Source of the DNA: a virus
Virus record (IMG/VR): IMGVR_UViG_3300045988_095709
Location: 1 to 64,000 of that record
Length of the DNA: 64,000 nucleotides
Strand: one strand, 5' to 3'
Part shown: one piece after another, positions 1-64,000 of the stretch
Layout of the letters: the number at the start of each line of letters is the position of its first letter
Position numbering within the stretch: position 1 is the stretch's first letter
Translations under genes and position numbers: made by a program
Notes under the pieces: model-generated
Told to the model about the DNA's origin: nothing
Databases searched by the model: none
What the model saw: the letters and a program-made list of their open reading frames with translations, nothing else

Positions 1-536
1 CAACGATCTATCAGATTTTCATTAGCAAAATTTTCATCGTTACAAGTAAATAATACCAATTTCTTACATACTGTTTCTATTCCATCGAGAAAACCTAAAA
101 GCTGAGAAGAATCCCAAAATCTTTCGTTTTTATCGATTTCGTCAAATATCATACAGTAATTACCAGATATTTTCTTAAAAGTATCTGATAATTTTCTAGA
201 CGGAAAGTGATTGTCTATTATAATAATTGGTAAGTCGCTCTTTTTTGCTATGATTTTAGACGTTAACGTCTTTCCAGAACCTTTCATTCCAGAAAGTAAT
301 ACTCCTGTATTATTAACATCGTCACGTTTATGCCACTGCAAAATTCTATTTATAAACGAATCATAATTATTTCCGTATATTTTATTCGGAATATTAATAT
401 TTTCGTTCATTTCAAAATAAGCAGCACCTTCCCACTCATTATATTTCAACGTATAAACTCTACCGTTTTCTAATTCATATTCCATTCCTTTTGGAGATAT
501 GAATATTTTATTTCCAGATTTTATAAAATTTTTCAT
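1..536 (-). CDS. AAA+/P-loop ATPase; C-terminal part runs off the left window edge
   Basis: ATG at 536 in an ATGA overlap with the upstream stop. My translation MKNFIKSGNK... has Walker A GMKGSGKT and Walker B MIFDEID. Frame is open to position 1. Confidence 0.6.
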   Translation of the reverse strand, partial: MKNFIKSGNKIFISPKGMEYELENGRVYTLKYNEWEGAAYFEMNENINIPNKIYGNNYDSFINRILQWHKRDDVNNTGVLLSGMKGSGKTLTSKIIAKKSDLPIIIIDNHFPSRKLSDTFKKISGNYCMIFDEIDKNERFWDSSQLLGFLDGIETVCKKLVLFTCNDENFANENLIDR

Positions 537-883
537 GATATGCTTTGTAAGTCTTTTATCATTTCGTCCACTTGCTTATGATTTCTTACCAGATAACACT
601 TCATCTTACTTCTGTGACGTTTCAAATAATATTTAAATAATTTAAAACGTAACGGAAATGATCCGTCGATAAGTCCTTTGCATTCTATTACAAAGTTTTT
701 ACCGACAAAATCTGGTAAATAAGTAATAGGACGTATTTTTTCGTTATTGTACTCGAATTTTGGTAAAAGAGTAAAATGTTTTGGCTCATATTTTGCTTTT
801 ATTCCAGCTTTCATAAGAGCTTCATAAGTATAACACTCGAGTTTGGATCTAAAATGTATGCCATACTTATCGACCTGTGTCAC
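533..883 (-). CDS. PD-(D/E)xK-type nuclease (VRR-NUC/RecB-like suspected)
   Basis: 116 aa ORF. Motif LPDF-x9-IECKG fits the D...(D/E)xK nuclease core. Lies in the replication module. Confidence 0.45.
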   Translation of the reverse strand: MTQVDKYGIHFRSKLECYTYEALMKAGIKAKYEPKHFTLLPKFEYNNEKIRPITYLPDFVGKNFVIECKGLIDGSFPLRFKLFKYYLKRHRSKMKCYLVRNHKQVDEMIKDLQSIS

Positions 884-887
884 ATTT

Positions 888-1895
888 TTAACTCTTCCTG
901 TTGACGGCTTCTATGTATTTTTTAGTTTCATATTTATTTATTGTATTTTCTAACCACAATCGTGTATTATCCATTCCGTTGTTTTTTACACAATCGGATA
1001 TGTCTTTGCTTTTAAACTTTTTGTTTATAAAGAACGCGTCTATTTTATATTTTTTAGAATATTCTCTAGCTTTCGACATTCCTGTAGCATCTCTATCGTA
1101 CAATATATAAATGTGAGACCATTTGTGTTTTAAATCTTCTAATAAATCTTCTGGTATAAATACTGTTTCACTCGAAGCACTTATTGCAAAATATCCCATC
1201 TCATATAAAACCATTACGTCCTTTAAAGATTTCGTAATTATGAGAATATGTCCTCCTTTTGGAGGCAGTTCAGCAAGACCTTGTATGTCGTTAATTTTTA
1301 AATTAGTCCTCCATTTTTTTAATTTTGTTTCATAAGGTCTATATATTTTAAAGTGATTAAACACTTTATACGCATACATCGGACTTGATTTTGAATAACG
1401 AGCACGTAATGTACCGTTACACAAAAAATATTTTATACTAAACACATTAAATTTCTTTAACGTATCTATTGTTATACCATATTGAGACCAATATTGTTTA
1501 TCAATATCAGTAAATGGTTGGCGTGCTATTTGTATTTCAGTATCGTGAGATTTTATTTCAAAATTTCTTTTTACCGGAATATTATTAGGATTCGTACGCT
1601 TTATTATCTTTAGTAATTCTGATTCTAATTGATCTTTTGTGTTTAATCTGTTTATCAGTTTTACAAATTTTAAAGCGTTTCCACTTTCACCGTTTCCGTG
1701 ATCTTTAAACAATAAGTCTCCATTTTTTCCTTTGAATATAGCAAAAGATGGATTCTTATCGTTAGATCTTAAAGGACTGTTATATAATTTATTTACTTGA
1801 AAATTTCCTATATAATAAGAATACATAGTATAATCATCTAGTAAATCTAACAATCCTTTTAGATTTTCTTTTTGTGCTAACTTGGTACTATACAT
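888..1895 (-). CDS. DNA primase-like protein (TOPRIM/DnaG-like C-terminal half)
   Basis: 335 aa. ILIITKSLKDV...YILYDRDATG resembles the TOPRIM DxD block. Neighbours are SSB, helicase and polymerase. Confidence 0.5.
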   Translation of the reverse strand: MYSTKLAQKENLKGLLDLLDDYTMYSYYIGNFQVNKLYNSPLRSNDKNPSFAIFKGKNGDLLFKDHGNGESGNALKFVKLINRLNTKDQLESELLKIIKRTNPNNIPVKRNFEIKSHDTEIQIARQPFTDIDKQYWSQYGITIDTLKKFNVFSIKYFLCNGTLRARYSKSSPMYAYKVFNHFKIYRPYETKLKKWRTNLKINDIQGLAELPPKGGHILIITKSLKDVMVLYEMGYFAISASSETVFIPEDLLEDLKHKWSHIYILYDRDATGMSKAREYSKKYKIDAFFINKKFKSKDISDCVKNNGMDNTRLWLENTINKYETKKYIEAVNRKS

Positions 1896-1910
1896 GATTC
1901 TAAGATTCTT
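1894..1910. repeat. Copy A of 15-nt motif TGATTCTAAGATTCT
   Basis: Same 15-mer as at 17438, 17527 and 17611. On the minus strand it reads AGAATCTTAGAATC and directly abuts the primase ATG. Confidence 0.7.
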
Positions 1911-1919
1911 ATATAATTG

Positions 1920-2006
1920 TGTAGTATGGGAGATTCGAACTCCTGGGTTAATGAAACCCTTCCGAAATAATAGTGAGTCTACTCATTAATGTAGTTCGCA
2001 TACAAC
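1920..2006 (-). ncRNA. tRNA-like element (T-arm, long variable-type hairpin, 6/7-bp acceptor; no canonical D or anticodon arm found)
   Basis: Minus-strand GGAGTTCGAATCTCC T-arm. GGGTT-TCATT-AACCC hairpin just upstream. GTTGTAT pairs with ATACTAC with one mismatch. I could not fold the body as a standard tRNA. Confidence 0.35.
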
Positions 2007-2167
2007 TATTTCTTACCACATAAATTCTCATATCTCTGCAACTAAGATTATAAATTTTAATTGACTTACGAGATATGAGAACAGATTAATATTTCAACAT
2101 ATGAAAGATATAATAAAAATGAAAAAGTCAGTAATTTTTAATTACTGACCTTTACAAAAGTTAATCG

Positions 2168-2758
2168 TTAAAACGGTAAATCTTCGTCTCCGGCAGGTTC
2201 TTTTGTATCATTTATTTTTGGCAATTCTACAACTTCTTCCTTGTCGACTTTTATTTCAGGTTTTACAACCGTATCTCTACCAGTAATAACAATTTTTGAA
2301 TCTTCCTGTTTTACATCCATCGGTTCGATAAACTTTCCGTTAGATGATACCTTGATAAATCCGTTTTTATCGTATACTACTTTTAATCGTAACAACTTTT
2401 GCGCATTTATCTTTGGTGAGAGAGTGTCTTTAACCCATTTTATCATTGAGCTAAAGTCGTTAAGTTCAACGTCACCTACAGGTTCATCACATATCGCGTT
2501 TATAACCTGTAATATTCTTCCAAACTGTAGATTATCTCGATATTGCAAATCCTCATCGGTTTTGACCCATGCGGATTTTTTATTTTGCCACTCTGTCATA
2601 GGAGCGGTATTTCCATCTTTTTGAAATATTATCTCTAAATAATCTATACCGTTTGGTGTAGTTTTTACATTTACTTCTTTTAACGTAACATTGTTGTTAA
2701 TTCCCGCCGGAAGATAATTGTTATCCGAACTAAATACTGCAGTCTTAGTACTATACAT
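2168..2758 (-). CDS. ssb: Single-stranded DNA-binding protein (SSB-like)
   Basis: 196 aa. Acidic C-terminal tip ...GDEDLPF resembles the bacterial SSB tip DDDIPF. Adjacent to a Sak4-like ATPase. Confidence 0.5.
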   Translation of the reverse strand: MYSTKTAVFSSDNNYLPAGINNNVTLKEVNVKTTPNGIDYLEIIFQKDGNTAPMTEWQNKKSAWVKTDEDLQYRDNLQFGRILQVINAICDEPVGDVELNDFSSMIKWVKDTLSPKINAQKLLRLKVVYDKNGFIKVSSNGKFIEPMDVKQEDSKIVITGRDTVVKPEIKVDKEEVVELPKINDTKEPAGDEDLPF

Positions 2759-2760
2759 AA

Positions 2761-3501
2761 TTAATCGTTTTTATAAATTTTATTCCAATAAGTTGTTAAT
2801 GTTCCATCTTCATTTCCAGTAGCAATAATAATATCGTTACCTCTAAGATGTGGGGCTCTGGCTTCTTTTATTGTACCATCACCACCTTTAAAGCTAATAT
2901 GTGTTTCGTTTCCCTTTCGATAAACAAATCCTACTGCATCTGCTTCTCCACAGATTATAGAACTTAATTTACCAACAAGATCTAACGCCATCTGGCTGAG
3001 CTCTTCTCCGTTTTGTTCTATTTGAACGTCTTTGACATGTCCTACCAATATGAATTCATCACATAAGCATCTGAACATATCAATTACTTTTCTAACAGCT
3101 TCACGAAGATACATATAACCACTTCCGTTGGGCAATGTACGTATATCATCACCGTCGTATTTTTTACCCATCGGTGTTTGTTTATACAGTGTTTTAGCGT
3201 AAGATAAACAAATCTCTTCTAGTCTAGTAGCATTGTCTATAGTAATGTGCTTATAGACATTATGTCCTACTTTTTCATTCTCAGCTCTAATGGCTTGAGC
3301 AATTTCTCCTAATTCTTTTATCGTTCTTGCTTGTACAGCCATCGCATCGATAAATTGTGATCCACCTTCCAAATCGATTATTAGATTGTTTTCTAACATC
3401 GATAATGCGTGAGTCTTTCCCGACTTAGGACGTCCGTATATAATCAAGAATTTTGGATTTACAGAAATTGCTGGAATTTTTTGTGTAGGTAATATTAACA
3501 T
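2761..3501 (-). CDS. RecA-fold P-loop ATPase (Sak4/AAA_24-like)
   Basis: 246 aa. Walker A YGRPKSGKT near the N-terminus and a hydrophobic-D Walker B (ITIDN). Confidence 0.5.
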   Translation of the reverse strand: MLILPTQKIPAISVNPKFLIIYGRPKSGKTHALSMLENNLIIDLEGGSQFIDAMAVQARTIKELGEIAQAIRAENEKVGHNVYKHITIDNATRLEEICLSYAKTLYKQTPMGKKYDGDDIRTLPNGSGYMYLREAVRKVIDMFRCLCDEFILVGHVKDVQIEQNGEELSQMALDLVGKLSSIICGEADAVGFVYRKGNETHISFKGGDGTIKEARAPHLRGNDIIIATGNEDGTLTTYWNKIYKND

Positions 3502-3953
3502 GTGTGTTTCTTTATGTAAATATAGATTTCCGTTATTTTATTTCGCTGTTCCTTACTGAGCTTATTGTACAAAGCTAATGTAAAGTTGTTAAGAGGAATG
3601 ATATCGTAACCAATCTGAATCTCATCCGAGAACAACTTAACTGGAGTTCCGTCAGAAAGTAAGAAATCATAATCATCTTCGATGATATTGTTCTTGTTGT
3701 TTAAGAACATATTTATATACTTCTTAAACGCACCAGAACGAATATTGATATCGAGCTTTTTATTTTTGGGTATAGTAATATCAATATTGATCTCTCGATT
3801 CTTCAAAGAATTTGTTGTATCATTCTCGAACAAATAAGGATTGTTCTTCTTTATATTGCTAAGTATAATGTCGTCAATAATCTTAGAACAGTTTGTATAC
3901 TCATTAAGTGTGTTGTTTGTACTTTTCGGAAATGTAAATGTATACTTTTTCAT
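3495..3953 (-). CDS. Hypothetical protein
   Basis: 152 aa ORF, tightly packed in the minus-strand operon. Confidence 0.6.
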   Translation of the reverse strand: MKKYTFTFPKSTNNTLNEYTNCSKIIDDIILSNIKKNNPYLFENDTTNSLKNREINIDITIPKNKKLDINIRSGAFKKYINMFLNNKNNIIEDDYDFLLSDGTPVKLFSDEIQIGYDIIPLNNFTLALYNKLSKEQRNKITEIYIYIKKHTC

Positions 3954-3972
3954 AATTTCAGCCTTTTTTAGT

Positions 3973-4902
3973 TCAGACTTCTATTAGGTTATTGTACATT
4001 AGATCGTTTTCAAATTCTAAAATACAAGGTTTTCCAGCGTCTCGGTTTTTCAATATGTGTATGAATACTTTGTTTTCTGTAAGTAAACCGTTTGGACCAT
4101 ATTCGTATATACCTAATATTTCAGGTCTATGAATTACTAATACGTAATCACTAGCCTGAAAAATTGAGTCTGAAGATGATAAATCACTTCGCATCGGATA
4201 GTGCGTTAATGAATTGTTTATTCTTTCCGGAGATTCGATATTACGATTCATCTGTGTTATCTGTATTACAGAAGTTAACGGTAATTTCTTAACTTGAATG
4301 AATACTTCTTGTAAAGAACTTAACGTTTCTAACACGGTGCCTGTTCTTTTTGTTAACAGACTATGATCGTATATGATAACAAAATGTTTATTTTTTCCTT
4401 TTACATAGTTATCATAAAACCACATTATAGTATTATATACTTCGTCAGGATTACCAGGATTATCAACAAAATATATTGGATATCTTGATAATTGGTCGGA
4501 AACTTTGATGATTTCGTTGTATGTTTCATCATCCAGGTCCTTTTCAGAACTATACAGATAAGAAGTCGTTTTTCTTAATTTGTTAGATAACGTTCTTCCG
4601 ATCTGCCTAAATCCGACCATTTCTAAAGAGAAGTTTAATATTATAATATTTTCTTCCGGATTTAAATCGATCAAATCGGTTTGGATTAAGTTAGCTACGC
4701 TACTTTTTCCGCTTCCAGAAATACCAGCTATTGTATATACACAATTGGGTTCTATTCCACCCATACAACATTTATTTAATTTCTTCCATCTAGTAGCCAA
4801 AGAAATTATTGTTTTATTTTTTCTTTCCGTGATATAATTTACGGCTTCTTTGGTTACTACTGAAATACTTCTTATTGGTAAATTAGAGCAATTCTGTACC
4901 AT
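3973..4902 (-). CDS. DnaB-like replicative helicase (RecA-type domain)
   Basis: 309 aa. Walker A GISGSGKS, Walker B VIIYDHS, QMNR motif. Confidence 0.65.
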   Translation of the reverse strand: MVQNCSNLPIRSISVVTKEAVNYITERKNKTIISLATRWKKLNKCCMGGIEPNCVYTIAGISGSGKSSVANLIQTDLIDLNPEENIIILNFSLEMVGFRQIGRTLSNKLRKTTSYLYSSEKDLDDETYNEIIKVSDQLSRYPIYFVDNPGNPDEVYNTIMWFYDNYVKGKNKHFVIIYDHSLLTKRTGTVLETLSSLQEVFIQVKKLPLTSVIQITQMNRNIESPERINNSLTHYPMRSDLSSSDSIFQASDYVLVIHRPEILGIYEYGPNGLLTENKVFIHILKNRDAGKPCILEFENDLMYNNLIEV

Positions 4903-5455
4903 AAGCTTTTGTTGTATTTTGTGTTATACTTGCTTCCATTTCTTCCTCAGTTTCTTCCCATTGATGGTCTTGTAACCATCTATACATAGTTTTCATATAA
5001 CACATATTTCCTGTTTTCATCTTTTTTTCTATTTCGAATTTTAAACAGTCATTTATATGTTCTGCAACATATACACTGTTGCCGACAAACATGTTATATA
5101 ATTTTCTACATTTATTTACATTACTACGTAAAAACGATTTTGTTCCGTCTTTTCGTATTACGTAAATTGGGTACATATCATAGAATAAATTAAAATAATC
5201 TTTTGGTGGTTTCAATAAATTAATTAATTTATCTGTTGGTTGATATATTATTGAATCACTTCTCTCTATCGAAGTGACTAGTCCCTGAGAGATTAAGTAT
5301 GATATAGTGTCGCTATTAATGAGGCTGAACACATTATAGACGTCTTGAGTATACTTTTTTTGATTCTTATCCAATACCATACTAAGGAAGACTAATCCGT
5401 TAAGATCGATATTTTTTACTGCTTTTAGCAAGTTTGTGTCTAACTGTATTATCAT
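4883..5455 (-). CDS. Hypothetical protein (between polymerase and helicase)
   Basis: 190 aa ORF overlapping the helicase start. Confidence 0.6.
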   Translation of the reverse strand: MIIQLDTNLLKAVKNIDLNGLVFLSMVLDKNQKKYTQDVYNVFSLINSDTISYLISQGLVTSIERSDSIIYQPTDKLINLLKPPKDYFNLFYDMYPIYVIRKDGTKSFLRSNVNKCRKLYNMFVGNSVYVAEHINDCLKFEIEKKMKTGNMCYMKTMYRWLQDHQWEETEEEMEASITQNTTKAYGTELL

Positions 5456-5467
5456 GTTATTCGAAGA

Positions 5468-7372
5468 TTATTTAAATAATTCTAGTTGAACACATTTTAA
5501 TTCGTTTATTATTTTTCGAGCTTCACTCAAATAATAAGCGTAATTTATATTTTTGTTTTTACAACTTTTGTCTACTTTTTCATCAAATTTATTAACAATG
5601 GTTACTGCTGATTTTTTCAGCATGTTCGTATATTTATCCGTTTCCGGATCATATTTGTACAAAAAATAACCATCGTTAGATGCGTAGTACCTATTTATTC
5701 TCTGTATGAATTTGTCATTATATTCAACTTTGAATTTTTTATCGACTCTTTGTGTCATTAAAAAATCTAATATATTATCAGATTCTTTAATTGTCTTTTC
5801 GATAGGTACGTTGTTAATAAAATAGTTTATAACAGCTTTCGGTATTATGACAGGAGCTAATCCTTTTCCTAATACGTTTTCTGTTATAAACCATCCTTTT
5901 CTTTGAATCAGCTTTGGATCTCTGGATTGAGAGAATCCGTTAACGACACCAAAATAATCGTTAACTGCGAGCTGATAAAAACGCTCATAGCGGTCCGCTT
6001 CAAATTCGAGTTTCGTAATGTTTTCAAGTTTGGATATCGATTCCATTATATCCTTTTCAGCATGACACTTTGCTACAAACATTACTCCATCTGTGTTTAC
6101 TTGTACAATCCTACAAGAATGCTCTAGTAGTATGTCTACGAGCATCAAAAGAATTAATTGCCCGTTTATTCTTATTTTAAACACACTTAGTGGGTCATAC
6201 ATCCACGAAGTCTCTTGTTGCATTTTTCCTGTAACAGAATTTAAAAGTAGCTTTAACGCTTTATCTTTTATTTTCTGCCCGCTATGCTTGGCGTCTAATC
6301 GTTCATGATATATGGATTCATAAACGCCAAGTCCATTTTTACCTAGGTGCCTAGGAAACCACCCGTAGCGCACTATAAAACTTGGATACATAGAAGCGGC
6401 ATCAACATGACCTATGTATTCATCGTTTCTAGGAACGAATATCTCCGGAGTATTAATAGAATGTATTCCACCAACACCCACGGAAAACGTTGTACCGGAG
6501 ATGATAAACATCTTCTCGTAACCTTTGCGTTCTCTTGAGTATACCACTTGTTTTTTCATGTCCTCAAGAACTTCTTGCAATTTTGGATTTTTATATTTTA
6601 TAAACGGCAATATGACATCTTTCAATGGAATATAGTCCATCGGTGAACGCATCTGTTCTAGTTGTTTTTTATTTATGCGCATTTGCTCACAAATCTTTTT
6701 AGCTAGAATTGTTTCTCCGAACTTTACACTATCCATCGAAAGAGCATTTATGCCGTATTCTTTCTCTATAAACAAACGTAATTCTATTTCACCTTTATTA
6801 TCGAGTATTTTTAATAATTTTTCAGTGGAATTTACGTCATTTATATTGTATTCGATTACTTTATCTACGTCTTTTCCTATTACGCACTTGTCAAATCCTT
6901 TTTCGTATTCTAATACGTTATCATAATGCATTGTTACTTGCATTTCTTTTAAACCTACCCTCAACTTACTACTAAACATCATAGTAAGTAAATCCATAGA
7001 TTCAAAATAGTTTGCATATTTATACTTGTTTAGTTTTTTAGCTTCATGTTCTTCTTCTTCAGAACTAATTATATATTTTGATAGATTAAACAATGACAAA
7101 TTAGATACATCTGGCTCTTTTTGTAGTAATGTATCTATGTGATATATTATATAGTTTATAATAACATCATCATAATGTTTATTGTTATATCCACAAAATA
7201 AATAATTTGGATCTGTAAAGAAATCCACTAACGCTTTCAATTCATTATCATAACGCATAGAGAGTCTAAATATCTTAAACTCTTGCGTTTCAGTATTTTT
7301 ACAAGTACAACAAAACAAATTAGGAAAGATTTCAATATCGTATACTACTACTTGTTTGTTGTGTATAACCAT
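5468..7372 (-). CDS. Family B DNA polymerase
   Basis: 634 aa. Exo motifs YDIE, NNKHYDD, YNINDV. Pol motif A DAASMYPS, motif B KLLLNSVTGK, motif C VNTDG. Confidence 0.8.
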   Translation of the reverse strand: MVIHNKQVVVYDIEIFPNLFCCTCKNTETQEFKIFRLSMRYDNELKALVDFFTDPNYLFCGYNNKHYDDVIINYIIYHIDTLLQKEPDVSNLSLFNLSKYIISSEEEEHEAKKLNKYKYANYFESMDLLTMMFSSKLRVGLKEMQVTMHYDNVLEYEKGFDKCVIGKDVDKVIEYNINDVNSTEKLLKILDNKGEIELRLFIEKEYGINALSMDSVKFGETILAKKICEQMRINKKQLEQMRSPMDYIPLKDVILPFIKYKNPKLQEVLEDMKKQVVYSRERKGYEKMFIISGTTFSVGVGGIHSINTPEIFVPRNDEYIGHVDAASMYPSFIVRYGWFPRHLGKNGLGVYESIYHERLDAKHSGQKIKDKALKLLLNSVTGKMQQETSWMYDPLSVFKIRINGQLILLMLVDILLEHSCRIVQVNTDGVMFVAKCHAEKDIMESISKLENITKLEFEADRYERFYQLAVNDYFGVVNGFSQSRDPKLIQRKGWFITENVLGKGLAPVIIPKAVINYFINNVPIEKTIKESDNILDFLMTQRVDKKFKVEYNDKFIQRINRYYASNDGYFLYKYDPETDKYTNMLKKSAVTIVNKFDEKVDKSCKNKNINYAYYLSEARKIINELKCVQLELFK

Positions 7373-7394
7373 AATTCAAAGATTTTCGGTTTAG

Positions 7395-7478
7395 TACCTC
7401 GAGCGGGAGTCGAACCCGCACGAACATATGTTCATTGGATTTTAAGTCCAATACGTCTACCAATTTCGTCATCGAGGC
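7395..7478 (-). tRNA. tRNA-Leu(UAA), type II
   Basis: Hand fold: acceptor GCCTCGA/TCGAGGT; anticodon stem TTGGA/TCCAA with loop CTTAAAA; variable arm GAACA-TA-TGTTC; T-arm GCGGG-TTCGACT-CCCGC. Confidence 0.85.
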
Positions 7479-7499
7479 TTATAATAAGTATCTTACTTT

Positions 7500-7880
7500 C
7501 CTAATACATTTTCAGAATGTTAATAAATTAACAGGCTGTTGGATTTTCACCATTTAATATTAGGTTCCATCAATCAAGTCCTTTGATTACCCATAAAATC
7601 TCATTTAACAGTGCTCTATATCAAGATTTTCCCTCCTCAGATACTTATTATTATTTTTTTCGCAGGCTCTACACTTTCGTACGAATACCCACTTGTCTGT
7701 CCTAACGTCGCAGAGACCAATTTACGGCATTCGTAACCCATGGTATGCTTAGGGCTGTCGTCTTTTAGACAGATTGAATACTAATTGTTATTCCGTAAGA
7801 GCGTTATTTTCTCTATTACGCGAGATCACGAGGGTCCCGCGGGGACTCCCACTCTATTTAATCAATGTTACGAAATAATA
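7500..7880 (-). ncRNA. Candidate structured non-coding RNA (function unknown)
   Basis: About 400 nt with no ORF of 60 aa or more on the gene strand. The 7655-7860 part looks GC-enriched by eye. Hairpins seen: TTACG/CGTAA 7721-7735, CTGTC/GACAG 7754-7772, CGTAAGAG/CTCT-TTACG about 7794-7830, GTCCC-GCG-GGGAC about 7833-7847. Strand assumed from neighbours. Confidence 0.3.
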
Positions 7881-7897
7881 TGTTATGTAATGTCATG

Positions 7898-8707
7898 TTA
7901 AACCCACAACATTACTTTGTTTTCTCGCATGATTTTTAAACAAATTAGATTTGTTTTATATCGTTCTTTAAATTTGTCTCGCAAATCTATTATTTTTTGC
8001 ACAAACGATTTGTATTTTTTATTTGTTGTTGTGCTGTTTTTTACAAGGATGTCGTAGAAAGATGAGCGATTTGCAAGTATTCCCATCTTATCCTTTATTG
8101 TTCCGATGCAATGTTCGACGATTTCATCAGATTTTTCTTTATAACGACGTACTATTATTTTATAATTATAATACGTCTTGTTGATACTGTTTCGTACCTT
8201 AAATTCTGCTTTTTCTCTTAAATCAAGATATGCAGATATTATTGTTCGCGGGAAGAAGTCAGAACGCAATTGTTCAAACGATGGTTTTGGATTCTTTTTA
8301 TCCCATTTTGCCATCTTATGTTCTTCTAAACGATGCAATCGTTCAGCCGGATGCATCTTAAACGCATCAATTTTGTTCTTATTTATGATTTTTAACTCTT
8401 TTTTTGTCAAAATACCAGGAATTTTTACTTTTGTTTTTTGCGTATTTGCAGATATTCCTGTGTAATCCGGCACGATCTTGTTCTCTTTCAGCTTTTCTTT
8501 TATGAATTCTTTTATTTTTTCTTCACTTTTGTGATATTTTTTCAAGTAATTTATACTGTATTTATCGTATATCTCGTTTAGATTTAAACGATAAATATCA
8601 ATCGCCAGATCTTTTGCGCGATTTGTTGTTAAAAACTTGTTTAACTTAGAGTTAACTTCTTCTGTCTTATATATCTTGTTTATCTTGTTATTCTTTATCT
8701 TTTCCAT
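7898..8707 (-). CDS. Hypothetical protein (Lys-rich)
   Basis: 269 aa ORF, TAA stop. Confidence 0.65.
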   Translation of the reverse strand: MEKIKNNKINKIYKTEEVNSKLNKFLTTNRAKDLAIDIYRLNLNEIYDKYSINYLKKYHKSEEKIKEFIKEKLKENKIVPDYTGISANTQKTKVKIPGILTKKELKIINKNKIDAFKMHPAERLHRLEEHKMAKWDKKNPKPSFEQLRSDFFPRTIISAYLDLREKAEFKVRNSINKTYYNYKIIVRRYKEKSDEIVEHCIGTIKDKMGILANRSSFYDILVKNSTTTNKKYKSFVQKIIDLRDKFKERYKTNLICLKIMRENKVMLWV

Positions 8708-8744
8708 ATTGATTATGTTTTATAAGGTTTCACATTATTTTTTG

Positions 8745-8800
8745 TTATTATAGCAGGACTCGAACCTGCGACTATTATGTCTGCCCTTACACATATAATA
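8745..8800 (-). ncRNA. Truncated tRNA-like element (acceptor, one hairpin, T-arm; 56 nt)
   Basis: Minus strand: TATTATA ... GCAGG-TTCGAGT-CCTGC TATAATA A. Only 24 nt lie between the acceptor and the T-arm. Confidence 0.35.
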
Positions 8801-8811
8801 TGTATATATTT

Positions 8812-9411
8812 TTACGCTGCGATTAACGTCTTTATGTCGTTATCTTCTTCTATCTCGAGCGTTGTCTCATCGTTAAACTTCTGAATTTCAGAATCTAACT
8901 TGTTTATCTCGAGCTGTAACTTTTTCTTTATAGAAGTAATCTTTGCAGCTGTAAATGTTTCTATCTTGCTGTTTGCTTTTCCGAGTTTAGACTTTGTCGC
9001 AGGATTCAAAGTACTATGCTTTAGTATATCGTCCCACTTTACATACAACTCTTTTTGTTCGCACGCCTTGTATATTGTGTAATAATGAGTTTTCTTAGCC
9101 TCCTCGAAATTGAACGTTTTTATTCCGTTGTTTATAGCATTTAGCATCAGCTTTACTTTTATCAGTTTATCTGACAATTGAGTAATCTGATTGTATAAAA
9201 CAAAGAGATCAAATCCAGATCCCATTCCGGCTTTCTTTGCCTTCTTTGTCATTACGTTTTCAGACTTTATTATCTTCCAATACTTAGACTTTGTCTTACA
9301 TATGTTATCACGTAACTGTATAATGTCTTTTGAATTCATTGATATCTTTCCCATAACTTTTGATTTTTTTAAAATAGTTAAACATAGAAATAAAAATGAA
9401 TTTGAAAACAT
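8812..9411 (-). CDS. Hypothetical protein (start may be the internal ATG at 9354)
   Basis: 199 aa ORF, coiled-coil-like Lys/Glu-rich sequence. Confidence 0.55.
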   Translation of the reverse strand: MFSNSFLFLCLTILKKSKVMGKISMNSKDIIQLRDNICKTKSKYWKIIKSENVMTKKAKKAGMGSGFDLFVLYNQITQLSDKLIKVKLMLNAINNGIKTFNFEEAKKTHYYTIYKACEQKELYVKWDDILKHSTLNPATKSKLGKANSKIETFTAAKITSIKKKLQLEINKLDSEIQKFNDETTLEIEEDNDIKTLIAA

Positions 9412-9429
9412 TACGATTTACTTACAGAG

Positions 9430-9498
9430 TGGTCCATAGGGGGATCGAACCCCTCTTCAGAGATAAAAATCTCCTATCCTACCTACTAAGAATGGACC
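9430..9498 (-). tRNA. Atypical tRNA-like gene (69 nt) with a non-7-nt anticodon loop
   Basis: Perfect acceptor GGTCCAT/ATGGACC and T-arm AGGGG-TTCGATC-CCCCT. The central arm GGAG(A)-TTTTTA-(T)CTCT gives a 6- or 8-nt loop. D-arm is weak. Confidence 0.45.
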
Positions 9499-9604
9499 AA
9501 AAAATTAGGCTCTGTGCTCCAGGGCCTAATTTGAATGTATTTTGGTAAAAAATTAAAAAAGTTCTAGAAAAGCCTTTTTCTACGAAGATTTTAATTTTTT
9601 AAGA

Positions 9605-10132
9605 TTATTCGTACAATTTCACACCAGTAACTCCGATGTTTATTTCGCACAAAGGATCTCCTGATCCTGGTAATCGTACTACTTTAACACCGTCTTTGGA
9701 TTTTATATCCACTCTACTAGTGATTCGGTCGTTTATAGAGAAACCTTTAGTATTGATATCAGTTTTAACACCATACCTTGCAGCATCGAATAATCGATCG
9801 ACAACCATGTCGTATTCCTTGTTTATTATAGCGTTTCGTATAACCTCTTCACTTAATCCTTTAAGTAGAATATCGTTTACGTTAGCTTTTTGTCCAGAAA
9901 GTGCTGCTACAGTTTTCATGGCAAAATCAGTAAAAGATATAGTTTTCTCGTCACCAATCAACCGATTCCACCAAAGACACCTTGTCTTTCCTAATGTGAT
10001 GGAACCATCATCGTTTATGGTAACACTACTATATAATTCTAATTCTTTTTTGTCAATCAAATTGTGCTTTATAGTGTCATCTAAAAACAATATTTCGATT
10101 TCTTTTTTACTTTTTAATGATAACGTAGACAT
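9605..10132 (-). CDS. Hypothetical protein
   Basis: 175 aa ORF. The antisense 172 aa ORF is treated as a shadow. Confidence 0.6.
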   Translation of the reverse strand: MSTLSLKSKKEIEILFLDDTIKHNLIDKKELELYSSVTINDDGSITLGKTRCLWWNRLIGDEKTISFTDFAMKTVAALSGQKANVNDILLKGLSEEVIRNAIINKEYDMVVDRLFDAARYGVKTDINTKGFSINDRITSRVDIKSKDGVKVVRLPGSGDPLCEINIGVTGVKLYE

Positions 10133-10134
10133 AA

Positions 10135-10743
10135 TTAATCCACATTTACATTGATGTCAACGCGTACCTGCTCGTTCTTCTTGTCCAACTGGCGATAGTA
10201 CTCGATGGCACTGGTTTCATTATAATCCATCGTCGACTGAATGATATCCCGTTGCTTCTTGAGAGCCTCAATAAGCTTATCAATTCGTGCGATTTCGTTT
10301 GTGTTCGACGGATTGAGCGTATTGACCAACTTCTTCACGTTAGAGAAGAAGATGTTCTGTGTATCCGCCTTGTTGATTGCCTCTGCGATGTTGTCTACAG
10401 AAACTTCTTTTGTAAACTTCGAATTGTCGATCGGGCAACGAATCTCAACAGACTCTCCCGACTCGTCTACGCGCCCTGGATTTATAACTATGACATTACT
10501 TCCGTCGACATCCTTAGCCAAATCCAAACTTACGATATCGATAGGAATGATTTTAAAACGATACGGAGATCGATTGGTAGTTAGGCCGTTTTCTTCGTTT
10601 GCTTGCCGTAACTCTTTGCCGAAAGCTAAATTTGTTGCTATTTTCTTTGCTTTATAAATACGATGACCAAATAACTGGCCAAAGTTTGCCATGTTTACAC
10701 GATTGTCTTCAACGATTTTTACGTTGATCTTTTTTGCTTCCAT
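10135..10743 (-). CDS. Hypothetical protein (GC-richer, probably well expressed)
   Basis: 202 aa ORF. Composition looks clearly GC-richer than its neighbours. Confidence 0.6.
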   Translation of the reverse strand: MEAKKINVKIVEDNRVNMANFGQLFGHRIYKAKKIATNLAFGKELRQANEENGLTTNRSPYRFKIIPIDIVSLDLAKDVDGSNVIVINPGRVDESGESVEIRCPIDNSKFTKEVSVDNIAEAINKADTQNIFFSNVKKLVNTLNPSNTNEIARIDKLIEALKKQRDIIQSTMDYNETSAIEYYRQLDKKNEQVRVDINVNVD

Positions 10744-12679
10744 AATTTTTTAAACCCTTTTTGATTTTGTCCATGATCGGACAGCGGTTATACATATGTT
10801 AAATAAAATGTTTTTTGTAAAGGATTTTCGGAACAGATTAATTTATATATAAATTACGCTTTTTTACTTACAGGTGATACGAAATCCAACGGTAGGATAT
10901 ACTAAGTCGCACAACTGCAAAGAATCCCATTCAAAGCTATGAACGTCTGTTTTAAATTCAATTATTTTCTCCTTTACTAAAATAAGATGTTTTATTTTTA
11001 TTCATATTACATATTAATGTTTCAGGAATCTATAACATGTAATATGAATTTTGTTTTTCCCACAAAAATAATTTCTTCTTACTTTCCCATTAAGAAGTTT
11101 TGCCATTTGTTCAGTCTTGCGATACTGATTAGGATGGCTCCACTGTTCTCCCTTTACTCGTGGCAGGTAGAACAATCAATAGTCTCCACGTACTTTTTAA
11201 ACGTAAATTCCAAACGTTTCATTATCGGACACTCTAGCCTTCAGAGGGTATCTACGAGTCTACGGTGGTTATTCGACGGAAAACCTTGCTAAAAACCATT
11301 TTTATTTATAGTACACGAATATTTTTGATTTTAACAAAGTACATACTAAACAATTATCACCCACTTATATTTTCCTAACGTATAGAGACAGTATACGCTA
11401 GAGTGAGATTTGCACTCACATGCATACGCTACTGCACTGCACTAATAATACAAGCTGCCTATATATTTTTCTGTACGGGTTCTGTCTTTAGCGGGAACAT
11501 ATATTGTTGCGCAATATACTTTATCGCTGACTACCCAATAACGGTTGGTACTCGAACTTTCCGGGAGTTACTTCTTACTTACAACATAAGGTTGTTCACA
11601 TCCGGAGGACATCAATTTTTGTTAAACATGTTAATTATATTTGATATGTAGTTTTCTCTACACCTGGACATAATATATTTACATATTATTTTACTTATGC
11701 TTAAATCATCTATGCATCATCGCAATATCTATCATTATTCTTACTGTTCTTTCATCTTTACGATAAATATTATAGATAATTATGAAAACATGTCATAATA
11801 CTTCATATATTACTTAAATTGGCGCTGACGGAGGTCCATTATAACTGGAGTGTTATACTTCGAATCAGTCAACGTGCGCTTATAACAACTAATAGTAAGC
11901 ACTAACTATCGGATCTTTGATTGTCAAGTAATCATCTAAACACATTTCATATATACATGATGTTGCTAAGATATCAGTATATAATTCTGTCTTCAGTCCT
12001 ATGAACGCGGACTCTAGACGCTATGTATATGCCAAATACATCTAGTCATTCTACTTTTATATACCGCATGAACGACCAAGGCCTGGCGGTCTTATCTCAT
12101 TATAAGACGATAGTTTTCTCAGCCATTGATTTTTACCGTATCCCTGAATCCTTTGATGACTCAAAAGACTACTGAATCGAACAGTACGGATTTAATTTTA
12201 GACACTGTATTTACCATACAGCTTGAGCTATTTGTCATATTCTGATCTAAATCACAGAACATCTCTCAAGTCCTTCTCTATCGCTACCTTATACCCTAAT
12301 AAAATTTTCATCCCTTTATAATCGCTTTGGAGGCGACAAACACTAGACTAAGCAAAATAGTACATCATATAAAGTTTGGAATTTTATATGTTGCAGCACT
12401 TGTTTTCGGTTACCGACATTACCTGTACTAAATAATGAAGAGTATAGCTACCGGTTCGTTTCGCCTGATTGTCAACTCAGGACTTACGCGTCTTCCAATA
12501 AACATATCGCCAGACGGTTCTCATATGTATTGATAGGGTTGAATACAACGCTCTCCCTACTTACATAATGTTTTTCACGCATTATGCATTTCGCCCTATC
12601 TTTTGGGTATCTCACCGCTTTAACGGATAACATATTTTCGGGCCCAGTCAATTTTGAAAATTTATGAATGAAAATCGTT
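10744..12679. other. About 1.9 kb ORF-poor island; candidate large structured RNA(s) or decayed genes
   Basis: Only two implausible plus-strand ORFs (101 and 82 aa). Spot checks show TAA/TGA in all minus frames within about 30 codons even if TAG is read through. Composition is more balanced than in flanking genes. T-arm-like TACTG-TTCGATT-CAGTA on the minus strand at 12170-12186. Confidence 0.4.
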
Positions 12680-12704
12680 GGAAAGGGCTAATGAGACCCT
12701 TTCC
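12680..12704 (-). terminator. Stem-loop downstream of gene 12718..13113
   Basis: GGAAAGGG-9 nt-CCCTTTCC lies 14 nt after the TGA stop. Only a weak T-run follows. Confidence 0.5.
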
Positions 12705-12717
12705 TTGATTATTCTAT

Positions 12718-13113
12718 TCAAGATAGTCCATCGCACAGACTATCTGGAACTGCTATCGGCTTTTGGATCGTATCATAATCTCGCGCTTTAAATATATGAT
12801 ACTTAGTTGAATCCAAGGTTGCTTCCTTCCGAACCTTTTCGACTGCTATATACAGTACAGGCACATACAACGTGTCATGTACTGCATAAGGCACTCTTTT
12901 TGGTTTGTCACGATATACAATACTGTCTACGTATACAGTATCTATATGTGTTCGATCTTGTCCCCGGTTATTGGACAATTTTAAATCGAATGGCATACTG
13001 GTAAGTACAGTAGAGGCCATAGCTGTAGGTGGATCTTTACTGTTGTTCAAGCCCACTATTGCTCCAAATAAGAGCAAGCACAGACTACTTATAACTGTTG
13101 TCAACTTTTTCAT
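12718..13113 (-). CDS. Hypothetical exported or membrane-anchored protein
   Basis: 131 aa. N-terminal hydrophobic segment MKKLTTVISSLCLLLFGAIVG. Confidence 0.6.
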   Translation of the reverse strand: MKKLTTVISSLCLLLFGAIVGLNNSKDPPTAMASTVLTSMPFDLKLSNNRGQDRTHIDTVYVDSIVYRDKPKRVPYAVHDTLYVPVLYIAVEKVRKEATLDSTKYHIFKARDYDTIQKPIAVPDSLCDGLS

Positions 13114-13219
13114 ATTGATTATGAATTTTCGGCTTTTTTTTCATATTTTTCATTTAGGCGATTGTATACTCTTTCGAGATTTTTAGATAACTTGCCGATT
13201 GTTTTTATACAACCGCCGA

Positions 13220-14722
13220 TTATTTTTTTCCTTTTTTGTCGGCTAATGTTTTTTTGCCTTCAGCCTTGTTGTTCTTTTTATCCTCCTTTTTCTGTTCAGG
13301 CTTTGTTTCAGGCTTTTTTGCCGGCTCGTTCTTCTTAGAATCGGTCTTACCCTCTTCTTTCTTTTCTTCCTTCTTTTCTTCTTTGTTTTCGGCAGCCCTT
13401 TCTTCCTTTTTAGCTTCTACGGCAGCCTTACGCATTTCTTTGAGTTCCTCTTCGGTATACTTTTGAAGTTCATGCACATTTTCGATTCCGTAGTCCATGA
13501 TCTTTGTACCCTCGTCGCGGAATAAGTTCACAATATAGCCAGCATACTGCTGAATATTGCTTATGTAATTCTTGTATGCAGTGCCGTTTTCGTTAGGATA
13601 GAATGCGTTCTTTATCCTACCGACAATCTTCATACATGTAGCATCTTTACTTTCGTATTTTGTAGGAATGCTTTCGATGATAGACACGTCCGTATTGAGC
13701 ATATCCTTAACGATATCGTTATAATGCTTGATAGAAGCTTCGTACTTCTTTACAATACTATCGTAATCTTTCATGTTCTTATCGAGAGCGTCGATATTCT
13801 TCTTTTCGCTTTCGATAATGTTGTTACATACGAACTTGACGATAGACTTCACGGCGTCTGCTATAGACTGATCATCCCACTCTACAGTATTTGTTTCTTT
13901 GTTTGTGAGATTCTGTCTGAGCACACAGAACGCTGTTATCGGCGACTTTTCTAAACCGATAGATGTTGCAAGACCTCTACCGATTCCCTTCATCAGGAAC
14001 GAAGGTTTAACGAATGAGAATATGTCATCCATCCACTCTTCCATCGTTCTGTTATCGTACTTAAGTTTTGCTTCCGCAGCATTCTCGGCTTTATCTGCCA
14101 TGTTCATACGATAATCGTGCATGAAGTCTACGGCGTTTACAATTGTATCTTTTATGCTCTTTCCTGTCTTAGGACCAACGATCAAGATATAAGAAAGCGC
14201 TTTTCTTAAATCCTCTTCTGATTCAATCTTCTTAGGATCGAGTTCCGGCTTCTCGTTTTCCAACTCTTTCTCATTCTTGAGCGTTTCGCGAGCCTCCTTC
14301 GAGATAGAAATCTCATCTGCAATCACTTTTATCTTGCCCTCTTTCTGAGGAAGTGATTTGATATTAGGTAACTTAATACCCATATCGTTTGCGGCTGTGA
14401 TGAGCTGCGGATACATCTTGTTACTCAGAACTATACCAAACGCTGTGTTTCCATATACAGCCTCGTCTGCTAATGCGGCTACAACACCTGCAGCGATGAT
14501 TTCATTCATAGATTCACGAAGCTGAAGAGAATACTTTCTTTCAGCGTCCGGATCTTTTCTGAATACGTCGTTTGCCAGATTTAAAAGCTCTACTCGATGG
14601 TTTGCGTCGAGAGCCGAACTTGTTGTTTTCAATGCGTCTTTTCCTGCGTTAACCAATTCTACTGTTGTTTCAACTGTCTCTTGCTGATTAACGTCTGCTG
14701 GAATCTTATTCTTCTTTGCCAT
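13220..14722 (-). CDS. Hypothetical protein with Lys/Glu-rich C-terminal tail
   Basis: 500 aa and GC-richer. The last ~75 aa or so are KE-rich low complexity. N-terminus MAKKNKIP... resembles that of 17760..18254. Confidence 0.7.
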   Translation of the reverse strand: MAKKNKIPADVNQQETVETTVELVNAGKDALKTTSSALDANHRVELLNLANDVFRKDPDAERKYSLQLRESMNEIIAAGVVAALADEAVYGNTAFGIVLSNKMYPQLITAANDMGIKLPNIKSLPQKEGKIKVIADEISISKEARETLKNEKELENEKPELDPKKIESEEDLRKALSYILIVGPKTGKSIKDTIVNAVDFMHDYRMNMADKAENAAEAKLKYDNRTMEEWMDDIFSFVKPSFLMKGIGRGLATSIGLEKSPITAFCVLRQNLTNKETNTVEWDDQSIADAVKSIVKFVCNNIIESEKKNIDALDKNMKDYDSIVKKYEASIKHYNDIVKDMLNTDVSIIESIPTKYESKDATCMKIVGRIKNAFYPNENGTAYKNYISNIQQYAGYIVNLFRDEGTKIMDYGIENVHELQKYTEEELKEMRKAAVEAKKEERAAENKEEKKEEKKEEGKTDSKKNEPAKKPETKPEQKKEDKKNNKAEGKKTLADKKGKK

Positions 14723-14806
14723 TTTGATAATGTTTTTAATTGTTAATAAATATTTTTAAAAGTTAAACGAAAATTAAATGCCCTAAACTGTCTGGATTTC
14801 TAAATT

Positions 14807-15172
14807 TCAAGATGTGTCAAAGAAACTTATATTGTTTCTTGGTTTTTTGGGTTTAGAAACCACGTCGTCATCATTAACATTTGAGTCTTCTTGTATTTCA
14901 GGTACAGTATCATTACTTTCTATAACCATTACATTTGTATCTTTTGGGATTACAAACGTTGTATCATTATAGATAGTAATGTTATCTGTACCTGTATACA
15001 ATGCTTCTTTGTTAATTTTATTGACGTTTTTTACATTAGATACTACCGTTCCACCGATGAATCCAGTCATCATCGACATTAACAGTATCCAGAATAACTT
15101 ATTACTCTTATTATAACGGGCAATTAAGAGAATAGTGGTTATTCCAATTAAAAAACTTAATAAATTTAACAT
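14807..15172 (-). CDS. Small membrane protein (possible sigma-factor partner)
   Basis: 121 aa with two N-terminal hydrophobic helices. Overlaps the end of the sigma factor gene by 7 nt. Confidence 0.55.
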   Translation of the reverse strand: MLNLLSFLIGITTILLIARYNKSNKLFWILLMSMMTGFIGGTVVSNVKNVNKINKEALYTGTDNITIYNDTTFVIPKDTNVMVIESNDTVPEIQEDSNVNDDDVVSKPKKPRNNISFFDTS

Positions 15173-15684
15173 AGCTTTTTTAATAATTTTCTACTTCTAT
15201 GCAAATGTGACTTAATAGTTCCTTCTGGCATTGAAGTTATTCTTTTTATTTCTTTAATTGACAGATTATTTATATAAAATAAAGTACAAATCAATTTTTG
15301 TTTTTCTGACAAACTGTTAAAGTTTTTTATCATCGATTCGTAAGTTATCTTATTTTCTGTGTCACATTCTTCACTTTTTATGTTTTCAGTAAAGTCTGTT
15401 TCTTTATGTTTCATTGTTCTCAAATAATCTATAGCTACGTTTTTCGCTACAGTTCTTATCCAACCCTGAAACGTATTATAATCTGTAAATTTGTTTAATT
15501 TTTCGTATATTTTCAAAAATACAACATTTGTTAAATCTTTTGCTTCATCCATATCTTTTACATATGTATAAAGTAAATTATCAACAAACGTTTTGTATTT
15601 TTGAAATAGAGAGTTAAAAGCTTTTATAGATCCAGCTTTTGCGTTCTTTATGATCTCTATTTCTTCTAGAGTACAAGAGTTCAT
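15166..15684 (-). CDS. ECF-type sigma-70 family RNA polymerase sigma factor
   Basis: 172 aa. Region 2-like DEAKDLTNVVFLKIYEKL...QGWIRTVAKNVAIDYLR. Region 4-like LSIKEIKRITSMPEGTIKSHLHRSRKLLKK. Confidence 0.75.
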   Translation of the reverse strand: MNSCTLEEIEIIKNAKAGSIKAFNSLFQKYKTFVDNLLYTYVKDMDEAKDLTNVVFLKIYEKLNKFTDYNTFQGWIRTVAKNVAIDYLRTMKHKETDFTENIKSEECDTENKITYESMIKNFNSLSEKQKLICTLFYINNLSIKEIKRITSMPEGTIKSHLHRSRKLLKKLC

Positions 15685-15685
15685 A

Positions 15686-16078
15686 TCAAAAAGGTAAATC
15701 TTCTAACGAAATTGTAGCTAAGTCGTTATTTACATTTATCGCTAAATTATCCAAAATATTAATTCTGATTTCTCTATCCAACTCTATTTTGTTTAACATG
15801 GATGTACATATTCTTAATTTTATTCTAGACGTTTCCATATTGTCTTCGCCTAATTTAAGAATGATGTTTTTATTCACCCAATTTAACCAATTTTTTAATT
15901 CGCCAAAATAAAATTTTTGTTTTACTTTTTTGCTTATTGGTTCTATACAAACTGTAGATTGTTCGATATCGTATTTATAAATATCTTTAACGGTTCTTGC
16001 AAATTCGTACTGCTCTAATAATTTTGGTTTTTCTACCAAATTCGTTAGTTTTTCGATTACTGTTTCATTGAATAACAT
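15686..16078 (-). CDS. Hypothetical protein ending in SSB-tip-like LEDLPF
   Basis: 130 aa ORF. Confidence 0.6.
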   Translation of the reverse strand: MLFNETVIEKLTNLVEKPKLLEQYEFARTVKDIYKYDIEQSTVCIEPISKKVKQKFYFGELKNWLNWVNKNIILKLGEDNMETSRIKLRICTSMLNKIELDREIRINILDNLAINVNNDLATISLEDLPF

Positions 16079-16083
16079 ATTCT

Positions 16084-16527
16084 TTAAGTTTCTTTGTCAA
16101 ACTTATTGAACAACGATAGTGCTTGTTGGTTTGTGATTTTGTATTCGTAGATAAACGCGTTCATTATTTTTGTAAACGGTATTCCCATAGAACACAGACG
16201 ATGATACATATGTTTCATACTTATCAATTCGTCCGAGCTCAAATCCAGAATACCGTCAGCGCGAAAACTACTACTTGGGAAAGCACTAACGTTTATGTTA
16301 TCTATAACGGAAAAGCTCCATTTTTCAGGAAATAATAGAATATTATTCAGTATCTCCTTTGGAGCTTCTTTAATAGAGTTTCCATCTATCAATGAAGATA
16401 GAAGTATACTTTTCCCTATGGATAATGTAGGGAACAAACCAGTTACCTTAATAAGGCATACGTCTTTTCCCCTCTGGGCTATATATAACCCTGAGGATGT
16501 TGGAAATCGGTCTTTAAATGTTTCCAT
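16084..16527 (-). CDS. Hypothetical protein
   Basis: 147 aa ORF. Confidence 0.6.
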   Translation of the reverse strand: METFKDRFPTSSGLYIAQRGKDVCLIKVTGLFPTLSIGKSILLSSLIDGNSIKEAPKEILNNILLFPEKWSFSVIDNINVSAFPSSSFRADGILDLSSDELISMKHMYHRLCSMGIPFTKIMNAFIYEYKITNQQALSLFNKFDKET

Positions 16528-16969
16528 TTTTGAAATAAATTTGTTTGTTTTTAACTAAAAATTCTGATAGTTTTCTACCTAGAGAAAACTTTTTTGCAAG
16601 TTCTTTTTCAATTTCTTCATCATTTTTACCTTTAGCTTCAAGATCTTTTATTTCCTGAAATACAAACATAGAATTTCGAGCAAACCATCTTACCCACGAA
16701 TGGATACCTGTCCAGTATTCATATTCTTCTTTGTTTTTGATTATGTCTACATCGACAGTATCTATGAATTCTGATTTTTTAGGATTCATTAGATTTTTTA
16801 TAGTTTCGCTCTTTTTCTTTTTTATTTCACTTTTATTCCAATGATTGTTGTACCGTTTTACATAACAACGATACACACGTTCTACATATGCCTTTTTACA
16901 TCGGTTGTATTTTAACGCTAAATCCCACACTACTGGAATTCGATCGCGTATCATATCTCTGTATCCCAT
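16514..16969 (-). CDS. Hypothetical protein (start moved to ATG 16969)
   Basis: The track ORF extends to 17017, but its first 16 codons overlap the tRNA-like element. The internal start gives MGYRDMIRDR... Confidence 0.55.
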   Translation of the reverse strand: MGYRDMIRDRIPVVWDLALKYNRCKKAYVERVYRCYVKRYNNHWNKSEIKKKKSETIKNLMNPKKSEFIDTVDVDIIKNKEEYEYWTGIHSWVRWFARNSMFVFQEIKDLEAKGKNDEEIEKELAKKFSLGRKLSEFLVKNKQIYFKNGNI

Positions 16970-16984
16970 AGTTATAAATTTATG

Positions 16985-17048
16985 TTGGTAAGTGAGGATT
17001 CGAACCCCACCTACCATTTGTACGTTTGGCGAATAGGTGTACTTACCT
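16985..17048 (-). ncRNA. Truncated tRNA-like element (about 64 nt)
   Basis: T-arm TGGGG-TTCGAAT-CCTCA. Acceptor AGGTAAG/CTTACCA has an A1-A72 mismatch. Only 32 nt lie between them. Confidence 0.3.
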
Positions 17049-17180
17049 ATTGACTAATTCTTACGCTACGCAAGAATAGTCGATGACATTTTTAGTGCCG
17101 TTTAAATTTTAAAAATGAATCTCGTACTTATTTCTTTGATGCAATCAAACGCCATTCATCCCCTTTGTATTTTGTTATTG

Positions 17181-17223
17181 TGGAGATGGAGGGAGTCGAA
17201 CCCTCGTCTTACATCAGAACATC
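17181..17223 (-). ncRNA. tRNA 3'-half-like element (T-arm plus 3' acceptor strand; no 5' partner found)
   Basis: GAGGG-TTCGACT-CCCTC followed by CATCTCC A. No GGAGATG within 550 nt upstream. A short GATG/CATC helix closes it. Confidence 0.3.
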
Positions 17224-17437
17224 GTACTAATAACGATTCTTTTTGTGGATATGTAGAATGGCCGGTTCTACATACCCTAAATACGTTATAACTTAATTTA
17301 TTTGCCATTTAATTCGTTTCTAATTTGTTAGTAATCTTAAAATGATTAGCTACTTCATTTTAAAATTTTAACGCGTCAGAATTAAATTAAACGGCAAATA
17401 TAAGCATAACGTTTGTGTAAGGTTTACGCATAGATTA

Positions 17438-17627
17438 CTGATTCTAAGATTCTTGTAATTTTGCGTGTATCATTCTTTGAATTAGAATATTTTGCGTTTG
17501 TTCGTAGCATAGAATGAACTAATAGCATGATTCTAAGATTCTAAATATTCTGTCATTTTTGAATGACTTACATATTAAACCCCCTGTTTTGGGTCATTTT
17601 TAATCCCTACGTGATTCTAAGATTCTG
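17438..17627. repeat. Three copies of motif TGATTCTAAGATTCT (17438-17454, 17527-17543, 17611-17627)
   Basis: Identical 14-nt core GATTCTAAGATTCT in an ORF-free 780-nt spacer. The fourth copy is at 1894-1910. Confidence 0.7.
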
Positions 17628-17759
17628 TAGTACATGTTAATTCATGTATGTATACGCTTTCGACTTACTTAATCTCAATATTAACGCGTTTCATATATAC
17701 ATTTTCGTGGTTCAAAGACTCTTGAAATGGATAAAATGATATTTTAACAGTTATTCGTA

Positions 17760-18254
17760 TTAGAATGTAACACTATAACCGCTATGATCCCATGACCATG
17801 TAGGCCAATCGTGGAATGCATTGTCCAATTCCGACTTCTCAGTCCTAAACTGGTCGTCAACTTCGCGGAATTCCTTCCTGCGGGCATCCATAAGCTCGTC
17901 AATCTTTTTGTCATATTCGGTAAAAGTTATTTTACCTTCTGTCAATTCGTCAAGCAGCGCTTTTGTCTTGTCTGCATACATCTTTCCGACTTTTGCATAC
18001 TTTCGCTGGCGGCGCAGATCGATGACCGACTTAAGATTGAGATATTTTGCCTTCATAATACAGCTTTTCAGTTGACGTATCTTTTTTTCATCGCCTTCTT
18101 TTTTCAGCTCTTCCATAGCTTTTGAAGCGATGTCGGCATTTACAAGATTTCCGTTTCTCAGATCATCAATTAATTTCTGACTGTCTGTTTCTACAGAATC
18201 TGTTGTTTCTACTGGTTTTGATGCCTGTTCTGGTACATTTTTGTTTTTTGCCAT
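17760..18254 (-). CDS. Hypothetical coiled-coil protein
   Basis: 164 aa and GC-richer. N-terminus MAKNKNVPEQ... and the upstream box are shared with 13220..14722. Confidence 0.65.
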   Translation of the reverse strand: MAKNKNVPEQASKPVETTDSVETDSQKLIDDLRNGNLVNADIASKAMEELKKEGDEKKIRQLKSCIMKAKYLNLKSVIDLRRQRKYAKVGKMYADKTKALLDELTEGKITFTEYDKKIDELMDARRKEFREVDDQFRTEKSELDNAFHDWPTWSWDHSGYSVTF

Positions 18255-18290
18255 TTTGATAATGATTTTAAAAAGTTAAACAATGTTTTA

Positions 18291-18878
18291 TTATTTTACA
18301 GTAACATGTATTCCTACATCACTGTTTATTCCATCTTCTTTAGAATAGTCGTGTTCTTCCGAGAAGTAGTTTTTGTAAATCTTCTTTACGATACATTCGA
18401 CTTCCGATGTGTAGCCATAACGATTTGCAACACCTGTATGATATATAGGATTTGTTGCTAACGTTTTTATTGCACTTATCAATTTATCTTCTTCTGAATC
18501 TGTATTCGAAAGATTTTTTGTTTTAGATAATGCATAAGCTAATGCACCGGTGATCATAAAGAATAAATTTGACTTATCCGGATTGTTTCTGTACGAATTC
18601 AGTTCGAATTTTTCACTTAAGAACTTTATGAGTTCGTCTCCGTATAATATCGCCTCTTTTATTTCTTCCGATTTTGTAAGACAACGTTTTTCTTTGATAG
18701 CTATTATTTTTGCTAATTCTGAATCTACGTCGTCTTGTGTGAATTCAAACACGTTTGTTTTTTCACAATCGAGATCTTCTTTTACGACACTTGCTATTCT
18801 TGCAAATGTCGCTTGTAGTTTGTCAGGATCTACGTCCTTGTTCAAACGCCATACAACCACTATTGTTTTATCCTTCAT
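18291..18878 (-). CDS. Hypothetical protein
   Basis: 195 aa ORF. Confidence 0.6.
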   Translation of the reverse strand: MKDKTIVVVWRLNKDVDPDKLQATFARIASVVKEDLDCEKTNVFEFTQDDVDSELAKIIAIKEKRCLTKSEEIKEAILYGDELIKFLSEKFELNSYRNNPDKSNLFFMITGALAYALSKTKNLSNTDSEEDKLISAIKTLATNPIYHTGVANRYGYTSEVECIVKKIYKNYFSEEHDYSKEDGINSDVGIHVTVK

Positions 18879-19329
18879 TTTTCACTGTCTTTTTTACGTT
18901 AATAATAGTGTCTTCGTTTTTCTTTAACGTGACAATGTCCGTGGATTCCTCTTTCGGAATGTCCTTGTCTTTGCCATCTTCGAACATGTACTTATAGACG
19001 GTTTCGTAATTTTCGATGTATTCCCTCGCTACCGTGTAAGGTCGTATGTTTCCGTATTTATTTTTGCAAACACGGGCAATCTCACACAATGTAGTCGTTG
19101 GCACACTGTACAAAACGTCTTCGTACGTCTTTTCCGTTTTCTTGTTTATCACATAGTGAGTAAACTCTTCCGGCTCCGCAAAACACGGATCCTTTTCGTT
19201 CTGGATGACATTCTTTATTACTTCGGTGAAGTACTTTTCGTCATCACTTTTACTGTTTTTGTGTGCACATGACACACTCATTGCGCACATAATTGCGACA
19301 ATGACACAACCAAATAAGAATTTTTTCAT
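18868..19329 (-). CDS. Putative lipoprotein
   Basis: 153 aa. Signal sequence MKKFLFGCVIVAIMCAMSVSC with a lipobox-like SVSC. Confidence 0.55.
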   Translation of the reverse strand: MKKFLFGCVIVAIMCAMSVSCAHKNSKSDDEKYFTEVIKNVIQNEKDPCFAEPEEFTHYVINKKTEKTYEDVLYSVPTTTLCEIARVCKNKYGNIRPYTVAREYIENYETVYKYMFEDGKDKDIPKEESTDIVTLKKNEDTIINVKKTVKNEG

Positions 19330-19501
19330 TTTGATAATGATTTAAAATGTTAATAAAAAAGAAAGAATATAAAATTGTAAAACTTTATCCGTCAAATTTT
19401 TATACAGACTTCGGACTGTTACATGGTTAATGTAGTATTTTAATAAAGTTTTATATGTAGAGACGATTTGATATCGTCCCTACATATGATAAGATGGTCT
19501 A

Positions 19502-19705
19502 TTACCATAAAGAACAAAACAATATGACAGCAATTATTAGTAAAATCAGCAACGTTAATAATAAACTCATTAGTATCACCGTCGGTATGAATAAATTAAC
19601 ACCGATATCTATTATTAATACGATTAGCCCTATTATCGCAATCATTGCGACTACCGATAGTAATACGAGTAATATTTTAATGTTTTTACTAATTGTAATC
19701 TTCAT
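19502..19705 (-). CDS. Small two-helix membrane protein
   Basis: Start taken at ATG 19705 (MKITISKNIKILLVLL...), 67 aa, very hydrophobic. Confidence 0.45.
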   Translation of the reverse strand: MKITISKNIKILLVLLSVVAMIAIIGLIVLIIDIGVNLFIPTVILMSLLLTLLILLIIAVILFCSLW

Positions 19706-19916
19706 CTGATTCCAAAAAATATCTTTCATAATCATTTTCCGATACAAAATAGCTATCTTTGTTTTCAACATTTGCTTTTTTATCCAACAAATCATATTCG
19801 TTGTCTGATAATATGCATATGTCTTCAGGATTTGCAGAATTAAAGTTTTTCAGTGTAACTTTTAGTTTATCACATTTTTTCTTTAATTCTTTGTGTCTCT
19901 TTTTTAACGTTTTCAT
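19689..19916 (-). CDS. Hypothetical protein
   Basis: 75 aa. Ends in tandem TAG-TAA. Confidence 0.5.
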   Translation of the reverse strand: MKTLKKRHKELKKKCDKLKVTLKNFNSANPEDICILSDNEYDLLDKKANVENKDSYFVSENDYERYFLESDEDYN

Positions 19917-20226
19917 TTTTGTTTTTATCTGTTTGTTTCATAATACGCTTGTATCTACGCAATTCGTTATATGCTTTTTCGTATCTAATTTTTGCATCGA
20001 TTATATCTATACACATTTTTATTAAATTGTAATATTTATTATCTACGTTTTTAAATAATAAATAATCTTTGTTACAATTTAATTTATAAGAAAAACCTAG
20101 AGATTTCTTAAATATTTCCGGTATTTCTTCTTCTATTGTGTATAGAATATCGTTTATAACGTACGAATCTTCATTCAGATTTTCAAGAGACGTTATTGAT
20201 CTTGGTAATTTTACTCGCATAATCAT
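19870..20226 (-). CDS. Hypothetical protein
   Basis: 118 aa ORF. Confidence 0.55.
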   Translation of the reverse strand: MIMRVKLPRSITSLENLNEDSYVINDILYTIEEEIPEIFKKSLGFSYKLNCNKDYLLFKNVDNKYYNLIKMCIDIIDAKIRYEKAYNELRRYKRIMKQTDKNKNENVKKETQRIKEKM

Positions 20227-20429
20227 TTCGATATTAGCAATTTACCCCTCCATCCTGGGAACAGATTTCTCAGTGTTTTTACTCTAAGAAGCGCATTTGT
20301 TCCATCCATGTTATCAAACAAGCAGAAAGCATTATTATCTTTTTTGATATATACTTTCCAGTTTTTTTCATTCCACTTTTTTGCTCTGTTTCTTTGTGGA
20401 ATTTGATTGTTTTTGGGAATTTTACTCAT
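20223..20429 (-). CDS. Hypothetical protein
   Basis: 68 aa, ATGA-type overlap with neighbours. Confidence 0.5.
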   Translation of the reverse strand: MSKIPKNNQIPQRNRAKKWNEKNWKVYIKKDNNAFCLFDNMDGTNALLRVKTLRNLFPGWRGKLLISK

Positions 20430-20608
20430 ACTGCATACACGTTATACGTTTTACATATGATAGCTTCGCATTCTTTTTTAGCTTTGCCTTTTAACTTTTT
20501 AAATAAGTTTGAACTTGATTTGGTTCTTGGTGTTAAGCTAACTAGGCCGTTATCGTAAATAGCCATCATCGACACTTTCCCGTCTTTTTTGAATTGTTGG
20601 ATTTCCAT
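20426..20608 (-). CDS. Hypothetical protein
   Basis: 60 aa ORF. Confidence 0.4.
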   Translation of the reverse strand: MEIQQFKKDGKVSMMAIYDNGLVSLTPRTKSSSNLFKKLKGKAKKECEAIICKTYNVYAV

Positions 20609-20873
20609 TTTCTAATTCTTTAATTTTTAAATACTGTTTGTACTGTTTATTTGTTCTTCGAGAGGTTCTAAGAATAAAATATTTATTATTCTCAGTGCGA
20701 TAAATGGGATGGTCAGTCCCATCAATTACATAAAAATATCCAGTTTGATATATTTTTACCTTTTTAGGTTTTTTATCAATCTGAATAAATTTGTTTTCTA
20801 CTTTTACGTAGTTTTGTGCACATACTGCTATTGATATAGTCAGTAATGCTACTGCAATTATTAATTTACGCAT
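20550..20873 (-). CDS. Hypothetical secreted protein
   Basis: 107 aa. Signal-like MRKLIIAVALLTISIAVCAQ. Confidence 0.5.
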   Translation of the reverse strand: MRKLIIAVALLTISIAVCAQNYVKVENKFIQIDKKPKKVKIYQTGYFYVIDGTDHPIYRTENNKYFILRTSRRTNKQYKQYLKIKELENGNPTIQKRRESVDDGYLR

Positions 20874-20944
20874 TTAATAGTATATTTCCGATTAAACCTA
20901 GAAGTATAACTATTACTACAAATATGCAGTAAAACCAATCCGAT

Positions 20945-21175
20945 TTATCCTTTGGTAAATTTTTCATAGTAATACTGCATCCGTTTAGAGTTTGACGTTA
21001 CATCTGTTATCCAGATTTCTGTCATGGTCCTGCTGATAAACTGTAAGAATTTATAAAACTTTTCATATCCTAATTTTTTAGTGTAAGTTTTATAATTCTT
21101 TCGAATGTTATCAACTTCATTTTGTGTGCAAGCTTTCATGTATGCTTGCGATGGTACTTCCTTTTTCTTTTTCAT
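20945..21175 (-). CDS. Hypothetical protein
   Basis: 76 aa ORF. Confidence 0.5.
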   Translation of the reverse strand: MKKKKEVPSQAYMKACTQNEVDNIRKNYKTYTKKLGYEKFYKFLQFISRTMTEIWITDVTSNSKRMQYYYEKFTKG

Positions 21176-21660
21176 ACTAAAATATTATATTCTTGTGTAT
21201 TGTTTTTATATTCCTGGTATATTATTTTATATTCCTGGTCAAGAATTTTTGGATATTTTTTGTTATCCTTTTTTGCACAATTCGCAAAGAAATCTAAGCT
21301 TTCTTTTACATAGTTTTTGAAATCTTTAAAATTTCCTGTGAACGCAACGAGCCATCCCGGTAATAATTCACATGTACAACAGTAACCGTTGTCTGTTTTT
21401 ACTGTTTGCATTATTATTTCAGGATATTTTACAGTTTTTTCGATAATTATATCGAAATCTTTTCCGTTGCTTGTACATTTTCCTTGTGAATCATAAAAAC
21501 ATACATGTGGAGTACCGTCTTTTTCTGTAATGATTGCTGCATATTCTGGTGACACTTTGTATAATTTTTTAATTTCATACTCTGGTCTCCTTATATGCAC
21601 TTTGCCATCTATTTTCTTTTTCAAGATAGCGTTTGCGAGGTTAAAATTGAAATTTTCCAT
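21172..21660 (-). CDS. Hypothetical protein
   Basis: 162 aa ORF. Confidence 0.6.
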   Translation of the reverse strand: MENFNFNLANAILKKKIDGKVHIRRPEYEIKKLYKVSPEYAAIITEKDGTPHVCFYDSQGKCTSNGKDFDIIIEKTVKYPEIIMQTVKTDNGYCCTCELLPGWLVAFTGNFKDFKNYVKESLDFFANCAKKDNKKYPKILDQEYKIIYQEYKNNTQEYNILV

Positions 21661-21909
21661 ACGCTAATTTGTTAAATTTGCATTTTACACCTAAACTTAT
21701 ATTGTCATCACCGATTAGATTTGTAACTAAACAATATTTACACATTTATTATTACGTTTATATCAGCGTAATAGCCGTGACAGCTTCTAATTTGACAATA
21801 TAAGAAAACTGGTGCCCTCAATGTCTTGGGATGTTATTGAGTTTTTGTTTTTGAGTCAATTAGGGTTGACTTCCACCACTGGCGAATTAGTAATAAATAA
21901 AAATATTCT

Positions 21910-22125
21910 CTACGTTTTACTTATTTCTCTCCATCTCACTTTCATTATTCCGTAACAATTCGGCAATGAATGTTTTAGAGCTATTTGTTTTTTACTCCAT
22001 ATTTTTTCACCTGTTGTTACTAATAATGGATTGTTTGGATCTTTGTATACGTCTACGTATCCAATTTTCCATTTTTTCTGTTCTTTTTTTACTCTTCCCA
22101 TTCTATTTTTACTGTAGCTACACAA
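21910..22125 (-). CDS. Hypothetical protein (ends at TAG)
   Basis: 71 aa. Readthrough would add 18 codons up to a TGA. Confidence 0.45.
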   Translation of the reverse strand: MCSYSKNRMGRVKKEQKKWKIGYVDVYKDPNNPLLVTTGEKIWSKKQIALKHSLPNCYGIMKVRWREISKT

Positions 22126-22481
22126 TTTCCACCTTTTCTTTCTAACGCTTCTTTTTCTGTAGAGTGTATTTTTCTATTTACTACCCTACATCCTTCTATC
22201 AAAGAGGTTTTATATATATTTACCCAACCTTCTTTTTTGATAGGAAGCATCATCAGATCGTCATCGGTTTCATATTCATCTTTTCTGATGAATCCGGTTT
22301 CTGTGTACATTCTTGCGAATTCTCCTTCTGTGTATGATACTGCTGCGACAATTTTATACATGTCGTTTTTTAAATCTGTACATAGAATTCGTACATTTTT
22401 TCCGCTACGCGTACATAATTTTCTATTTTCTTTGAGATATTGATTTAAATCGAATGGTAACAGTTTGCGTTTTTTCTCCAT
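22089..22481 (-). CDS. Hypothetical protein
   Basis: 130 aa ORF. Confidence 0.55.
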   Translation of the reverse strand: MEKKRKLLPFDLNQYLKENRKLCTRSGKNVRILCTDLKNDMYKIVAAVSYTEGEFARMYTETGFIRKDEYETDDDLMMLPIKKEGWVNIYKTSLIEGCRVVNRKIHSTEKEALERKGGNCVATVKIEWEE

Positions 22482-22507
22482 TTTACTTTAGTATTTTTAT
22501 AATTGAA

Positions 22508-22849
22508 TTAATTAAAATACATATCTCTTATTTTTTCGCACAAATCGTAGTATTTGAAATCCGTTCCGTAGTCGTACATATATTCTATGTATTTTCCGAA
22601 TTTTCCTTCAAACGCTCCGCGCCAATCTTTTTTGGTGATTAGTATTTTGTATGGCAAGAGGATCAATAATACTATTCCTGCTATTAAGAATGACAGGCTT
22701 AGTGTTATCTTTACGAACAGTTCAAACAAGAACACTATTGTTAAAGAAAGTGTCCCAATTAGAGTATTGATTACTCTGAAGATATTTTCCATAAGCTTTT
22801 TTATTAAGTTAAACAATATGTAATCACAAAGACGAGATTTTACTCGCAT
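22508..22849 (-). CDS. Hypothetical membrane protein
   Basis: 113 aa with central hydrophobic helices. Confidence 0.5.
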   Translation of the reverse strand: MRVKSRLCDYILFNLIKKLMENIFRVINTLIGTLSLTIVFLFELFVKITLSLSFLIAGIVLLILLPYKILITKKDWRGAFEGKFGKYIEYMYDYGTDFKYYDLCEKIRDMYFN

Positions 22850-23298
22850 CTCCTGGTTTTCGAATCTCTATTCGCCACTTCAGTTATGTTATTTATTTAC
22901 TTGAAGGTTAAATTATTATCAATGTTGTCAAGATCGTTTCATGGAAAAATAACACTTCGTTTTCAATAAATTATTACACCACTTTGTGTTTTTGTTTCAA
23001 AATTATGACGATATTATATAGTAAACTTTGGGAGTAAAAAACTATATAATATATCCAAATTTCACAATTTAGATACAACGATACATTTTACGTTGCCATT
23101 TTCTCTAGACTGTTTTCACAAATAGTCCTTTGATGAGTCGTACACATTAGTAAATCTAATTAAAAACTGCTAAAACATAAAACTAGATGATATGATAAAT
23201 ATACAATGTTTGTAATGCGGTCGTATTTCTTTTTGCAGTATACAGGGTTAGGGAGAAAACCACTCACCCGCAACATTGCGGATGAATGGTTTTAGTGG

Positions 23299-23955
23299 TT
23301 AGAATGGTACTTTATCTCCTTGGATTTCTCCATTGTTGGGGATTTCGTTGTCACTTGGGATTGTACCTCCTGTTGGGTTTTCCAAGTCCATTGGGTCGAT
23401 AGGACATCCTTCTGCTTGTGCGTCAGATAGCGAGTACGTATTTGCAATGATGCTTCTCGCTCTTGATTCTGGGTCCCAGTTGTAGATGTACTGACCGTTA
23501 CCGTCTCTTAACACAAATACAGTGAACGAATAAAACGGTTTTGCGAATTTTGAGTTCTTTGATTTAAGAACCCAATCGCCTTGACGATGTTCACCTAAAT
23601 CTGCCATGTATTTCATAAATACTGGCATTTTTAGTTCATATCGTTCGAATGCACCGTTTCGTAACAACGTTATGTCGTCGCCGTCCAAATCTCTTAGTTG
23701 CTTTTCAGCTTCTTTTTGATTGAAATTACGGTCGTCGATGTCCGCTGTTCCGTTATATGTCCTTTGTGGGAATACCGACCTGATGTCTTCAATTAGCGCA
23801 TCGGTTCCTGGACCTGGTAATAATACTATTGAACTGGCTGACATTCGGAATTCTGTATTCCTCACCGTTGCCTTAATGTAATATTTACCCTTGTTTGTTC
23901 CCTGAGTAATCTCTTTAATTTCGAAATTACTCATCCTGTAATCGTAGTACTGCAT
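23299..23955 (-). CDS. Hypothetical protein with SSB-tip-like C-terminus (GDKVPF)
   Basis: 218 aa and GC-richer. A nested stem-loop terminator candidate lies just downstream at about 23240-23297. Confidence 0.65.
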   Translation of the reverse strand: MQYYDYRMSNFEIKEITQGTNKGKYYIKATVRNTEFRMSASSIVLLPGPGTDALIEDIRSVFPQRTYNGTADIDDRNFNQKEAEKQLRDLDGDDITLLRNGAFERYELKMPVFMKYMADLGEHRQGDWVLKSKNSKFAKPFYSFTVFVLRDGNGQYIYNWDPESRARSIIANTYSLSDAQAEGCPIDPMDLENPTGGTIPSDNEIPNNGEIQGDKVPF

Positions 23956-24119
23956 AATTTTATATTTTTAGTTAATAATAATCTTATGGAGTTTGCACAA
24001 AGAGCTATATATTAATAGCTTTTGGTTTTGTGCTGTGTGCGATAAATCTATAATCCCTGAGATTTTGGATTATCACGGGTTTTTGAAAAAATTTCGATTA
24101 GCTTGCGAGTATCAAACGT

Positions 24120-24500
24120 AGTTGTTTTTAGGGTTGTTAGAGAAATTCCCCCGAATGACTTAGTGTGACCGAAATGGATTGGAGGATTAGGCTTTGTCAA
24201 ACGGGGGATGTAGTAACCTTCAGTAGTTTAAGCGAGCGTTGTGCATAGATATCATATGGAACTTAGCGGAAAGAGCAATGCTTGTCTACTGAAGGTTTTT
24301 GTAATCATCAAAAAATGCCAGTCTTCCAACTGGCTGTGTAGTGATACTTGATAGGATAAACACCAAGCGGAACTACCTTGAATCTACTGACCTCTCTTTT
24401 TTGTTACCACACGTTTCAGTATTCAATCTTCGTGTGCAATCCATATAACCGTACCTATGGCTACATTAGGTTTTTGGCTATACGAGCGTTTGAAAAACTA
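24120..24500 (-). ncRNA. Promoter-box-fronted ORF-less unit (candidate small RNA(s))
   Basis: Box at 24505-24522. No standard ORF of 60 aa or more. Minus-strand terminator GCCAGT-TGGAAG-ACTGGC plus T6 at 24310-24334. Perfect 12-bp inverted repeat AACCTTCAGTAG/CTACTGAAGGTT at 24215-24226 and 24286-24297. Confidence 0.35.
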
Positions 24501-24590
24501 TATGTTAGCTTGCGAGTATGAATTCTGTTGATATTAAGTGACGTGGTTGTATTTAAGTAGCGTGGTTGATTTGTAGAGGAGTGGTTGAAA

Positions 24591-24614
24591 GGAAGGGGAT
24601 TGGTTACCCCTTCC
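24591..24614 (-). terminator. Stem-loop after gene 24632..24877
   Basis: GGAAGGGG-8 nt-CCCCTTCC lies 18 nt past the stop. Confidence 0.55.
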
Positions 24615-24631
24615 AATTTAGTAAGGAGAAC

Positions 24632-24877
24632 TTAGTTATTCTCCTCTATTTTCTTCATGAGCTCCTTGTTCTTCAATGACATGTAATCACGCCACTGATC
24701 GGTTGCTCCGTAGGTGTCCATGAAATTCTCATCTTCTGAATATATCATGTTGATGAGGCTATCACGAACATCTATTTCTTGCTGATACTTTTCTGTCTCG
24801 TTTGCTCTATTTAACGAGACAACAATCATAGCTGCTGCTTGGGCTATTATCAATAAACCCATTACCAATGTTTTCAT
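24632..24877 (-). CDS. Small membrane-anchored protein
   Basis: 81 aa. N-terminal helix MKTLVMGLLIIAQAAAMIVVSL. Has its own promoter box. Confidence 0.6.
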   Translation of the reverse strand: MKTLVMGLLIIAQAAAMIVVSLNRANETEKYQQEIDVRDSLINMIYSEDENFMDTYGATDQWRDYMSLKNKELMKKIEENN

Positions 24878-24950
24878 AATTATAATATTTAATGATTACG
24901 ATTTATCTAAGATATTTACCATTTGCTTGCGAGTATCAAATAAAGCCCTT

Positions 24951-25256
24951 CTACTTAGAGAAAGGCTTTTCAAAGAATCCAATAACTTTTCCACCGTCTT
25001 GTATGAATTCTAACATACCTCTAACGGTCAATAATCCCTCGTTATTGTTGATAACTACATCGTTCATGTGTTTCAGTATATCGTACATTTCATACGATTT
25101 TACAGGACGATACTGATTGCTTGTATAAATTCGTACCCTATGTGCATACATATTTATAGCACATTGGTAGACTTCAATATCATCTCTTTTTTCTACTAGA
25201 TGTATTCGTTTTACACCTAGTTCTTTTACTGATTTTATTAATTCAACGTCTGTCAT
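24951..25256 (-). CDS. Hypothetical protein (ends at TAG)
   Basis: 101 aa with its own promoter box. Backup TGA lies 5 codons after the TAG. Confidence 0.6.
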   Translation of the reverse strand: MTDVELIKSVKELGVKRIHLVEKRDDIEVYQCAINMYAHRVRIYTSNQYRPVKSYEMYDILKHMNDVVINNNEGLLTVRGMLEFIQDGGKVIGFFEKPFSK

Positions 25257-25332
25257 AATATGTTTTAATGATTACGGTTTTTAGATGTGTTATATTTTTT
25301 GCTTGCAAGTATCAAATGACAGAAGTAAGAGA

Positions 25333-25524
25333 TTAAGAATCTCCCACCTCTATTTCATTTTCGAGTATAAAACCCGCGATCTTATACTCAAACAAATCCT
25401 GAACGTCTTCACCATCCATTGAGATTTCGTCAGGATTGTCAGACCATTGTGTACGAACTGTGTACACAATAGTTTCATTTTTAGGGTCTTTTACTTTCAC
25501 TACCCTTCTATATTTTGTCGTCAT
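25333..25524 (-). CDS. Hypothetical protein
   Basis: 63 aa with its own promoter box. Confidence 0.55.
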   Translation of the reverse strand: MTTKYRRVVKVKDPKNETIVYTVRTQWSDNPDEISMDGEDVQDLFEYKIAGFILENEIEVGDS

Positions 25525-25598
25525 AGTATATATATTTGATTACAGTTAGTAGTAGTAATTATGATTTGCTTTCAAGTATACAATAAAGGAAGACACGA

Positions 25599-25805
25599 CT
25601 ATTTAGCCGCATCTTCCTCTTTAGGTTCCTCAATCTCACGAGTTTTAAACTCGTAGAACACGCTAAGATATTTAGCATGACTGAGGATATACTCTTCTAC
25701 TTCTGGTGTGAAACACTCCTGTAAAGTGTTACACCAAGGACCGTAGGTCCTATATACCTTGTAACCTGCCTTCCTTATGCAGATTACTAATTGTACCTGT
25801 GTCAT
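25599..25805 (-). CDS. Hypothetical protein (ends at TAG)
   Basis: 68 aa with its own promoter box. Confidence 0.55.
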   Translation of the reverse strand: MTQVQLVICIRKAGYKVYRTYGPWCNTLQECFTPEVEEYILSHAKYLSVFYEFKTREIEEPKEEDAAK

Positions 25806-25903
25806 AATATGTATATTTGATGATTACGACCTGTTGTGTAACATTTTACTTTGCTTGCAAGTATAAAAAAAGTAGAGGAATAATCCCCTACCCTTTTGAT
25901 AAG

Positions 25904-26272
25904 TTAATACAGAGTGTAGTTGTTACTCTGTATTATTTCAATTTTGTAAGTAACATCGTCTATTGTAATACTGTTCGGCAAACATACAGGAGAAGTAATC
26001 TTTACGATTACTGTATTATTATCCCCCATCCTTATGTTCTTGACACCTGGAATTACAGTATCAAGATAATACCTTGCAGGCACACCGAGATGTTCACAGG
26101 CATGGTGTAAGTATTTACCACATCCTGAGAGAAGATTACGTATCGCCTCGTTGAGAGGACGATAACTATCTTCTACACATTTACTACACAGAGCGTTGTA
26201 TTCTGCATAAAGTGCGTTTATTTGTTCTTGAATAGCCTTACGCTCCTTGTTGAAATCTGTTACTTTAGTCAT
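25904..26272 (-). CDS. Hypothetical protein
   Basis: 122 aa with its own promoter box. Confidence 0.6.
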   Translation of the reverse strand: MTKVTDFNKERKAIQEQINALYAEYNALCSKCVEDSYRPLNEAIRNLLSGCGKYLHHACEHLGVPARYYLDTVIPGVKNIRMGDNNTVIVKITSPVCLPNSITIDDVTYKIEIIQSNNYTLY

Positions 26273-26459
26273 AATTTTTAATTTTAATGATTACGAATGA
26301 CTGCTCGCATATAAAATTCGCTTGCAAGTAAGAGGCGGGGGTAGTTGGTTGGTTGCGAGGTAGTGGGGAGGTATTTATAGGTAATCTCTTGTTTTCATAC
26401 ACACACAACAAAATCTCTCGTTTATGTATATATACAACAAAAAATAAAAAAATAAAAAA

Positions 26460-26492
26460 ATAGCGGAAAGACCATAAAGATCAATCCGCTAT
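26460..26492 (-). terminator. Rho-independent-type terminator after the thyX operon
   Basis: ATAGCGGA-17 nt-TCCGCTAT, followed on the minus strand by a long T-run (plus-strand A-run 26441-26459). Confidence 0.6.
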
Positions 26493-26562
26493 TGTGTACC
26501 AATTCTTACTAAATGTAATGATTATTGGCAAATTATGTTTAATACAAAAATCAAGAAATTCT

Positions 26563-27870
26563 TTATTCATTACTTATATATTTATGCAAACAATTATTTT
26601 CATCCTCTTTAGAAAACCCTTTTCTTATATACCACTGTTTGATAAACTCCTTTTTTGCAGGGCGTAGACACATATCTGTGATATTACCTATATTTTTTGC
26701 TAATGTTTCTGAAAAATCTATTAATAGATTACCTATACCATTTCTTCTAAACTCTTCATCTACATATAATCCATGAATTATTAATCTATTCTTATTTTCA
26801 TTTTCTATGGAATAAGAACATGTAGAAGTTCCTTCTTTATTTACTAACTGAAATGTTTTGCCCCAATCCCAATCATAAATCAAACACACATAACCGTAAG
26901 GAGCTAATTTTTTAATTTCTTTATCTTTATTCGTTTTGTTTGTTGTGACATCTTGTCTACTTTTAGATTTTATTGCAAATACATATCCTCTTTTTACAAA
27001 CTCTTCTCTCAATGCTGTAGCTATCTCTCTAGCTTGAGGATGTGCATGACTATCGCATCTTAAATCGAAGAAATGAGGCCAATATGAAGCAAAACCTGTC
27101 ATCACTAATGGAGAACATACAGAGAACGGAAGTACTTGTCTTGCTTGTTGTGATTTCCAGCCTGAGTTTAATAGATTGAAATAAGATTTTTCAGCCATAG
27201 CTAAGGATAATAAGAAGTATAATTCGCTTAATTCTTCATCTTTTGCCCAGTTTTTAAACCCTTTACCTTCTTTTATCAGTTTGTCACAATCGTGATGTCC
27301 TAACTGTTTTTCATCTACCCAATTTGGGAGAATATATTTGATTTCGTTATCAAATTTATCCTTAGAATAGTTACAATATCTTGTAGATTCTCTGGCGAAA
27401 CTAAATACACGATGTCTTAAGAAGCTTTCTCCTGTTACTCTATCTATAATCCACTTTACTGTGTATCTTTTTTCGTGAGATTCTGTAGGTTCACACCAAT
27501 ACTGAAGTATGTCCGGTATATATTCACCAGTAAAATTCTCTATAATTACTCTTAAATTAGTAGTAATATAGTTATGTACTCTATCTTCTAACTTTGTTAC
27601 AGTTACCTTAGAATAAGGATTTGAAGAAAAGAATGGAACTATGTTATAATCTGCTGCCGAATTAGGTACGTCTAAATAAACAGTACCGTGTTCTAACATA
27701 GCCCAATGACCAGAATTAATCATTCTATCTACAAACTCTTTAGCAGAATCTTCAGTTATTTTGTCTTCAGATTTGTAACATGTTCTACCAGCTAATTCTA
27801 TTTGTTTATACATCCCTTCTATTCCAGGCTGTTGTTCTAATATTTCAAACGTTTGTTTTATTAGTTTCAT
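26563..27870 (-). CDS. thyX: Flavin-dependent thymidylate synthase ThyX fused to a C-terminal GNAT-like acetyltransferase domain
   Basis: 435 aa. ThyX signature LRHRVFSFARESTRY (RHRxxS...S.RY). The last ~130 aa contain GNAT motif-A-like LYVDEEFRRNGIGNLLI. Confidence 0.7.
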   Translation of the reverse strand: MKLIKQTFEILEQQPGIEGMYKQIELAGRTCYKSEDKITEDSAKEFVDRMINSGHWAMLEHGTVYLDVPNSAADYNIVPFFSSNPYSKVTVTKLEDRVHNYITTNLRVIIENFTGEYIPDILQYWCEPTESHEKRYTVKWIIDRVTGESFLRHRVFSFARESTRYCNYSKDKFDNEIKYILPNWVDEKQLGHHDCDKLIKEGKGFKNWAKDEELSELYFLLSLAMAEKSYFNLLNSGWKSQQARQVLPFSVCSPLVMTGFASYWPHFFDLRCDSHAHPQAREIATALREEFVKRGYVFAIKSKSRQDVTTNKTNKDKEIKKLAPYGYVCLIYDWDWGKTFQLVNKEGTSTCSYSIENENKNRLIIHGLYVDEEFRRNGIGNLLIDFSETLAKNIGNITDMCLRPAKKEFIKQWYIRKGFSKEDENNCLHKYISNE

Positions 27871-27875
27871 AATAT

Positions 27876-28019
27876 TTAGTCTTTATCGTCAATACCTTCT
27901 CTGTTATAATCCCCGTTTTTATATCTTTTGTTCTCCATTCTTATCATTCTTTCGATAAGATCGATAAAATTATCATCTTTTAGATAATCAGATATTCTTT
28001 TAGTTCGTTTTTGAGTCAT
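27876..28019 (-). CDS. Small hypothetical protein (47 aa)
   Basis: Below the track cutoff. MTQKRTKRISDYLKDD... with ATG at 28019 and TAA at 27876-27878. Confidence 0.4.
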   Translation of the reverse strand: MTQKRTKRISDYLKDDNFIDLIERMIRMENKRYKNGDYNREGIDDKD

Positions 28020-28515
28020 ACTATTTTGATTTATTTTTCATTCTATTTGCGTGAAATACATATTTAGAACACTCTTCTATAGTATCGTTTCCGTCTTCAT
28101 TTTTTACACTTTGAAAATATTTCAAGTGTTTTATATGATTTTTATATGTATCTAACGCCTTTTTTATAACTTTCTAATCCTCATAGTACAACACACATTT
28201 TAAAATCTATTCACCGTTTATACTACCCATAGATCCTACAGAACATAGACTATATATAAAAGATTGTACGCCTTCGTGCCCAAAGTTTTCTATTATTCTG
28301 TTTATATCCTATGTTGATTCTAAATAATATTTATTATCCATGTTATATTCCGGTGTGTTTCCTAATAAGTATGACACATGTACTGGTATACCAAATATTA
28401 CATAATATTTACACGTGTCGGTAACTGGTACATACTAACTTCTCAAACTCAGTACGTCACTATAAAACAGTACGGCGTTCTAATATAGTACTTCTTGCAA
28501 ATGCTATTTGTCCAT
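28000..28515 (-). CDS. Hypothetical protein, readable only with TAG as sense (7 in-frame TAG)
   Basis: Triplet-by-triplet check of the minus frame from ATG 28515 to TAA 28000-28002. There are 171 sense codons, seven CTA on the plus strand (= TAG), and no TAA or TGA. It fills a gap that otherwise looks non-coding. Confidence 0.6.
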
Positions 28516-28518
28516 AAA

Positions 28519-29199
28519 TCAAACATATTGTACGTAATCCAACATCAAATATAAATCAGAATCTCCTTCGTTTTTTATATTCTTATACTCCCAATTATTC
28601 TTTTTAGCCCAATACTTCGGGGAGAAATGTACAATATTTTTGATTAATGCTTTTATTTTTTCTTTAGGTGTCGGTTGATATTGAAATCCTAAAAATTCCC
28701 AAAATAACATTCTAATGTCCGGATCTTCACAGTCGATCATCTTTACCCAAGGATGTTTTCTGTAACCTCCGCAGAAAATCAAATGTTGATATCTAGATTT
28801 CATAAATTCGAAAAACTCTACGAAATTATCAATATATTCTTCATTTTCGTATTTTAGATTTTCTACCGATAAGAAAACATATATCTTTTCATTATGCTTT
28901 TCAGCCATCTCATTTAGATATATTAATGCATCATTTACGAATACATTATAAGTAACAACACCGTGTGCTGATCTAGCGTAATCCCAGTTCATAGGATCTC
29001 GCAAACCTAACAGATCCACTCTTATGTCGAATAATCTAACACCGTATTCGAATTGTTCTTTTATGTTTAAATCCTGACATTTAGATGTGAAGTTTATAAG
29101 CTTCATCCACCATTTAGTAGGCTCAGCATAACTTAAACTGTTATGTGCAGCCAATATTACTTTCTTATTCAGATTCTTTTTTATGTATATCTTTTTCAT
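28519..29199 (-). CDS. Hypothetical protein; weak PLC-like phosphodiesterase (PI-PLC X-domain) resemblance
   Basis: 226 aa. AAHNSLSY ... GVRLFDIRV recalls the H...G.R.fDiRv pattern. From memory only. Confidence 0.55.
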   Translation of the reverse strand: MKKIYIKKNLNKKVILAAHNSLSYAEPTKWWMKLINFTSKCQDLNIKEQFEYGVRLFDIRVDLLGLRDPMNWDYARSAHGVVTYNVFVNDALIYLNEMAEKHNEKIYVFLSVENLKYENEEYIDNFVEFFEFMKSRYQHLIFCGGYRKHPWVKMIDCEDPDIRMLFWEFLGFQYQPTPKEKIKALIKNIVHFSPKYWAKKNNWEYKNIKNEGDSDLYLMLDYVQYV

Positions 29200-29579
29200 T
29201 TTTTAAAAGTTTTATATACTTTAGAAGCCACCCATCCTACTAAATACGCAGAAGCTTCCTGTCCATCATATGTTTCTTCTTGTCCTATTTCGTCAAACAG
29301 CATTATTTTCACATGTTCGGATTCGTGAGAAATGTCTTTTATTATTTCAGACATGTCCTTTCGTTTCAAAGTATAATCCGAAATATTTACTATATATCCA
29401 TAATTTCCTGTTTTCTTATCTATGCACAACCAAGCAAAAGTATAACTAACATCTATTTTAGTAGGATCTTTCACTTCGAATTTTTTATTTATGTCTTCGT
29501 TTGTTACATTTTTACAAACCCACAGTGTTCTAGGATATATACCCATTTCGTATTTATCTATTACTTTTTTCTTCGCCAT
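29196..29579 (-). CDS. Hypothetical protein
   Basis: 127 aa ORF. Confidence 0.6.
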   Translation of the reverse strand: MAKKKVIDKYEMGIYPRTLWVCKNVTNEDINKKFEVKDPTKIDVSYTFAWLCIDKKTGNYGYIVNISDYTLKRKDMSEIIKDISHESEHVKIMLFDEIGQEETYDGQEASAYLVGWVASKVYKTFKK

Positions 29580-29700
29580 CTCTATATTTTCTACAATTAT
29601 TAGTAGACAGTGTTATATTATTACACTTAGTACACCATCCCGAATTATTATCATACTCTATATATGATATACAATCAATACATAATCCTCTATTCTTCAT
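29554..29700 (-). CDS. Small Cys-rich (zinc-ribbon-like) protein, 48 aa
   Basis: MKNRGLCIDCISY...GWCTKCNN has two CxxC pairs. First gene of the minus arm. Below the track cutoff. Confidence 0.4.
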   Translation of the reverse strand: MKNRGLCIDCISYIEYDNNSGWCTKCNNITLSTNNCRKYRDGEEKSNR

Positions 29701-29913
29701 ATAATTATAGTCTTACTTTTTGTATAGTATTTATATAATATATATAATATAATATATATAATATATTTCTTTTTATCTTACTTTTTCTTTATTTTACACA
29801 GATTAAACGTAAATAATTACTAAAAAGTTGCGAAATTGCAAATTTAAATGATAAAATGCAACCATTTTTTTAATTTTTACGTTATGTGATTGAATTTTTT
29901 AAAAATTAAAATT
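29701..29913. promoter_or_regulatory. Divergent strand-switch region with a TA-rich tract
   Basis: No ORFs. (TA)-rich run tatttatataatatatataatataatatatataatatatt at about 29729-29770. Genes diverge from here. Confidence 0.5.
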
Positions 29914-30321
29914 ATGAGCAATGAATTAATAGTTGTTAAGCCGTTCAACTCTTTACAAAAAGGCGACACATTTATACTCAATAATGGAAAATATATTTGT
30001 TCTATTAAAGAGACTACAGATGGAACATGTGTAAAAGATAACATGGATTACGAGATGACTACTACAAATACTACAGTATTGTCAGTAGATACAGCTAAGT
30101 CATTGATCGAATCTGGTTATTTGAAGGACGAAACAGAAAAGGAGTCTGAAAAAACAGTATTTGATGAAATGGATGGTTTACTTTCTGCATATTACGATAG
30201 GATTGCAAACTTAGATGAGGAGTTTAAAGATGCTCCTACGTGCCTAAAGAATGAGGCAGAGGTTACCACTTTGAATCTAATAAAAGTTTTGAGACATCTT
30301 AAGACATTTAAAAATGCGTAA
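29914..30321 (+). CDS. Hypothetical protein
   Basis: ATG 29914 is preferred to the TTG at 29890. No TAG, TAA stop. Confidence 0.6.
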   Translation: MSNELIVVKPFNSLQKGDTFILNNGKYICSIKETTDGTCVKDNMDYEMTTTNTTVLSVDTAKSLIESGYLKDETEKESEKTVFDEMDGLLSAYYDRIANLDEEFKDAPTCLKNEAEVTTLNLIKVLRHLKTFKNA

Positions 30322-30326
30322 ATAGT

Positions 30327-30746
30327 ATGAACGAGGAGAAGATAAGTAGTAATCAGGATTTGGCTGAAAGCTTGCAGCCGGATATAAAGTTTGAATTTAG
30401 TAGATATTTTCTTGTAAAGCCGCTAGAGTTAGATAAGATAAAGAAAGAATTCGAAACACCGATCCCTTCTAAAGAACAAAAAGGAAAGGATGAAAACGGA
30501 ATAGAAGCTACAGATTATTCTGAAACTAAGAAAGAAATAAAGACTGTAGATTCAGATTGGAGAAAGGCAATAGTATTAAAAACTCCTTCTTCACATATAG
30601 CAAATAATACGAATGAAACTTCATTCTTGTCTGATATAAAAGTCGGAGACACTGTTGTTTATAGAAACAAGCACGCATTTCCTTTCGATCTGTATAGAGA
30701 TTCTGAATTAGTGTCAGGATTCGATATAGTAGCTGTAATGAAGTGA
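30327..30746 (+). CDS. Hypothetical protein
   Basis: 139 aa, no in-frame TAG. Confidence 0.6.
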   Translation: MNEEKISSNQDLAESLQPDIKFEFSRYFLVKPLELDKIKKEFETPIPSKEQKGKDENGIEATDYSETKKEIKTVDSDWRKAIVLKTPSSHIANNTNETSFLSDIKVGDTVVYRNKHAFPFDLYRDSELVSGFDIVAVMK

Positions 30747-30955
30747 AATTCGAAAGTATAGTAAAACAGGTCTCAGAAAATACGAAAATAGATTATGAAA
30801 CAGTATGTAACGTTCTAAAATTCCACTTTAAACATATAAAAAACATAATGCAAGACGAGGATGATATTAGAGATATACTGTTTAATAATTTATTTAAGTT
30901 CAAACTTAAAACACGTTATAAAAATAACAAACATTTAAATTATATTTCCAAATGA
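30743..30955 (+). CDS. Hypothetical protein
   Basis: 70 aa, GTGA start/stop overlap (GTG start at 30743). Confidence 0.5.
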   Translation: MKFESIVKQVSENTKIDYETVCNVLKFHFKHIKNIMQDEDDIRDILFNNLFKFKLKTRYKNNKHLNYISK

Positions 30956-31323
30956 ATAAGATTTATATAACAGACAGTTCACGTCCGATATTGGTAGATA
31001 GTGACGATAATATTAGATCTATAACATCTGACAGAGAAGCTATAAACAGAGTGATATTATTAGACGACGACTATGAAATCGTAAGTGGAGAATACAAAGA
31101 AGACAGAAGTTTTATAACAAAACGCCTGATCGGAAAGAAGGGACAAATCATGATTGTCTTTTACGAAGACTCATTTAAGCACAAGGTTATATTGGTAGAC
31201 AATAAAGACTGGGTTGAAAACATAACAGAATACAATAAGAAGCTAGAAAAAATTAAATCTAAATCCAATGATATTTCTGGAGAGTGCGATTGTGCTTGTG
31301 AAACAAAAAGTTGTGATTGTTAA
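30952..31323 (+). CDS. Hypothetical protein with Cys-rich C-terminus
   Basis: 123 aa ending ...CDCACETKSCDC. Confidence 0.6.
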   Translation: MNKIYITDSSRPILVDSDDNIRSITSDREAINRVILLDDDYEIVSGEYKEDRSFITKRLIGKKGQIMIVFYEDSFKHKVILVDNKDWVENITEYNKKLEKIKSKSNDISGECDCACETKSCDC

Positions 31324-31334
31324 ATTTTGAAAAT

Positions 31335-31655
31335 ATGAAAAAGAAGAAGAATACAAAGCCTGAGCTTATAATAAACATCGATGTAAATACTACTCCGTAC
31401 GATATATACATGGAGATAGCAAAGTATAAGTATGAGAGTGCTTTAAGCGATGTTGAACAACTATTAATGGAGAAGAACGCTATCGATAAGTATTTTGCTA
31501 AAGTAGACGAAATCGTTTCTAATATATATGCAAACATGCACAATGTATCTGTAGAAGACGAGGATACTGTTGTCTACGAAAAACAAACTGAGCATAAAAG
31601 CTGGGTTCGAAAAGTGTTCGATAAGATATTTAGAAGAAATAAATCCAAAGAATAA
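31335..31655 (+). CDS. Hypothetical protein
   Basis: ATG 31335 (MKKKKNTKPE...), TAA stop. Confidence 0.55.
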   Translation: MKKKKNTKPELIINIDVNTTPYDIYMEIAKYKYESALSDVEQLLMEKNAIDKYFAKVDEIVSNIYANMHNVSVEDEDTVVYEKQTEHKSWVRKVFDKIFRRNKSKE

Positions 31656-31719
31656 ATAAACACATAGGTACTTAGTACCTATACTGCCCTATGGTGTAAC
31701 GGCTAGCACAGGAGGCTCT

Positions 31720-32691
31720 TTGTTACAATTACTATTTAAAATGGAAAATAAAATATATTCTCTTTCGGACGATCAGTTCGTAGAATTAATAAAAACCAGC
31801 CAAAATATATCTGAAGTATTATTTAAATTAGGATACTCAATAAAAGGAAATTCTTGGGGTTTTTCTAAAATAAAAAAACGAATGGAAGATTTACATCTTA
31901 CTAATAATGATTTTAAAGGTAAGTCTATACTCAATACTAAGGTAGAAAAAGTAGATCCAAATAAATTATTTAGTGAGAATAGTAAACATAACAGGAACGT
32001 ATTAAGAAGATATATAATAAATAATAATCTGTTACCTTATAAATGCGCTATTTGTGGTATTACTAAATGGAACGATAAAACAATAAGTTTAGAATTAGAT
32101 CACATAAATGGTAAGAATAACGATAACAGATTAGAAAATTTAAGGTTTTTGTGTCCAAATTGCCATAGTCAAACTTCTACTTACGGATGTAGAAATAAAT
32201 CAATAAACGAATCTAAATACGATATTGATTTCGAAACCAAAATGTTAGTAGAAGACGCTTATGACAAATTGAAAAATATAAAAAAGGTGTCTAAGCAATT
32301 AGGAATAAGAAGGTGTGTTGTTACTAAAATAGTAAACGAATCTGGACAAAAAAAATCTAATCAAAAGTATGTAATAAGATATGACAAAGATCACAACGAA
32401 ATAAAAAGATACGGAAGTCTATCTGAAACAGCTAGAGATTTAATAAATAACAACGAGGTTAAAACTAAAAAAATAAAAACCTGTACAAGAACTTTAAATA
32501 AAAATAAAGATACGTTTTGGTGTAATAGTTATTGGAAAATCGAGGATGGTTGTGGGATAATAAATAATCCACAATTAGAATCTTCTCTAATTGACTCGGA
32601 AGTAAAACACGACGAGGCGCAAGCGAAAGCGGCGTGACAGACTAAACGAGAAGACCGATCTTAGGATTGGATGCAATAGTCGGTTCTTATG
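31720..32691 (+). mobile_element. Intervening sequence in the tRNA anticodon (group I intron-like) carrying a homing endonuclease ORF
   Basis: 972 nt lie between anticodon positions 35 and 36. The upstream exon ends in U and the insert ends in G, as group I splice sites require. The GC-rich 3' part (about 32560-32691) has a GAAA-capped helix and AGACTAAACGAG at 32639-32650, which I recall resembling the P7 region of bacterial tRNA introns. Confidence 0.55.
31741..32637 (+). CDS. HNH homing endonuclease (intron-encoded)
   Basis: 298 aa from ATG 31741. CxxC (YKCAICG) then ELDHINGKNNDNRLENLRFLCPNCH (H-N-H). The C-terminal half has IENR/NUMOD-like DNA-binding repeats (YVIRYDKDHNEIKRYGSLSETARDL). 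Confidence 0.75.
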   Translation: MENKIYSLSDDQFVELIKTSQNISEVLFKLGYSIKGNSWGFSKIKKRMEDLHLTNNDFKGKSILNTKVEKVDPNKLFSENSKHNRNVLRRYIINNNLLPYKCAICGITKWNDKTISLELDHINGKNNDNRLENLRFLCPNCHSQTSTYGCRNKSINESKYDIDFETKMLVEDAYDKLKNIKKVSKQLGIRRCVVTKIVNESGQKKSNQKYVIRYDKDHNEIKRYGSLSETARDLINNNEVKTKKIKTCTRTLNKNKDTFWCNSYWKIEDGCGIINNPQLESSLIDSEVKHDEAQAKAA

Positions 32692-32762
32692 AACCCTCTT
32701 AGTCTGGGTTCGAATCCTAGTGGGGTAACTAAATAGATAATAAATTAAAAATAAAATAATTT

Positions 32763-33245
32763 ATGGAAGTTAAGTTTAAGAAATTAGCAGAAAATGCTGT
32801 AATGCCTCAGAGGGCATATAAAGGAGATGCAGGTTTAGATCTTACCGCTACTCGTATTGATACTGAAGTTAATAACTGTGGACAATTGATCCTTGTTTAC
32901 CATACTGATCTTGCAGTAGAAATACCAGAAGGTTATGTAGGATTACTATTTCCTAGATCTAGCGTATACAAAACAGCACTATCTGCATCTAACGCGGTAG
33001 GAGTTATAGACTCTGGATATAGAGGCGAAATGACTATTAAGTTTAGAAATACTACAGATGTAATTCCTGCTGTATATAAAGTTGGAGATCGTTTCTGTCA
33101 GTTGGTAATAGTTAAGATTCCAGAAATCGAAGTTGTAGAAGCTGAGGAATTATCAGAATCGGAAAGAGAGACTAAGAGTTATGGATCTACTGGAAACGGA
33201 GAGATGGAAACTAAACAAGACAACAATACAGAATCTGCTAATTAA
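32763..33245 (+). CDS. dut: dUTP diphosphatase (trimeric dUTPase)
   Basis: 160 aa. Motifs GDAGLDL, PRSS, IDSGYRGE and C-terminal YGSTG. No in-frame TAG. Confidence 0.85.
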   Translation: MEVKFKKLAENAVMPQRAYKGDAGLDLTATRIDTEVNNCGQLILVYHTDLAVEIPEGYVGLLFPRSSVYKTALSASNAVGVIDSGYRGEMTIKFRNTTDVIPAVYKVGDRFCQLVIVKIPEIEVVEAEELSESERETKSYGSTGNGEMETKQDNNTESAN

Positions 33246-33260
33246 TACAGATTCTAATAT

Positions 33261-33332
33261 CGTGGGGTGGAGCAGAGGTAGCTTGCTAGGCTCATAACCT
33301 AGAGGTCGGGGGTTCGATTCCCTCCCCCATAA
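33261..33332 (+). tRNA. Initiator-like tRNA-fMet(CAU)
   Basis: CGTGGGGTGGAGCAGAGGTAGCTTGCTAGGCTCATAACCTAGAGGTCGGGGGTTCGATTCCCTCCCCCATAA. C1xA72 mismatch, A11-U24, loop CUCAUAA. Close to my recollection of E. coli tRNA-fMet. Confidence 0.8.
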
Positions 33333-33389
33333 CAATTTTACAAAGGAGTGAAATAAATATTATTTTAATAACCATTATTTTAACTTATA

Positions 33390-33409
33390 GTAGAACCAAA
33401 CGGTTCTAC
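33390..33409 (+). terminator. Stem-loop between the two tRNAs
   Basis: GTAGAACC-AAAC-GGTTCTAC followed by TTTT. Confidence 0.45.
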
Positions 33410-33413
33410 TTTT

Positions 33414-33486
33414 GCGGAAGTAGCTCAATTGGTAGAGCACTAGTCTTCCAAGCTGGGGGTTGCGAGTTCGAGCCTCGTCTTCCGCT
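33414..33486 (+). tRNA. tRNA-Gly(UCC)
   Basis: Acceptor GCGGAAG/CTTCCGC; D GCTC/GAGC; anticodon loop CTTCCAA; T-arm GCGAG-TTCGAGC-CTCGT. Confidence 0.85.
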
Positions 33487-33533
33487 CTCTTAATTCATAT
33501 TTCTTAGATTAAAATTTATTATTTCACAAAGTG

Positions 33534-33572
33534 TATAGGGGATAGTTGAACGCTATTCCCTATACGCGTTTT
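33534..33572 (+). terminator. Strong stem-loop after the tRNA cluster
   Basis: 12-bp stem TATAGGGGATAG/CTATTCCCTATA, 7-nt loop, then CGCGTTTT. Confidence 0.6.
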
Positions 33573-33626
33573 AACTCATGTCAAGTATTAACTTCATATT
33601 TGGCTGTTTTTCAAAAATATAAATTT

Positions 33627-36600
33627 ATGATAAATTCAAATTGTGCTTTAGATTGCATGAATGTCGCTACTGATATTAAAATAGCGGGTATGATGGGATA
33701 GTTAGTACAGCACGAATCTGACAATGACATTCATGTGACAAAAGAAGAAAAAGAAAAATTAAAAAGTATTACAAACGATTCTGAAGATAATTCTGATCTT
33801 ACAGAAATAAAATTAACTTTGAACAATAAAGCCGATAAAGACGAAATACCGACAAAGTTGTCATAGTTAGAAAACGATACTAATTTTATTTCTTCTATTC
33901 CAGATTTCTATACTACTGAAGAAGAGGTAAAATTATTAATCGAAGGTTATCTTGAGGGTTACGACGGATCTGGTGGATCTGGAGGTGCTTCTGATGAAGA
34001 TATAAAAAGATTAGAACAACTTATAAAAGATCTTACTACACTCGTAAACAACAATACTACAGATATAGAGAGTATAAAAAAGACACTTGAAGAACATTCT
34101 GAAAGTATAACTAATATAGAACAGTTAATAGATACTCTCGAATAGTCTATAAGTAACATAAATCAACAGATAGAATAGATAAATGTTAAAATAGACAACA
34201 TCGAAGGCGGTGGATCTGGCGGATCTTATGTTCTTCCGATAGCTTCTGCGACATAGCTTGGAGGAATAAAAGTAGGATTGGGATTGAGTATTGATGGTTC
34301 AGGAGTGTTATCTACTACCGGAGAAGGTGGTGGCGGAGGTTCTGATTTATCTTAGATATTAGAACAGATAAAAGGAATGTTCATATCTAAAACACAAGAA
34401 GACAGTACTGATTACTTATTGACACTAAATGACGGTCTTGTAGTAAAAAAGAACGATATTGACGATTTTTGTGTGTAGACAGATATTGTAAGAGATGCTG
34501 GATTCTTTAGTGGACTCTTCGGATCAGGTTATTCACTTTCTAGTGATTCGTCAGATAGTCTTAGTAATTTTAGTTCTGATGGTTCTTTATTGGAAATAGA
34601 TAATCTTCTTGTTAGAAGAAAAGCTATGTTCCAGGAATTAGAGATAAGAAAAGTATCAGCAATAGGTGGAACTCTTGTTTTATCTAACGCTAGTGGTACT
34701 ATAATAAATACTACAGATAAGGGTGGTGGTATAATAAGATGTTATTTAAAAGCCGATGACGGTACTACTAGAACTTAGAATTTATTCCAACCTCAAGATT
34801 ATGTAAGATGTCAGACGTTTAATATACAAGCTGGAATATATAGTGATGTAAAAAATAAATCATACTGCCTTGCTGTATAGGATGTTGGTTCCGACGAAGC
34901 TTTGGGATCAAACGAACCTATGAACTATATAGATGTTATATATCAATCTGGAGATAAGCCGGAGGCTGGAGATGTAATCGTACAGTACGGATGTCAGCCT
35001 GGAGGTGACGAATCTAGAAAGAATCTTATAGAGTTATCAACATCTGACGTAGATGCACCTTGTATGAAGATGTACACAGGAGTAGAAGGAATGCATAGTT
35101 TAGAGGATCATGTTCAGTCTATAATAAGTCCGGAACTTGTAGAATTCACCACAGATGTGTTTAGAATAAGAAGCGGCGGTAATTCATATCCTATAGCAAT
35201 AGACAGAGGAAAGTATGATCAGTATACTACATACTACTATTATGATCGCGTAAGCTACGAAGGAAGTTTGTGGTTGTGTATTTATCAGGGAGAAGAAGGC
35301 GTTACTGGAGTAGAACCATCTTTTGAAAATTCAGAATATTGGGAACTTTAGGTGTCTAAAGGAGACAAAGGAGATCAAGGAGAATCTCAAGACGGAAATG
35401 ATATTTATTCTATGTCATTAGATCAAGATGTATTCTTATCGTTATACGATTCTGAAACTAGAAAATGGTCTCCAGATATAAGGACATCTTCTATAAATAT
35501 AAACGTATATAAAAACAACGAGCTTGTAACTACAAAAGACGTACCTTATACTGCAAGTATAATAGAAACAAACGGTGATTGGACTCCTAGTGCAAGTGTT
35601 ACTGAAGATGCTTCGTCTTATTATATAACAGCATCTGATGTTAGATTGACAAATGGAACAGCAGATTGTACTGTATAGGTATCTATTACTGATACTAATG
35701 TAAAACTTAAGAGAAAATTCACACTCATAGTATCAGAAAAGCCTACGTACGATTATGACGAAAACGGATATACTGTGTTTATATCTCCTTCTAATTTAGA
35801 ATTACCTGTAAAATATGAAACAGAAGATAAATAGATAACGGTATCTAACGATCCTACACATCCTATAAAAATAACAGTACCTGTTGTAAAATCAATAACT
35901 ACGGATTTATCTAAGAAGATAAACGTTATGATATTCAAAGGAAGTAAAGTTATAACAAATCCCTAGATAAATATAAAAAGTTCTGTAAATTTAGATTCGA
36001 TGGATTATGAAGGATGGTTTGGAGTTGGCCATTTATATAAAACCACATATACAGAAAACGATACTTATTAGATAAGTATATACGAAGTCCCAACTTCTAC
36101 TGTATATTGGCTTCCTGAAAACTTTACAGACGGAGAAGCAGTAGCGTTCCCAGTAACAAGTATGAACATAAACATTGCTCCCCAATACGACGGAGTTCCT
36201 TCTACTGACGTACCAGTAAATGTAAATCTGGACGGAAATGGTAGTATATGGGAAGTTACTGGAACTAGATTTACAAGTACTTTCACTGCTATAAATAATA
36301 TGAATATTAACTATTCATCTATAGAATAGACTGCTGATCATATACAATCTGTAGTTGGACAATATCTTGTAGACGAAAACGGTGATTATACTGAAACGTT
36401 TACACAAGCAATGTAGACTGCTACTAGTGTAGAAATTGGAGCATATCAGGACGGTTTGGCTGCATGTGGTCTTATAGTGTCTTTGGAAAGAGGAGGAGAT
36501 GGAAATTATACTTCTACAGATGGTGTTGTAAAAGTATACGGAAACAAATTCCAAGTATACGATAGAGATTTGCGTAATATAATGTTTACAGTAGACGACT

Positions 36601-37355
36601 CTGGTTATACTACTGTTAGAAATCTTAAAGCAGAAAATGCATATGTTTCTGGAGAAGTTATAGCAACAAAGGGATCTGTAGGAGCATTCTCTATACAAGA
36701 TGATAATCTTACATCTAGTAAAAACGGAACTGTAGAATTAACATCCAATGGATTAAAGATTGTATCTCCAACACAATCTAGTGGAGTTGAAGATAGTTAT
36801 ATAGCATTTAATACTGTAAACTAGAAATAGGGAGAAAGTACACTATATAATTCTGCAGCTTATATTCACAATCACGGAAAAGAATCAGGATAGAATTATG
36901 CAGCATTATACGTAAGCTGCGACGGTTTTGGAAAAAAATATGGAATATTTAACGAATCTACGACAAATACTAACGGACTGGTAAACAATGGTGTACTTGT
37001 AAACAACCTATGTCCAGTAACAACCACAATGAATTTGGATGCGTATCCATTTAGTAAATTCATACATTACGGTTCTTCTACGTGTACATTGAACTTACCA
37101 ACAAATCCTGCAGACGGAATGGATATAGAATTTATAGTAACAAATCCTGACGGAAAATTAAACATAAATACTACAAACTCTAATACAATATTATATATAA
37201 AAGACAATATTGCAGGAAGTGTAAACAACGTGAATTCGTATACTACAGGTGGTGCTGGTATATGGAGATTGATATTCCTAGGACAGACACAACAATTAGG
37301 ACCTAGTACTTAGGCGTGGTTTGCATTTAGAATTACAGATAATTACACAGCATAA
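33627..37355 (+). CDS. Large tail fibre or tail spike-like protein (1242 codons, 20 in-frame TAG)
   Basis: Five track fragments (34590, 34902, 35352, 36456, 37029) share one frame. I read the gaps and found only TAG stops. GSGGSGG linkers and the fibre motif LPIASAT-TAG-LGGIKVG. Ends TAA-TAA. Start uncertain (33627, 33657 or 33690). Confidence 0.7.
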
Positions 37356-37357
37356 TA

Positions 37358-37876
37358 ATGTTCGATATAAAAGGAAACAAAATAGTATTGAGTACTGATG
37401 ATCTTGCGATACCTCCTTTTAAAGAATTTTACAATAACGCAAAAGATAAAGAACAAGCGAAAAAGGAAATAGAATATGTAATATGGAGATACAAATGGAA
37501 TACTCCATACGAATCTTATCCAGAAAACGAAAGATCTCAAAGAGTATCGAAAGATTTATTTGGTACTACTACATACGAACCAGACGATAAAGTTAAAGAA
37601 TTGATAAAAAGATTCAACGAGTTTCAGGAGACTCCTAGTACAAGATTACTAGGAGCTTCTAAAACCGCAGCTGAGGGAGTTATGTAGGCATTAAAAGAAT
37701 ATTCTACTGGTGAAGTTGATATAGATACTGCTATAAAGATAACTAGAATTCTGAAAGATGTAGGAGGTATAGTAAAATCATTAGACGTAGCTATGAAACA
37801 AGCCAAGGCAGAACAGTTAGAATCAGGAAGAGTAAAAGGTGGAGGAACTATCGGATTATACGAAGTTCCGAAATAA
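37358..37876 (+). CDS. Hypothetical protein; positional candidate for small terminase subunit
   Basis: 172 aa with 1 in-frame TAG (37685-37687). Lies immediately upstream of TerL. Confidence 0.55.
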
Positions 37877-37886
37877 TATTTAAATT

Positions 37887-39950
37887 ATGGTAAACTTTAA
37901 TTAGAAATTTCATAATACAGATAAATTCAGACAAGCAGCTTTATATTTTATGGAGCACGGAACATATACTAGTGCGCCTCCTGGTACTACTGATTACGTA
38001 GCGTATTGGGATAGAGAAACAGAAAGATGTATTAATGGATTTACTGCAGAAGACGGGGAGTATATTACTGGATACCATTATTTTTATTTGAACTACTCCC
38101 CTATATATACAATAAAAGCTGAACAATATACAGATAGAGGAGGAAATAAAAGAACAAGACGTATTCGTTCTTTGTCGTTCCCTTCTTTTTGGGATTATGA
38201 TGCGTACTATTATTATACAATTGAAGCCGCCGAAGATGTTGGAAAACATTTAGCTGTACTCAAATGTAGAAAGAGAGGTTATAGTTTTAAAGGAGCTTCA
38301 ATGTTAGTACGTAATTATGAATTGATACCTGGATCAAAGAACTTCGCTGTAGCTTCTGAGCAGAAGTATTTGATCGGTGACGGATTACTTACTAAAGCGT
38401 GGGCTATCATGGACTTTTGTGATAGAAACACGGCTTGGGCAAAACAGCGTCTAAAATCTACGAGTATGGAAAGAACATCCGGATTCAAAATAAAAGACGA
38501 ATTCGGAAAAGAAACAGAAGATGGATACATGTCCAGTATAATAGGAATAACTCTTAAGAATGATGCAGAAAGAATAAGAGGTACTCGTGGAAAATTAATA
38601 TTATGGGAAGAGGCTGGAAAATTTGCAGATATAAAAGAAGCATGGTCTATAGCAAGATCTTCTCTAGAATCGGATGATGGAGTGGCTTTCGGAACACAAA
38701 TAGCATTTGGTACTGGTGGTACTGAAGGAGTTGACTTCGAAGGTTTGAAAGATATGTTTTTTCATCCGGATTCTTATAATATATATTCGTAGCCAAACAT
38801 ATGGGATGATAACGCAGAAGAAACAAATTGTGGATTCTTCTGTCCGCAATGGTCTAATATGGAGGGTTTCGATGAAAAAGGAAATTAGATGTTTATGGAT
38901 AAAGACGGAAACTCGTTGAGAGAACTATCCATAAAAGAATGTGTAAAACAAAGAAAAGAAGTACAAGACGGTAGAGGAGATCAATAGTTATTAGATAGAT
39001 TTATAGCGGAAAGACCGCTAAAACCAGCAGAAGCTGTATTGGAACTTGGTGGAAATATATTCCCTAGAAAACAATTATTAGATCAACTTAATAGACTAAG
39101 AACAAATATAAAACTATAGAATATGAAACATGTGGTTGATCTATCATGGGATGGAGACGGAAAAGTAAAAGCCACAGAGAAAAAATCTGGAGATATTACA
39201 ACATATCCGCTAAAGTCTGGAGAAAAACCAGAAGGCTCTGTTGTAATATGGGAATATCCAATAATAAATCCACCATACGGATTATATATAGCAGGGTTAG
39301 ACCCTTACGATTAGAATGAATCTGGAACAAATTCTCTAGGATCTATAATAATATATAAAAGATTCAAAGCGGGAGAAGCTTGGACAGATACTATAGTTGC
39401 AGAATATTCCGGAAGACCCGGAACTGCAGATGAATATTACGAAAATGTTCGTAAGTTATTAATATTTTATAATGCGAGATGTTTGTATGAAAATGAAAAA
39501 ATAGGAATATATCAACATTTCGTAAATAAACATTGTGATTATTTATTAGCCGATCAACCAGATAAAGTCATAGCTCAGATATTTAGAGATTCTAGAGTTA
39601 ATAGAAAAAAAGGATGTCACATGACAAAACAGGTAAGATAGTTTGCCGAGGAAAAAATAAATGAATGGTTAAGAGAAGAATACGCTCCAGGACATCCTAA
39701 TTTAGAAAGAATATATAGTGAACCGTTATTAGAAGAATTAATAATGACGAACGGAGAAAGAAACGTTGACCGAGTTATTGCTTTATGTATGGTAATGATA
39801 TATAGAGAAGAATTATATCAATTAAAAGTATCTGAGGCTAAATAGTAGAATAAACAAGTCGAACTGTTCGATTTACCATTGTTTGGTACTTAGTGGTGGA
39901 ATGACGATAGTAAATCAGAAGACGACGGTATACCGATATTTCAATTTTAA
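37887..39950 (+). CDS. terL: Terminase large subunit
   Basis: 687 codons in one frame, 10 TAG, no TAA or TGA, checked triplet by triplet. Walker A-like KCRKRGYSFKG and Walker B LILWEEAG. Nuclease Asp motifs IAGLDPYD and NVDRVIAL lie downstream of the TAGs. Confidence 0.85.
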
Positions 39951-39952
39951 TT

Positions 39953-42448
39953 ATGATAGAAGATAATTTGTATAACTCCAGATTTCCATAGCAAAAATTA
40001 CCATTATCTAAAAAGAACAAGAAATGGCAAACAGATTGCGTAAATTATATAATCGGAGAAGGAAATATAGTTTCTGGTGCACAATCAAAAACAGAATTTG
40101 GCGAATTATAGACTTATTATAATCTTTACAATAGTATTTTCGACGAAAAAGATTTCAAGAAAATAACAAATCCGTTTAAAGTAGAAGATGGATTTCCTGC
40201 TACACCACAAGATTTTAATATAATAAGACCTAAAATAGATTTGCTAATTGGAGAAGAAACAAAAAGACCATTCAACTTTACTGTTACTAGAACATCATAG
40301 GAATCAGCTTCAGAGTTGATGGATAAACAAAAATAGTTAGTGTTGCAGTATGCTATGTCTTTCTTTAATTCACAACTTGGTCCAGAAGAACAGCAATAGT
40401 TCCAAGAACAAATAGCAAATGGAGAAGTAATGCCTCCTGAGCAAATTGCTAAGTATATGGACAAAGACTTTAAAGATGTTGTTGAAAACACAGCATATCA
40501 TACTATAATGTACTTAAGAAAAAAGTTATCTACGGATAACGAATTCATAAAAGGATGGAAAGACGCACTTATCGGTGGTAGAGAAATTTATTACGTAGGA
40601 GTATTAAATTCTGAACCGTTTTTAGAGCGTGTAAATCCTATGTAGTTATCTTTCGACAAGAGTCCTGATCTAGAATACATAGAAGACGGATCTTGGTGTT
40701 GTAGGAAAATGAGACTTCCTATAGCAGAAGTGTACGATAGATACTACGATAAATTAACAGAAAAAGATTTAAATAAATTAGAAGAAATGATGAATGCTGT
40801 ACCTGCAAACAATATTGGTGAGCATAATCCTGTTGACGACTTCAAAGGAATATAGTTTCATTTCTATGACAATCCTTTATATGATGAAAAAAATAGTCAT
40901 TGTATAAACGTATGGCATTGTTGTTGGAAGTCTTTTAAAAAGATATTCTATGTTACTACTGTTGACGAAACAGGACAGACTCAAATAGATATTGTAGACG
41001 AAACTTATCAAAAGACTGGTACAGAAATAAGTGTTGAACCTGATTGGGTAATAGAAGTTTGGGAAGGATACAGAGCGTCTAACGATTTATATTTTGGAAT
41101 ATAGCCGTTAGAATATCAGCATATAAGTATAGATAATCCTAACAGTTAGAAATTACCTTATTGTGGCGCAATATATAGTAATACTAATAGTAAACCACGT
41201 TCATTGGTTAGCATATTAAAACCATTACAATATATGTATATTGTACTTTGGTACAGGTTAGAGTTAGCTTTAGCTAGAGATAAAGGAAAAGTCGTAAACA
41301 TGGATATAACATAGATACCTAAATCTATGAATATAACTCCCGATCGATGGCTTCATTATTTATCTAGTGTCGGTGTTAACTTCATAAATCCTTACGAAGA
41401 AGGTTGGAATATAGCTGGTCGAGAAGGTGGAAAACCGGCAACTTATAATCAAATAACGGCATTGGATCTTACAATGAGTAATGTAATAGCTGAGTATATT
41501 CAACTCATGGATAAGATAGAACAACTAGCCGGAACTATTTCAGGAATTACTGAACAAAGACAAGGAGCAATTTCTACTTCAGAATTAGTAGGAAATGTTG
41601 AACGAAGTGTTATACAATCTTCACATATAACTGAGCCTTTATTCTGGACTCACAATTAGGTAAAGAAACACGCGTTAACTATGCTTCTAAATACAGCAAA
41701 AGGTGTATGGTAGGATTTAGGAAAAACAAAACTACAATACATATTTGACAACGGAGAAAGAGCTTTTATAAATATACCTGAAAAATTCTATTATGAAGAT
41801 ATAGATATATTTATGAGCGATACTTCAAAAGACGCAGAAAACATACAAAAACTACAAAGTCTTATACAGCCAGCTATGCAAAATGGTGCATCGTTGTTAG
41901 AGGCTGCAGAAGTTCTTACTAATGATAACTTTAATATAATCAAACAGAAACTTAAAGATATGCAAACTAGACAAGAACAGATGCAACAACAACAGCAGCA
42001 GGCAGAAACTGAAAGAGCTGAAAAGATTCAACAAATGCAGAATCAAGCAAAAGAACAAGAACTTATGCTTAAAGAAGCAGAGATGGATCTGGAAAGATAT
42101 AAGATCGATTAGGATAATGCTACTAAAATAGCTGTAGCCGAAATTAGTACTTATAGAGGTAGTGAAGATAAGGATATAGATATGAATGGAATATCTGATC
42201 CTATAGAAATAGCCAAAGATGCTACTGCTCAAATGAAAATACGTGAGGATCAGTATACTAAGAGATACGAAACCGAACAGAAGAAAGAAATAGAACAGTA
42301 GAAGATAAAATTAGCAAGAGAGCAAATGAATCACGAAACTGAGCTTTAGAAATTAAAAGATAAAGCAGCAATGGAACGTGAATAGTTAAAAGCAAGGACC
42401 GCATTAAAAAATAAAACAAATGCAGAAGCTGCTAAAAGTAAAAATTAA
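39953..42448 (+). CDS. Portal protein
   Basis: 831 codons, 16 in-frame TAG by my count. Track fragments 40430, 41327 and 41813 share the frame. ISGITEQRQG-type portal segment and a Gln-rich C-terminal coiled coil. TAA stop. Confidence 0.75.
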
Positions 42449-42473
42449 TTAATAATTTAAAAATTTTAGTATT

Positions 42474-42548
42474 ATGGCATGTGGAAACAAAAAGAGCTCA
42501 TCTAAGAAGTCTTCTGGAAGCAAGACTAGCTCTGGAAAAAAGAAGTAA
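42474..42548 (+). CDS. Tiny Lys/Ser-rich peptide (24 aa)
   Basis: MACGNKKSSSKKSSGSKTSSGKKK. Weak call. Confidence 0.25.
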   Translation: MACGNKKSSSKKSSGSKTSSGKKK

Positions 42549-42550
42549 TT

Positions 42551-43993
42551 ATGAAAAAACCTAAAAGAAGGGGATATGTTCCTAGTAGAAATGTAAGGAA
42601 TCATATCTACAAATGGGAAGCTTCAGATATAAAAGCTCAAAATAAAAAATTTGGTGGAGACGCTATAAAAGCAAAAGCTGCAGAATTTAATGCTATGTTA
42701 GGAGATTATGCTACTAGAATAGGATAGAATACTGCAGACGCTTTATTCTCTACTTATTATAATATTTCTCCTAATACATTTAAAGAACGAATACTCCCTT
42801 CTGTAATAGATTACGCTAAAAATTCTACTAAAGAGAATTATAATAAAGTACACGATATAATGATGAATCGTTATACGTGGGCTGATAAAAAATATCAACG
42901 TGGAATAAAAAAAAGAGCTGCAGCAGATGCGGCTTTATCGAAACCTATAATAGAAATAAACTACGATGACGTAGTTAATGACGCATTAGAACAACCTATA
43001 GATGTGTTAAGAGTTGAAACTCCTAAAATAATAAAACCTATAAAAATAAAAAGTACTCCTATAATACAATAGGAGCAAGAACAAGCTCCTATTTATTTAT
43101 AGAAACCAGAAATATTACCTAATATAATAGACACTTGGAATAACGTACAAAAAGGAAATACATTATAGATTCCTCAATTTAAAGATGGTAAAGATTCTAT
43201 AATTTTAGATACTATAAATTATAATAAATATAAAGAAAGTTTACCTAAAAATTTAAGATCAGACAATATAGATTATAATTTATACGAAGCGTATAAAATA
43301 AATATGAAACCAGAATTGTAGGAAGACGGAACATATCATTTAGGAAGTAGAAATCCGTATAATGGAAAAATATTGAAATCAACATTTCATCCTACTTTTA
43401 GTAAAGCTATATACGAAGATATGAAGATGGGATATTATCCGCAATACAATAACGGAGATATATATACTCAAAAAATATTTTAGTATGAAGATGGTAAAGA
43501 TTCTTTATGGAATGAATATTCTAAATTTAACGACAGTGCTTTAAGTATACCAGTTAAGTTTTTAGATCCTACTGGAATATCTTCGTGGAAAGACGCATAT
43601 GATGCGTGGACTAGTGAAAATTTAAACATTCCAGATGCTATATTTGAAACTGTAGGAGCAATACCTCTTATAGGAAAAATAGCAAAAATAGGAAAAGCTG
43701 CAAAATTATTATCTAAAGATAAATAGTTATTTAAAACTCAAGATTATATATTAAGAGGTATAGGTACTTCTCATGATGTACAACAGCAGATAAAAAAGCA
43801 CAATAACGGTAAAGATTCTGGAATACATATTAAAAAAGCAAATGTTGGTAAATTCACAAATGCTGCAAAACAACATGGAATGAGTGTTCAACAGTTTGCA
43901 AATAAGGTACTAAAAGCGCCAAAAGGAAAGTATAGTTCAACACTTAGAAAAAGAGCAAATTTCGCAAGAAATGCTAAAAACTTTAATCATTAA
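42551..43993 (+). CDS. Hypothetical virion protein with three (K/E/N)(D/N)GKDS motifs
   Basis: 480 aa, 7 in-frame TAG, full triplet check, TAA stop. Confidence 0.7.
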
Positions 43994-44050
43994 TGCGTAA
44001 AAACATTTGTTTGTTTTTACAGGCACAAAAAACTAATTATAAATATAATT

Positions 44051-45202
44051 ATGGCAAGAAAAAAAGATAGTCTTTCTGTTTTCGAAGATACATTGAATAA
44101 ATTAGGATATAGTAATCCTGAAATTAAAGAAAATGTAACAAGTCTAGACGACGTTTTAGACAACGAACAGGAAACAGATATAGATGATATAGATGATAAT
44201 CCAGTAAACAAAACTGAGGAAAATAAAGAAGTAGATCCTGAATTAAAAGAAGACAATACTGAAATACCAGAAGGTGTATTTCAAGGTAAAGATCAGGAAA
44301 ATAAAGACGGCGAAAAAAATGCTACAGAAGAACAGACAGAAGAAGAGGAAATAGAAGACATAACAGAAGAAGAATCTTCTCAGGTCGGAGCATTTTTTGA
44401 CGCGTTCGCTGAGTCTTTAGGATGGGATGTTTCAGACGAAGAAAGACCTGATTCTATAGAAGGTCTTATAAGTTACATACAATAGATTGTAGAACAAAAT
44501 TCAAAACCAGAATATGCTGACGAACGAATTCAGCATCTTGACGAATACGTCAAAAACGGTGGAAAGTTTGAAGACTTCTATAACAATATGTCTCAATCTA
44601 TTTCGTATGACGACTTAGACGTAGAGAACGAAACTGATCAGAAACTTGCAGTAAGAGACTACTTAAAGCTTCAAGGTTATACTGAAGAACAAATATCTAA
44701 AAAGATACAAAGATACGAAGACGCTGATGTACTAGAAGACGAGGCTTCTGACGCAATAGAAAGACTGAAAGAAATAAAACAGTTGGAATTAGAAGAGACT
44801 CAGAGACAGCAGCAACAGTATGCAGAAAGACAAAGACAATCTGCAATACAATTCGTATCAGATCTGAATAATAAAATAAGCAATATAACATCTATAAGAG
44901 GTGTTTAGATTCCAAAGCAGGACAGAAAACTTTTGTTTGATTATATTACAAAAGTAGATGCAAATGGAATGACACAGTATCAAAAAGATTTTAATAAGAA
45001 TATGATAAATAATCTTATAGAATCTGCTTATTTTACTATGAAGGGTGATCAATTAATAAATGAAGCTACAAAGACAGGTCAAACTAACGCAGTTAACAAA
45101 CTAAGAAAAACATTAAAACATCAATTTAAAAATCATTCAACTTATAATACACAAGAAGAAAAACAACGTTCATTGATAGATTTAGCGTCAAAATGGATCT
45201 AA
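44051..45202 (+). CDS. Scaffold-like protein (acidic N-terminus, coiled coil)
   Basis: 383 aa, 2 in-frame TAG. Lies immediately upstream of the capsid gene. Confidence 0.6.
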
Positions 45203-45230
45203 TGAACATATTTAAAAAATCAATTAAAAT

Positions 45231-46751
45231 ATGAATACACTTTTAAACAATCTTCAACTTTATAGAGGACGTCGTTTCTCTGATCTGGTTGATGAAAACA
45301 TGATTTCAAACGCACTATTAACAAAGCCTCATGAGGTTTCAGGTCTTCTTTCTCTTGTATTTGGTACAAAGGATGACGGAGTATCTACAGCTATTGACTT
45401 GATTACTGGAGGTCTTGGTAAAACAATGATTATCGAAAACCGCGAATATGAGTGGTCAGTAATGATCGACAGCGACCATGCGGTTAACATTCGTTATGCT
45501 AAGTATAACGGAAAGGAGCTTACAGATTCAGATATCGATACAGTAACTCCTGGTATTAATGGTTCTCCTATTTATATAGGTCTCGAGGAGAAGTGGTTTG
45601 GACCTGGTGCAATTCTCTCATTCGACGATTATAATTTTCAGGTTCGTGTTAACGGAAAGCCCTATCAGGATGGAAGCACATGGGTATACGAGTGCTACGT
45701 TGCAGACGGATTTGCAAGCTCATATATTCCTGTTGAGTATCTTCTTCCTGGAAGACAGGTTAGCCGTATTGGTAGCGCATACGAAGAGTATAGCGACGAG
45801 GCAGATATCATAAACTATCAGACACCGTTTAAGATGCGTAACAATCTTAACACACTCCGTCTGTCTTATGATATTACAGGTGACGCTTATTCTACAGTAT
45901 TGGCTATCGCTCTGAAGGATCCTGAGACAGGTAAGACATCTTATCTGTGGGCAGATTACCAGTATTGGTTGGCTCTTCGTCAGTGGAAGAAGCGTGAGGA
46001 GACAATGCTTCTGTTCTCTCACTCTAACAGAAATGCTGACGGTACATACGCACTCAAGGGAACTAACGGACGTGTTGTTCCAATTAGCGCTGGTCTGTTT
46101 GAGCAGGTTTCTCCGGCAAATATTCGTTATTACACAACACTGACTGCAGAATTGCTCGAGGATTATCTGTTCGATCTCACATACAATCTTCTCGGAACAC
46201 AGGAGCGCAAGTTTATGGCTCTTACTGGTGAGATGGGTATTCGTGAATTCGATCGCGTACTTCGCGAAAAGGCTGCTGGATTCCAGCTTATTGATACGAA
46301 ATTTATTACTGGCTCAGGTCAGGAATTGACACTCGGTGGTCAGTTTACAACATATAAGATGACAAACGGTATTGAGTTGACAGTTAAGCGTTGTGCTCTG
46401 TTCGACAATATGGAACTGTTCCGTCAGCTCCATCCGATTTCTGGAAAACCGTTGATGTCATACACATTCTTGTTCGTAGATCTCGGACAGCGTGACGGAC
46501 AGGCAAACATCGTTAAGGTTTGTCGTAAGGGTCGTGAGTTTGTACAGTGGGTTACTGGTGGTTCTGTAATTCCTAGCGGATATGCAAACAGCATCAATAC
46601 TCTGCGTTCTAACTCTAGAGATGGTTATCAGGTTCACTTCCTCGGTGAATTCGGTATAATGCTTCGTAATCCTCTGTCTTGCGGTATTCTCTACTGCGAT
46701 GCTGAAGATACAGATATACGTAACGAGGGTAATGCTAACGTAACAGCGTAA
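45231..46751 (+). CDS. Putative major capsid protein
   Basis: 506 aa, no TAG, GC-rich (a sampled 60-nt line is 47% GC). Position is downstream of TerL, portal and the scaffold-like gene. Stem-loop follows at 46778-46794. Confidence 0.6.
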   Translation: MNTLLNNLQLYRGRRFSDLVDENMISNALLTKPHEVSGLLSLVFGTKDDGVSTAIDLITGGLGKTMIIENREYEWSVMIDSDHAVNIRYAKYNGKELTDSDIDTVTPGINGSPIYIGLEEKWFGPGAILSFDDYNFQVRVNGKPYQDGSTWVYECYVADGFASSYIPVEYLLPGRQVSRIGSAYEEYSDEADIINYQTPFKMRNNLNTLRLSYDITGDAYSTVLAIALKDPETGKTSYLWADYQYWLALRQWKKREETMLLFSHSNRNADGTYALKGTNGRVVPISAGLFEQVSPANIRYYTTLTAELLEDYLFDLTYNLLGTQERKFMALTGEMGIREFDRVLREKAAGFQLIDTKFITGSGQELTLGGQFTTYKMTNGIELTVKRCALFDNMELFRQLHPISGKPLMSYTFLFVDLGQRDGQANIVKVCRKGREFVQWVTGGSVIPSGYANSINTLRSNSRDGYQVHFLGEFGIMLRNPLSCGILYCDAEDTDIRNEGNANVTA

Positions 46752-46831
46752 TATTTGTTTAAATGATAATGTTCGACAGGGGCGTAAAGCCCCTATGCCG
46801 ACATTGCAACATACTAATTTAAAAATAAATT

Positions 46832-47584
46832 ATGGTAGTTGAATTAAAGATTAAGAAGAAAAATCCCTGGGCTGGTTTGATAAAATATAAATCGTGTTTT
46901 GATTATATAGCACCTTACTTTACCAGATCCGGGTCGATATATACAGGACTTACTCCTGAAGAAGAAAGAAGATTTGAAAAAGAGTTGGGGTATACAGAAG
47001 GAACATTATCAAAAGAAAGTGACTTCTGGAAAACCTTTGTAGTAAAAGTTGGTGCCAGAGGTCTTTTGTTAGACGATCAGTATCCTAGATAGGAAATGAT
47101 TATAAAGTTCTTAAGTAATCACAAGAGAGTAGCCACATCTTTAAACAAGTTGGATGCTGGAAAAGATTATCTTTTAATCAATAGACAGGCAGAAGCTATA
47201 GAGCAGAATAGAATTAACAAACTTCGTAGAGATGCTATCAAAGAATTTGATAAGTTGTCTTTGGATCAGATGCGCAAATGTTTGCGTATTCTTGGTATCA
47301 AGTCTGATAACTTATCTAACGAATTAGTAGAGTCTACTTTATTTAATATGGTAGATAAAAATCCTAAGTCGTTCTTTAACAAGTGGGTTAATAATAAACA
47401 GAAAGAAACAGAATTCTTGCTCGAAGACGCTATTGCCAAAGGTATTATCAGAAAAGATAGAACTCAGTATTACTACGGATCTGAACTTATTGCTGATAGT
47501 CAGCAAGATGCAATTTCTTATTTGGATGCTAAGAAAAATCAAGATTTGAAACTTTCGATAATGAATTAGATTTCAAATAAATAA
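46832..47584 (+). CDS. Hypothetical head-associated protein
   Basis: 250 aa, 2 in-frame TAG (47090, 47567). The two track fragments share a frame. Confidence 0.65.
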
Positions 47585-47593
47585 TATTAAAAT

Positions 47594-48307
47594 ATGAAGC
47601 ATAGTGAGATTTATACAAAGTTTATGATATTGTACGACAAAGAAGAAACAATGTCGTCGTATCCTCCATTAACTGATTATGAAATCGCTACGCTGTTAAA
47701 TAAAGCTTATTTAGCATTAATTGCTTAGAAACTTACAGGAAACAATCCAAGACAGGTAGGTTTCGAAGCAGATATAAAAGCGATTGAAGATATAAGGCCG
47801 TTAATAATTACGCAATCACTTACTTCAATCGAATCTTAGTAGGTTACCGCTAGTAATGAAATATAGTATAATACCCCTGACAACCCTAAGATGTTGTATT
47901 ATATTCAATCTAGTCTGTAGACAAACGACAATAAAGAATCTATAGACGATAAAAATCACAATATGATTCCTACGTTTTTGATTTCGCATGACGATTCAGA
48001 AAGATTTAAAAATTCAAATTACAATTTACCTTGGATAAAAAATCCAGTAGTGTATTTAGAAGGAGACGTTTTGCACGTATTATATGATTCTTACAAAATC
48101 AAAAACCCAGGAAATCTTATAATTACTTATATTAAAGAACCTATTAAGTTTGAAAAAGACGAAAATAATAATTCTGATAATCAGGTTTTTGAACTAAACG
48201 ATAGTATGGCTGAAGAACTTATAAACTTAGCAATCATACTTTCGGCAGAAATAGTACAATCTCCTAGATTTACTAGTAAACTTCAAAGTAGACCATTAGA
48301 ATCATGA
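47594..48307 (+). CDS. Hypothetical structural protein
   Basis: 237 aa, 5 in-frame TAG, checked. TGA stop. Confidence 0.65.
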
Positions 48308-49050
48308 CAACAGAACAAACCAGATAGTTAGGTATAGAATTTGAAAGGAGATTACAACAAATATCTCCGGATTTTGAAATAACAAACAAATTAGATACCG
48401 ATACTATATATTCGTTTTTAAACGAGTATTAGTATAAATACATAAACGATTTATTTCTGTTGGAAGACCAAATAAATAATGGTTCAAAATCTGTAAACAA
48501 AATAAACGATACTATTAAAAACTTAATAACACACAAGACAATATCTGTTCCAGATAGAAATCCAGATACAGATAAATATTGTGAAGTTTTTAAATTACCG
48601 AATGACTATTATTTTTACATAAGATCTACTAGTATAATTGATAAACATTACAAAACTTCTCAAAAATTGGAGCATATGGTGTATGCCCCTAACGTTATGA
48701 TAAAACAATCAGAAGTAGCAAACGTTATCAATTCGTATTGTAATGATGGTGGTATCATAAGAAAACCATTAGTTGTATTAGAAAGTACGTAGAAAGGGTC
48801 TCCGTATATAAAAGTGATACACGATAGATATACACATTTGGATGCTATCGATCTCGTTTATTGCAGATAGCCTTATAACTTTAACGTACTCAATTATGAC
48901 GACGAAGATAAGTCTGATGGTGCTACACATAGCTACTGTGAATTACCATATTCGTGTTTTAACGAATTGGTAGAAGGTGCTATACAATTATACATACAGT
49001 AGTATAAGTACGCGTTACAAAAATCAAATAAAACTGAATCGAAACAATGA
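48304..49050 (+). CDS. Hypothetical structural protein
   Basis: 248 aa, 5 in-frame TAG, checked. Ends at TGA in an ATGA overlap. Confidence 0.65.
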
Positions 49051-49742
49051 GATATATAGATATACTGGTTAATTACGAAAGAGAAATTAACAAATTAGAT
49101 AGTACTATAGATAAACCGTCTGTTGACGATTCTTTGTTTTGGTTAAATCAAGCAGTAGGAAAATTCATCAAACAACGCTTTAATGGTGATTTTATACATA
49201 AAACTTCTTACGAACAAACAGAAAAAAGAAGAGCAGATTTAATAAAACTATATAAAGAAAAAATATATAATAAACAAGATATAAAGTACGAAAACAAACA
49301 GCCTTTATATGATGAATATATTGTAGAATTTCCTGAAGATTTTTTATTTACTCTAAATGAAGACGTGATAATATCTGATAATAAAGGAAATAATACTATA
49401 GATACTTGTGTTTTTGAATGTACGCAAGATAGTTTTATGTATAGAATCAATAATAGTCTTACTGATTTTCATTATAGATTTCATAGAGCAAGACCTCTGA
49501 GAATCAGAAATACAGATGGTTGTAAATTATTAACAGACAAAAATTATAAAATATACTAGTATACGCTAGGATATTTAAAAAAACCAACAGAAATAACTCT
49601 TGAAAATCCTTTTATGGAATATGAGGATTTTGAAGATATAATAATGTCAGAAATAATAAAAATCGCCGCTCAGATGTATATAGAAAATACAAAAGACGAA
49701 CGATATAAAACAATTTCTGAAGAAGTTAACACACAAGAATAA
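49047..49742 (+). CDS. Hypothetical structural protein
   Basis: 231 aa, 1 in-frame TAG (49557). TAA stop. Confidence 0.65.
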
Positions 49743-49820
49743 TTTTAACGTGGAAAGCCCAGCTAGTTAGGTCTAGTATTAATATAAGAGGGTGAGTAGA
49801 AAAAATTAATTTTAAAATAT

Positions 49821-50879
49821 ATGATAACATACGTAAACACAGTGCTTGTTGGAAAAGGAGCAAGCGCAATTGTAAGCACAGATACAGAACTCGTGCACGA
49901 AAGTAAAGATCTTACCAACGCTGGTAAGTATGTAATAATGGATATCGATAACGGAAAGCTTTTGTCAGCAGATACTGCAAACACAGCAAATAGAATTAAG
50001 ATCGGTATCATTCGTCCTGAAAATACTGCTATTCATCTTTCTGATGGTACAGTTAAGTATCATGACGTAATCAAGTGGTCAAACATAATAAGCAAGGATT
50101 CTATCATTTCTATTAACAGCCTTAAGTATGGTGCTGAGAAGAATACTGAAGAGAAGGTTACTGTAGATTTTTCTAATGTAAACACTCAGGTTATGGCAGA
50201 CTTCGCTAAGGGAGGAAAGAGAATCGTTCTTCGTATTACTTATAAGGATCTTCCTACTAGATATCGTAAGTGGACTGAGTCTTATGAGTATATTACAGCT
50301 CCTGAGGATACTGCAGATACTATTGCAGAGAGTTTTGCTGCTCAGATTAACGGACAGTACAAGAGAGCTAGAGTTACAGCTTCTGCTGCTTCTGGAGTAC
50401 TTACTCTTACAGCAATGCCTTATACAGATGATGATTCTAACGATTCTATCAACTGGGCAGAGACTGTACGTTTCAGTGTAAACTGCTACTTTACAGATCC
50501 TACTGCTGCAGCATTTGCTTCTAAGAACAAGTATGCAATTCTCGGTCTTGAGATCGAAAAGACTCCTGGAAAGAGATATGCTGCTGACGCTAAGCTTGTA
50601 CGTGATCGTGAAGCTAATGCTATGGGTTACGAAGGAATCCTTAACAAGGGATGCTGCACTTGGCCTATCATCAAGCCGGCAATGCAGGTAGATATTACTA
50701 AGAACTACGATGCTATTACATTGGAGTTCGAAAGAATGTATCGTGCTGCAGACGATATTTTCCGTAAGACGAAGGAAAGTATTGAGATCTATGACGTTAC
50801 TGGATCTTTGACAGACGTTGCTAAGGCTATTAAGAATTTCTCAGGAATGACTATAGCCGGAGACGATCTTACAGCGTAA
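49821..50879 (+). CDS. Abundant virion structural protein (second TAG-free, GC-rich gene)
   Basis: 352 aa, no TAG, host-like codons. Followed by terminator GGGGTC-TTTT-GACCCC. Confidence 0.7.
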   Translation: MITYVNTVLVGKGASAIVSTDTELVHESKDLTNAGKYVIMDIDNGKLLSADTANTANRIKIGIIRPENTAIHLSDGTVKYHDVIKWSNIISKDSIISINSLKYGAEKNTEEKVTVDFSNVNTQVMADFAKGGKRIVLRITYKDLPTRYRKWTESYEYITAPEDTADTIAESFAAQINGQYKRARVTASAASGVLTLTAMPYTDDDSNDSINWAETVRFSVNCYFTDPTAAAFASKNKYAILGLEIEKTPGKRYAADAKLVRDREANAMGYEGILNKGCCTWPIIKPAMQVDITKNYDAITLEFERMYRAADDIFRKTKESIEIYDVTGSLTDVAKAIKNFSGMTIAGDDLTA

Positions 50880-50909
50880 TATTAATTAATGTTTAATGTA
50901 GATGGGGTT

Positions 50910-50940
50910 GGGGTCTTTTGACCCCTATCCTATTTATTTT
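50910..50940 (+). terminator. Rho-independent-type terminator
   Basis: GGGGTC-TTTT-GACCCC (50910-50925), then a T-rich tail. Confidence 0.6.
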
Positions 50941-50955
50941 TTAATTACTATTGAT

Positions 50956-52191
50956 ATGAATATAAGAATTGGAAACGATATCAAATTAGAATTTACATTG
51001 AGGGGACCTGAAAATGTGGATTTTCTTAATGTTAAACAAATGCGCTGTTATTTGATAAATACATCTACAGATAATAAAAATTGCGCATGTGATATATTCA
51101 AAAGATTTCCAAGAGAACCATTCCCTCAATTCTATACCCCATCTAAATATACGTTACACGGTTGTGGAAGATTTGAGTATAATGTAAATCCTAGTTATAC
51201 TAAATGTGGGTATGCATTATCTAGCGGATTTCACGACCCTCATTATTGGCCTTGTTATAACGGATTTGGCATAAATCCAGGTCACTTTATAGATTGTCAT
51301 CACGGTCATCATAATTATAAATCCCCTACATATCTAGCACACTCTGAACTATTAGAAGGAGAAAATAAAGCATGTGCATATTTTCCTGCGTGTGAATAGA
51401 TAATGGCTGGTCCTTATAAATTCGTAGTGGTATTGGTATTATACCAAGACGGATGGGGAAAACATAATCTACATACGTATACTATAGATTACGGTACAGT
51501 ATTTAATTTAGTATGTGACGATAGTGGTCAAGACGGAGATATAATTATAAATTTAGACGAAAATATAGAAGACAACAGTATTACCAGAATAGATATTGTA
51601 ACCGATACTTTATATTTAGAAGAAGGTTCTTCTTTGAGTATAGGGCAAAAAGATCTTATGGGAAATACATACGAAATAGATTTATATCTAAACAACGGTA
51701 GTAAGATAAAATATAACCCTTCGGATTCTAAATATATTTTAAATTTTGAATCTGACGACGAAATATTAACTGTTAATTCTAACGGCCAATTATAGGCTGG
51801 ACAAGTAGACGAAGAAAAAGTAGTAATCGTTACTATCACTAGTGACAATGATATTGTTTCTGAATTTACTGTTCATATTTAGAAAAAGCAATCTCAATAT
51901 ATAGGATTTGCAAATACGACAAATGCTCTTGAATTAGATTTCGAATCTGTAGATTCTGAAAGTAGAAAATTATTTACAGAAGTAGATAATATGGAAGGAG
52001 AGCATCATGTTGAAAATTTCAATAGCGGTTATTATTTATGGATAATAAGTACTAAAGAAATAGCTAGTATTAGTTCTAGTTCGTTTAGTGTTCCTTTATC
52101 AGAACCGTAGAGATTAGATAATTATTATTGTTATTATTGTTTAAATTAGCTTATAAATACTGATTTTACTATAAATATAACATTAAAATAA
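50956..52191 (+). CDS. Hypothetical Cys/His-rich structural protein
   Basis: 411 aa, 5 in-frame TAG. ATG 50956 is preferred, because the track start at 50902 lies inside the terminator hairpin. Confidence 0.6.
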
Positions 52192-52197
52192 TAAATT

Positions 52198-53994
52198 ATG
52201 GAATTTAATGATAATGATGTAAAAGTATTTGGTAAAATTGTATCTATAGCTTCGGAAGGTAAAATTGCAGACACACAATAGATATACGATAGTACATTTG
52301 AAAATGGAGACTTTCAATCTAATATAAATAAAAAATTATTAGATAAAATATAGGAAATAAGTCAAACTGTAACTAAGATTCAGGAAAACATAGAAAAGAT
52401 ATAGGAAGAAGGAATAAAAACAACAAAGAATTATTTTTATACTTCTATAAACAAAGACGAAACTGCTTCTAGTTCAGAAAGAAATAAAAGATCTGTACCT
52501 CGTGCATCTATGTAGGCGATAGTTAATCACATTGATAGTCTAGAAAGGAAATATCCAAGTTAGTATATTTTTACAGGAGATTATATTGTAAACGAACACG
52601 CTACTACAAATGATGAAAATTATATACATTATGATAAAATGTATATATATCACTTTGACAATATGTATAGAATGTATCTTAGTACTTAGGAAATAACTTT
52701 CGACAGATTATCAGAAACAGGAAAAGCTAAAGTAAATCTCAAAGGTATATCTTTTGAATGTGATTCTTCAAATATATAGGAAGAAACTACAACTTGGGTA
52801 AAAGAGGTTTATTTAGACGCAATAAGTGTAAACGAACGTATATAGTCAGAAGACGGTGATATGATGTATAAAAATATATATCGAGTACTTACTGACGATG
52901 GTACGTATAAAAAAATAGAAGATATACTAGGTGTAGATATTATAAATAACGGAGAAGGAAATAAATTTTTATCTGATAATGGACAATATATAGAAATAAA
53001 TTCAGGTGAAATAGAACCCTAGATTTTTACACTTACAGTATAGGCAGATCCTTCTGATTCTATTATAAAATTAAACGATATAGAACAAAACACCATAAGT
53101 GTCGAAAAAGGTTCTAAAGTAAAAATAGAAGTTTCTAAAGAAGGATACATTACTTATTATTAGAGTATAACTGTTAACGAAAATAAAGATTTACAAATCA
53201 AACTCACAAAAGAAAGTGAGATAGTGATAGATAAAGAAGAACTGAATATGAATGTATATAAAGTATGGTTAAAATCGTCTAGTGGAGATCTAGATGAATC
53301 TGCAAACGCTATTATTAAAGAATATTTGGACGAAATAAATACAGGAAATATGGCATTATTGTATATCACTCCTGCGTTTCCTCAGTCTGAACCTGGAATA
53401 AAAGATTATTCTTTAGTTAATTTGTAGTTTTCAAGTACTAGCGGTTTTACCGGATTTGGTTTTTATAAAGATATAGAAACAAGTGATAATGTTGGATATT
53501 TTAAATAGTTTTCTATTAAAATAACAACAAATTCTGAAACATAGAAATATAAAATATCATATTATGGAGAAATTTCAATGGACGCCACAATATTGAACGG
53601 ATATTCTACTGTAAACATACCCAAATAGTATATTTGTGGTATAAATAAAAATGAAGATTCGTATACATTTAGCGGATTCAATAAATCAGAACTTATAGAA
53701 TATATGGATTCTGCTAAAAATCAGGAGGATATAAATATGTACGGACAATCTTACATAACAGTTAGTAGAATATATAACGATGATAGTTGGGAAGTACCTT
53801 ACGATATATATCCAGATATAATAGATAAATCGAAAATAGGTAGTACTGGTACGGTATTGCACGGAGTATCTAAAAATGCAGATACAAACGGTCACAGATT
53901 GGAATTGGAAATAAGCGGATCTACAGATGGAGGAGATGGATATACTATAACAAAATGTCAATATGTAGATCAGAACGGTCAACCGTTAAGTTAA
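52198..53994 (+). CDS. Tail fibre-like protein (N-terminal module shared with 54038..54259)
   Basis: 598 aa, 15 in-frame TAG, full triplet check. Confidence 0.7.
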
Positions 53995-54037
53995 TAATAT
54001 GATATATTATTACCAATACTTATAAATAATAATTATT

Positions 54038-54259
54038 ATGGAAATCAAAGAAAACGACGTAAAAGTATTTGGTAGAGTCGTATCTATAGCTATCGACAAT
54101 AAAGTTGCTAGTTCCGAACAAGTTTATGACGACACATTTGAAGATGGAATGTTTCAGTCGGAAATAAATAAGAAATTAGTATAGAAAATAGACGAAATAT
54201 CTATTTCTGGAGGTGTCGAATCTATTAGTAACGACGAAATAGATCAAATTTGTATATAA
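54038..54259 (+). CDS. Short paralogue of the fibre N-terminal module
   Basis: 73 aa. MEIKENDVKVFGRVVSIA... aligns with MEFNDNDVKVFGKIVSIA... of the preceding gene. 1 TAG. Confidence 0.55.
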
Positions 54260-54261
54260 TT

Positions 54262-55341
54262 ATGAATTTTTTAGATAAAACAGGTCTCCAATATTTTTGG
54301 GGAAAAATAAAGACATAGATAAATAATAGTTTCGCAGCAAACGATGCGATGACTTTTAAGGGTACAATTGGTACTGGAGGTACAGTAACAGCACTTCCTG
54401 CTACACATAAAGTTGGAGATACATACAAAGTATCTACGGCAGGAACATATGCTGGAGCTAAGTGTGAAATAGGAGACATGATAATCTGTGTAAAAGATGG
54501 ATCTTCTGATACAGCTTCTGATTGGACAATCGTTCAGTCTAACATTGACGGAGCTGTCACAGGTCCTACTAGTTCTACAGATGCTCATGTTGCAGTATTT
54601 AATGGAGCCACAGGAAAGATAATAAAAGACAGTGGTTTTACTATAGCAAAATCTGTACCATCTAATGCAGTATTTACTGATACTACATATTCTGTAGCTA
54701 CTACATCTAAAGACGGATTAATGTCTGCAGAAGACAAGAAAAAATTAGAAGGAATAACCGGTAGTGGAGATTATGTACTTCCGGCAGCTACTTCTACTAC
54801 ACTCGGTGGAGTTAAGATAGGAAGTAATATTAGTAACTCTTCTGGTACGATCAGTATTACTAAACAGAATGTTACAGACGCGTTAGGATATACTCCATTG
54901 CAGACAGCTAGTGATACTAAAGTTACTTAGAATACTCCTGTTTCTACTTCTGGTGATTTTAATATGTTAATGGCAAAAACTGCAGGAAACGTAGCTAATG
55001 AAACAAGCGATGTAAACAAAGCAAGAGCTTTCACATATAACCCAGGAACACAGTGTGTAAAAGTATCTAGATCAGACGAAGGATAGAATACTGATACTGT
55101 AATTCTATCTAGTTAGAACGATTACGAATTGAAATTATCTCCTGCTGGAATAATAATGAATACTGGAGATACTCCTAGATTGACTATCGATTCAGACGGA
55201 GGTACGTTCGATAGTGAATTTACAATAACTGCTGTAAAATTTGTTAAGTCTGGAGGAACATCTTCTCAGCTTTTGGTTGCAGACGGATCTGTTGCAACTG
55301 CGATATCTAACGGAGACATAGACGCTATTTGCGTAGATTAA
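54262..55341 (+). CDS. Tail fibre protein
   Basis: 359 aa, 4 in-frame TAG. N-terminus MNFLDKTGLQYFWGKIK. Fibre motif LPAATSTTLGGVKIG. Confidence 0.7.
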
Positions 55342-55354
55342 AAATATTACAATT

Positions 55355-56467
55355 ATGAATTTTTTAGATAAGACCGGACTTTAGTATTTTTGGGGAAAAA
55401 TACAAACATATGTTTTAAATCAACTAGAAGCCATTCCTTTAGCTGGAAAATTTAATAACGGATTAATGTACGCTGGAGATAAATAGTTGATAGATAAATA
55501 TAAATCCATGTGGTAGGATATGTACGGATCTGGTGAAGACGGAAATATGCCATTAAAAAGTATAAACATATCATAGAGTGGTGGAAAATTAGTAATATAG
55601 AGCGGGTCGTAGGATTATTCTACAAGTACAAGTAATATAAAAGAAACAAAAAACATACCGACAGCGACAACATCCGCAGACGGAGCTATGAGTTCTTCTG
55701 ATAAATAGACACTTGATAATTTAAATTCTAAATTATAGGATATAGATTTTAGTAAATATTTTAAAGAAGGAAATATATATACTACTGATGACGAAAGTGT
55801 ATCTTTAGATTTATAGTATCTTAGAGATGTAAAAATATGGTCTTATTCTGGAGGAGAGCAAAAAGCAGCTATATTGGGACATTTTCATTCTGATGTTCCC
55901 GGAAGTAAATTTTCCGTAATATATTAGGACGATACAGCAAATTCCGGACATCCTTTGGTGATAGAAACAATTCCTTATTTTGGAATATTGCTAGGAATGT
56001 CTGAAGGAACTAGTGTTGGTTATTATACAGCAACAAGAGGAACATATTCTACATACATAGGAAGAGGTAATGTTTCGGTATGCGATTCTTAGAGTTCTAC
56101 AGGAATATTAACAGGAAAAAGAGTACAACTCACTTCAAAAGGATATCGTCCTGTTGATAAATAGGGATCTGTAACAATAGACGACACGTGGGCTAAAAAT
56201 AATATGAACAATATAGCTACTTGTGATGCCACTATGGTTGACGCAAAAGTCATAGATATAGATTACGATCATAAAATAGCTACAGTTAGAATAACGATAC
56301 AAGATACAGAGGGGTAGTTTTTTTACGTTAAGACTGGAGGAATCGTAATAGGAGGAACAGCATCTTCAGCGGTAAACGGAGAATATTATGCTAACGTTGT
56401 ATTATAGGTTCCGTACGATAGTAGTGGAAAAGTTTCGTTATACGATAAATACGCAATAACTTGGTAA
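55355..56467 (+). CDS. Tail fibre protein paralogue
   Basis: 370 aa, 14 in-frame TAG against about 5 CAA/CAG. No track ORF here at all. Same N-terminus MNFLDKTGL-TAG-YFWGKI. Confidence 0.65.
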
Positions 56468-56468
56468 T

Positions 56469-59090
56469 ATGAAAAAATATAATACAAATTTATTTGGTTA
56501 GAAATTAAATGTTTCTTAGGCTATTGACTCTAACGCAGAAGGAAAAGGTACTATTACTAGAAACATAGGAGAAAATGCTAATGGAACATTTAATGTTTCT
56601 AATACCGGATCAGAAGATTCTAAAAAGACAATACATTCTATAGGAATTGGAACCAAAGATTCAGATAGAAGTAACGCATTAGAAATAATGCAGAATGGAG
56701 ATGTATATCTATACGGAGTCGGTGGATACGAAGGGGATAATGCTTCAGATTCTAAATCAGTACAATCTGTAATACAGGATTCACAATCTGGTGGAGATTA
56801 TACTTTACCGATAGCTTCTGCTGACACTCTTGGTGGAATTAAGGTTGGAGAAGGTCTTAATATAGACGGAGAAGGCGTTCTTAGTTCTACTAGTAGTGGA
56901 AGTGGTAGCGGTGTAGGTAAGGTTGATCCTAAATCAGATGGTACTGGAGAAATCTTTAACGATTATACAAACAACTCCGCTTCTGGAAAGTATTCTCATT
57001 CTGAGGGATATGGAAATGTTGCAGAAGGAAATTATTCTCATGTTGAAGGAGTTGGTGCTGTCAAACTTACAATAAATCCGGAAAGCATAATGACAATGTG
57101 TGTTGTGATGCAAACTCCGTAGATCAGCGAAGATAAGAAAACTGCTACAGGACAAATGATGAGATTCGACGGAAAACCTATAAACATAGAATCCGGAACT
57201 AAAATATATACTGTAGAAATAGCTGAAGGCTTTTCTTTTTTGCAAACATTGACTGTAGTAGAATGCAATAATACTGATACTCTTGTAGTAGATACTCCTT
57301 TTGACGATTCCGTTATAAATTCGAATTCAGGAGAAGGAATAGCTTTTATTACACAAGAAGTATATGATTTGTTGAATCCGGAAGATATAATTTTACCATT
57401 AAGATCGAAAGGAGAATGTTCTCATTCTGAAGGATATGGAAACGTAGCTTTCGGAAACTATTCACATGCAGAAGGACATGGTTATTCTTGTTCAGACATT
57501 GTACAAATAACACAAATAAGTGAAGACGGTAAGAAGATTTATGGTGACTTTTCTAAATTAGGAGATTCGTCCATAACAGATAGTTCTTTAGTTAGAGATG
57601 TATCTTCTCCTGCGATAATAAAAGCAAATAATGGAAACCATATAAGAACTGTAAAGATACCAGGAGACGTTGGTGGTTACTAGGGATATATGGAATTAAA
57701 CGAATCTATAGGAACGATTGAAGAAGTAGGTTAGGAAATAGTCGTAATTATAGGTTTAAATTATTCTAAGGGATTAGGTTCTCATACCGAAGGTCGTATT
57801 ACAGAGGCTTCTGGAGATTATTCTCATGCAGAAGGAATTTTTTCAACAGCTTCAGGAAAATCTTCTCATGCAGAAGGATCATTTAATGTTTCTTCAGGAG
57901 CGGATTCGCATTCTGAGGGAAAAGAAACAAAAGCTATTGGAATTGCTTCTCATGCAGAAGGATCAAATTGTGTATCAGAAGGATTATATTCTCATGCCGA
58001 AGGTGAAATGGCAAACGCAAAAGGATCTAAATCTCACGCAGAAGGTACTAATACACAAGCAATAGGTGAATCTTCTCATGCTGAAGGAAACAGTACTATA
58101 GCGAACGGAAACGCTTCTCATGCTGAAGGATATCATACAAATACAAATAACGAATACGAGCATGCTTGTGGAAAATATAATTATTCCGATTCGTCTTCAG
58201 ATTATGATTCCTATAAGACTATATATTCTGTAGGAATAGGAACATCTGATAACGATAGAAAGAATGCGTTTGAAATTTCAAAAACAGGAAATGTATACGT
58301 AAAAGGTATTGGTGGATATATCGGAAAAGAAAAAGAAGGAAAATAGACTCTATAGGATACAATAACAGATATAAAAAATAACGGATATTCTGTTACAAGC
58401 TTAAATGTAACAAACGAAAAAGAATATAATGTTTTATTATTAGAACCTTCTTCTGATAAAATAAACGGTACATCTTCGTTTAAATGTGTAGATCTATGTT
58501 TCAATCCAAATACGATAAATGATTGGAGGCACGGATTATTTCTGAAAGAAAGATCTACTGGTTATTATTCTAAAATAGGAAAAGATTCTGTAGAGATATA
58601 CGGAAAAATAGAAGACCAACCACACGTAATAAGTATTCGTAGAAGTAATACTGACATAGAACATAGTTCTAGCGAGTTAGGAAACACTGACGTTTTAATA
58701 CAAAATGAAGGTTTAAAAATAGGTAAATACGTAACAGGAAGCGGATATGAACCGTCTTCAGACAATAGTAATTCTATTTTAAAGAAGAGTAGATTAGATA
58801 TACAAAACCTAACGACAGGTGGTTCTTCTAACACTTCAACTTACATTAGTTCTCAATTGTATGCAGACGATAATGGAAATGTCGATAAATCCGCAAAAAT
58901 AGAAATACAGGGAGAAACATCTAATATAGATCTTCACGGAACTACTGATTCTTATATAAAAATAAATAATAAATATGTTATTACAGGTGCAGAAGATGAA
59001 AAACGTATAAAAATCTGGACCGGAACTCAAGATCAATACGATCAGATCGAAGTTAAGGACGAAAACACATTATATTTTATAACAGTATAA
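56469..59090 (+). CDS. Large tail fibre with SH(A/S)EG repeat array
   Basis: 873 aa, 7 in-frame TAG. Four track fragments share a frame. About ten or more xSHAEGx repeats between 56990 and 58130. Confidence 0.7.
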
Positions 59091-59093
59091 TCT

Positions 59094-59885
59094 ATGAAAA
59101 ATTTAAAAGTTAGTATAATAATGTCTGCATATAATTCTGAAAATACAATAGACACTGCAATACAATCTGTATTAGAACAAACTTATGATAATTATGAATT
59201 AATAATTGTAAACGATTGTTCTATAGATGGTACATTAGATAGAATAAAGAAATATAAATCTGATAAAATAATACTAATAAATCATGAATTTAATATGGGA
59301 TGCGGATGTTCTAGAAAAACAGGAATAGAAAATTCAACAGGAGATTATATTTGTTTTTTAGACAGTGATGATTATTATGATGACAGATATGTGGAAACAT
59401 TAATAAACTATGCAATACAATATAATGCTGACAGTATACAATCTGGTAGAATAATAATAAAATATGGAGAACTTATAGAAAAAATTCCTGAATTTTATGA
59501 TATATCTGGATCAGACAAATTGATAATAGAACCGTCTGAAAACTATAAGTTTTTAAATTCAGCCATGTTTAAAAAAGAATTATTCGACAAAGTTGAATAT
59601 TCTGAAAACAGATATAACGAAGACGGTCCGACGATTACCAAATTAAATATGATATGTAATCGTAGAATATTTATTCCGTATGCTGGATATTATTATAATA
59701 ACGATAATGCAAACAGTCTTACTAAAAATTCAGATAATATTAAAAATATAATATATCATTCTTTAGGAGTGTTTGATGTTATAGATTTTGCGAATAATAA
59801 TAATATAAAATACGATTGGAATCAACTTATAATACATACGTTGAACAATTTAAAAAATATAGAATATACACAAGACGTAATTTAG
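59094..59885 (+). CDS. Family 2 glycosyltransferase (ends at TAG; TAA at 59940-59942 if read through)
   Basis: 263 aa. SIIMSAYNSENTIDTAIQSVLEQTYDNYELIIVNDCSIDGT and a DSDD motif. No internal TAG. Confidence 0.75.
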   Translation: MKNLKVSIIMSAYNSENTIDTAIQSVLEQTYDNYELIIVNDCSIDGTLDRIKKYKSDKIILINHEFNMGCGCSRKTGIENSTGDYICFLDSDDYYDDRYVETLINYAIQYNADSIQSGRIIIKYGELIEKIPEFYDISGSDKLIIEPSENYKFLNSAMFKKELFDKVEYSENRYNEDGPTITKLNMICNRRIFIPYAGYYYNNDNANSLTKNSDNIKNIIYHSLGVFDVIDFANNNNIKYDWNQLIIHTLNNLKNIEYTQDVI

Positions 59886-59943
59886 AAATATAAAAATGAA
59901 TTATTACGTTTGTATTTATATATTATAAAATTAAATATATAAT

Positions 59944-60090
59944 ATGGGAATTATACTTGGACAATTACAAATTAAAGACATACGGTTGGGAACCAAATAG
60001 GTAATCAAAGTGTACAACGGAGAACAATAGATACATAGTAATACGTAGGAACAGTAGATATCAAAAGATCAGGTTGTAGATTTATAGTAA
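59944..60090 (+). CDS. Small hypothetical protein (48 aa, 5 TAG)
   Basis: MGIILGQLQIKDIRLGTK... ending TAG-TAA. Weak call. Confidence 0.35.
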
Positions 60091-60270
60091 AAGATAATTC
60101 TTAAATATTCAAAAAATTTAATTTTTTATTGAAAAAAGTGACATTTTTTTGAAACCACTCATGTGGGGTTTATACGTTATATATAAGTAATTACATATAT
60201 TTTTCGTGCGCACACGAGATTTTTATTTATAACTAACCTATTTTTAATTTATTTTTATTTATTTATTCTT

Positions 60271-61059
60271 ATGGAAGATAAAATCACAGAAAAAGTTTAT
60301 TGTTATGACCATCCTAGCGCTTATAACAACAATAACGCTTGGGAGGCTATGGCTCTTATGAATGGTGGATCAAATTGGTAGAATAACCCATTCATTTATT
60401 TAGTATGGATGATGTTTGCTAATCGTATGTGGGGAGGAGAAAGAGATTGTGCAGGAAATGCTCAGTATATGGCTCTTCAGAACCAGATTAGCGATAACCA
60501 GAATGCGAATTTGGTAATGGACGGTATTAAGGGAACTACCGATGCCGTTCGTCAGTTAGCAGCTAATCTAAATTGCGATTTCAATACTTTGAATTCTGCA
60601 ATTTGCGACGTACGCTCTGGCATACAGCAAGTGGCTGGACAAATCGGTTTCAGCTCCGAAAGAGTAATCAATGCTGTGAATATGGGCGATTGCAATGTTA
60701 TTCAGGCTATCCAGAACTGCTGCTGCCAAACACAGCAGAGTATCTTAAAGATGGGATACGAGAATCAACTTGCAAATTGCAATCAGACGAATGTTCTCTC
60801 TAATGCTATACAAGGTGTAAACGTAGGATTAGAGCGCGGTTTCTCTGCAGTTGCGTATGAGACCCAGAAACAGACGTGTGACTTGCTTAACGCCGGAAAT
60901 TCTAATACACAAAGAATAATTGATGTATTGAATAACCATTGGAATAGTGAGTTGCAGCAGAAGTATGATGATGTAAGAACAGAACTTTCTCAGTACAGAC
61001 AGAGTGCTTATCTGATCTCTCAATTGAAGCCCACTTCAACTACTACTGCGGCTGCGTAA
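60271..61059 (+). CDS. Hypothetical Gln/Asn/Cys-rich protein (GC-richer)
   Basis: 262 aa, 1 in-frame TAG (60379). Followed by a strong terminator. Confidence 0.65.
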
Positions 61060-61087
61060 TTTAAAATTTTAAAATACGTGCAATGAA

Positions 61088-61111
61088 GGGAGTGGAAACA
61101 CTCCCTTTTTT
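61088..61111 (+). terminator. Rho-independent terminator
   Basis: GGGAGTG-GAAA-CACTCCC followed by TTTTTT. Confidence 0.8.
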
Positions 61112-61134
61112 GTTATTATACAATTTGAAAGATT

Positions 61135-61650
61135 ATGACATTTAAAGATTTAAAAACAAATTATCCTGTGTACTTATTTGATAAGAACATAGTGAAGTTG
61201 TATGAAGGTAAAGTAACTAATATAAACGCTCCTCATATTGATATTAAAAATGCTGGAGCAGGTAGAGGAATGGTTGTAGATGTAACAGTACAGTATAATA
61301 CAGAAAATAATGGAAATTAGACGTGTACTTATACTTTTAAAGATTCTACCGAAATAGGATACATAAACAGTCTTGTTATATCTACCGATAAAGATTTAAT
61401 ATTGAAAGAGGTTGAAGCATTATGTAATCAGTCTAAATAGATATTACAATCTGTAGAAACAAATAAAAATATAGTAAATCGTTGTCAAGATATCTTATCA
61501 GAATATAATCCCGCAATAAAAGAGAAAAAAGAATACGATGAAAGATTTTCAAATTTAGAAAATCAAGTAAAAGATATGAAAAGTATGATAGAAACATTAG
61601 TAAATAAATTAAATAATACTTCTGAAAATGAGCAACGAACAGAAAAATAA
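61135..61650 (+). CDS. Hypothetical protein
   Basis: 171 aa, 2 in-frame TAG, checked. Confidence 0.6.
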
Positions 61651-62128
61651 AATAGATAAGATGTCGGCTTACATAAGCGAAGACATCAACGAAAAATAGA
61701 TACAAAAATCTATAATACAAAAATTAATAACCGAAGCAAACAAATACGATAGAGAGTTTGTAGATAGGATGTATGAATACTACGACGGAATGAAGTAGTA
61801 TAATAATTATTTAACAGAAGACGAAGCTTCTTAGATACTGAGTAATTTTGTAAATTACGATGGTACAAAAGGAGCTATGTTTAAAAATTCAATGTGGTTG
61901 TTTAACAGACTTGCTGAATAGAATTTACATTGTGAATGCGCTCCTAATTATAACAAATGGGCATTATATGTTACTATGAATAAATTCGCTTCAGATCAGG
62001 GAAATGTTATAAATAAGTGGATAGGAGAAGATAAAGATAAATTTATAATTGCTTGTTATGATTTATCTACTGCTCAACTCTCAGATGCAGACAGACCGCA
62101 TTGGGTTAGATCTTATTTTAATTTATAA
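61628..62128 (+). CDS. Hypothetical protein
   Basis: 166 aa, 4 in-frame TAG, checked. No track ORF. Confidence 0.55.
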
Positions 62129-62129
62129 T

Positions 62130-62564
62130 ATGATATTTTAGGCAGATGATACATTAATATAGGCAATATGTAATTTTGAAGGTTTAAGAACCACAGCTTA
62201 TAAATGTCCGGCTGGTGTTTATACTATAGGGTATGGACACACAAAAGGAGTAAAAAAAGGACAAAAAATAACTAAACAACAGTCTGTGGAATATTTATAC
62301 TAGGATTTATAGCCTATTGTGGACTACCTAAACAGTATAAATGTGTGTAGAACACAAGGTTAGTTTGATGCCCTTGCCGATTTCATATTTAATTTAGGTA
62401 CTTCTGCATTCAAAAGATCTACGTTATATAAATACATAAAAAATAGATATTCCGACGACGCTATATGTAATCAAATAATGAGGTGGGTATATGCCGGAGG
62501 AAAAAAATTAAACGGTTTAATAAAACGTAGATAGTGGGAATGCGATATGTGGAAATCAAAATAA
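62130..62564 (+). CDS. Endolysin, GH24 (phage lysozyme family)
   Basis: 144 aa, 6 in-frame TAG. NFEGLRTTAYKCPAGVYTIGYGHT and G-TAG-FDALADFIFNLG match the lysozyme family pattern FEG...TIGYGHT / QFDAL..F.FN.G. Confidence 0.8.
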
Positions 62565-62568
62565 CACT

Positions 62569-63039
62569 ATGAACATATTAGCATCTATTGGAAATACATT
62601 TAATACGATAAGCAACGGTACAGAAATAGGAAAATTAGCTGTTGCTGCATCGGCTATATTAGTCGCATATATATCTCCAATAGTTGGATTGTTAATCGCC
62701 TGTTTTGCATGTTCTATCACAGACATGATTTATGGAATCAAAGTAGCAAAACGGCTAGGAAAGAAAATCACTAGTAAAAAGAACTGGAAAGGAACTCTTA
62801 CTAAAATAAAAGACGAATTTACTTTAATACTATTGGCACACCTATTAGAGTATGTAATAGGATATGGTGATAATTTCATACTATCTGGAGGTATAGCTGT
62901 GATTATATGTTTGACTGAAATACTTTCTATATTGGAAAATCTAAACACACTAAACCCAGAAGGACCGTGGAAACTGATAAGTAAATTCTTAAAGAAAAAG
63001 GGTTCTGACATAATGGATATAGATGACAATATAATTTAG
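62569..63039 (+). CDS. Holin (Holin_4_1/TcdE-like; ends at TAG, next stop TGA 63091-63093)
   Basis: 156 aa with several TM helices. LTEILSILENL matches the nE.lSIlEN signature as I recall it. Confidence 0.65.
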   Translation: MNILASIGNTFNTISNGTEIGKLAVAASAILVAYISPIVGLLIACFACSITDMIYGIKVAKRLGKKITSKKNWKGTLTKIKDEFTLILLAHLLEYVIGYGDNFILSGGIAVIICLTEILSILENLNTLNPEGPWKLISKFLKKKGSDIMDIDDNII

Positions 63040-63043
63040 CAAA

Positions 63044-63691
63044 ATGATGACGATAATAAATTGGTTAATAAACAACAAAAGAATCGCCATTGATGCCATT
63101 CTTTGCGCCTGTGCTGCGTTATTTCTCGGTTATGGTATAATTATGCATAATCAAAATAAAAAGCTCTCAGAAAGCCTAGAAATGGCTAATAATAACATAG
63201 AGGCCTATTAGGGTGTTATTTCAGCATCCTAGTAGGCCAATAATGTTTTAAAGCTATAGATGGCTGATTTGAAACAATATAATGATGAAGCTATAAATAA
63301 ATTAGATAGCGTAAGAGAAGAATATAAAATAAATGCTAAAGATTTAAACACCGCTGCAACTTAGACTCAAACTATAGACGTTAATAAGAGTAAGGGGGTA
63401 GGGGGTTAGATTGTTGTAGTAAATGATACTATATATAAAGATAGTATATAGTACAACGATCTTACTAAAGTATTTTATACTATAGGAAAAGATAGTGTAA
63501 ATATAAGATTAGATTTTAAAAATACTTAGTATTTATATATTTATAAAAAGAAAGAATATAAAAATAAGAAAAATTTTTTCCAACGCTTATTTACTTTAGA
63601 TTTCAAAAAAGTAACTAGATATAAATATAGAATAATAAACACAAACAATTTGATTAAAGAAGATAGCGTTAGAGTAATAGAACAGAGTTGA
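63044..63691 (+). CDS. Spanin-like lysis protein (N-terminal TM plus coiled coil)
   Basis: 215 aa, 8 in-frame TAG, checked. TGA stop. Confidence 0.5.
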
Positions 63692-63692
63692 T

Positions 63693-64000
63693 ATGAATAT
63701 GTTTTCACTTAAATCAATGATAGACGATATACTATTATTGGTACGCAATAATAATATTAGCGAAAGTGAAGACCTGTCGAGAGCATAGATTGCAACATGG
63801 GTACTTGCGTATAAATCGTACTTGATAAACAAAAAGAACGAAAAAAACGAAGACGACGGAGAAGATAAATCCGACGATAGTTTTTAGACTACAATAGGAC
63901 CTGTAGAACTAATCGAAGAAGAATCTCTCGATAATACGTGTCTTCACAGAAAAAGAACTAAAGAAAAAATACCAGAGTTATTAGGAGACAGTGACGCAAA
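63693..64000 (+). CDS. Hypothetical protein, truncated by the right window edge
   Basis: MNMFSLKSMIDDILLLVRNNN..., 2 in-frame TAG so far. Confidence 0.5.

Follow-up and report, generated by a model that had tools for sequence, protein, structure and literature searches.

Among the large structured RNAs described so far, GOLLD measures about 0.8 kb and ROOL about 0.6 kb. GOLLD is reported to form RNA-only multimers (PMC12286853). ROOL, a large structured RNA of gut and rumen metagenomes that is often phage-associated and near tRNAs, is reported to have been recognised via covariation only (PMC5737381). Crass-like genomes of the delta and zeta groups are reported to carry group I and group II self-splicing introns, large structured RNAs as well, in abundance (PMC7886860). 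Here we describe an unannotated locus at positions 10744-12717 of a 64,000-nt stretch of viral DNA (the window), which we read, from sequence comparison and with a probability of roughly 0.82, as a locus of about 1.9-2.0 kb for conserved, structured ncRNA on the minus strand. The element comprises at least four domains, is conserved across the crAss-like family Suoliviridae and was earlier unannotated; it is best read as a structured ncRNA that would be new, very large and composed of several domains, a counterpart of GOLLD and ROOL with no relation to either.

The first-pass annotation of this DNA had proposed one or more large structured RNAs, with GOLLD and ROOL as parallels, to be checked by an Rfam search and by covariation among aligned relatives. 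Rfam 15, including GOLLD, ROOL, OLE and the introns, gave nothing in the element when the window was searched at gathering score, and no family matched the element either in a permissive search of 10500-13000 (E up to 10) or, at gathering score, in 13 relatives. Membership of GOLLD (RF01998) or ROOL (RF03087) was rejected on all three counts; membership of OLE (RF01071) was rejected for want of a model match, with neighbours that have no Pfam match except an ECF sigma factor. A full-text search of the literature found no description of the element. The setting is nevertheless that of GOLLD and ROOL, with a phage location and tRNA-type genes close by: the element is preceded by a permuted tmRNA at a distance of 4.3 kb and followed, after 1.2 kb, by a tRNA-like gene, and in relatives tRNAs come 2-4 genes downstream. 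The parallel is therefore apt as an analogy, while membership failed. The island itself was rejected as a tRNA or tRNA-like gene, as 10744-12717 holds no tRNA (ARAGORN, RF00005) and no cloverleaf.

The source genome is a crAss-like phage, one flanking gene being 100% identical to IMG/VR UViG_3300045988_119203; its late arm is TAG-recoded. The element and its neighbours are arranged as follows:

10135..10743, minus strand: downstream 202-aa gene, hypothetical, syntenic neighbour
10744..12717, minus strand: whole conserved element, candidate giant ncRNA locus (stops in all frames, nhmmer homologues, RNAalifold)
12718..13113, minus strand: upstream 131-aa gene, hypothetical, syntenic neighbour
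13220..14722, minus strand: upstream 500-aa gene, all-alpha, tail rich in Lys and Glu, two genes ahead of the element in every case
15166..15684, minus strand: ECF-type sigma factor, head of the syntenic block (Pfam Sigma70_r2 3e-13, r4_2 2e-9)

The gap between genes spans 1974 nt, from the stop codon of the 131-aa gene (12718-12720) on the upstream side to the ATG of the 202-aa gene (10743-10741) on the downstream side, so that the ORF-free island first noticed is real and slightly longer than had been stated. Counting minus-strand ORFs of at least 60 aa, it is the largest gap in the leftward gene arm (1-29.6 kb), the next-largest being 742 nt and containing the tmRNA. TAA, TAG and TGA occur in 6/6 frames, with 31-58 stops per frame; no frame is thus opened by reassigning any single stop, which bears out the earlier observation that the minus frames are closed even when TAG is read through. 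The longest ORFs are, as had been noted, plus-strand frames of 101 aa and 82 aa, and neither these nor the 50-55 aa ORFs of the gap match Pfam or PHROGs. The more balanced base composition claimed for the island holds for A/T skew, which is nearer zero than in the flanking genes, and does not hold for GC content, at 0.29-0.39 against 0.26-0.44 for neighbouring sequence.

A decayed gene cluster, also suggested in the first-pass annotation, or a gene missed in an unusual code or frame has a negligible probability. The one feature in its favour is a 53-aa minus-strand ORF of plausible amino-acid composition (11014-11175), which accounts for the protein-like frame reported at about 11000-11230; this ORF is not conserved, however, and falls where conservation of the element is lowest, with indels in relatives that are not multiples of three and break the frame. 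In addition to the stops in every frame and the lack of Pfam or PHROGs matches, no period-3 substitution pattern was seen across the element in aligned relatives, and period-3 power there stays within 4.6x the median, compared with 17x in the downstream gene. A scan of 10 relatives for open frames of 90 codons or more gave antisense, junk-like frames that are not conserved, with two exceptions: sense-strand frames of 97 and 115 codons, both in a single locus (L118). Mean identity to the window sequence is 0.57-0.60 for the element versus 0.39 and 0.52 for the flanking coding sequences; conservation at least as good as that of neighbouring genes argues that this is not decaying DNA. At the level of sequence, selection is on RNA base pairing and invariant loops and junctions rather than on codons.

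An unannotated gap of 2.0-2.5 kb occupies the same syntenic position in RefSeq Suoliviridae crAss-like phages of Oafivirinae, Loutivirinae and Boorivirinae, in the order ECF sigma factor, small gene, ~500-aa gene, ~130-aa gene, gap, ~200-aa gene. In existing annotation, the RefSeq records and the Bohxovirus record show no more than a single short hypothetical ORF reaching the locus, and Dulem virus 42 nothing beyond several tiny ORFs. Homologues, either full-length or of the 5' domain, are present on more than 60 contigs of IMG/VR, which group into 39 clusters at 95% identity, and nhmmer recovered full-length homologues at about 45 loci. Among genome contigs, the sole matches were phage-like contigs of about 100 kb binned into MAGs. 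A blastn search with the 166-nt domain I retrieved 3 phage records only, a method too insensitive for counting. In all relatives the element sits at one fixed locus, and its distribution is not patchy.

From the 5' to the 3' end of the minus strand, the element was divided into the following parts:

12680..12704, minus strand: 5' flanking hairpin GGAAAGGG/CCCTTTCC, from direct reading; the stem covaries across 19 relatives
12686-12698, minus strand: apical sequence GGTCTCATTAGCC of the 5' hairpin, near-invariant in 19 relatives and the sole exact copy in the window
12499..12649, minus strand: domain I, five helices (covariance model R1)
12643-12640/12596-12593, minus strand: domain I P1
12627-12623/12618-12614, minus strand: domain I P2
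12586-12580/12570-12564, minus strand: domain I P3, with a GAAAA loop
12559-12555/12538-12534, minus strand: domain I P4
12528-12523/12507-12502, minus strand: domain I P5
12508..12522, minus strand: P5 loop, 15 nt, GAGAACCGTCTGGNG, invariant in 34-47 distinct sequences, partly by construction as the loop was the fishing pattern
11918..12390, minus strand: domain II, many short covarying hairpins (helix map)
12186-12170, minus strand: T-arm-like hairpin in domain II; the stem covaries
12079-12042, minus strand: 13-bp hairpin in the most conserved block of domain II, GACCGCCAGGC...CGGTATATAAAAGT
11650..11917, minus strand: linker, AT-rich and poorly conserved, with one covarying helix (11776-11769/11709-11702)
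11528..11628, minus strand: domain IIIa, long irregular hairpin (Pc, Pa, Pb) with a conserved GUUGUAA cap, then GCCAACCGTTA
11200..11527, minus strand: domain IIIb, covarying hairpins 11397-11379, 11365-11310 and 11264-11226; invariant blocks ATTCGTGCACTATAAA and GTTCGATAATGAAACG
10970..11199, minus strand: variable region with length polymorphism, holding the non-conserved 53-aa ORF
10846..10965, minus strand: domain IV, covarying hairpins including ATCC-TACCGTT-GGAT at 10899-10883 (helix map; motif J)
10745..10783, minus strand: 3' region, hairpin TGTCC/GGACA (10783-10768) and ATCAAAAAGG motif (10765-10754)

Covariance model R1 scored 153.9 bits at domain I of the window and matched 57 other loci. 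The 27 base pairs of this domain are 92.0% paired, compared with 59.3% in shuffled alignments (0/500 shuffles reach this value) and 34-45% when the structure is slid, and both-sided changes affect 25/27 pairs (401 cells). Two loci retrieved independently through homologues of the 500-aa neighbour (L140 and L141) carry the P5 loop, and R1 as well as R2, the model of domain IIIa, match within the gap of both. R2 scored 87.7 bits at domain IIIa, about 1 kb downstream of domain I, and matched 28 other loci including cr4_1 and cr53_1; its 13 pairs are 92.4% paired versus 69.9% shuffled and 33-45% slid, and 11/13 covary. The same region (11640-11495) was matched by the nhmmer profile of a second alignment group from other subfamilies (group 2) with an E value of 1.6e-8. 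The single-sequence folding z-score of domain III is -0.7, which is not significant. Both cr272_1 and cr273_1 match a 50-nt block of domain II at 90% identity; column identity there is 0.9. The T-arm-like hairpin that had been picked out at 12170-12186 is present, and its stem is kept in relatives through compensatory changes (ACTG/CAGT, GCTG/CAGC, CCAG/CTGG); it is an isolated stem-loop, and neither cr272_1 nor Dulem virus 42 keeps its loop in T-loop form.

Over the full length, RNAalifold on 19 relatives (group 1) gave about 240 pairs, 88.1% paired versus 34-42% slid and with double-sided changes in 148, and group 2 gave 159 pairs, 90% paired versus about 40% slid; these structures derive from the same alignments used for scoring, and alignments A4 and A8 were fitted to the model, so that the covariation figures are somewhat inflated. 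Compensatory changes are visible also in plain MAFFT alignments fitted to no structure. Compensatory substitutions keep base pairs beyond the level of the controls, a generic mark of structured ncRNA, and the dense covariation among aligned relatives bears out the proposal of one or more large structured RNAs, together with the synteny across the family, the conservation lacking a coding signature and the sense of the pairs relative to the genes.

This sense was read from the ratio of G-U to A-C pairs, which is 528:129 in group 1 at full length (365:209 on the opposite strand), 371:51 in group 2 at full length (238:99 on the opposite strand) and 64:12 in domain I. Two pairs are predominantly G-U in the alignments of domains I and IIIa. 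The folding z-score is -2.84 on the minus strand versus -1.24 on the plus strand. The G-U and A-C counts point to an RNA on the minus strand, the same as the flanking genes. Such an asymmetry, indicating one transcribed strand, also weighs against a DNA-level element, i.e., a replication origin or packaging site with hairpins acting in single-stranded DNA, which we regard as highly improbable. Large non-coding regions with hairpins would suit such an element, and some inverted repeats are present, but the gap has no tandem repeats or iterons, only short two-copy matches. Cumulative GC skew reaches its minimum, and the gene arms diverge, at about 29.7-30 kb, a distance of 18 kb from the gap, through which the skew passes without a turn; the origin region envisaged at first is thereby disfavoured.

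We then considered whether the locus gives a single molecule of 2 kb, for which we see roughly even odds. Domains I and IIIa keep a constant order and strand at 34 loci across subfamilies, with a spacing of 880-1230 nt, and a profile built from other subfamilies only matches both domains collinearly in the window. The poor conservation of 11650-11917 and 10970-11199, on the other hand, means that several separate RNAs are possible, and a tandem cluster of independent smaller RNAs (for example of ~750, ~440 and ~120 nt), each with its own ends and functions, is a tenable if doubtful alternative. Conservation and covarying helices do fall into blocks split by these two stretches, and the helix map of the full-length alignment contains no covarying long-range helix linking domains. 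A kissing pair between the P5 loop (12515-12508) and 12088-12081 was predicted and rejected, as both sides are invariant and the sole informative variant (locus L005, U to A) is uncompensated. The linker further contains, on the minus strand at 11796-11769, a sigma-70-like hexamer pair with 11/12 matches. Against separate RNAs, domains I and IIIa are held to one order, strand and spacing, this hexamer pair lies in a non-conserved stretch, the number of sigma-70 promoter-like matches in the region does not exceed that of shuffled sequence (13 vs 13.3), and neither alignment group has a conserved Bacteroidota TAnnTTTG (-7) motif or a T5/U-run inside the element.

The two ends of the element bear on another possibility, namely a giant leader or intercistronic region that would act in cis to control the processing, stability or translation of the 202-aa gene and later genes. 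A covarying hairpin and the ATCAAAAAGG motif lie just ahead of the ATG of the 202-aa gene (7 covarying pairs), a conserved hairpin follows the upstream stop codon, and none of the terminator-like matches (3 vs 1.7 in shuffles) is on the minus strand within the gap, leaving no such site between the element and its flanking genes. ATCAAAAAGG is not a general motif of the window, in which GGTCTCATTAGCC and ATCAAAAAGGRT show no enrichment either. This explanation appears improbable, as known bacterial or phage cis-regulators need far less than the ~240 conserved pairs and numerous invariant loops spread over these 2 kb, and the most conserved parts are 0.5-1.9 kb from the start codon that would be regulated.

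A degenerate or novel self-splicing or mobile ribozyme, e.g., an ORF-less group I or group II-like intron, is very unlikely. Some relatives carry the strings ACGACTAGA and TATAGTCC, which resemble the consensus of the R and S elements of group I introns, but both are missing from the window's own copy. Many group I introns have been reported in delta-group crAss-like phages (PMC7886860); the group I model (RF00028) nevertheless gave no match to the element at E up to 10, nor in 13 relatives at gathering score, while the group II models (RF00029 and related) gave no match and the gap ORFs have no protein-family match. The ORFs on either side are complete, one ending in its own stop codon and the other opening with its own start codon, and in all relatives they are separate genes instead of exons that could be joined into one. 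ORFs for a homing endonuclease or a reverse transcriptase are absent, and the single fixed locus differs from the patchy occurrence expected of mobile introns.

Returning to the favoured reading of a minus-strand structured ncRNA, the element would be read in the direction of the flanking early/middle genes. As the search turned up no motif of promoter or terminator type that is conserved within the element, the RNA is probably part of a leftward polycistronic transcript that would start near the ECF-sigma block and then be processed. The many GNRA-type loops, the T-loop-like hairpin and the invariant loops of 7-15 nt (GAGAACCGUCUGG, GUUGUAA) suggest that it folds into a compact tertiary architecture. 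By analogy with GOLLD and ROOL, it may act during infection as a stable RNA, or as a particle of RNA and protein, and not as a short regulator in cis. A single autonomous RNA of ~2 kb that folds into a defined machine, be it a ribozyme or an RNA-only or RNP assembly similar to the GOLLD and ROOL cages, is a tentative extension that we consider somewhat unlikely. Based on the neighbouring RNA genes (the permuted tmRNA, the tRNA-like gene and the tRNAs of relatives), it is tempting to speculate, as a weakly held preference, that its role is tied to translation or RNA metabolism. The 500-aa neighbour was considered as an RNA-binding partner. It has 103 homologues, all crAss-type, and its AlphaFold2 model is all-alpha (pLDDT 74), but no Foldseek match in the PDB has an E value below 0.09 and a PDB sequence search gave none; among the flanking genes, PHROGs and Pfam recognised the ECF sigma factor alone.

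The Suoliviridae that host the element are abundant crAss-like phages of the human gut. With about 240 pairs, a conserved RNA would exceed GOLLD, to date the largest of the ornate phage RNAs, two- to threefold in size; if it is a single molecule of about 2 kb, it would be the largest structured non-ribosomal RNA from any bacterial virus, made by the most species-rich crAss-like group of the human gut. For RNA structural biology, it would offer a new, abundant and naturally diverse target, with at least 39 sequence clusters for covariation and cryo-EM. For phage biology, it would add a new non-protein player to crAss-like infection beside the phage sigma factor, tmRNA and tRNAs, and the role of giant phage RNAs would become testable in a second, independent family.

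Compared with the known systems, the element resembles OLE, HEARO/omega RNA and raiA in being large and covariation-supported and in the genes encoded nearby, protein partners in those systems and here the ~500-aa and ~130-aa genes that are always adjacent. It differs from them in that no model matches, the 500-aa neighbour has no Pfam domain or PDB fold match, and no transposase or IsrB-type gene is near. The introns of crAss-like phages are sporadic and lie inside genes, whereas the element is universal in relatives and lies between complete genes, with no endonuclease or reverse transcriptase ORF. ROOL differs in its conserved motifs, and its model does not match. Like GOLLD, the element would be a very large, ornate, multi-domain phage or prophage RNA near tRNA-type genes, with conserved loops that suggest tertiary or quaternary contacts; in contrast to GOLLD, to which it has no sequence or structure match, it is about 2 kb long. 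GOLLD occurs in Lactobacillales and lake metagenomes, whereas the element belongs to crAss-like phages of Bacteroidota and, unlike GOLLD, is fixed at one syntenic site throughout a phage family.

The ORF-free island marked in the first-pass annotation at 10744-12679 keeps its start, whereas its end moves to 12717. On the minus strand the gap runs from the stop codon of a 131-aa gene (12718-12720) to the ATG of a 202-aa gene (10743-10741), whose product is 100% identical to a protein on the IMG/VR record UViG_3300045988_119203 and which, like the rest of the window, belongs to a crAss-like phage. Each frame of 10744-12717 contains 31-58 stops, and TAA, TAG and TGA all occur in all six frames, so reassignment of a single stop codon could not open any of them. 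Nothing else in the 29.6 kb leftward arm comes close to its 1974 nt when minus-strand ORFs of at least 60 aa are counted: the second-largest gap has 742 nt, with a tmRNA inside it. The original observation of an ORF-free island is confirmed. The longest ORFs are, as originally noted, plus-strand frames of 101 and 82 aa, and neither these nor three further gap ORFs of 50-55 aa match Pfam or PHROGs. Three other minus-strand ORF-free stretches of ~650 nt in the leftward arm (23956-24631, 25257-25903 and 27871-28518) might hold small genes or other RNAs. In the rightward, late arm (33500-64000, plus strand) TAG is recoded: open frames of at least 200 codons make up a fraction of 0.25 under the standard code and 0.88 with TAG readthrough. 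No suppressor tRNA with a CUA anticodon was detected within the window.

Comparison with relatives indicates that the element is selected as nucleotide sequence and not as protein. Its mean identity to the window is 0.57-0.60, versus 0.39 and 0.52 for the adjacent coding stretches, and length-variable insertions separate its conserved blocks. The period-3 component of substitution reaches 17 times the median for the downstream gene and never exceeds 4.6 times within the element. Where open frames attain 90 codons or more in the ten relatives scanned, they are antisense, junk-like in composition and non-conserved; a single locus (L118) supplies the two exceptions, which are sense-strand frames 97 and 115 codons long. 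A protein-like frame had been proposed at about 11000-11230; a 53-aa frame does exist there (11014-11175), but it does not hold up as coding sequence, since it lies in the least conserved part of the element, where relatives carry indels that are not multiples of three. Direct tests contradict two further early candidates. A decayed gene or gene cluster is rejected by the lack of a period-3 signal, the stops in all frames and the ORFs without database matches. A replication origin is likewise rejected: the cumulative GC-skew minimum coincides with a switch of gene orientation at ~29.7-30 kb, the skew passes straight through the island, and the island holds no iterons or tandem repeats. Nor is the island an intron of a split gene, because two complete genes flank it.

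Searching with blastn gave patchy matches of 70-90% identity in six phage records, five of them Suoliviridae, Oafivirinae (cr131_1, cr130_1, cr272_1, cr273_1 and a Bohxovirus); the sixth, Dulem virus 42, is classified in its own record to Caudoviricetes only. All six matches fall in a 2.0-2.2 kb stretch without credible annotation, which in Dulem virus 42 holds nothing but tiny over-called ORFs in a row, and the gene order is constant throughout: ECF-type sigma factor, small gene, 450-500 aa, 130-190 aa, gap, ~200 aa and ~190 aa. Scanned against IMG/VR as an exact pattern, the most conserved 17-mer was found at 119 loci. An nhmmer profile built from the seven first sequences found full-length homologs (~2.0-2.2 kb) in ~45 loci and, in ~35 more, a match limited to the first ~180 nt, at the 5' edge of a ~2.0-2.1 kb ORF-free gap; the homolog set forms 39 clusters at 95% identity. 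The divergent forms belong, according to taxonomy records, to other Suoliviridae subfamilies (cr53_1 and cr4_1, Loutivirinae; cr50_1 and cr10_1, Boorivirinae) with identical gene order, and the same elements were also matched in cr60_1, cr113_1, cr109_1, cr52_1, cr56_1, cr55_1, cr1_1, cr6_1, cr114_1, cr125_1 and cr115_1.

Among 185,579 species-representative genomes no cellular homolog was found, and the combined motif occurred seven times, always in MAGs. Four of these seven contigs match a crAss-like genome in length (~100 kb), two of the four being in Segatella copri bins, and we read the ~100 kb contigs as phage contigs binned into MAGs. The element-bearing contigs L133 and L139 (101.6 and 101.0 kb, high coverage) lie in Segatella (Prevotella) copri MAG bins, a weak hint at the host. 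The element is also found on IMG/VR contigs much longer than the usual ~100 kb (L054, 195,667 nt; L074, 162,493 nt), which may be concatemers, chimeras or larger relatives. Elsewhere in one Suoliviridae-type contig (L030) lies a RAGATH-20 RNA (13704-13805, minus strand, 122 bits).

Read 5' to 3', the element has the following predicted parts.

12680-12704, minus strand: 5' hairpin directly after the upstream stop, near-invariant apex GGTCTCATTAGCC
12649-12499, minus strand: domain I, invariant 15-nt loop GAGAACCGTCTGGNG
Between domain I and ~12400, minus strand: more helices
12390-11918, minus strand: domain II, with the T-arm-like hairpin (12186-12170) and the most conserved block GACCGCCAGGC...CGGTATATAAAAGT
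11917-11650, minus strand: linker, AT-rich, weakly conserved
11648-11200, minus strand: domain III
11199-10970, minus strand: variable stretch
10965-10846, minus strand: domain IV
10783-10745, minus strand: 3' covarying hairpin and ATCAAAAAGG motif, lying over the next gene's start region

The T-arm-like hairpin, already noticed in the first-pass annotation, covaries. If its stem is taken as GGU/GCC closing the 7-nt loop CUCAUUA, the 12680-12704 hairpin resembles the anticodon stem-loop of tRNA-Met (CAU); the likeness could be coincidental, or it could serve recognition or processing. Domain III begins with TTAACATGTTTAAC (11621-11634, minus strand), which includes the palindrome AACATGTT and is conserved across Suoliviridae subfamilies; if exposed, the palindromic sequence could mediate RNA-RNA dimerisation. 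The minus-strand pentamer ACCGT recurs in four invariant blocks at ~12517, 11552, 11270 and 10893 (GAACCGTCT, CAACCGTTA, CACCGTAGA and TACCGTTGG; ~1 expected by chance), and relatives carry a fifth copy, AACCGTATCG.

In plain MAFFT alignments the stem beside the invariant GAGAAUAUG and CAAAAGGUAG strands varies by phage (ATCC/GGAT, GCCC/GGGC, GTTC/GAAC, GTGG/CCAC, GTAG/CTAC), and RNAalifold, applied to an unfitted 34-sequence alignment, recovered four pairs of this stem, all four with double-sided changes and none broken. R1, the covariance model of the 5' domain I, comprises five helices with 27 pairs; it finds a single copy in the window, at 12499-12649 (minus strand, 153.9 bits), and matches 57 other loci. 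In an alignment of 47 distinct sequences fitted to R1, 92.0% of cells are paired versus 59.3% when shuffled (none of 500 shuffles reaching the observed value) and 34-45% when slid; 25 of the 27 pairs change on both sides, and the covariation score is 0.74 versus 0.19 shuffled and 0.07-0.14 slid. The model of domain IIIa (R2; 13 pairs), a long irregular hairpin ~1 kb downstream of R1 with a conserved GUUGUAA loop as cap followed by GCCAACCGUUA, hits the window at 11528-11628 (minus strand) with 87.7 bits and also recognises 28 other loci; its fitted alignment has 92.4% of cells paired versus 69.9% shuffled and 33-45% slid, with 11 of 13 pairs covarying. At full length, with structures derived from the same alignments, 19 Oafivirinae-type sequences (group 1) gave 240 predicted pairs, 88.1% paired (34-42% slid), with double-sided changes at 148 pairs in 657 cells (slid, 65-92 pairs and 121-185 cells), and an independent alignment of 20 sequences from other subfamilies (group 2) gave 159 pairs, 89.6% paired (~40% slid), 94 of them with double-sided changes. 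Such fitting and self-derivation make the absolute pairing numbers somewhat flattering; the margins are large and consistent. Covariation among related phages, proposed at the outset as a check, is found in the R1, R2 and full-length alignments, and on this evidence base pairing is upheld by compensatory change.

As a non-circular check, two loci (L140 and L141) were retrieved through proteins distantly related (36-39% identity) to the 500-aa neighbour; each has the usual gene order and a gene-free gap, 1.96-2.18 kb long, with R1 and R2 within. Upstream of the sigma block both also lack genes over another 1.2-2.0 kb (L140 1494-3455, L141 2219-3447), where the window has its tmRNA. Domains I and IIIa keep their order, strand and a spacing of 880-1230 nt in 34 loci, and a profile built solely from the other subfamilies has two collinear matches in the window, 12642-12465 (E 4e-16) and 11640-11495 (E 2e-8). 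The leading alternative reading, suggested by the block-wise conservation, has several independent RNAs at the locus instead of one 2 kb molecule; a covarying long-range helix was not found in the element alignments, and the only long-range pairing predicted (12515-12508 with 12088-12081) shows no variation and so does not inform the question.

The G-U:A-C ratio is 64:12 for domain I on the minus strand; at full length it is 528:129 versus 365:209 on the opposite strand in group 1 and 371:51 versus 238:99 in group 2. At two of the modelled pairs, the majority of sequences have G-U or U-G. Alifold energies (-261 kcal/mol minus, -227 plus) and single-sequence folding z-scores for 11900-12660 (-2.84 minus, -1.24 plus) show the same asymmetry, which places the predicted RNA on the minus strand, co-oriented with all flanking genes. 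The early candidate of one or more large structured RNAs is borne out to this extent: comparative analysis shows a multi-domain, strand-specific set of conserved helices with compensatory changes and invariant loops, at a fixed site, family-wide.

No conserved Bacteroidota-type promoter motif or U-run was found inside the element in either group, nor a terminator-like site on its minus strand, so the RNA would most simply be carried by the leftward polycistronic transcript and released by processing, with the conserved terminal hairpins as candidate processing or protective structures. The element could instead be a leader that regulates purely in cis, but its size would be unprecedented.

A phage-encoded permuted tmRNA (16970-17270, minus strand; RF04321, 47.6 bits; ARAGORN tag peptide GTKNVIDYSCVA*) lies ~4.3 kb upstream of the element and is conserved in relatives (L012 598-849, L114 6263-6572). 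A tRNA-like gene lies 1.2 kb downstream (9430-9498, minus strand; 29.6 bits, just above the Rfam threshold, missed by ARAGORN), with good acceptor and T arms, a degenerate D arm and an odd 6-nt 'anticodon' loop, UUUUUA. The ECF-type sigma factor (15166-15684, minus strand; Sigma70_r2 3e-13, r4_2 2e-9) heads the upstream syntenic block in every relative examined. The 500-aa protein, always adjacent, is all-alpha and has a tail rich in Lys and Glu; Pfam gave no domain and the PDB no structural match for it, and a protein partner of the RNA was not identified. Relatives carry tRNAs near the element, and the neighbourhood as a whole points weakly to a role in translation or RNA metabolism.

No tRNA lies inside the island, and Rfam 15 (4227 families, including GOLLD, ROOL, OLE, HEARO, group I and II introns, RNase P and rRNAs) gave no match to it at gathering score or at E up to 10, nor to the elements of 13 relatives; membership of GOLLD or ROOL is not borne out. 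The RefSeq records examined annotate no RNA gene in the gap, at most one short hypothetical ORF touching it, and full-text literature searches turned up no published description. We file the element as a new family, outside every known one, within the loose kind of giant ornate phage-borne RNAs. Its density of GNRA-type loops, its T-loop-like hairpin and its invariant loops of 7-15 nt point to compact tertiary folding, possibly into a functional RNA or RNP particle. GOLLD and ROOL are described as phage-associated RNAs near tRNA genes that form RNA-only assemblies (PMC12286853), and the particle proposed here would parallel them.

Follow-up and report, generated by a model that had tools for sequence, protein, structure and literature searches.

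The window, that is, the whole 64,000-nt stretch of viral DNA analyzed here, belongs to a gut crAss-like phage and has its closest GenBank relatives among the Suoliviridae, the Delta group of crAss-like phages. A tRNA gene with the anticodon CUA was found on its plus strand in two halves, at 31685-31719 and 32692-32728, which give 72 nt when joined. Between the halves lies a group I-type intron with an open reading frame (ORF) for an HNH endonuclease, and farther downstream begins the late arm of the genome, in which TAG is read as sense. The main features of the locus are as follows.

31685..31719, plus strand: 5' exon of tRNA(CUA), comprising the acceptor 5' strand, the D arm, the anticodon stem 5' strand, and loop nucleotides 32-35 (CUCU)
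31720..32691, plus strand: group I-type intron of 972 nt, defined by the junction, the uninterrupted alleles, core covariation, and a covariance model
31741..32637, plus strand: HNH endonuclease ORF of 298 aa with no in-frame TAG, located in the P1 loop, its last 90 nt running through P2-P6 of the core
32692..32728, plus strand: 3' exon of tRNA(CUA), comprising loop nucleotides 36-38 (AAC), the anticodon stem 3' strand, the variable loop, the T arm, the acceptor 3' strand, and the discriminator A, with no encoded CCA
33627..64000, plus strand: TAG-recoded late arm, the presumed client of the spliced tRNA, with 140 in-frame TAGs

An amber-suppressor tRNA gene split in its anticodon

The 5' exon (TGCCCTATGGTGTAACGGCTAGCACAGGAGGCTCT) and the 3' exon (AACCCTCTTAGTCTGGGTTCGAATCCTAGTGGGGTAA) were joined in silico, and ARAGORN recognized the product as a 73-nt tRNA with a normal cloverleaf, a 7-nt anticodon loop, U33, and the anticodon CUA (CTA in the DNA). 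In the native unspliced window, neither ARAGORN nor Rfam detected a tRNA at the split locus. Eight possible junctions that leave a 7-nt loop were tried, and only CTCT|AAC combines a final U in the exon with a final G in the insert. The same junction is the only one that recreates an existing uninterrupted allele: the joined 27-mer GCACAGGAGGCTCT|AACCCTCTTAGTC (= GCACAGGAGGCTCTAACCCTCTTAGTC) has exact matches in 91 IMG/VR contigs, mostly crAss-like genomes of about 100 kb. In the related contig L031, the equivalents of window bases 31719 and 32692 are contiguous (8203|8202), and the dUTPase gene comes next, as in the window. Uninterrupted alleles with a single nucleotide difference from the spliced product scored 49.4 and 51.5 bits with the Rfam tRNA model (threshold 29). 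Junctions giving Ser, Lys, or Leu anticodons match no uninterrupted allele and lack the exon-U and intron-G ends; a "Ser cga" tRNA proposed by the intron mode of ARAGORN was rejected because its intron placement is arbitrary.

A preliminary description of this DNA had given the same two halves, cloverleaf, and CUCU|AAC junction, and had pointed to related phages as a place to look for an uninterrupted allele; all of this agrees with the ARAGORN result for the spliced sequence and with the alleles found. The tRNA had also been called Gln-like. The pair U1-A72 is present, and the split tRNA(CUA) is probably of the Gln type because the syntenic, nearly identical uninterrupted CUA tRNA of crAssphage cr124_1 (NC_055899) is labelled tRNA-Gln in RefSeq. 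Reassignment of TAG to glutamine has been inferred for crAss-like phages (PMC7886860), and the tRNA of the window would presumably be charged with the same amino acid.

When TAG is read as sense, the ORFs in the window total 19,640 codons instead of 12,148. On this reading, 140 in-frame TAGs lie in the plus arm from 33627, while the minus arm contains none, and none occur in the plus-strand genes between 29914 and 33245, the intron ORF and the dUTPase gene included. These numbers match the earlier estimate of about 140 TAGs in the late arm preceded by TAG-free genes. The split gene had further been described as the only amber decoder. This is correct for the 64-kb window, in which ARAGORN and Rfam found no second CUA tRNA, and for the complete genome of a relative, PV686213, where the split gene is the sole CUA tRNA and is unannotated in GenBank; for the whole genome of the virus, the description goes further than these results. 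The proposal that tRNA(CUA) must be spliced before it can function is well supported, since it follows from the interruption of the gene by an HNH-bearing intron of group I type. TAG decoding would then rely on splicing and, because the tRNA works only once spliced, on the activity of the ribozyme.

Conserved core and coding part of the intron

The final ~150 nt of the intron make up a compact group I-type core, with helices P2-P8, a P3/P7 pseudoknot, a bulged P7 containing a G-C pair, and a terminal G. The wider RNA family to which this core belongs was collected with the motif GGCGCAAG..GCGTGA..GACT, and an alignment of 99 related sequences (A1) included helices P3 (7 bp), P4 (4 bp), P5 (5 bp), P6 with P6a, P7 (6 bp and a bulge), and P8 (4 bp). 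The positions of the core elements in the window are given below.

32549..32575, plus strand: P2 hairpin, GTTGTGG / CCACAAT
32581..32587, plus strand: P3 5' strand, pairing with 32648-32654, with compensatory changes in 7/7 pairs
32595..32616, plus strand: P4 (CTCG/CGAG) around a minimal P5 (32602-32604 / 32608-32610), placed by A1
32617..32635, plus strand: P6 (GCGC/GCGT), invariant, and the P6a hairpin with a GAAA tetraloop, which covaries
32638..32644, plus strand: P7 5' strand, C-A(bulge)-GACTA, with G32640 of the presumed guanosine-binding pair
32648..32654, plus strand: P3 3' strand, GAGAAGA, covarying in A1
32655..32670, plus strand: P8 hairpin, CCGATC TTAG GATTGG, with compensatory changes in 4/4 pairs
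32677..32682, plus strand: P7 3' strand, TAGTCG, placed by A1, with C32681 as the partner of G32640
32691..32691, plus strand: terminal G of the intron (omega-G), placed by the window sequence and the junction

Over the 32 pairs of A1, 96.8% of the cells are paired, against 38%-45% when the partners are slid, and compensatory changes were observed in 21 of the 32. The covariation score of 0.487 compares with 0.172 for shuffled alignments, and none of 500 shuffles reached the observed value. P2, assessed on 21 sequences, is paired in 99.3% of cells and has compensatory changes in 6/7 pairs. The strands follow the order P3-P4-P5-P5'-P4'-P6-P6'-P7-P3'-P8-P8'-P7', in which the 5' strand of P7 lies inside P3 and its 3' strand outside; this order is the group I pseudoknot (P3/P7). 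Within P7, G32640-C32681 does not vary among the 99 sequences, the base A32639 bulges out, and the closing pair next to these (95-184) covaries as AU/CG/GC/UA. It is G32640-C32681 that may be taken as the guanosine-binding pair. A covariance model (R1) built from A1 found a single match in the window, at 32575-32683, with 101.6 bits. The GC-rich 3' end of the insert, which had looked structured on first inspection, is thus by covariation the ribozyme core.

A search of the insert with the Rfam group I model had been proposed in the preliminary description, and it gave nothing. Run over the whole window with the gathering cut-off, Intron_gpI (RF00028) produced no match; it likewise found none at E<=10 in 31600-32800 and 32530-32735, and none in 14 related loci or in an ORF-less relative, L183. 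As a control, the T4 introns were run against the same model, which gave td 40 bits and nrdB 36 bits, both short of its threshold of 50. Because these introns are detected, if weakly, the negative result is real for the subgroup present in the window. Group I membership therefore rests on structural analysis: the intron represents a subgroup outside the curated model, and its assignment is based on topology, covariation, and splice-site rules. On these grounds, the earlier reading of the insert as an HNH-bearing intron of group I type is retained. R1 in turn does not match the T4 td, T4 nrdB, or Bastille introns, and so offers no direct model-level link to an intron with experimentally shown self-splicing; the introns of T4 and Bastille have P7.1/P7.2-type insertions.

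Similarities to known introns were found at the level of individual elements. The R and S elements have the family consensus GAACGACTAAG and GCGATAGTCTG and read ACAGACTA and AATAGTCGG in the window; those of T4 td are AACGACTA and ATAGTCTG, and the elements of the wider family are identical to them. The R and S elements of the window resemble the td type rather than those of Azoarcus. Over 40 nt, the P7'-P9 region of the ORF-less members shares 87.5% identity with the intron of the Bastille DNA polymerase gene. One ORF-less member, L183, is an in-frame insertion in a gene for a major head protein, where the exon ends in U and the intron in G. When this gene is joined after GCU| and AACAG|, its product aligns with PHROG 1357 without a break over the junction (1.2e-22), which indicates that members of the RNA family of the window core behave as true introns of essential genes.

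The 5' part of the intron contains the elements expected to select the 5' splice site and to enclose the coding region.

31717..31722, plus strand: P1 5' strand, consisting of exon UCU and intron UUG, with U31719 (the 5' splice-site U) opposite G32544
31726..31734, plus strand: 5' strand of the ORF-closing helix (P1 extension), pairing with 32526-32534
32526..32534, plus strand: 3' strand of the ORF-closing helix, forming a duplex in family members
32541..32546, plus strand: internal guide sequence CGA-GGA (P1 3' strand), placed by family conservation and minimum free energy (MFE) folding

Unconstrained MFE folding of a mini-intron with the ORF deleted found both UCU/GGA and UU(G)/(C)GA, with the splice-site U paired to G. 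Conservation in the family extends to the GGA partner, and GGATG occurred in all tRNA-family matches of a search in which it was not a requirement; the third extension pair of P1 is absent from the closest relative, L266. P1 includes just three exon base pairs, which cannot covary, as the exon sequence does not change. The coding region follows the P1 5' strand and precedes the guide sequence, and a conserved helix closes it off. This duplex was found in 27/27 distinct members with sequences that are unrelated between subfamilies, and the start codon falls inside it in several of them; the duplex of the window itself is weak (z = -1.4). P10 is feasible in most relatives, which have UU or GUU beside GGA to face exon AA or AAC, and is not possible in the intron of the window.

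The ORF product matched the Pfam HNH domain PF01844 (6e-5, 23.5 bits against a cut-off of 21.4) and PHROG 10822 (3.5e-41). The preliminary description had credited the insert with an HNH nuclease bearing DNA-binding repeats; the nuclease is supported by these matches, and the repeats were not confirmed, as no NUMOD or HTH module was matched in Pfam at E<=10. A sequence search against PDB revealed no meaningful relative of the protein.

Distribution of the intron and the origin of the split gene

A family-specific motif search yielded 44 IMG/VR loci, 2 GenBank records, 5 contigs binned into MAGs, and 1 metagenome contig (L266). The same intron is present in about 45 crAss-like contigs, and in each case it separates position 35 from position 36 in the anticodon of a CUA tRNA. 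In the 40 members with both junctions resolved, the intron is 972-1003 nt long, the site is CUCU|AA(C/A/G), the anticodon is CUA, and the ORF is intact, free of TAG, and encodes 270-304 aa. The two strands of the anticodon stem, separated by about 1 kb, can pair in each of the 40 members, at 4-5 of 5 positions with G-U counted, despite diverse sequences such as GGAGG/CCTCT, GTGGG/CCCAC, CCGGG/CCCGG, GAAGA/TCTTT, and TCGGT/ACCGA. ARAGORN recognized tRNA(cta) in the spliced products of 30 members and no tRNA in those of the other 10. A scan of a genome collection gave 17 matches, of which 12 were chance occurrences without the core and 5 were genuine copies; the contigs with these copies had been binned into bacterial MAGs and are probably of phage origin. 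The closest relative found, L266, is ~93% identical to the window and has the same split arrangement. No intronless allele of the same species was found in IMG/VR, and the sole metagenome match was L266, which carries the intron. When the identity of the introns was set against that of their flanks, no clear sign of recent horizontal transfer emerged.

The terminal nucleotide of the intron is not uniform. In about 10 of the 40 members the last base is A and not G, and the nearest G is more than 7 nt from the junction; these introns also deviate at near-invariant J3/4 positions. PV686213 (65192-66242) has one of these omega-A introns, and the intron of the window ends in G. Such ends are not expected for working group I introns and remain a puzzle within the family.

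In our opinion, the split gene is very likely the result of invasion by a mobile group I-type HNH intron, which resides in the anticodon of the amber-suppressor tRNA, removes itself by self-splicing, and is kept by homing. We infer the catalysis and the homing from the architecture described above. The intron would have inserted between nucleotides 35 and 36, and the split gene would be transcribed as a precursor of ~1 kb. In this precursor, the exon-end UCU could pair with the guide GGA, leaving a U-G pair at the splice site, and the core P2-P8 would fold. Guanosine would attack after U31719, and the freed exon would then attack after G32691. Ligation of CUCU to AAC would produce the mature tRNA, able to read the 140 TAGs that lie in frame in the late arm. 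The endonuclease could spread the intron into intronless tRNA copies of co-infecting phages, for which a suppressor tRNA gene may be a suitable site, being a highly conserved target that recoded phages infecting the same cell would share. No need of the phage for the intron has to be assumed.

The intron could instead be an adaptive gate or timer, whose regulated splicing controls the switch of TAG to sense and with it the expression of structural and lysis genes. The split tRNA does head the recoded arm, the genes preceding it are TAG-free, and the intron ORF never contains TAG. Translation of this ORF competing with ribozyme folding is a possible route for such control: the ORF crosses P2-P6 of the core up to its stop codon at 32635-32637, and in several members its start codon is sequestered in the closing helix, so that translation and folding should exclude each other. 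Interference of this kind is plausible from the modelled structure. Overlap of an ORF with the core and sequestration of its start codon are nevertheless common in phage group I introns. Moreover, an uninterrupted copy of this tRNA occupies the same position in many related crAss-like phages with TAG recoding, and the life cycle can therefore proceed without the intron; the HNH ORF, intact in every copy, and the strict conservation of the insertion site are hallmarks of a selfish homing element. We consider the gate unlikely. The regulatory layer suggested in the preliminary description is accordingly not upheld, as intronless alleles at the same locus in many relatives fit a selfish homing intron. 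There is a similarly low chance that suppressor splicing is the control point of the code switch, with the rate of folding timing TAG readability and the late and lysis genes, and with omega-A introns completing the reaction by a non-canonical second step.

It is very improbable that the tRNA gene is a broken, unspliced pseudogene and that TAG is decoded by a tRNA from outside the window or from the host. Both exons are intact, and the complementarity of the stems in 40/40 members, over ~1 kb and with many different sequences, would be hard to reconcile with decay, as would the strong structural selection on the ribozyme core. That about a quarter of the members lack the terminal G and have a deviant J3/4, that 10/40 spliced products go unrecognized by ARAGORN, that the Rfam group I search was negative, and that about one-third of the genome lies outside the window can all be cited for a pseudogene; on the other side, neither PV686213 nor the window contains another CUA tRNA, and L266 keeps the arrangement. 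Although omega-A variants cannot easily perform the second group I step, and a ligase could, speculatively, seal a 3'-OH/5'-phosphate nick in the anticodon loop, removal by archaeal bulge-helix-bulge splicing, as a group II intron, or through a ligase-joined split tRNA is scarcely credible: bacteria are not known to have a tRNA splicing endonuclease, the junctions have no bulge-helix-bulge motif, the insertion is at 35/36 and not at the canonical 37/38, and the core has group I topology and not group II domains. The hosts of these phages are bacterial (Bacteroidota, PMC7886860).

Relation to known introns and suppressor tRNAs

Group I introns have been described in the MCP, PolB, and primase genes of Delta-group crAss-like phages (PMC7886860), and more generally in protein genes of the Delta and Zeta groups (PMC7886860, PMC10136315, bioRxiv 10.1101/2021.08.26.457843). 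Together with those encoding I-HmuI of SPO1, I-BasI of Bastille, and I-TevIII of T4 nrdB, the Delta crAss-like introns share with the self-spliced HNH intron proposed here the combination of a phage group I ribozyme and an HNH endonuclease. The wider RNA family of the window core likewise includes members in phage capsid genes. The introns of SPO1, Bastille, T4, and the Delta group named above all interrupt protein genes, whereas the host gene in the window is a tRNA; the literature searched contained no earlier case of a group I intron in a tRNA gene of a phage. No description of an intron in a suppressor tRNA was found in the same literature.

The crAss-like suppressor of cr124_1 has the same position just upstream of the dUTPase gene and the same presumed role in reading TAG as Gln, but no intron. 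[quoted passage not shown] An intron-split suppressor in ~45 viral contigs provides a checkable explanation for some of these "missing" suppressors, because ARAGORN and Rfam miss the gene in the window and the copy in PV686213 is unannotated; split genes of this type can be found by a simple search for the motif GGATGNNNNNNGGATAATNNATAATC. If the intron is self-spliced, the code switch would be mechanically tied to the activity of a ribozyme, and intron-bearing and intronless alleles could be compared experimentally to learn in what way, and at what time, recoding sets in.

In cellular genomes, the introns of cyanobacterial and plastid tRNA-Leu(UAA), Azoarcus tRNA-Ile, and Agrobacterium tRNA-Arg are also located in the anticodon loop, and are small and self-splicing. 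ORF-less bacterial tRNA introns are ~200-250 nt long and cellular, while that of the window is 972 nt long and phage-borne, has its ORF in the P1 loop, and occupies site 35/36. Bacterial tRNA introns with very short P1 and P10 were reportedly studied by Zaug et al. in 1993 and are said to rely on the exon-exon anticodon stem. PMC1995217 speaks of group I introns in four different bacterial tRNA genes; its Table 1 lists the tRNA-fMet intron of Synechocystis PCC 6803 with a length of 655 nt and a 150-aa PD-(D/E)XK endonuclease, I-Ssp6803I, a system for which the paper cites Bonocora & Shub 2001. According to that source, this is an anticodon-loop group I intron whose endonuclease targets the intronless anticodon region (PMC1995217), as the HNH enzyme of the window may do. 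Compared at the level of its description, the Synechocystis intron differs in its location on a bacterial chromosome, in the PD-(D/E)XK rather than HNH type of its endonuclease, and in interrupting an initiator rather than a suppressor tRNA. The nearest precedent for the split suppressor gene of this phage is nonetheless found among the group I introns of bacterial tRNA genes, for example that of Synechocystis tRNA-fMet with I-Ssp6803I.

Intron termini and T loops

In roughly one in four tRNA(CUA) introns, the last nucleotide is A in place of the near-universal terminal G (omega-G), and the sequence at the 3' junction of these introns is ...GGTTTAAYA/AAC (the slash marks the junction). The A-ending introns are those of L092 (65192-66242 of PV686213, the GenBank complete genome of a relative of the phage), L105, L203, L217, L218, L220, L221, L231, and L238, and, independently, L225. 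Near-invariant bases of J3/4, the segment joining core helices P3 and P4, are also altered in A-ending introns (TAAATATCTCGG vs TAATTGACTCGG). Despite these changes, the HNH ORFs and the exons are intact, and PV686213 contains no other CUA tRNA. Either splicing is defective in the A-ending introns, or its second step takes an unusual form.

The intron-bearing CUA tRNAs of 11 loci (L111, L158, L215, L219, L222, L223, L228, L229, L232, L240, and L243) have non-canonical T loops in place of TTCGAAT, as in the T arms GTGGG-GGCAGCA-CCTAC and GTGGG-ATCGACA-CCTAC. Most of these tRNAs were missed by ARAGORN, even when spliced in silico.

Related loci in databases

The viral contig L104 carries two copies of a related intron core (3123-3238 and 3656-3767). 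The copies are about 530 nt apart, which suggests two introns within a single gene or in adjacent genes.

The same split suppressor tRNA was found on five contigs in GTDB genomes (L249, L256, L262, L263, and L264), whose MAGs are labelled Coprovivens, Bacteroidaceae, Lachnospiraceae, Eubacterium, and Muribaculaceae. Most likely, these are phage contigs binned into bacterial MAGs.

The annotation of the whole PV686213 record (L244/L245) uses the standard code. It breaks the late arm up into short ORFs marked hypothetical, gives the HNH gene the same label, and lacks the split tRNA. With TAG read as sense, the late ORFs are still shorter than those of the window.

Other tRNA-like and tmRNA-like elements

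Three further elements were noted in the window:
16970-17270 (-), possible permuted tmRNA
9430-9498 (-), weak tRNA-like gene
33261-33333 (+), tRNA-Met(CAU), just downstream of the split suppressor

The possible permuted tmRNA, with the tag peptide GTKNVIDYSCVA*, was called by ARAGORN and scored 47.6 bits with Rfam tmRNA_permuted, just over the threshold of 47; ARAGORN found no permuted tmRNA in PV686213. A phage tmRNA is one possible reading of this element, a borderline false positive the other. The weak tRNA-like gene was not called by ARAGORN; with the Rfam tRNA model it scored 29.6 bits against a threshold of 29. Its acceptor and T arms are good, but its U-rich anticodon loop has 6 nt and reads UUUUUA. 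It is not a CUA decoder.

Directly 3' of the split suppressor, about 25 nt downstream, ARAGORN called a tRNA in L127, L139, L163, and L242 whose anticodon loop has 8 nt and whose "anticodon", TAAA, has four bases. The tRNA-Met(CAU) of the window has a C1-A72 mismatch atop the acceptor stem. Since this mismatch is the hallmark of a bacterial initiator tRNA, the phage seems to encode its own tRNA-fMet beside the suppressor.

Follow-up and report, generated by a model that had tools for sequence, protein, structure and literature searches.

The window analysed here, 64,000 nucleotides of viral DNA (IMG/VR record IMGVR_UViG_3300045988_095709, positions 1 to 64,000), is two thirds of the 97.5-kb genome of a crAss-like phage (Crassvirales, near Suoliviridae/Oafivirinae). 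It carries a crAss-type major capsid protein, portal and TerL in a two-arm genome layout and shares 71-76% nucleotide identity with Suoliviridae/Oafivirinae genomes; the parent contig also has CrAss_Ring and crAss_MUZ domains, farther downstream. At the head of the plus-strand arm lie the two halves of a tRNA gene with anticodon CUA, adjoining, just 5', a block of late genes rich in in-frame TAG codons (Table 1).

Table 1 Features of the window, in order of position
Feature	Position	Strand	Remarks
Recoded opposite-strand gene	28000..28515	-	171 aa, 7 TAG; kept in all relatives examined
Small TAG-free ORFs	29914..31655	+	Head of + strand arm, 5' of suppressor gene
tRNA(CUA) exon 1	31685..31719	+	Acceptor 5' strand, D arm, anticodon stem 5' strand, loop bases CUCU
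Insert, putative group-I-like intron	31720..32691	+	972 nt, between tRNA nt 35 and 36 (anticodon loop)
HNH homing-endonuclease ORF	31741..32637	+	298 aa, no TAG, within insert
Structured RNA core of insert	32542..32684	+	Conserved pairing; P3 and P7 cross (pseudoknot)
Core P2	32550-58 with 32567-74	+	
Core P3	32581-87 with 32648-54	+	
Core P4	32595-98 with 32613-16	+	
Core P6 and P6a	32617-32635	+	
Core P7	32638-44 with 32677-82	+	
Core P8	32655-60 with 32665-70	+	
tRNA(CUA) exon 2	32692..32729	+	Loop bases AAC, anticodon stem 3' strand, variable loop, T arm, acceptor 3' strand
dUTPase	32763..33245	+	No TAG; PF00692, 82 bits
tRNA-Met(CAU)	33261-33333	+	With tRNA-Gly(UCC), directly ahead of first TAG-bearing gene
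tRNA-Gly(UCC)	33414-33487	+	Pair with tRNA-Met(CAU) ends directly before first TAG-bearing gene
Late arm	33627..64000	+	24 complete genes, 138 in-frame TAG, each ending in TAA or TGA
Terminase large subunit (TerL)	37887..39950	+	10 TAG; phrog_6681, 479 bits, residues 24-661 aligned
Portal protein	39953..42448	+	16 TAG; match to crAss001 gp20 (PDB 7QOG), E = 8e-81
Major capsid protein	45231..46751	+	0 TAG, 1 CAA, 16 CAG; PF23898 Crass_capsid, 698 bits
GH24 endolysin	62130..62564	+	6 TAG, one at conserved Gln of QFDAL; PF00959, 131 bits
Holin	62569-63093	+	1 TAG; PHROG profile match (holin/spanin pair: phrog_199 and phrog_739); PF05105 on parent contig
Rz-like spanin candidate, weak	63044-63691	+	8 TAG; PHROG profile match

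TAG as a sense codon in the late genes

A first-pass annotation of the sequence had estimated about 140 in-frame TAGs in the late arm and described every sizeable late gene as one frame broken by TAG alone and closed by TAA or TGA. Our recount agrees: the 24 complete late genes (33627-63691, plus strand, 9665 codons) contain TAG in frame 138 times and TAA or TGA never, and they end in TAA (20 genes) or TGA (four). The counts of 10 TAGs given for TerL and 16 for the portal are likewise right. The same genes use 193 CAA and 117 CAG codons, and TAG makes up ~31% of the glutamine codons of the plus-strand late block. The gene at 55355-56467, said to leave no ORF and to use TAG more often than CAA plus CAG, indeed has 14 TAG against 5 CAA and no CAG codons, and its longest plus-strand table-11 ORF is 45 aa. 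We also carried out the proposed comparison of tables 15 and 11. ORFs of at least 100 aa cover 0.44 of positions 33627-64000 under table 11 and 0.955 with TAG as sense, compared with 0.475 when TGA and 0.78 when TAA is made a sense codon; when the late arm was shuffled 50 times and TAG again taken as sense, coverage averaged 0.08 and reached at most 0.16. Long ORFs are regained when TAG is sense, as in genetic code 15.

The TAGs could instead be true stops, in pseudogenes, in fragments created by assembly errors, or in frames saved case by case by frameshifting or read-through, and table-11 GenBank annotations of close relatives do show such fragments. Genuine termination is refuted by the in-frame count of 138 TAGs against no TAA or TGA, and we regard this explanation as vanishingly improbable. 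The suggested alignments of TerL, to a profile, of the lysozyme, to solved GH24 structures, and of the portal, to a solved structure (PDB 7QOG), run unbroken over the TAGs, and those of the portal fall within aligned domains. The same pattern is found in many related phages. As for assembly, the protein encoded at 888-1895 of the window, used as a look-up, is present on 8 contigs of public assemblies, and the one of these that was read (L006) is 100% identical to window positions 1-11895.

On the parent contig, recoding goes on for ~33 kb past the window end. It also occurs off the plus arm, in the conserved minus-strand gene at 28000-28515; its copies in relatives bear TAG as well, and one window TAG lies opposite Gln in three relatives. 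This is the only early ORF of at least 150 aa with an in-frame TAG. In two small early ORFs (24936-25256 and 25572-25805), TAG stands 4-8 codons ahead of TGA. Apart from the gene at 28000-28515, recoding is limited to the late genes, and the early genes are compatible with the standard code.

Glutamine as the residue at TAG

Codon-level alignment to related phages covered 67 TAG sites and 307 cells, in which the window TAG is faced by CAA/CAG in 86, by TAG in 69, by Glu in 24 and by Lys in 22. The log-likelihood is highest for Q (-609.7), followed by E (-825.3), a gap of 216 nats; in the reverse direction, TAGs of the relatives mostly face Gln codons of the window (114). Glutamine had been proposed in the first-pass annotation from three alignments, all of which we could reproduce. 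The codon pairs TAG 52279-52281 with CAA 54119-54121 (fibre N-termini) and TAG 55382-55384 with CAA 54289-54291 are exact, and TAG 62361-62363 occupies the Gln of the endolysin QFDAL motif, a position at which all 4 of the solved GH24 lysozymes aligned have Gln (PDB alignments).

The type of the tRNA points the same way. Among bacterial tRNAs sharing the D-arm signature of the phage tRNA(CUA), 114 of 120 are tRNA-Gln, in a search that was seeded by the D arm and hence tests the isotype of the signature and is not an unbiased search. Its nearest cellular relatives, in the 12 best matches listed, are 76-81% identical and are all tRNA-Gln with anticodon CUG or UUG. The phage tRNA(CUA) is thus a predicted suppressor of the tRNA-Gln type, and its ancestry together with the codon alignments suggests that it would be charged with Gln. 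E. coli supE tRNA-Gln(CUA) provides a precedent for Gln aminoacylation of a CUA tRNA.

Another residue, such as Glu, Lys, Tyr, Leu or pyrrolysine, might be considered, since TAG stands opposite K, E, D or N at poorly conserved sites and ARAGORN tags any CUA tRNA as 'Pyl', by convention. This is very improbable in view of the lead of Q in the likelihood comparison, the match of TAG to the conserved QFDAL Gln, the tRNA-Gln type of the suppressor, and the absence of Pyl machinery among the window ORFs scanned against Pfam. Moreover, Gln was found at TAG by metaproteomics in two other, related crAss-like phages (Peters et al. 2022, PMC9523058). Taken together, four independent lines, namely codon alignments, alignments of endolysin, TerL and portal, tRNA type and literature, make it nearly certain that TAG means Gln.

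A probable suppressor tRNA gene split in its anticodon loop

No tRNA(CUA) is reported in the window by ARAGORN (default) or Rfam. We located the two halves of the gene by homology to uninterrupted tRNA(CUA) genes of relatives. Exon 1 shares 94% identity with nt 1-34 of the tRNA(CUA) from cr124_1, the portion 32696-32729 of exon 2 is 100% identical to its nt 39-72, and the two window exons differ from the uninterrupted gene of locus L013 by 1 nt; similarly, the uninterrupted gene of L015 equals the joined exons of L020. Joined in silico, the exons form a canonical tRNA-Gln-type CUA suppressor, near-identical to the uninterrupted genes of related phages, and in 5 of 5 split genes examined ARAGORN recognised the product as tRNA(cta) at its default threshold. 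The acceptor and anticodon stems, which pair across the insert, are paired in 59 of 60 cells from five diverged phages, with two-sided changes in 6 of 12 pairs. In cr124_1 (NC_055899), cr272_1 (NC_055903) and Dulem virus 42 (PP511876), an uninterrupted tRNA(CUA) gene lies directly upstream of the dUTPase gene at the head of the late block, the arrangement also seen here, and IMG/VR loci L011, L013-L018 and L021 have theirs in the same position. Their sequences are identical or nearly identical to the exons, but they are continuous over 72-74 nt, whereas the window gene is interrupted after nt 35. A second tRNA(CUA) is absent from the 91.5 kb that were read of the 97.5-kb genome, the remaining 5.9 kb probably lying inside one giant ORF, and also from the complete Bohxovirus genome, which has the same split gene. 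Scanning of early ORFs turned up neither a release factor nor an aminoacyl-tRNA synthetase.

The ORF within the insert matches Pfam PF01844 (23.5 bits, cut-off 21.4) and PHROG 10822, 'HNH endonuclease' (142.5 bits). Among 12 IMG/VR contigs with the tRNA 3' end, 8 are uninterrupted, 2 have the insert of the window and 2 have a different HNH insert. The insert thus has the marks of a mobile intron with a homing endonuclease, an ORF within it and both intron-plus and intron-minus alleles. Its 3' part folds into a compact core, in which a P3/P7 pseudoknot encloses P4-P6 and P8 as in group I introns. The structure, drawn by eye from the very sequences scored, is paired in 406 of 407 cells of 11 sequences, with 16 of 37 pairs altered on both sides; none of 500 shuffles attains such pairing, and slid controls are 32-50% paired. 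The core is under structural selection. Its stretches UAAUUGACUCGGAAG, ACAGACUAAA and AAUAGUC resemble the consensus elements classically named P, R and S. The insert is ~72% identical between phages and the flanking genes 66-72%; since it is about as diverged as these genes, it is old, with exons that are still intact.

The ends of the insert are less regular. The base before the 5' junction is U in all copies, and the sole pairing that fits all copies as P1 is a 3-bp UCU/GGA, whose partner is a conserved TGGATG upstream of P2; assignment of P1 and the internal guide is insecure. Group I introns are expected to end in G. The last base of the insert, at its inferred 3' junction, is G in the window, L020, L022, L150-152 and L159, and A in L019, Bohxovirus, L148, L153-156, L158 and L160, about half of the family. 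Rfam Intron_gpI has no match in window 31500-32900 at E <= 10, and the Rfam group I models have none on L010, L012, L019 and L020 (E <= 0.1) or on the isolated L022 core (E <= 10). A search of introns in protein genes of relatives with a covariance model of the core gave no copy, and for this reason the core has no link to a proven self-splicing intron. We read the insert as a group-I-like intron that would be removed by splicing.

The missing Rfam match and the half of the family lacking a terminal G would also fit a dead tRNA gene, broken by a selfish HNH element, with TAG read by a host suppressor, a code-15 host or an unrecognised factor. A host suppressor has been listed as one option where a recoded crAss genome has no detectable suppressor (PMC7886860). 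Nevertheless, in five diverged phages the exons have remained intact and show covariation across the insert, the RNA core of the insert is under structural selection, and the gene still heads the recoded block. Early genes also avoid TAG, which would be needless in a code-15 host. We therefore consider a dead gene unlikely. The sequence comparisons suggest that the split gene probably yields a working suppressor after splicing.

Proposed decoding mechanism and comparison with known systems

We propose that the early and replication genes, by avoiding TAG, would be readable by the standard code of the host, and that TAG would serve as Gln in the plus-strand late block, with its packaging, head, tail, lysis and giant virion-protein genes. 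The codon would be decoded by a phage amber suppressor (anticodon CUA) derived from tRNA-Gln, the gene of which has a presumed 972-nt mobile intron in its anticodon loop; this intron combines an HNH homing endonuclease with a compact, ribozyme-like core of group I topology. As the gene is interrupted, the primary transcript would have to be spliced before the late proteins are made. End-processing, addition of the CCA tail, which the gene does not encode, and charging, presumably by host GlnRS, would follow. The explanation as a whole, a recoded crAss-like phage with an intron-split suppressor derived from tRNA-Gln, is in our judgement likely.

Recoding as such was correctly taken by the annotation to be an established phenomenon: code 15 has been described in late genes of crAss-like Delta/Suoliviridae phages (PMC7886860). 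As in other recoded crAss-like phages (PMC7886860; Borges et al. 2021, 10.1101/2021.08.26.457843; PMC9523058), in-frame TAGs occur in TerL, portal, tail and lysis genes, the lysis genes (spanin candidate included) are heavily recoded, early genes are readable in the standard code, and a phage tRNA(CUA) lies close to the recoded block. The recoding is the same and was already known; the unusual part is how the codon is decoded. What is new is that the one tRNA gene predicted to read TAG in the part of the genome that was read contains a putative ~1-kb mobile intron and is overlooked by standard tRNA finders.

Group I introns in the anticodon loops of bacterial tRNAs occur in cyanobacterial tRNA-Leu(UAA) and tRNA-fMet and in Azoarcus tRNA-Ile. 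Like these (Azoarcus is covered in PMC13168695), the window insert lies in the anticodon loop after a U and has a P3/P7 pseudoknot with P4-P6 and P8 and a very short candidate P1. Unlike these, it has no Rfam match, its P5 and P9 are minimal or absent, its ORF would fall in the P1 loop, A replaces the terminal G in half of its family, and its host gene is a phage suppressor tRNA instead of a cellular one.

No theta-type ribozyme reaches the Rfam gathering score in the window. Among phage group I introns with HNH endonucleases are the SPO1/SP82 DNA polymerase intron with I-HmuI and the T-even nrdB intron with I-TevIII. They share with the window insert an HNH homing endonuclease in a structured intron of an indispensable phage gene, but split protein-coding genes, and the insert has no nucleotide similarity to them outside the HNH motif region. 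Theta (HDV-like) ribozymes adjoin tRNAs of phages, and a fifth of these tRNAs are suppressors (Kienbeck et al. 2024, PMC10879173). There, as would be the case here, a ribozyme is tied to suppressor tRNA maturation in recoded gut phages; theirs are small, self-cleaving and at the tRNA 3' end, whereas a 1-kb putative intron with a homing endonuclease lies inside the tRNA of the window.

A recoded late arm in a crAss-like phage

The window (G+C 32%) belongs to a crAss-like phage: its major capsid protein matches Pfam Crass_capsid (698 bits), its portal crAss001 gp20 (PDB 7QOG, E = 8e-81) and its TerL phrog_6681 (479 bits), and the TerL-to-capsid region is 71-76% identical to the Suoliviridae/Oafivirinae genomes cr124_1, cr272_1, Bohxovirus and Dulem virus 42. 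The 97,483-bp assembly Logan ERR1578717_1375 contains the window sequence identically, with window position 1 at record position 10662.

Features of the window with their positions and supporting matches
Feature	Position	Strand	Details
Replication arm	1 to about 29.8 kb	-	DnaB-like helicase, DNA polymerase, sigma factor, ThyX
tRNA-like sequence	9430-9498	-	Rfam tRNA 29.6 bits (gathering score 29); missed by ARAGORN at default threshold
Low-threshold ARAGORN call, tRNA(cta)	12162-12232	-	Poor structure; rejected
Phage-encoded sigma-70 family factor	15166-15684	-	Early arm; Sigma70_r2 and r4; phrog_1740, 93.7 bits
Permuted (two-piece) tmRNA-like gene	16970-17270	-	ARAGORN (tag peptide GTKNVIDYSCVA, stop TAA); Rfam RF04321, 47.6 bits (gathering score 47)
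Small ORF	24936-25256	-	TAG 4 to 8 codons ahead of TGA
Small ORF	25572-25805	-	TAG 4 to 8 codons ahead of TGA
ThyX (Thy1) fused to C-terminal GNAT acetyltransferase domain	26563-27870	-	Single 435-aa protein
TAG-bearing early-arm gene	28000-28515	-	171 aa, 7 in-frame TAGs
Second arm	About 29.9 kb to window end and beyond	+	
Suppressor tRNA exon 1	31685-31719	+	94% identity to cr124_1 tRNA
Insert	31720-32691	+	972 nt; TAG-free 298-aa ORF, HNH endonuclease (PF01844, 23.5 bits; phrog_10822, 142.5 bits)
Suppressor tRNA exon 2	32692-32729	+	32696-32729: 100% identity to cr124_1 tRNA
Late arm	33627-64000		
Major capsid protein gene	45231-46751	+	No TAG; 1 CAA, 16 CAG
Second TAG-free late gene	49821-50879	+	0 CAA, 4 CAG
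Late gene	55355-56467		14 TAG, 5 CAA, 0 CAG; longest plus-strand table-11 ORF 45 aa
Family-2 glycosyltransferase	59094-59942	+	PF00535, 119 bits; amid tail-fibre-like late genes
Endolysin TAG of QFDAL motif	62361		

The first-pass annotation had held that the late arm is readable only with TAG as a sense codon. Counting ORFs of at least 100 aa, we indeed observed that coverage of the late arm rose from 0.44 under table 11 to 0.955 with TAG as sense, compared with 0.475 for TGA and 0.78 for TAA as sense; shuffled late arms read with TAG as sense (n = 50) gave a mean of 0.08 and a maximum of 0.16. The 24 late genes are, as claimed, continuous frames closed by TAA or TGA, with neither codon in frame, and their 9665 codons comprise 138 TAG (about 140 had been estimated), 193 CAA and 117 CAG. 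The counts of 10 TAGs in TerL and 16 in the portal were reproduced, as was the excess of TAG over CAA plus CAG in 55355-56467. Recoding goes on past the window end: the next genes there have 0 to 23 TAGs apiece, and the giant gene of the parent contig has 62 in its first 2751 codons. In the GenBank record of Dulem virus 42 (PP511876), annotated with table 11, late genes are split into dozens of fragments, and those of the Bohxovirus record PV686213 are similarly fragmented. The late arm ends with a single 5367-aa gene, seen on the parent contig (13667-21920 of its stretch L145) and on the sister contigs L146 and L147.

The major capsid protein gene and 49821-50879 are the only TAG-free late genes, and their Gln codons are nearly all or all CAG in a late arm that overall favours CAA. 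By this pattern, genes with the highest expression seem to avoid the suppressor-dependent codon, pointing to a codon choice peculiar to the most expressed structural genes. Recoding is heavy in the lysis cassette, where TAG makes up 6 of the 11 Gln-type codons of the endolysin and 8 of 13 in the spanin candidate, as the Borges et al. preprint (10.1101/2021.08.26.457843) describes for crAss-like phages.

The proposed assignment of TAG to Gln is supported by codon alignments, the endolysin QFDAL motif and log-likelihood, and the three codon pairs originally cited for it proved exact. Late proteins with TAG masked were aligned to TAG-sense translations from 21 related-phage loci, and the codons opposite window TAGs were read (307 cells at 67 sites): CAA 62, CAG 24, TAG 69, Glu 24 and Lys 22, the remainder being scattered. 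TAGs of the relatives lay opposite window Gln codons 114 times and opposite a window TAG 69 times. In a log-likelihood model built from how each window amino acid is substituted in these alignments, Gln scored -609.7 at TAG sites, Glu -825.3 and Lys -827.3. The QFDAL TAG corresponds to the Gln of that motif in all four solved GH24 lysozymes compared, and the remaining endolysin TAGs occupy variable polar positions; because solved structures are real proteins, this comparison is free of the circularity of code-15 (TAG read as Gln) gene calls. Portal TAGs fall within the domains that align with crAss001 gp20, where they face R, K, N, D, P and C, and in neither protein do TAG positions mark domain ends. 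Late-gene code 15 with suppressor tRNAs has been described in crAss-like phages, the Delta group/Suoliviridae included (PMC7886860; 10.1101/2021.08.26.457843), and Gln at TAG has been found by proteomics (PMC9523058). The first-pass reading was thus right about a phenomenon that it already recognised as known, and since this recoding is established the window is just one more member.

A suppressor tRNA gene in two halves

What our evidence adds is a suppressor tRNA gene that is split by an HNH intron, recurs in a crAss-like clade and escapes standard annotation. In some clearly recoded crAss-like genomes, no suppressor tRNA could be detected; the mechanism was left open, with a host suppressor or a very divergent tRNA offered as explanations (PMC7886860, PMC10136315, PMC12386605). 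Default ARAGORN and Rfam results contained no tRNA(CUA) for the window, the complete Bohxovirus genome or the related contigs L019 and L020, the RNAs called in the window being tRNA-Leu(UAA), tRNA-Met, tRNA-Gly, a weak, odd tRNA-like sequence and a permuted tmRNA, and nothing else.

In cr124_1, cr272_1 and Dulem virus 42, tRNA(CUA) lies immediately 5' of dUTPase, at the head of the late block. Alignment of the dUTPase-upstream region revealed the tRNA 3' half in the window, and the 5' half was found 1 kb further upstream. Exon 1 ends in ...GGAGGCUCU and exon 2 begins with AACCCUCU..., so that the predicted junction of the spliced tRNA reads GCACAGGAGGCUCU/AACCCUCUUAGUC. The joined exons have the anticodon loop CUCUAAC, with anticodon CUA, and the anticodon stem GGAGG/CCUCU, whose closing pair differs from that of cr124_1 on both sides. 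The same joined sequence exists as a continuous gene, with 1 nt of difference in the D loop, in the IMG/VR contig L013, and the continuous gene of contig L015 equals the joined split gene of L020. Five split genes were studied in detail, from phages whose flanking genes are only 66-72% identical; joined in silico, all five were called tRNA(cta) by ARAGORN at its default threshold. Their acceptor and anticodon stems pair across the insert in 59 of 60 cells, with changes on both sides in 6 of the 12 pairs, and therefore the two halves evolve as one tRNA.

Other candidates for the suppressor were rejected. The tRNA-like sequence at 9430-9498 has a 6-nt loop, UUUUUA, and no CUA anticodon; the call at 12162-12232 is poorly structured; and an ARAGORN pseudo-tRNA at 32657-32729 is actually exon 2 plus the 3' end of the intron. 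No other tRNA(CUA) was found in 91.5 of the 97.5 kb of the phage's own genome (the window with the adjoining stretches L006 and L145), and the remaining 5.9 kb, record positions 93080-97483 and 1-1548, probably lies inside one gene, called as a 5367-aa product on sister contigs. The complete, TAG-recoded Bohxovirus genome (PV686213, 98,381 bp) carries the same split gene, and no second tRNA(CUA) was found in it.

We also looked for the D-arm signature in 185,579 species genomes of bacteria and archaea, and it occurred in at least 120 stretches. Among the matches listed, 114 of 120 tRNA genes with the signature were tRNA-Gln (UUG 68, CUG 46), and the 12 best listed matches to the joined window tRNA (76-81% identity) were all tRNA-Gln. 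By sequence, the suppressor thus resembles a tRNA-Gln(CUG) carrying a G36-to-A change, identical to that in the classical E. coli supE suppressor. Its gene encodes no CCA tail.

At least 13 IMG/VR contigs carry the split suppressor with its intron of about 1 kb, as do two GenBank records, of which one is a complete genome. The exact P2 sequence of the intron core occurs in 15 IMG/VR contigs and is followed by a tRNA 3' half in 13. In contigs L149 and L157 the core is followed instead by a G-rich element, AACCC.GGGGGAGTGGGGG.GGCACCTACA.GGGCTACTAAT, similar to the start of a second insert type. This second, unrelated insert of about 500 nt lies in tRNA(CUA) genes of the same family (IMG/VR contigs L010, 2898-3468, and L012) but at another position, following about nt 43; it holds a 135-aa HNH ORF, is preceded by U at the 5' junction and ends in G.

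A group-I-like core in the insert

The last ~150 nt of the insert, overlapping the end of the HNH ORF and reaching the junction, contain a conserved structure with P2, P3, P4, P6/P6a, P7 and P8. P3 and P7 cross, an arrangement with the topology of a group I intron core. Among 11 distinct copies, 406 of 407 cells pair, and both partners have changed in 16 of 37 pairs; none of 500 shuffles reached this level, and slid controls paired at 32-50%. Only one of the two P3 strands is part of the ORF, which places the constraint at the level of the RNA. All copies have U just ahead of the 5' junction, and the last base of the window insert is G. At the inferred 3' junction, about half of the copies, including Bohxovirus, have A instead of G as the preceding base, with P7 and the bulge-adjacent G-C pair unchanged in them.

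Rfam group I models did not match, even at E <= 10 on an isolated core; P5 and P9 are minimal; and no firm P1 was recognised by inspection of the copies. With a covariance model built on the core (R1), no further copy turned up in the window, in the TerL and capsid genes of Dulem virus 42, which are interrupted, or in other relatives. Given these results and the A-ending copies, we therefore call the element group-I-like and do not place it in the group I family. In Dulem virus 42 (L007, 1-10835), ORFs for LAGLIDADG and other endonucleases break up the TerL and major capsid genes.

Group I introns of Delta-group phages have been described in capsid, PolB and primase genes, with none reported for tRNAs (PMC7886860), and Theta ribozymes are small self-cleaving RNAs tied to suppressor tRNA 3' ends (PMC10879173). 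Full-text searching of an incomplete library brought up no paper that describes a phage suppressor tRNA with an intron, which does not prove novelty.

Proposed code switch and early-arm exceptions

In the working that we propose, early genes, TAG-free apart from the exceptions described below, would be read by the host code. The plus-strand arm opens with five small TAG-free ORFs, after which come the split suppressor gene, whose endonuclease ORF lacks TAG, a dUTPase gene likewise free of TAG, and tRNA-Met and tRNA-Gly. From 33627 on, all genes except two require TAG reading, so that late proteins could be completed only once the suppressor had been transcribed, spliced, trimmed, CCA-tailed and charged. 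The sequence features are observed; we infer the splicing, charging and timing of the suppressor. With a split gene, the code switch would be preceded by a step of RNA processing. The early ORFs that were scanned included neither a release factor nor an aminoacyl-tRNA synthetase. The sigma-70 family factor could direct middle or late transcription.

A stronger version, which we regard as rather unlikely, is that splicing gates the switch: the sole suppressor must first be freed of its group-I-like intron (which, since some copies end in A, may be atypical), excision serves as a timer or checkpoint of late translation, the homing endonuclease exploits the one gene that the phage cannot lose, and this architecture explains part of the suppressor-less recoded genomes. 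The split suppressor itself offers a concrete, testable explanation for part of the missing-suppressor discrepancy and a search recipe for hidden suppressors, namely to seek two tRNA halves.

The TAG-bearing gene at 28000-28515, with ThyX on one side and the divergent region on the other, is an exception in a minus-strand arm that otherwise lacks TAG. It is conserved in all relatives checked, where it carries TAGs too; a PHROGs search with its product gave no match. In the two small minus-strand ORFs, the TAG followed closely by TGA looks like a stop with a back-up stop, which would limit extension of their products once the suppressor is active. A tmRNA-like gene is present in the window and also in Dulem virus 42 (L008, 35796-36311); in an amber-suppressing phage it might rescue ribosomes that read through host stops.
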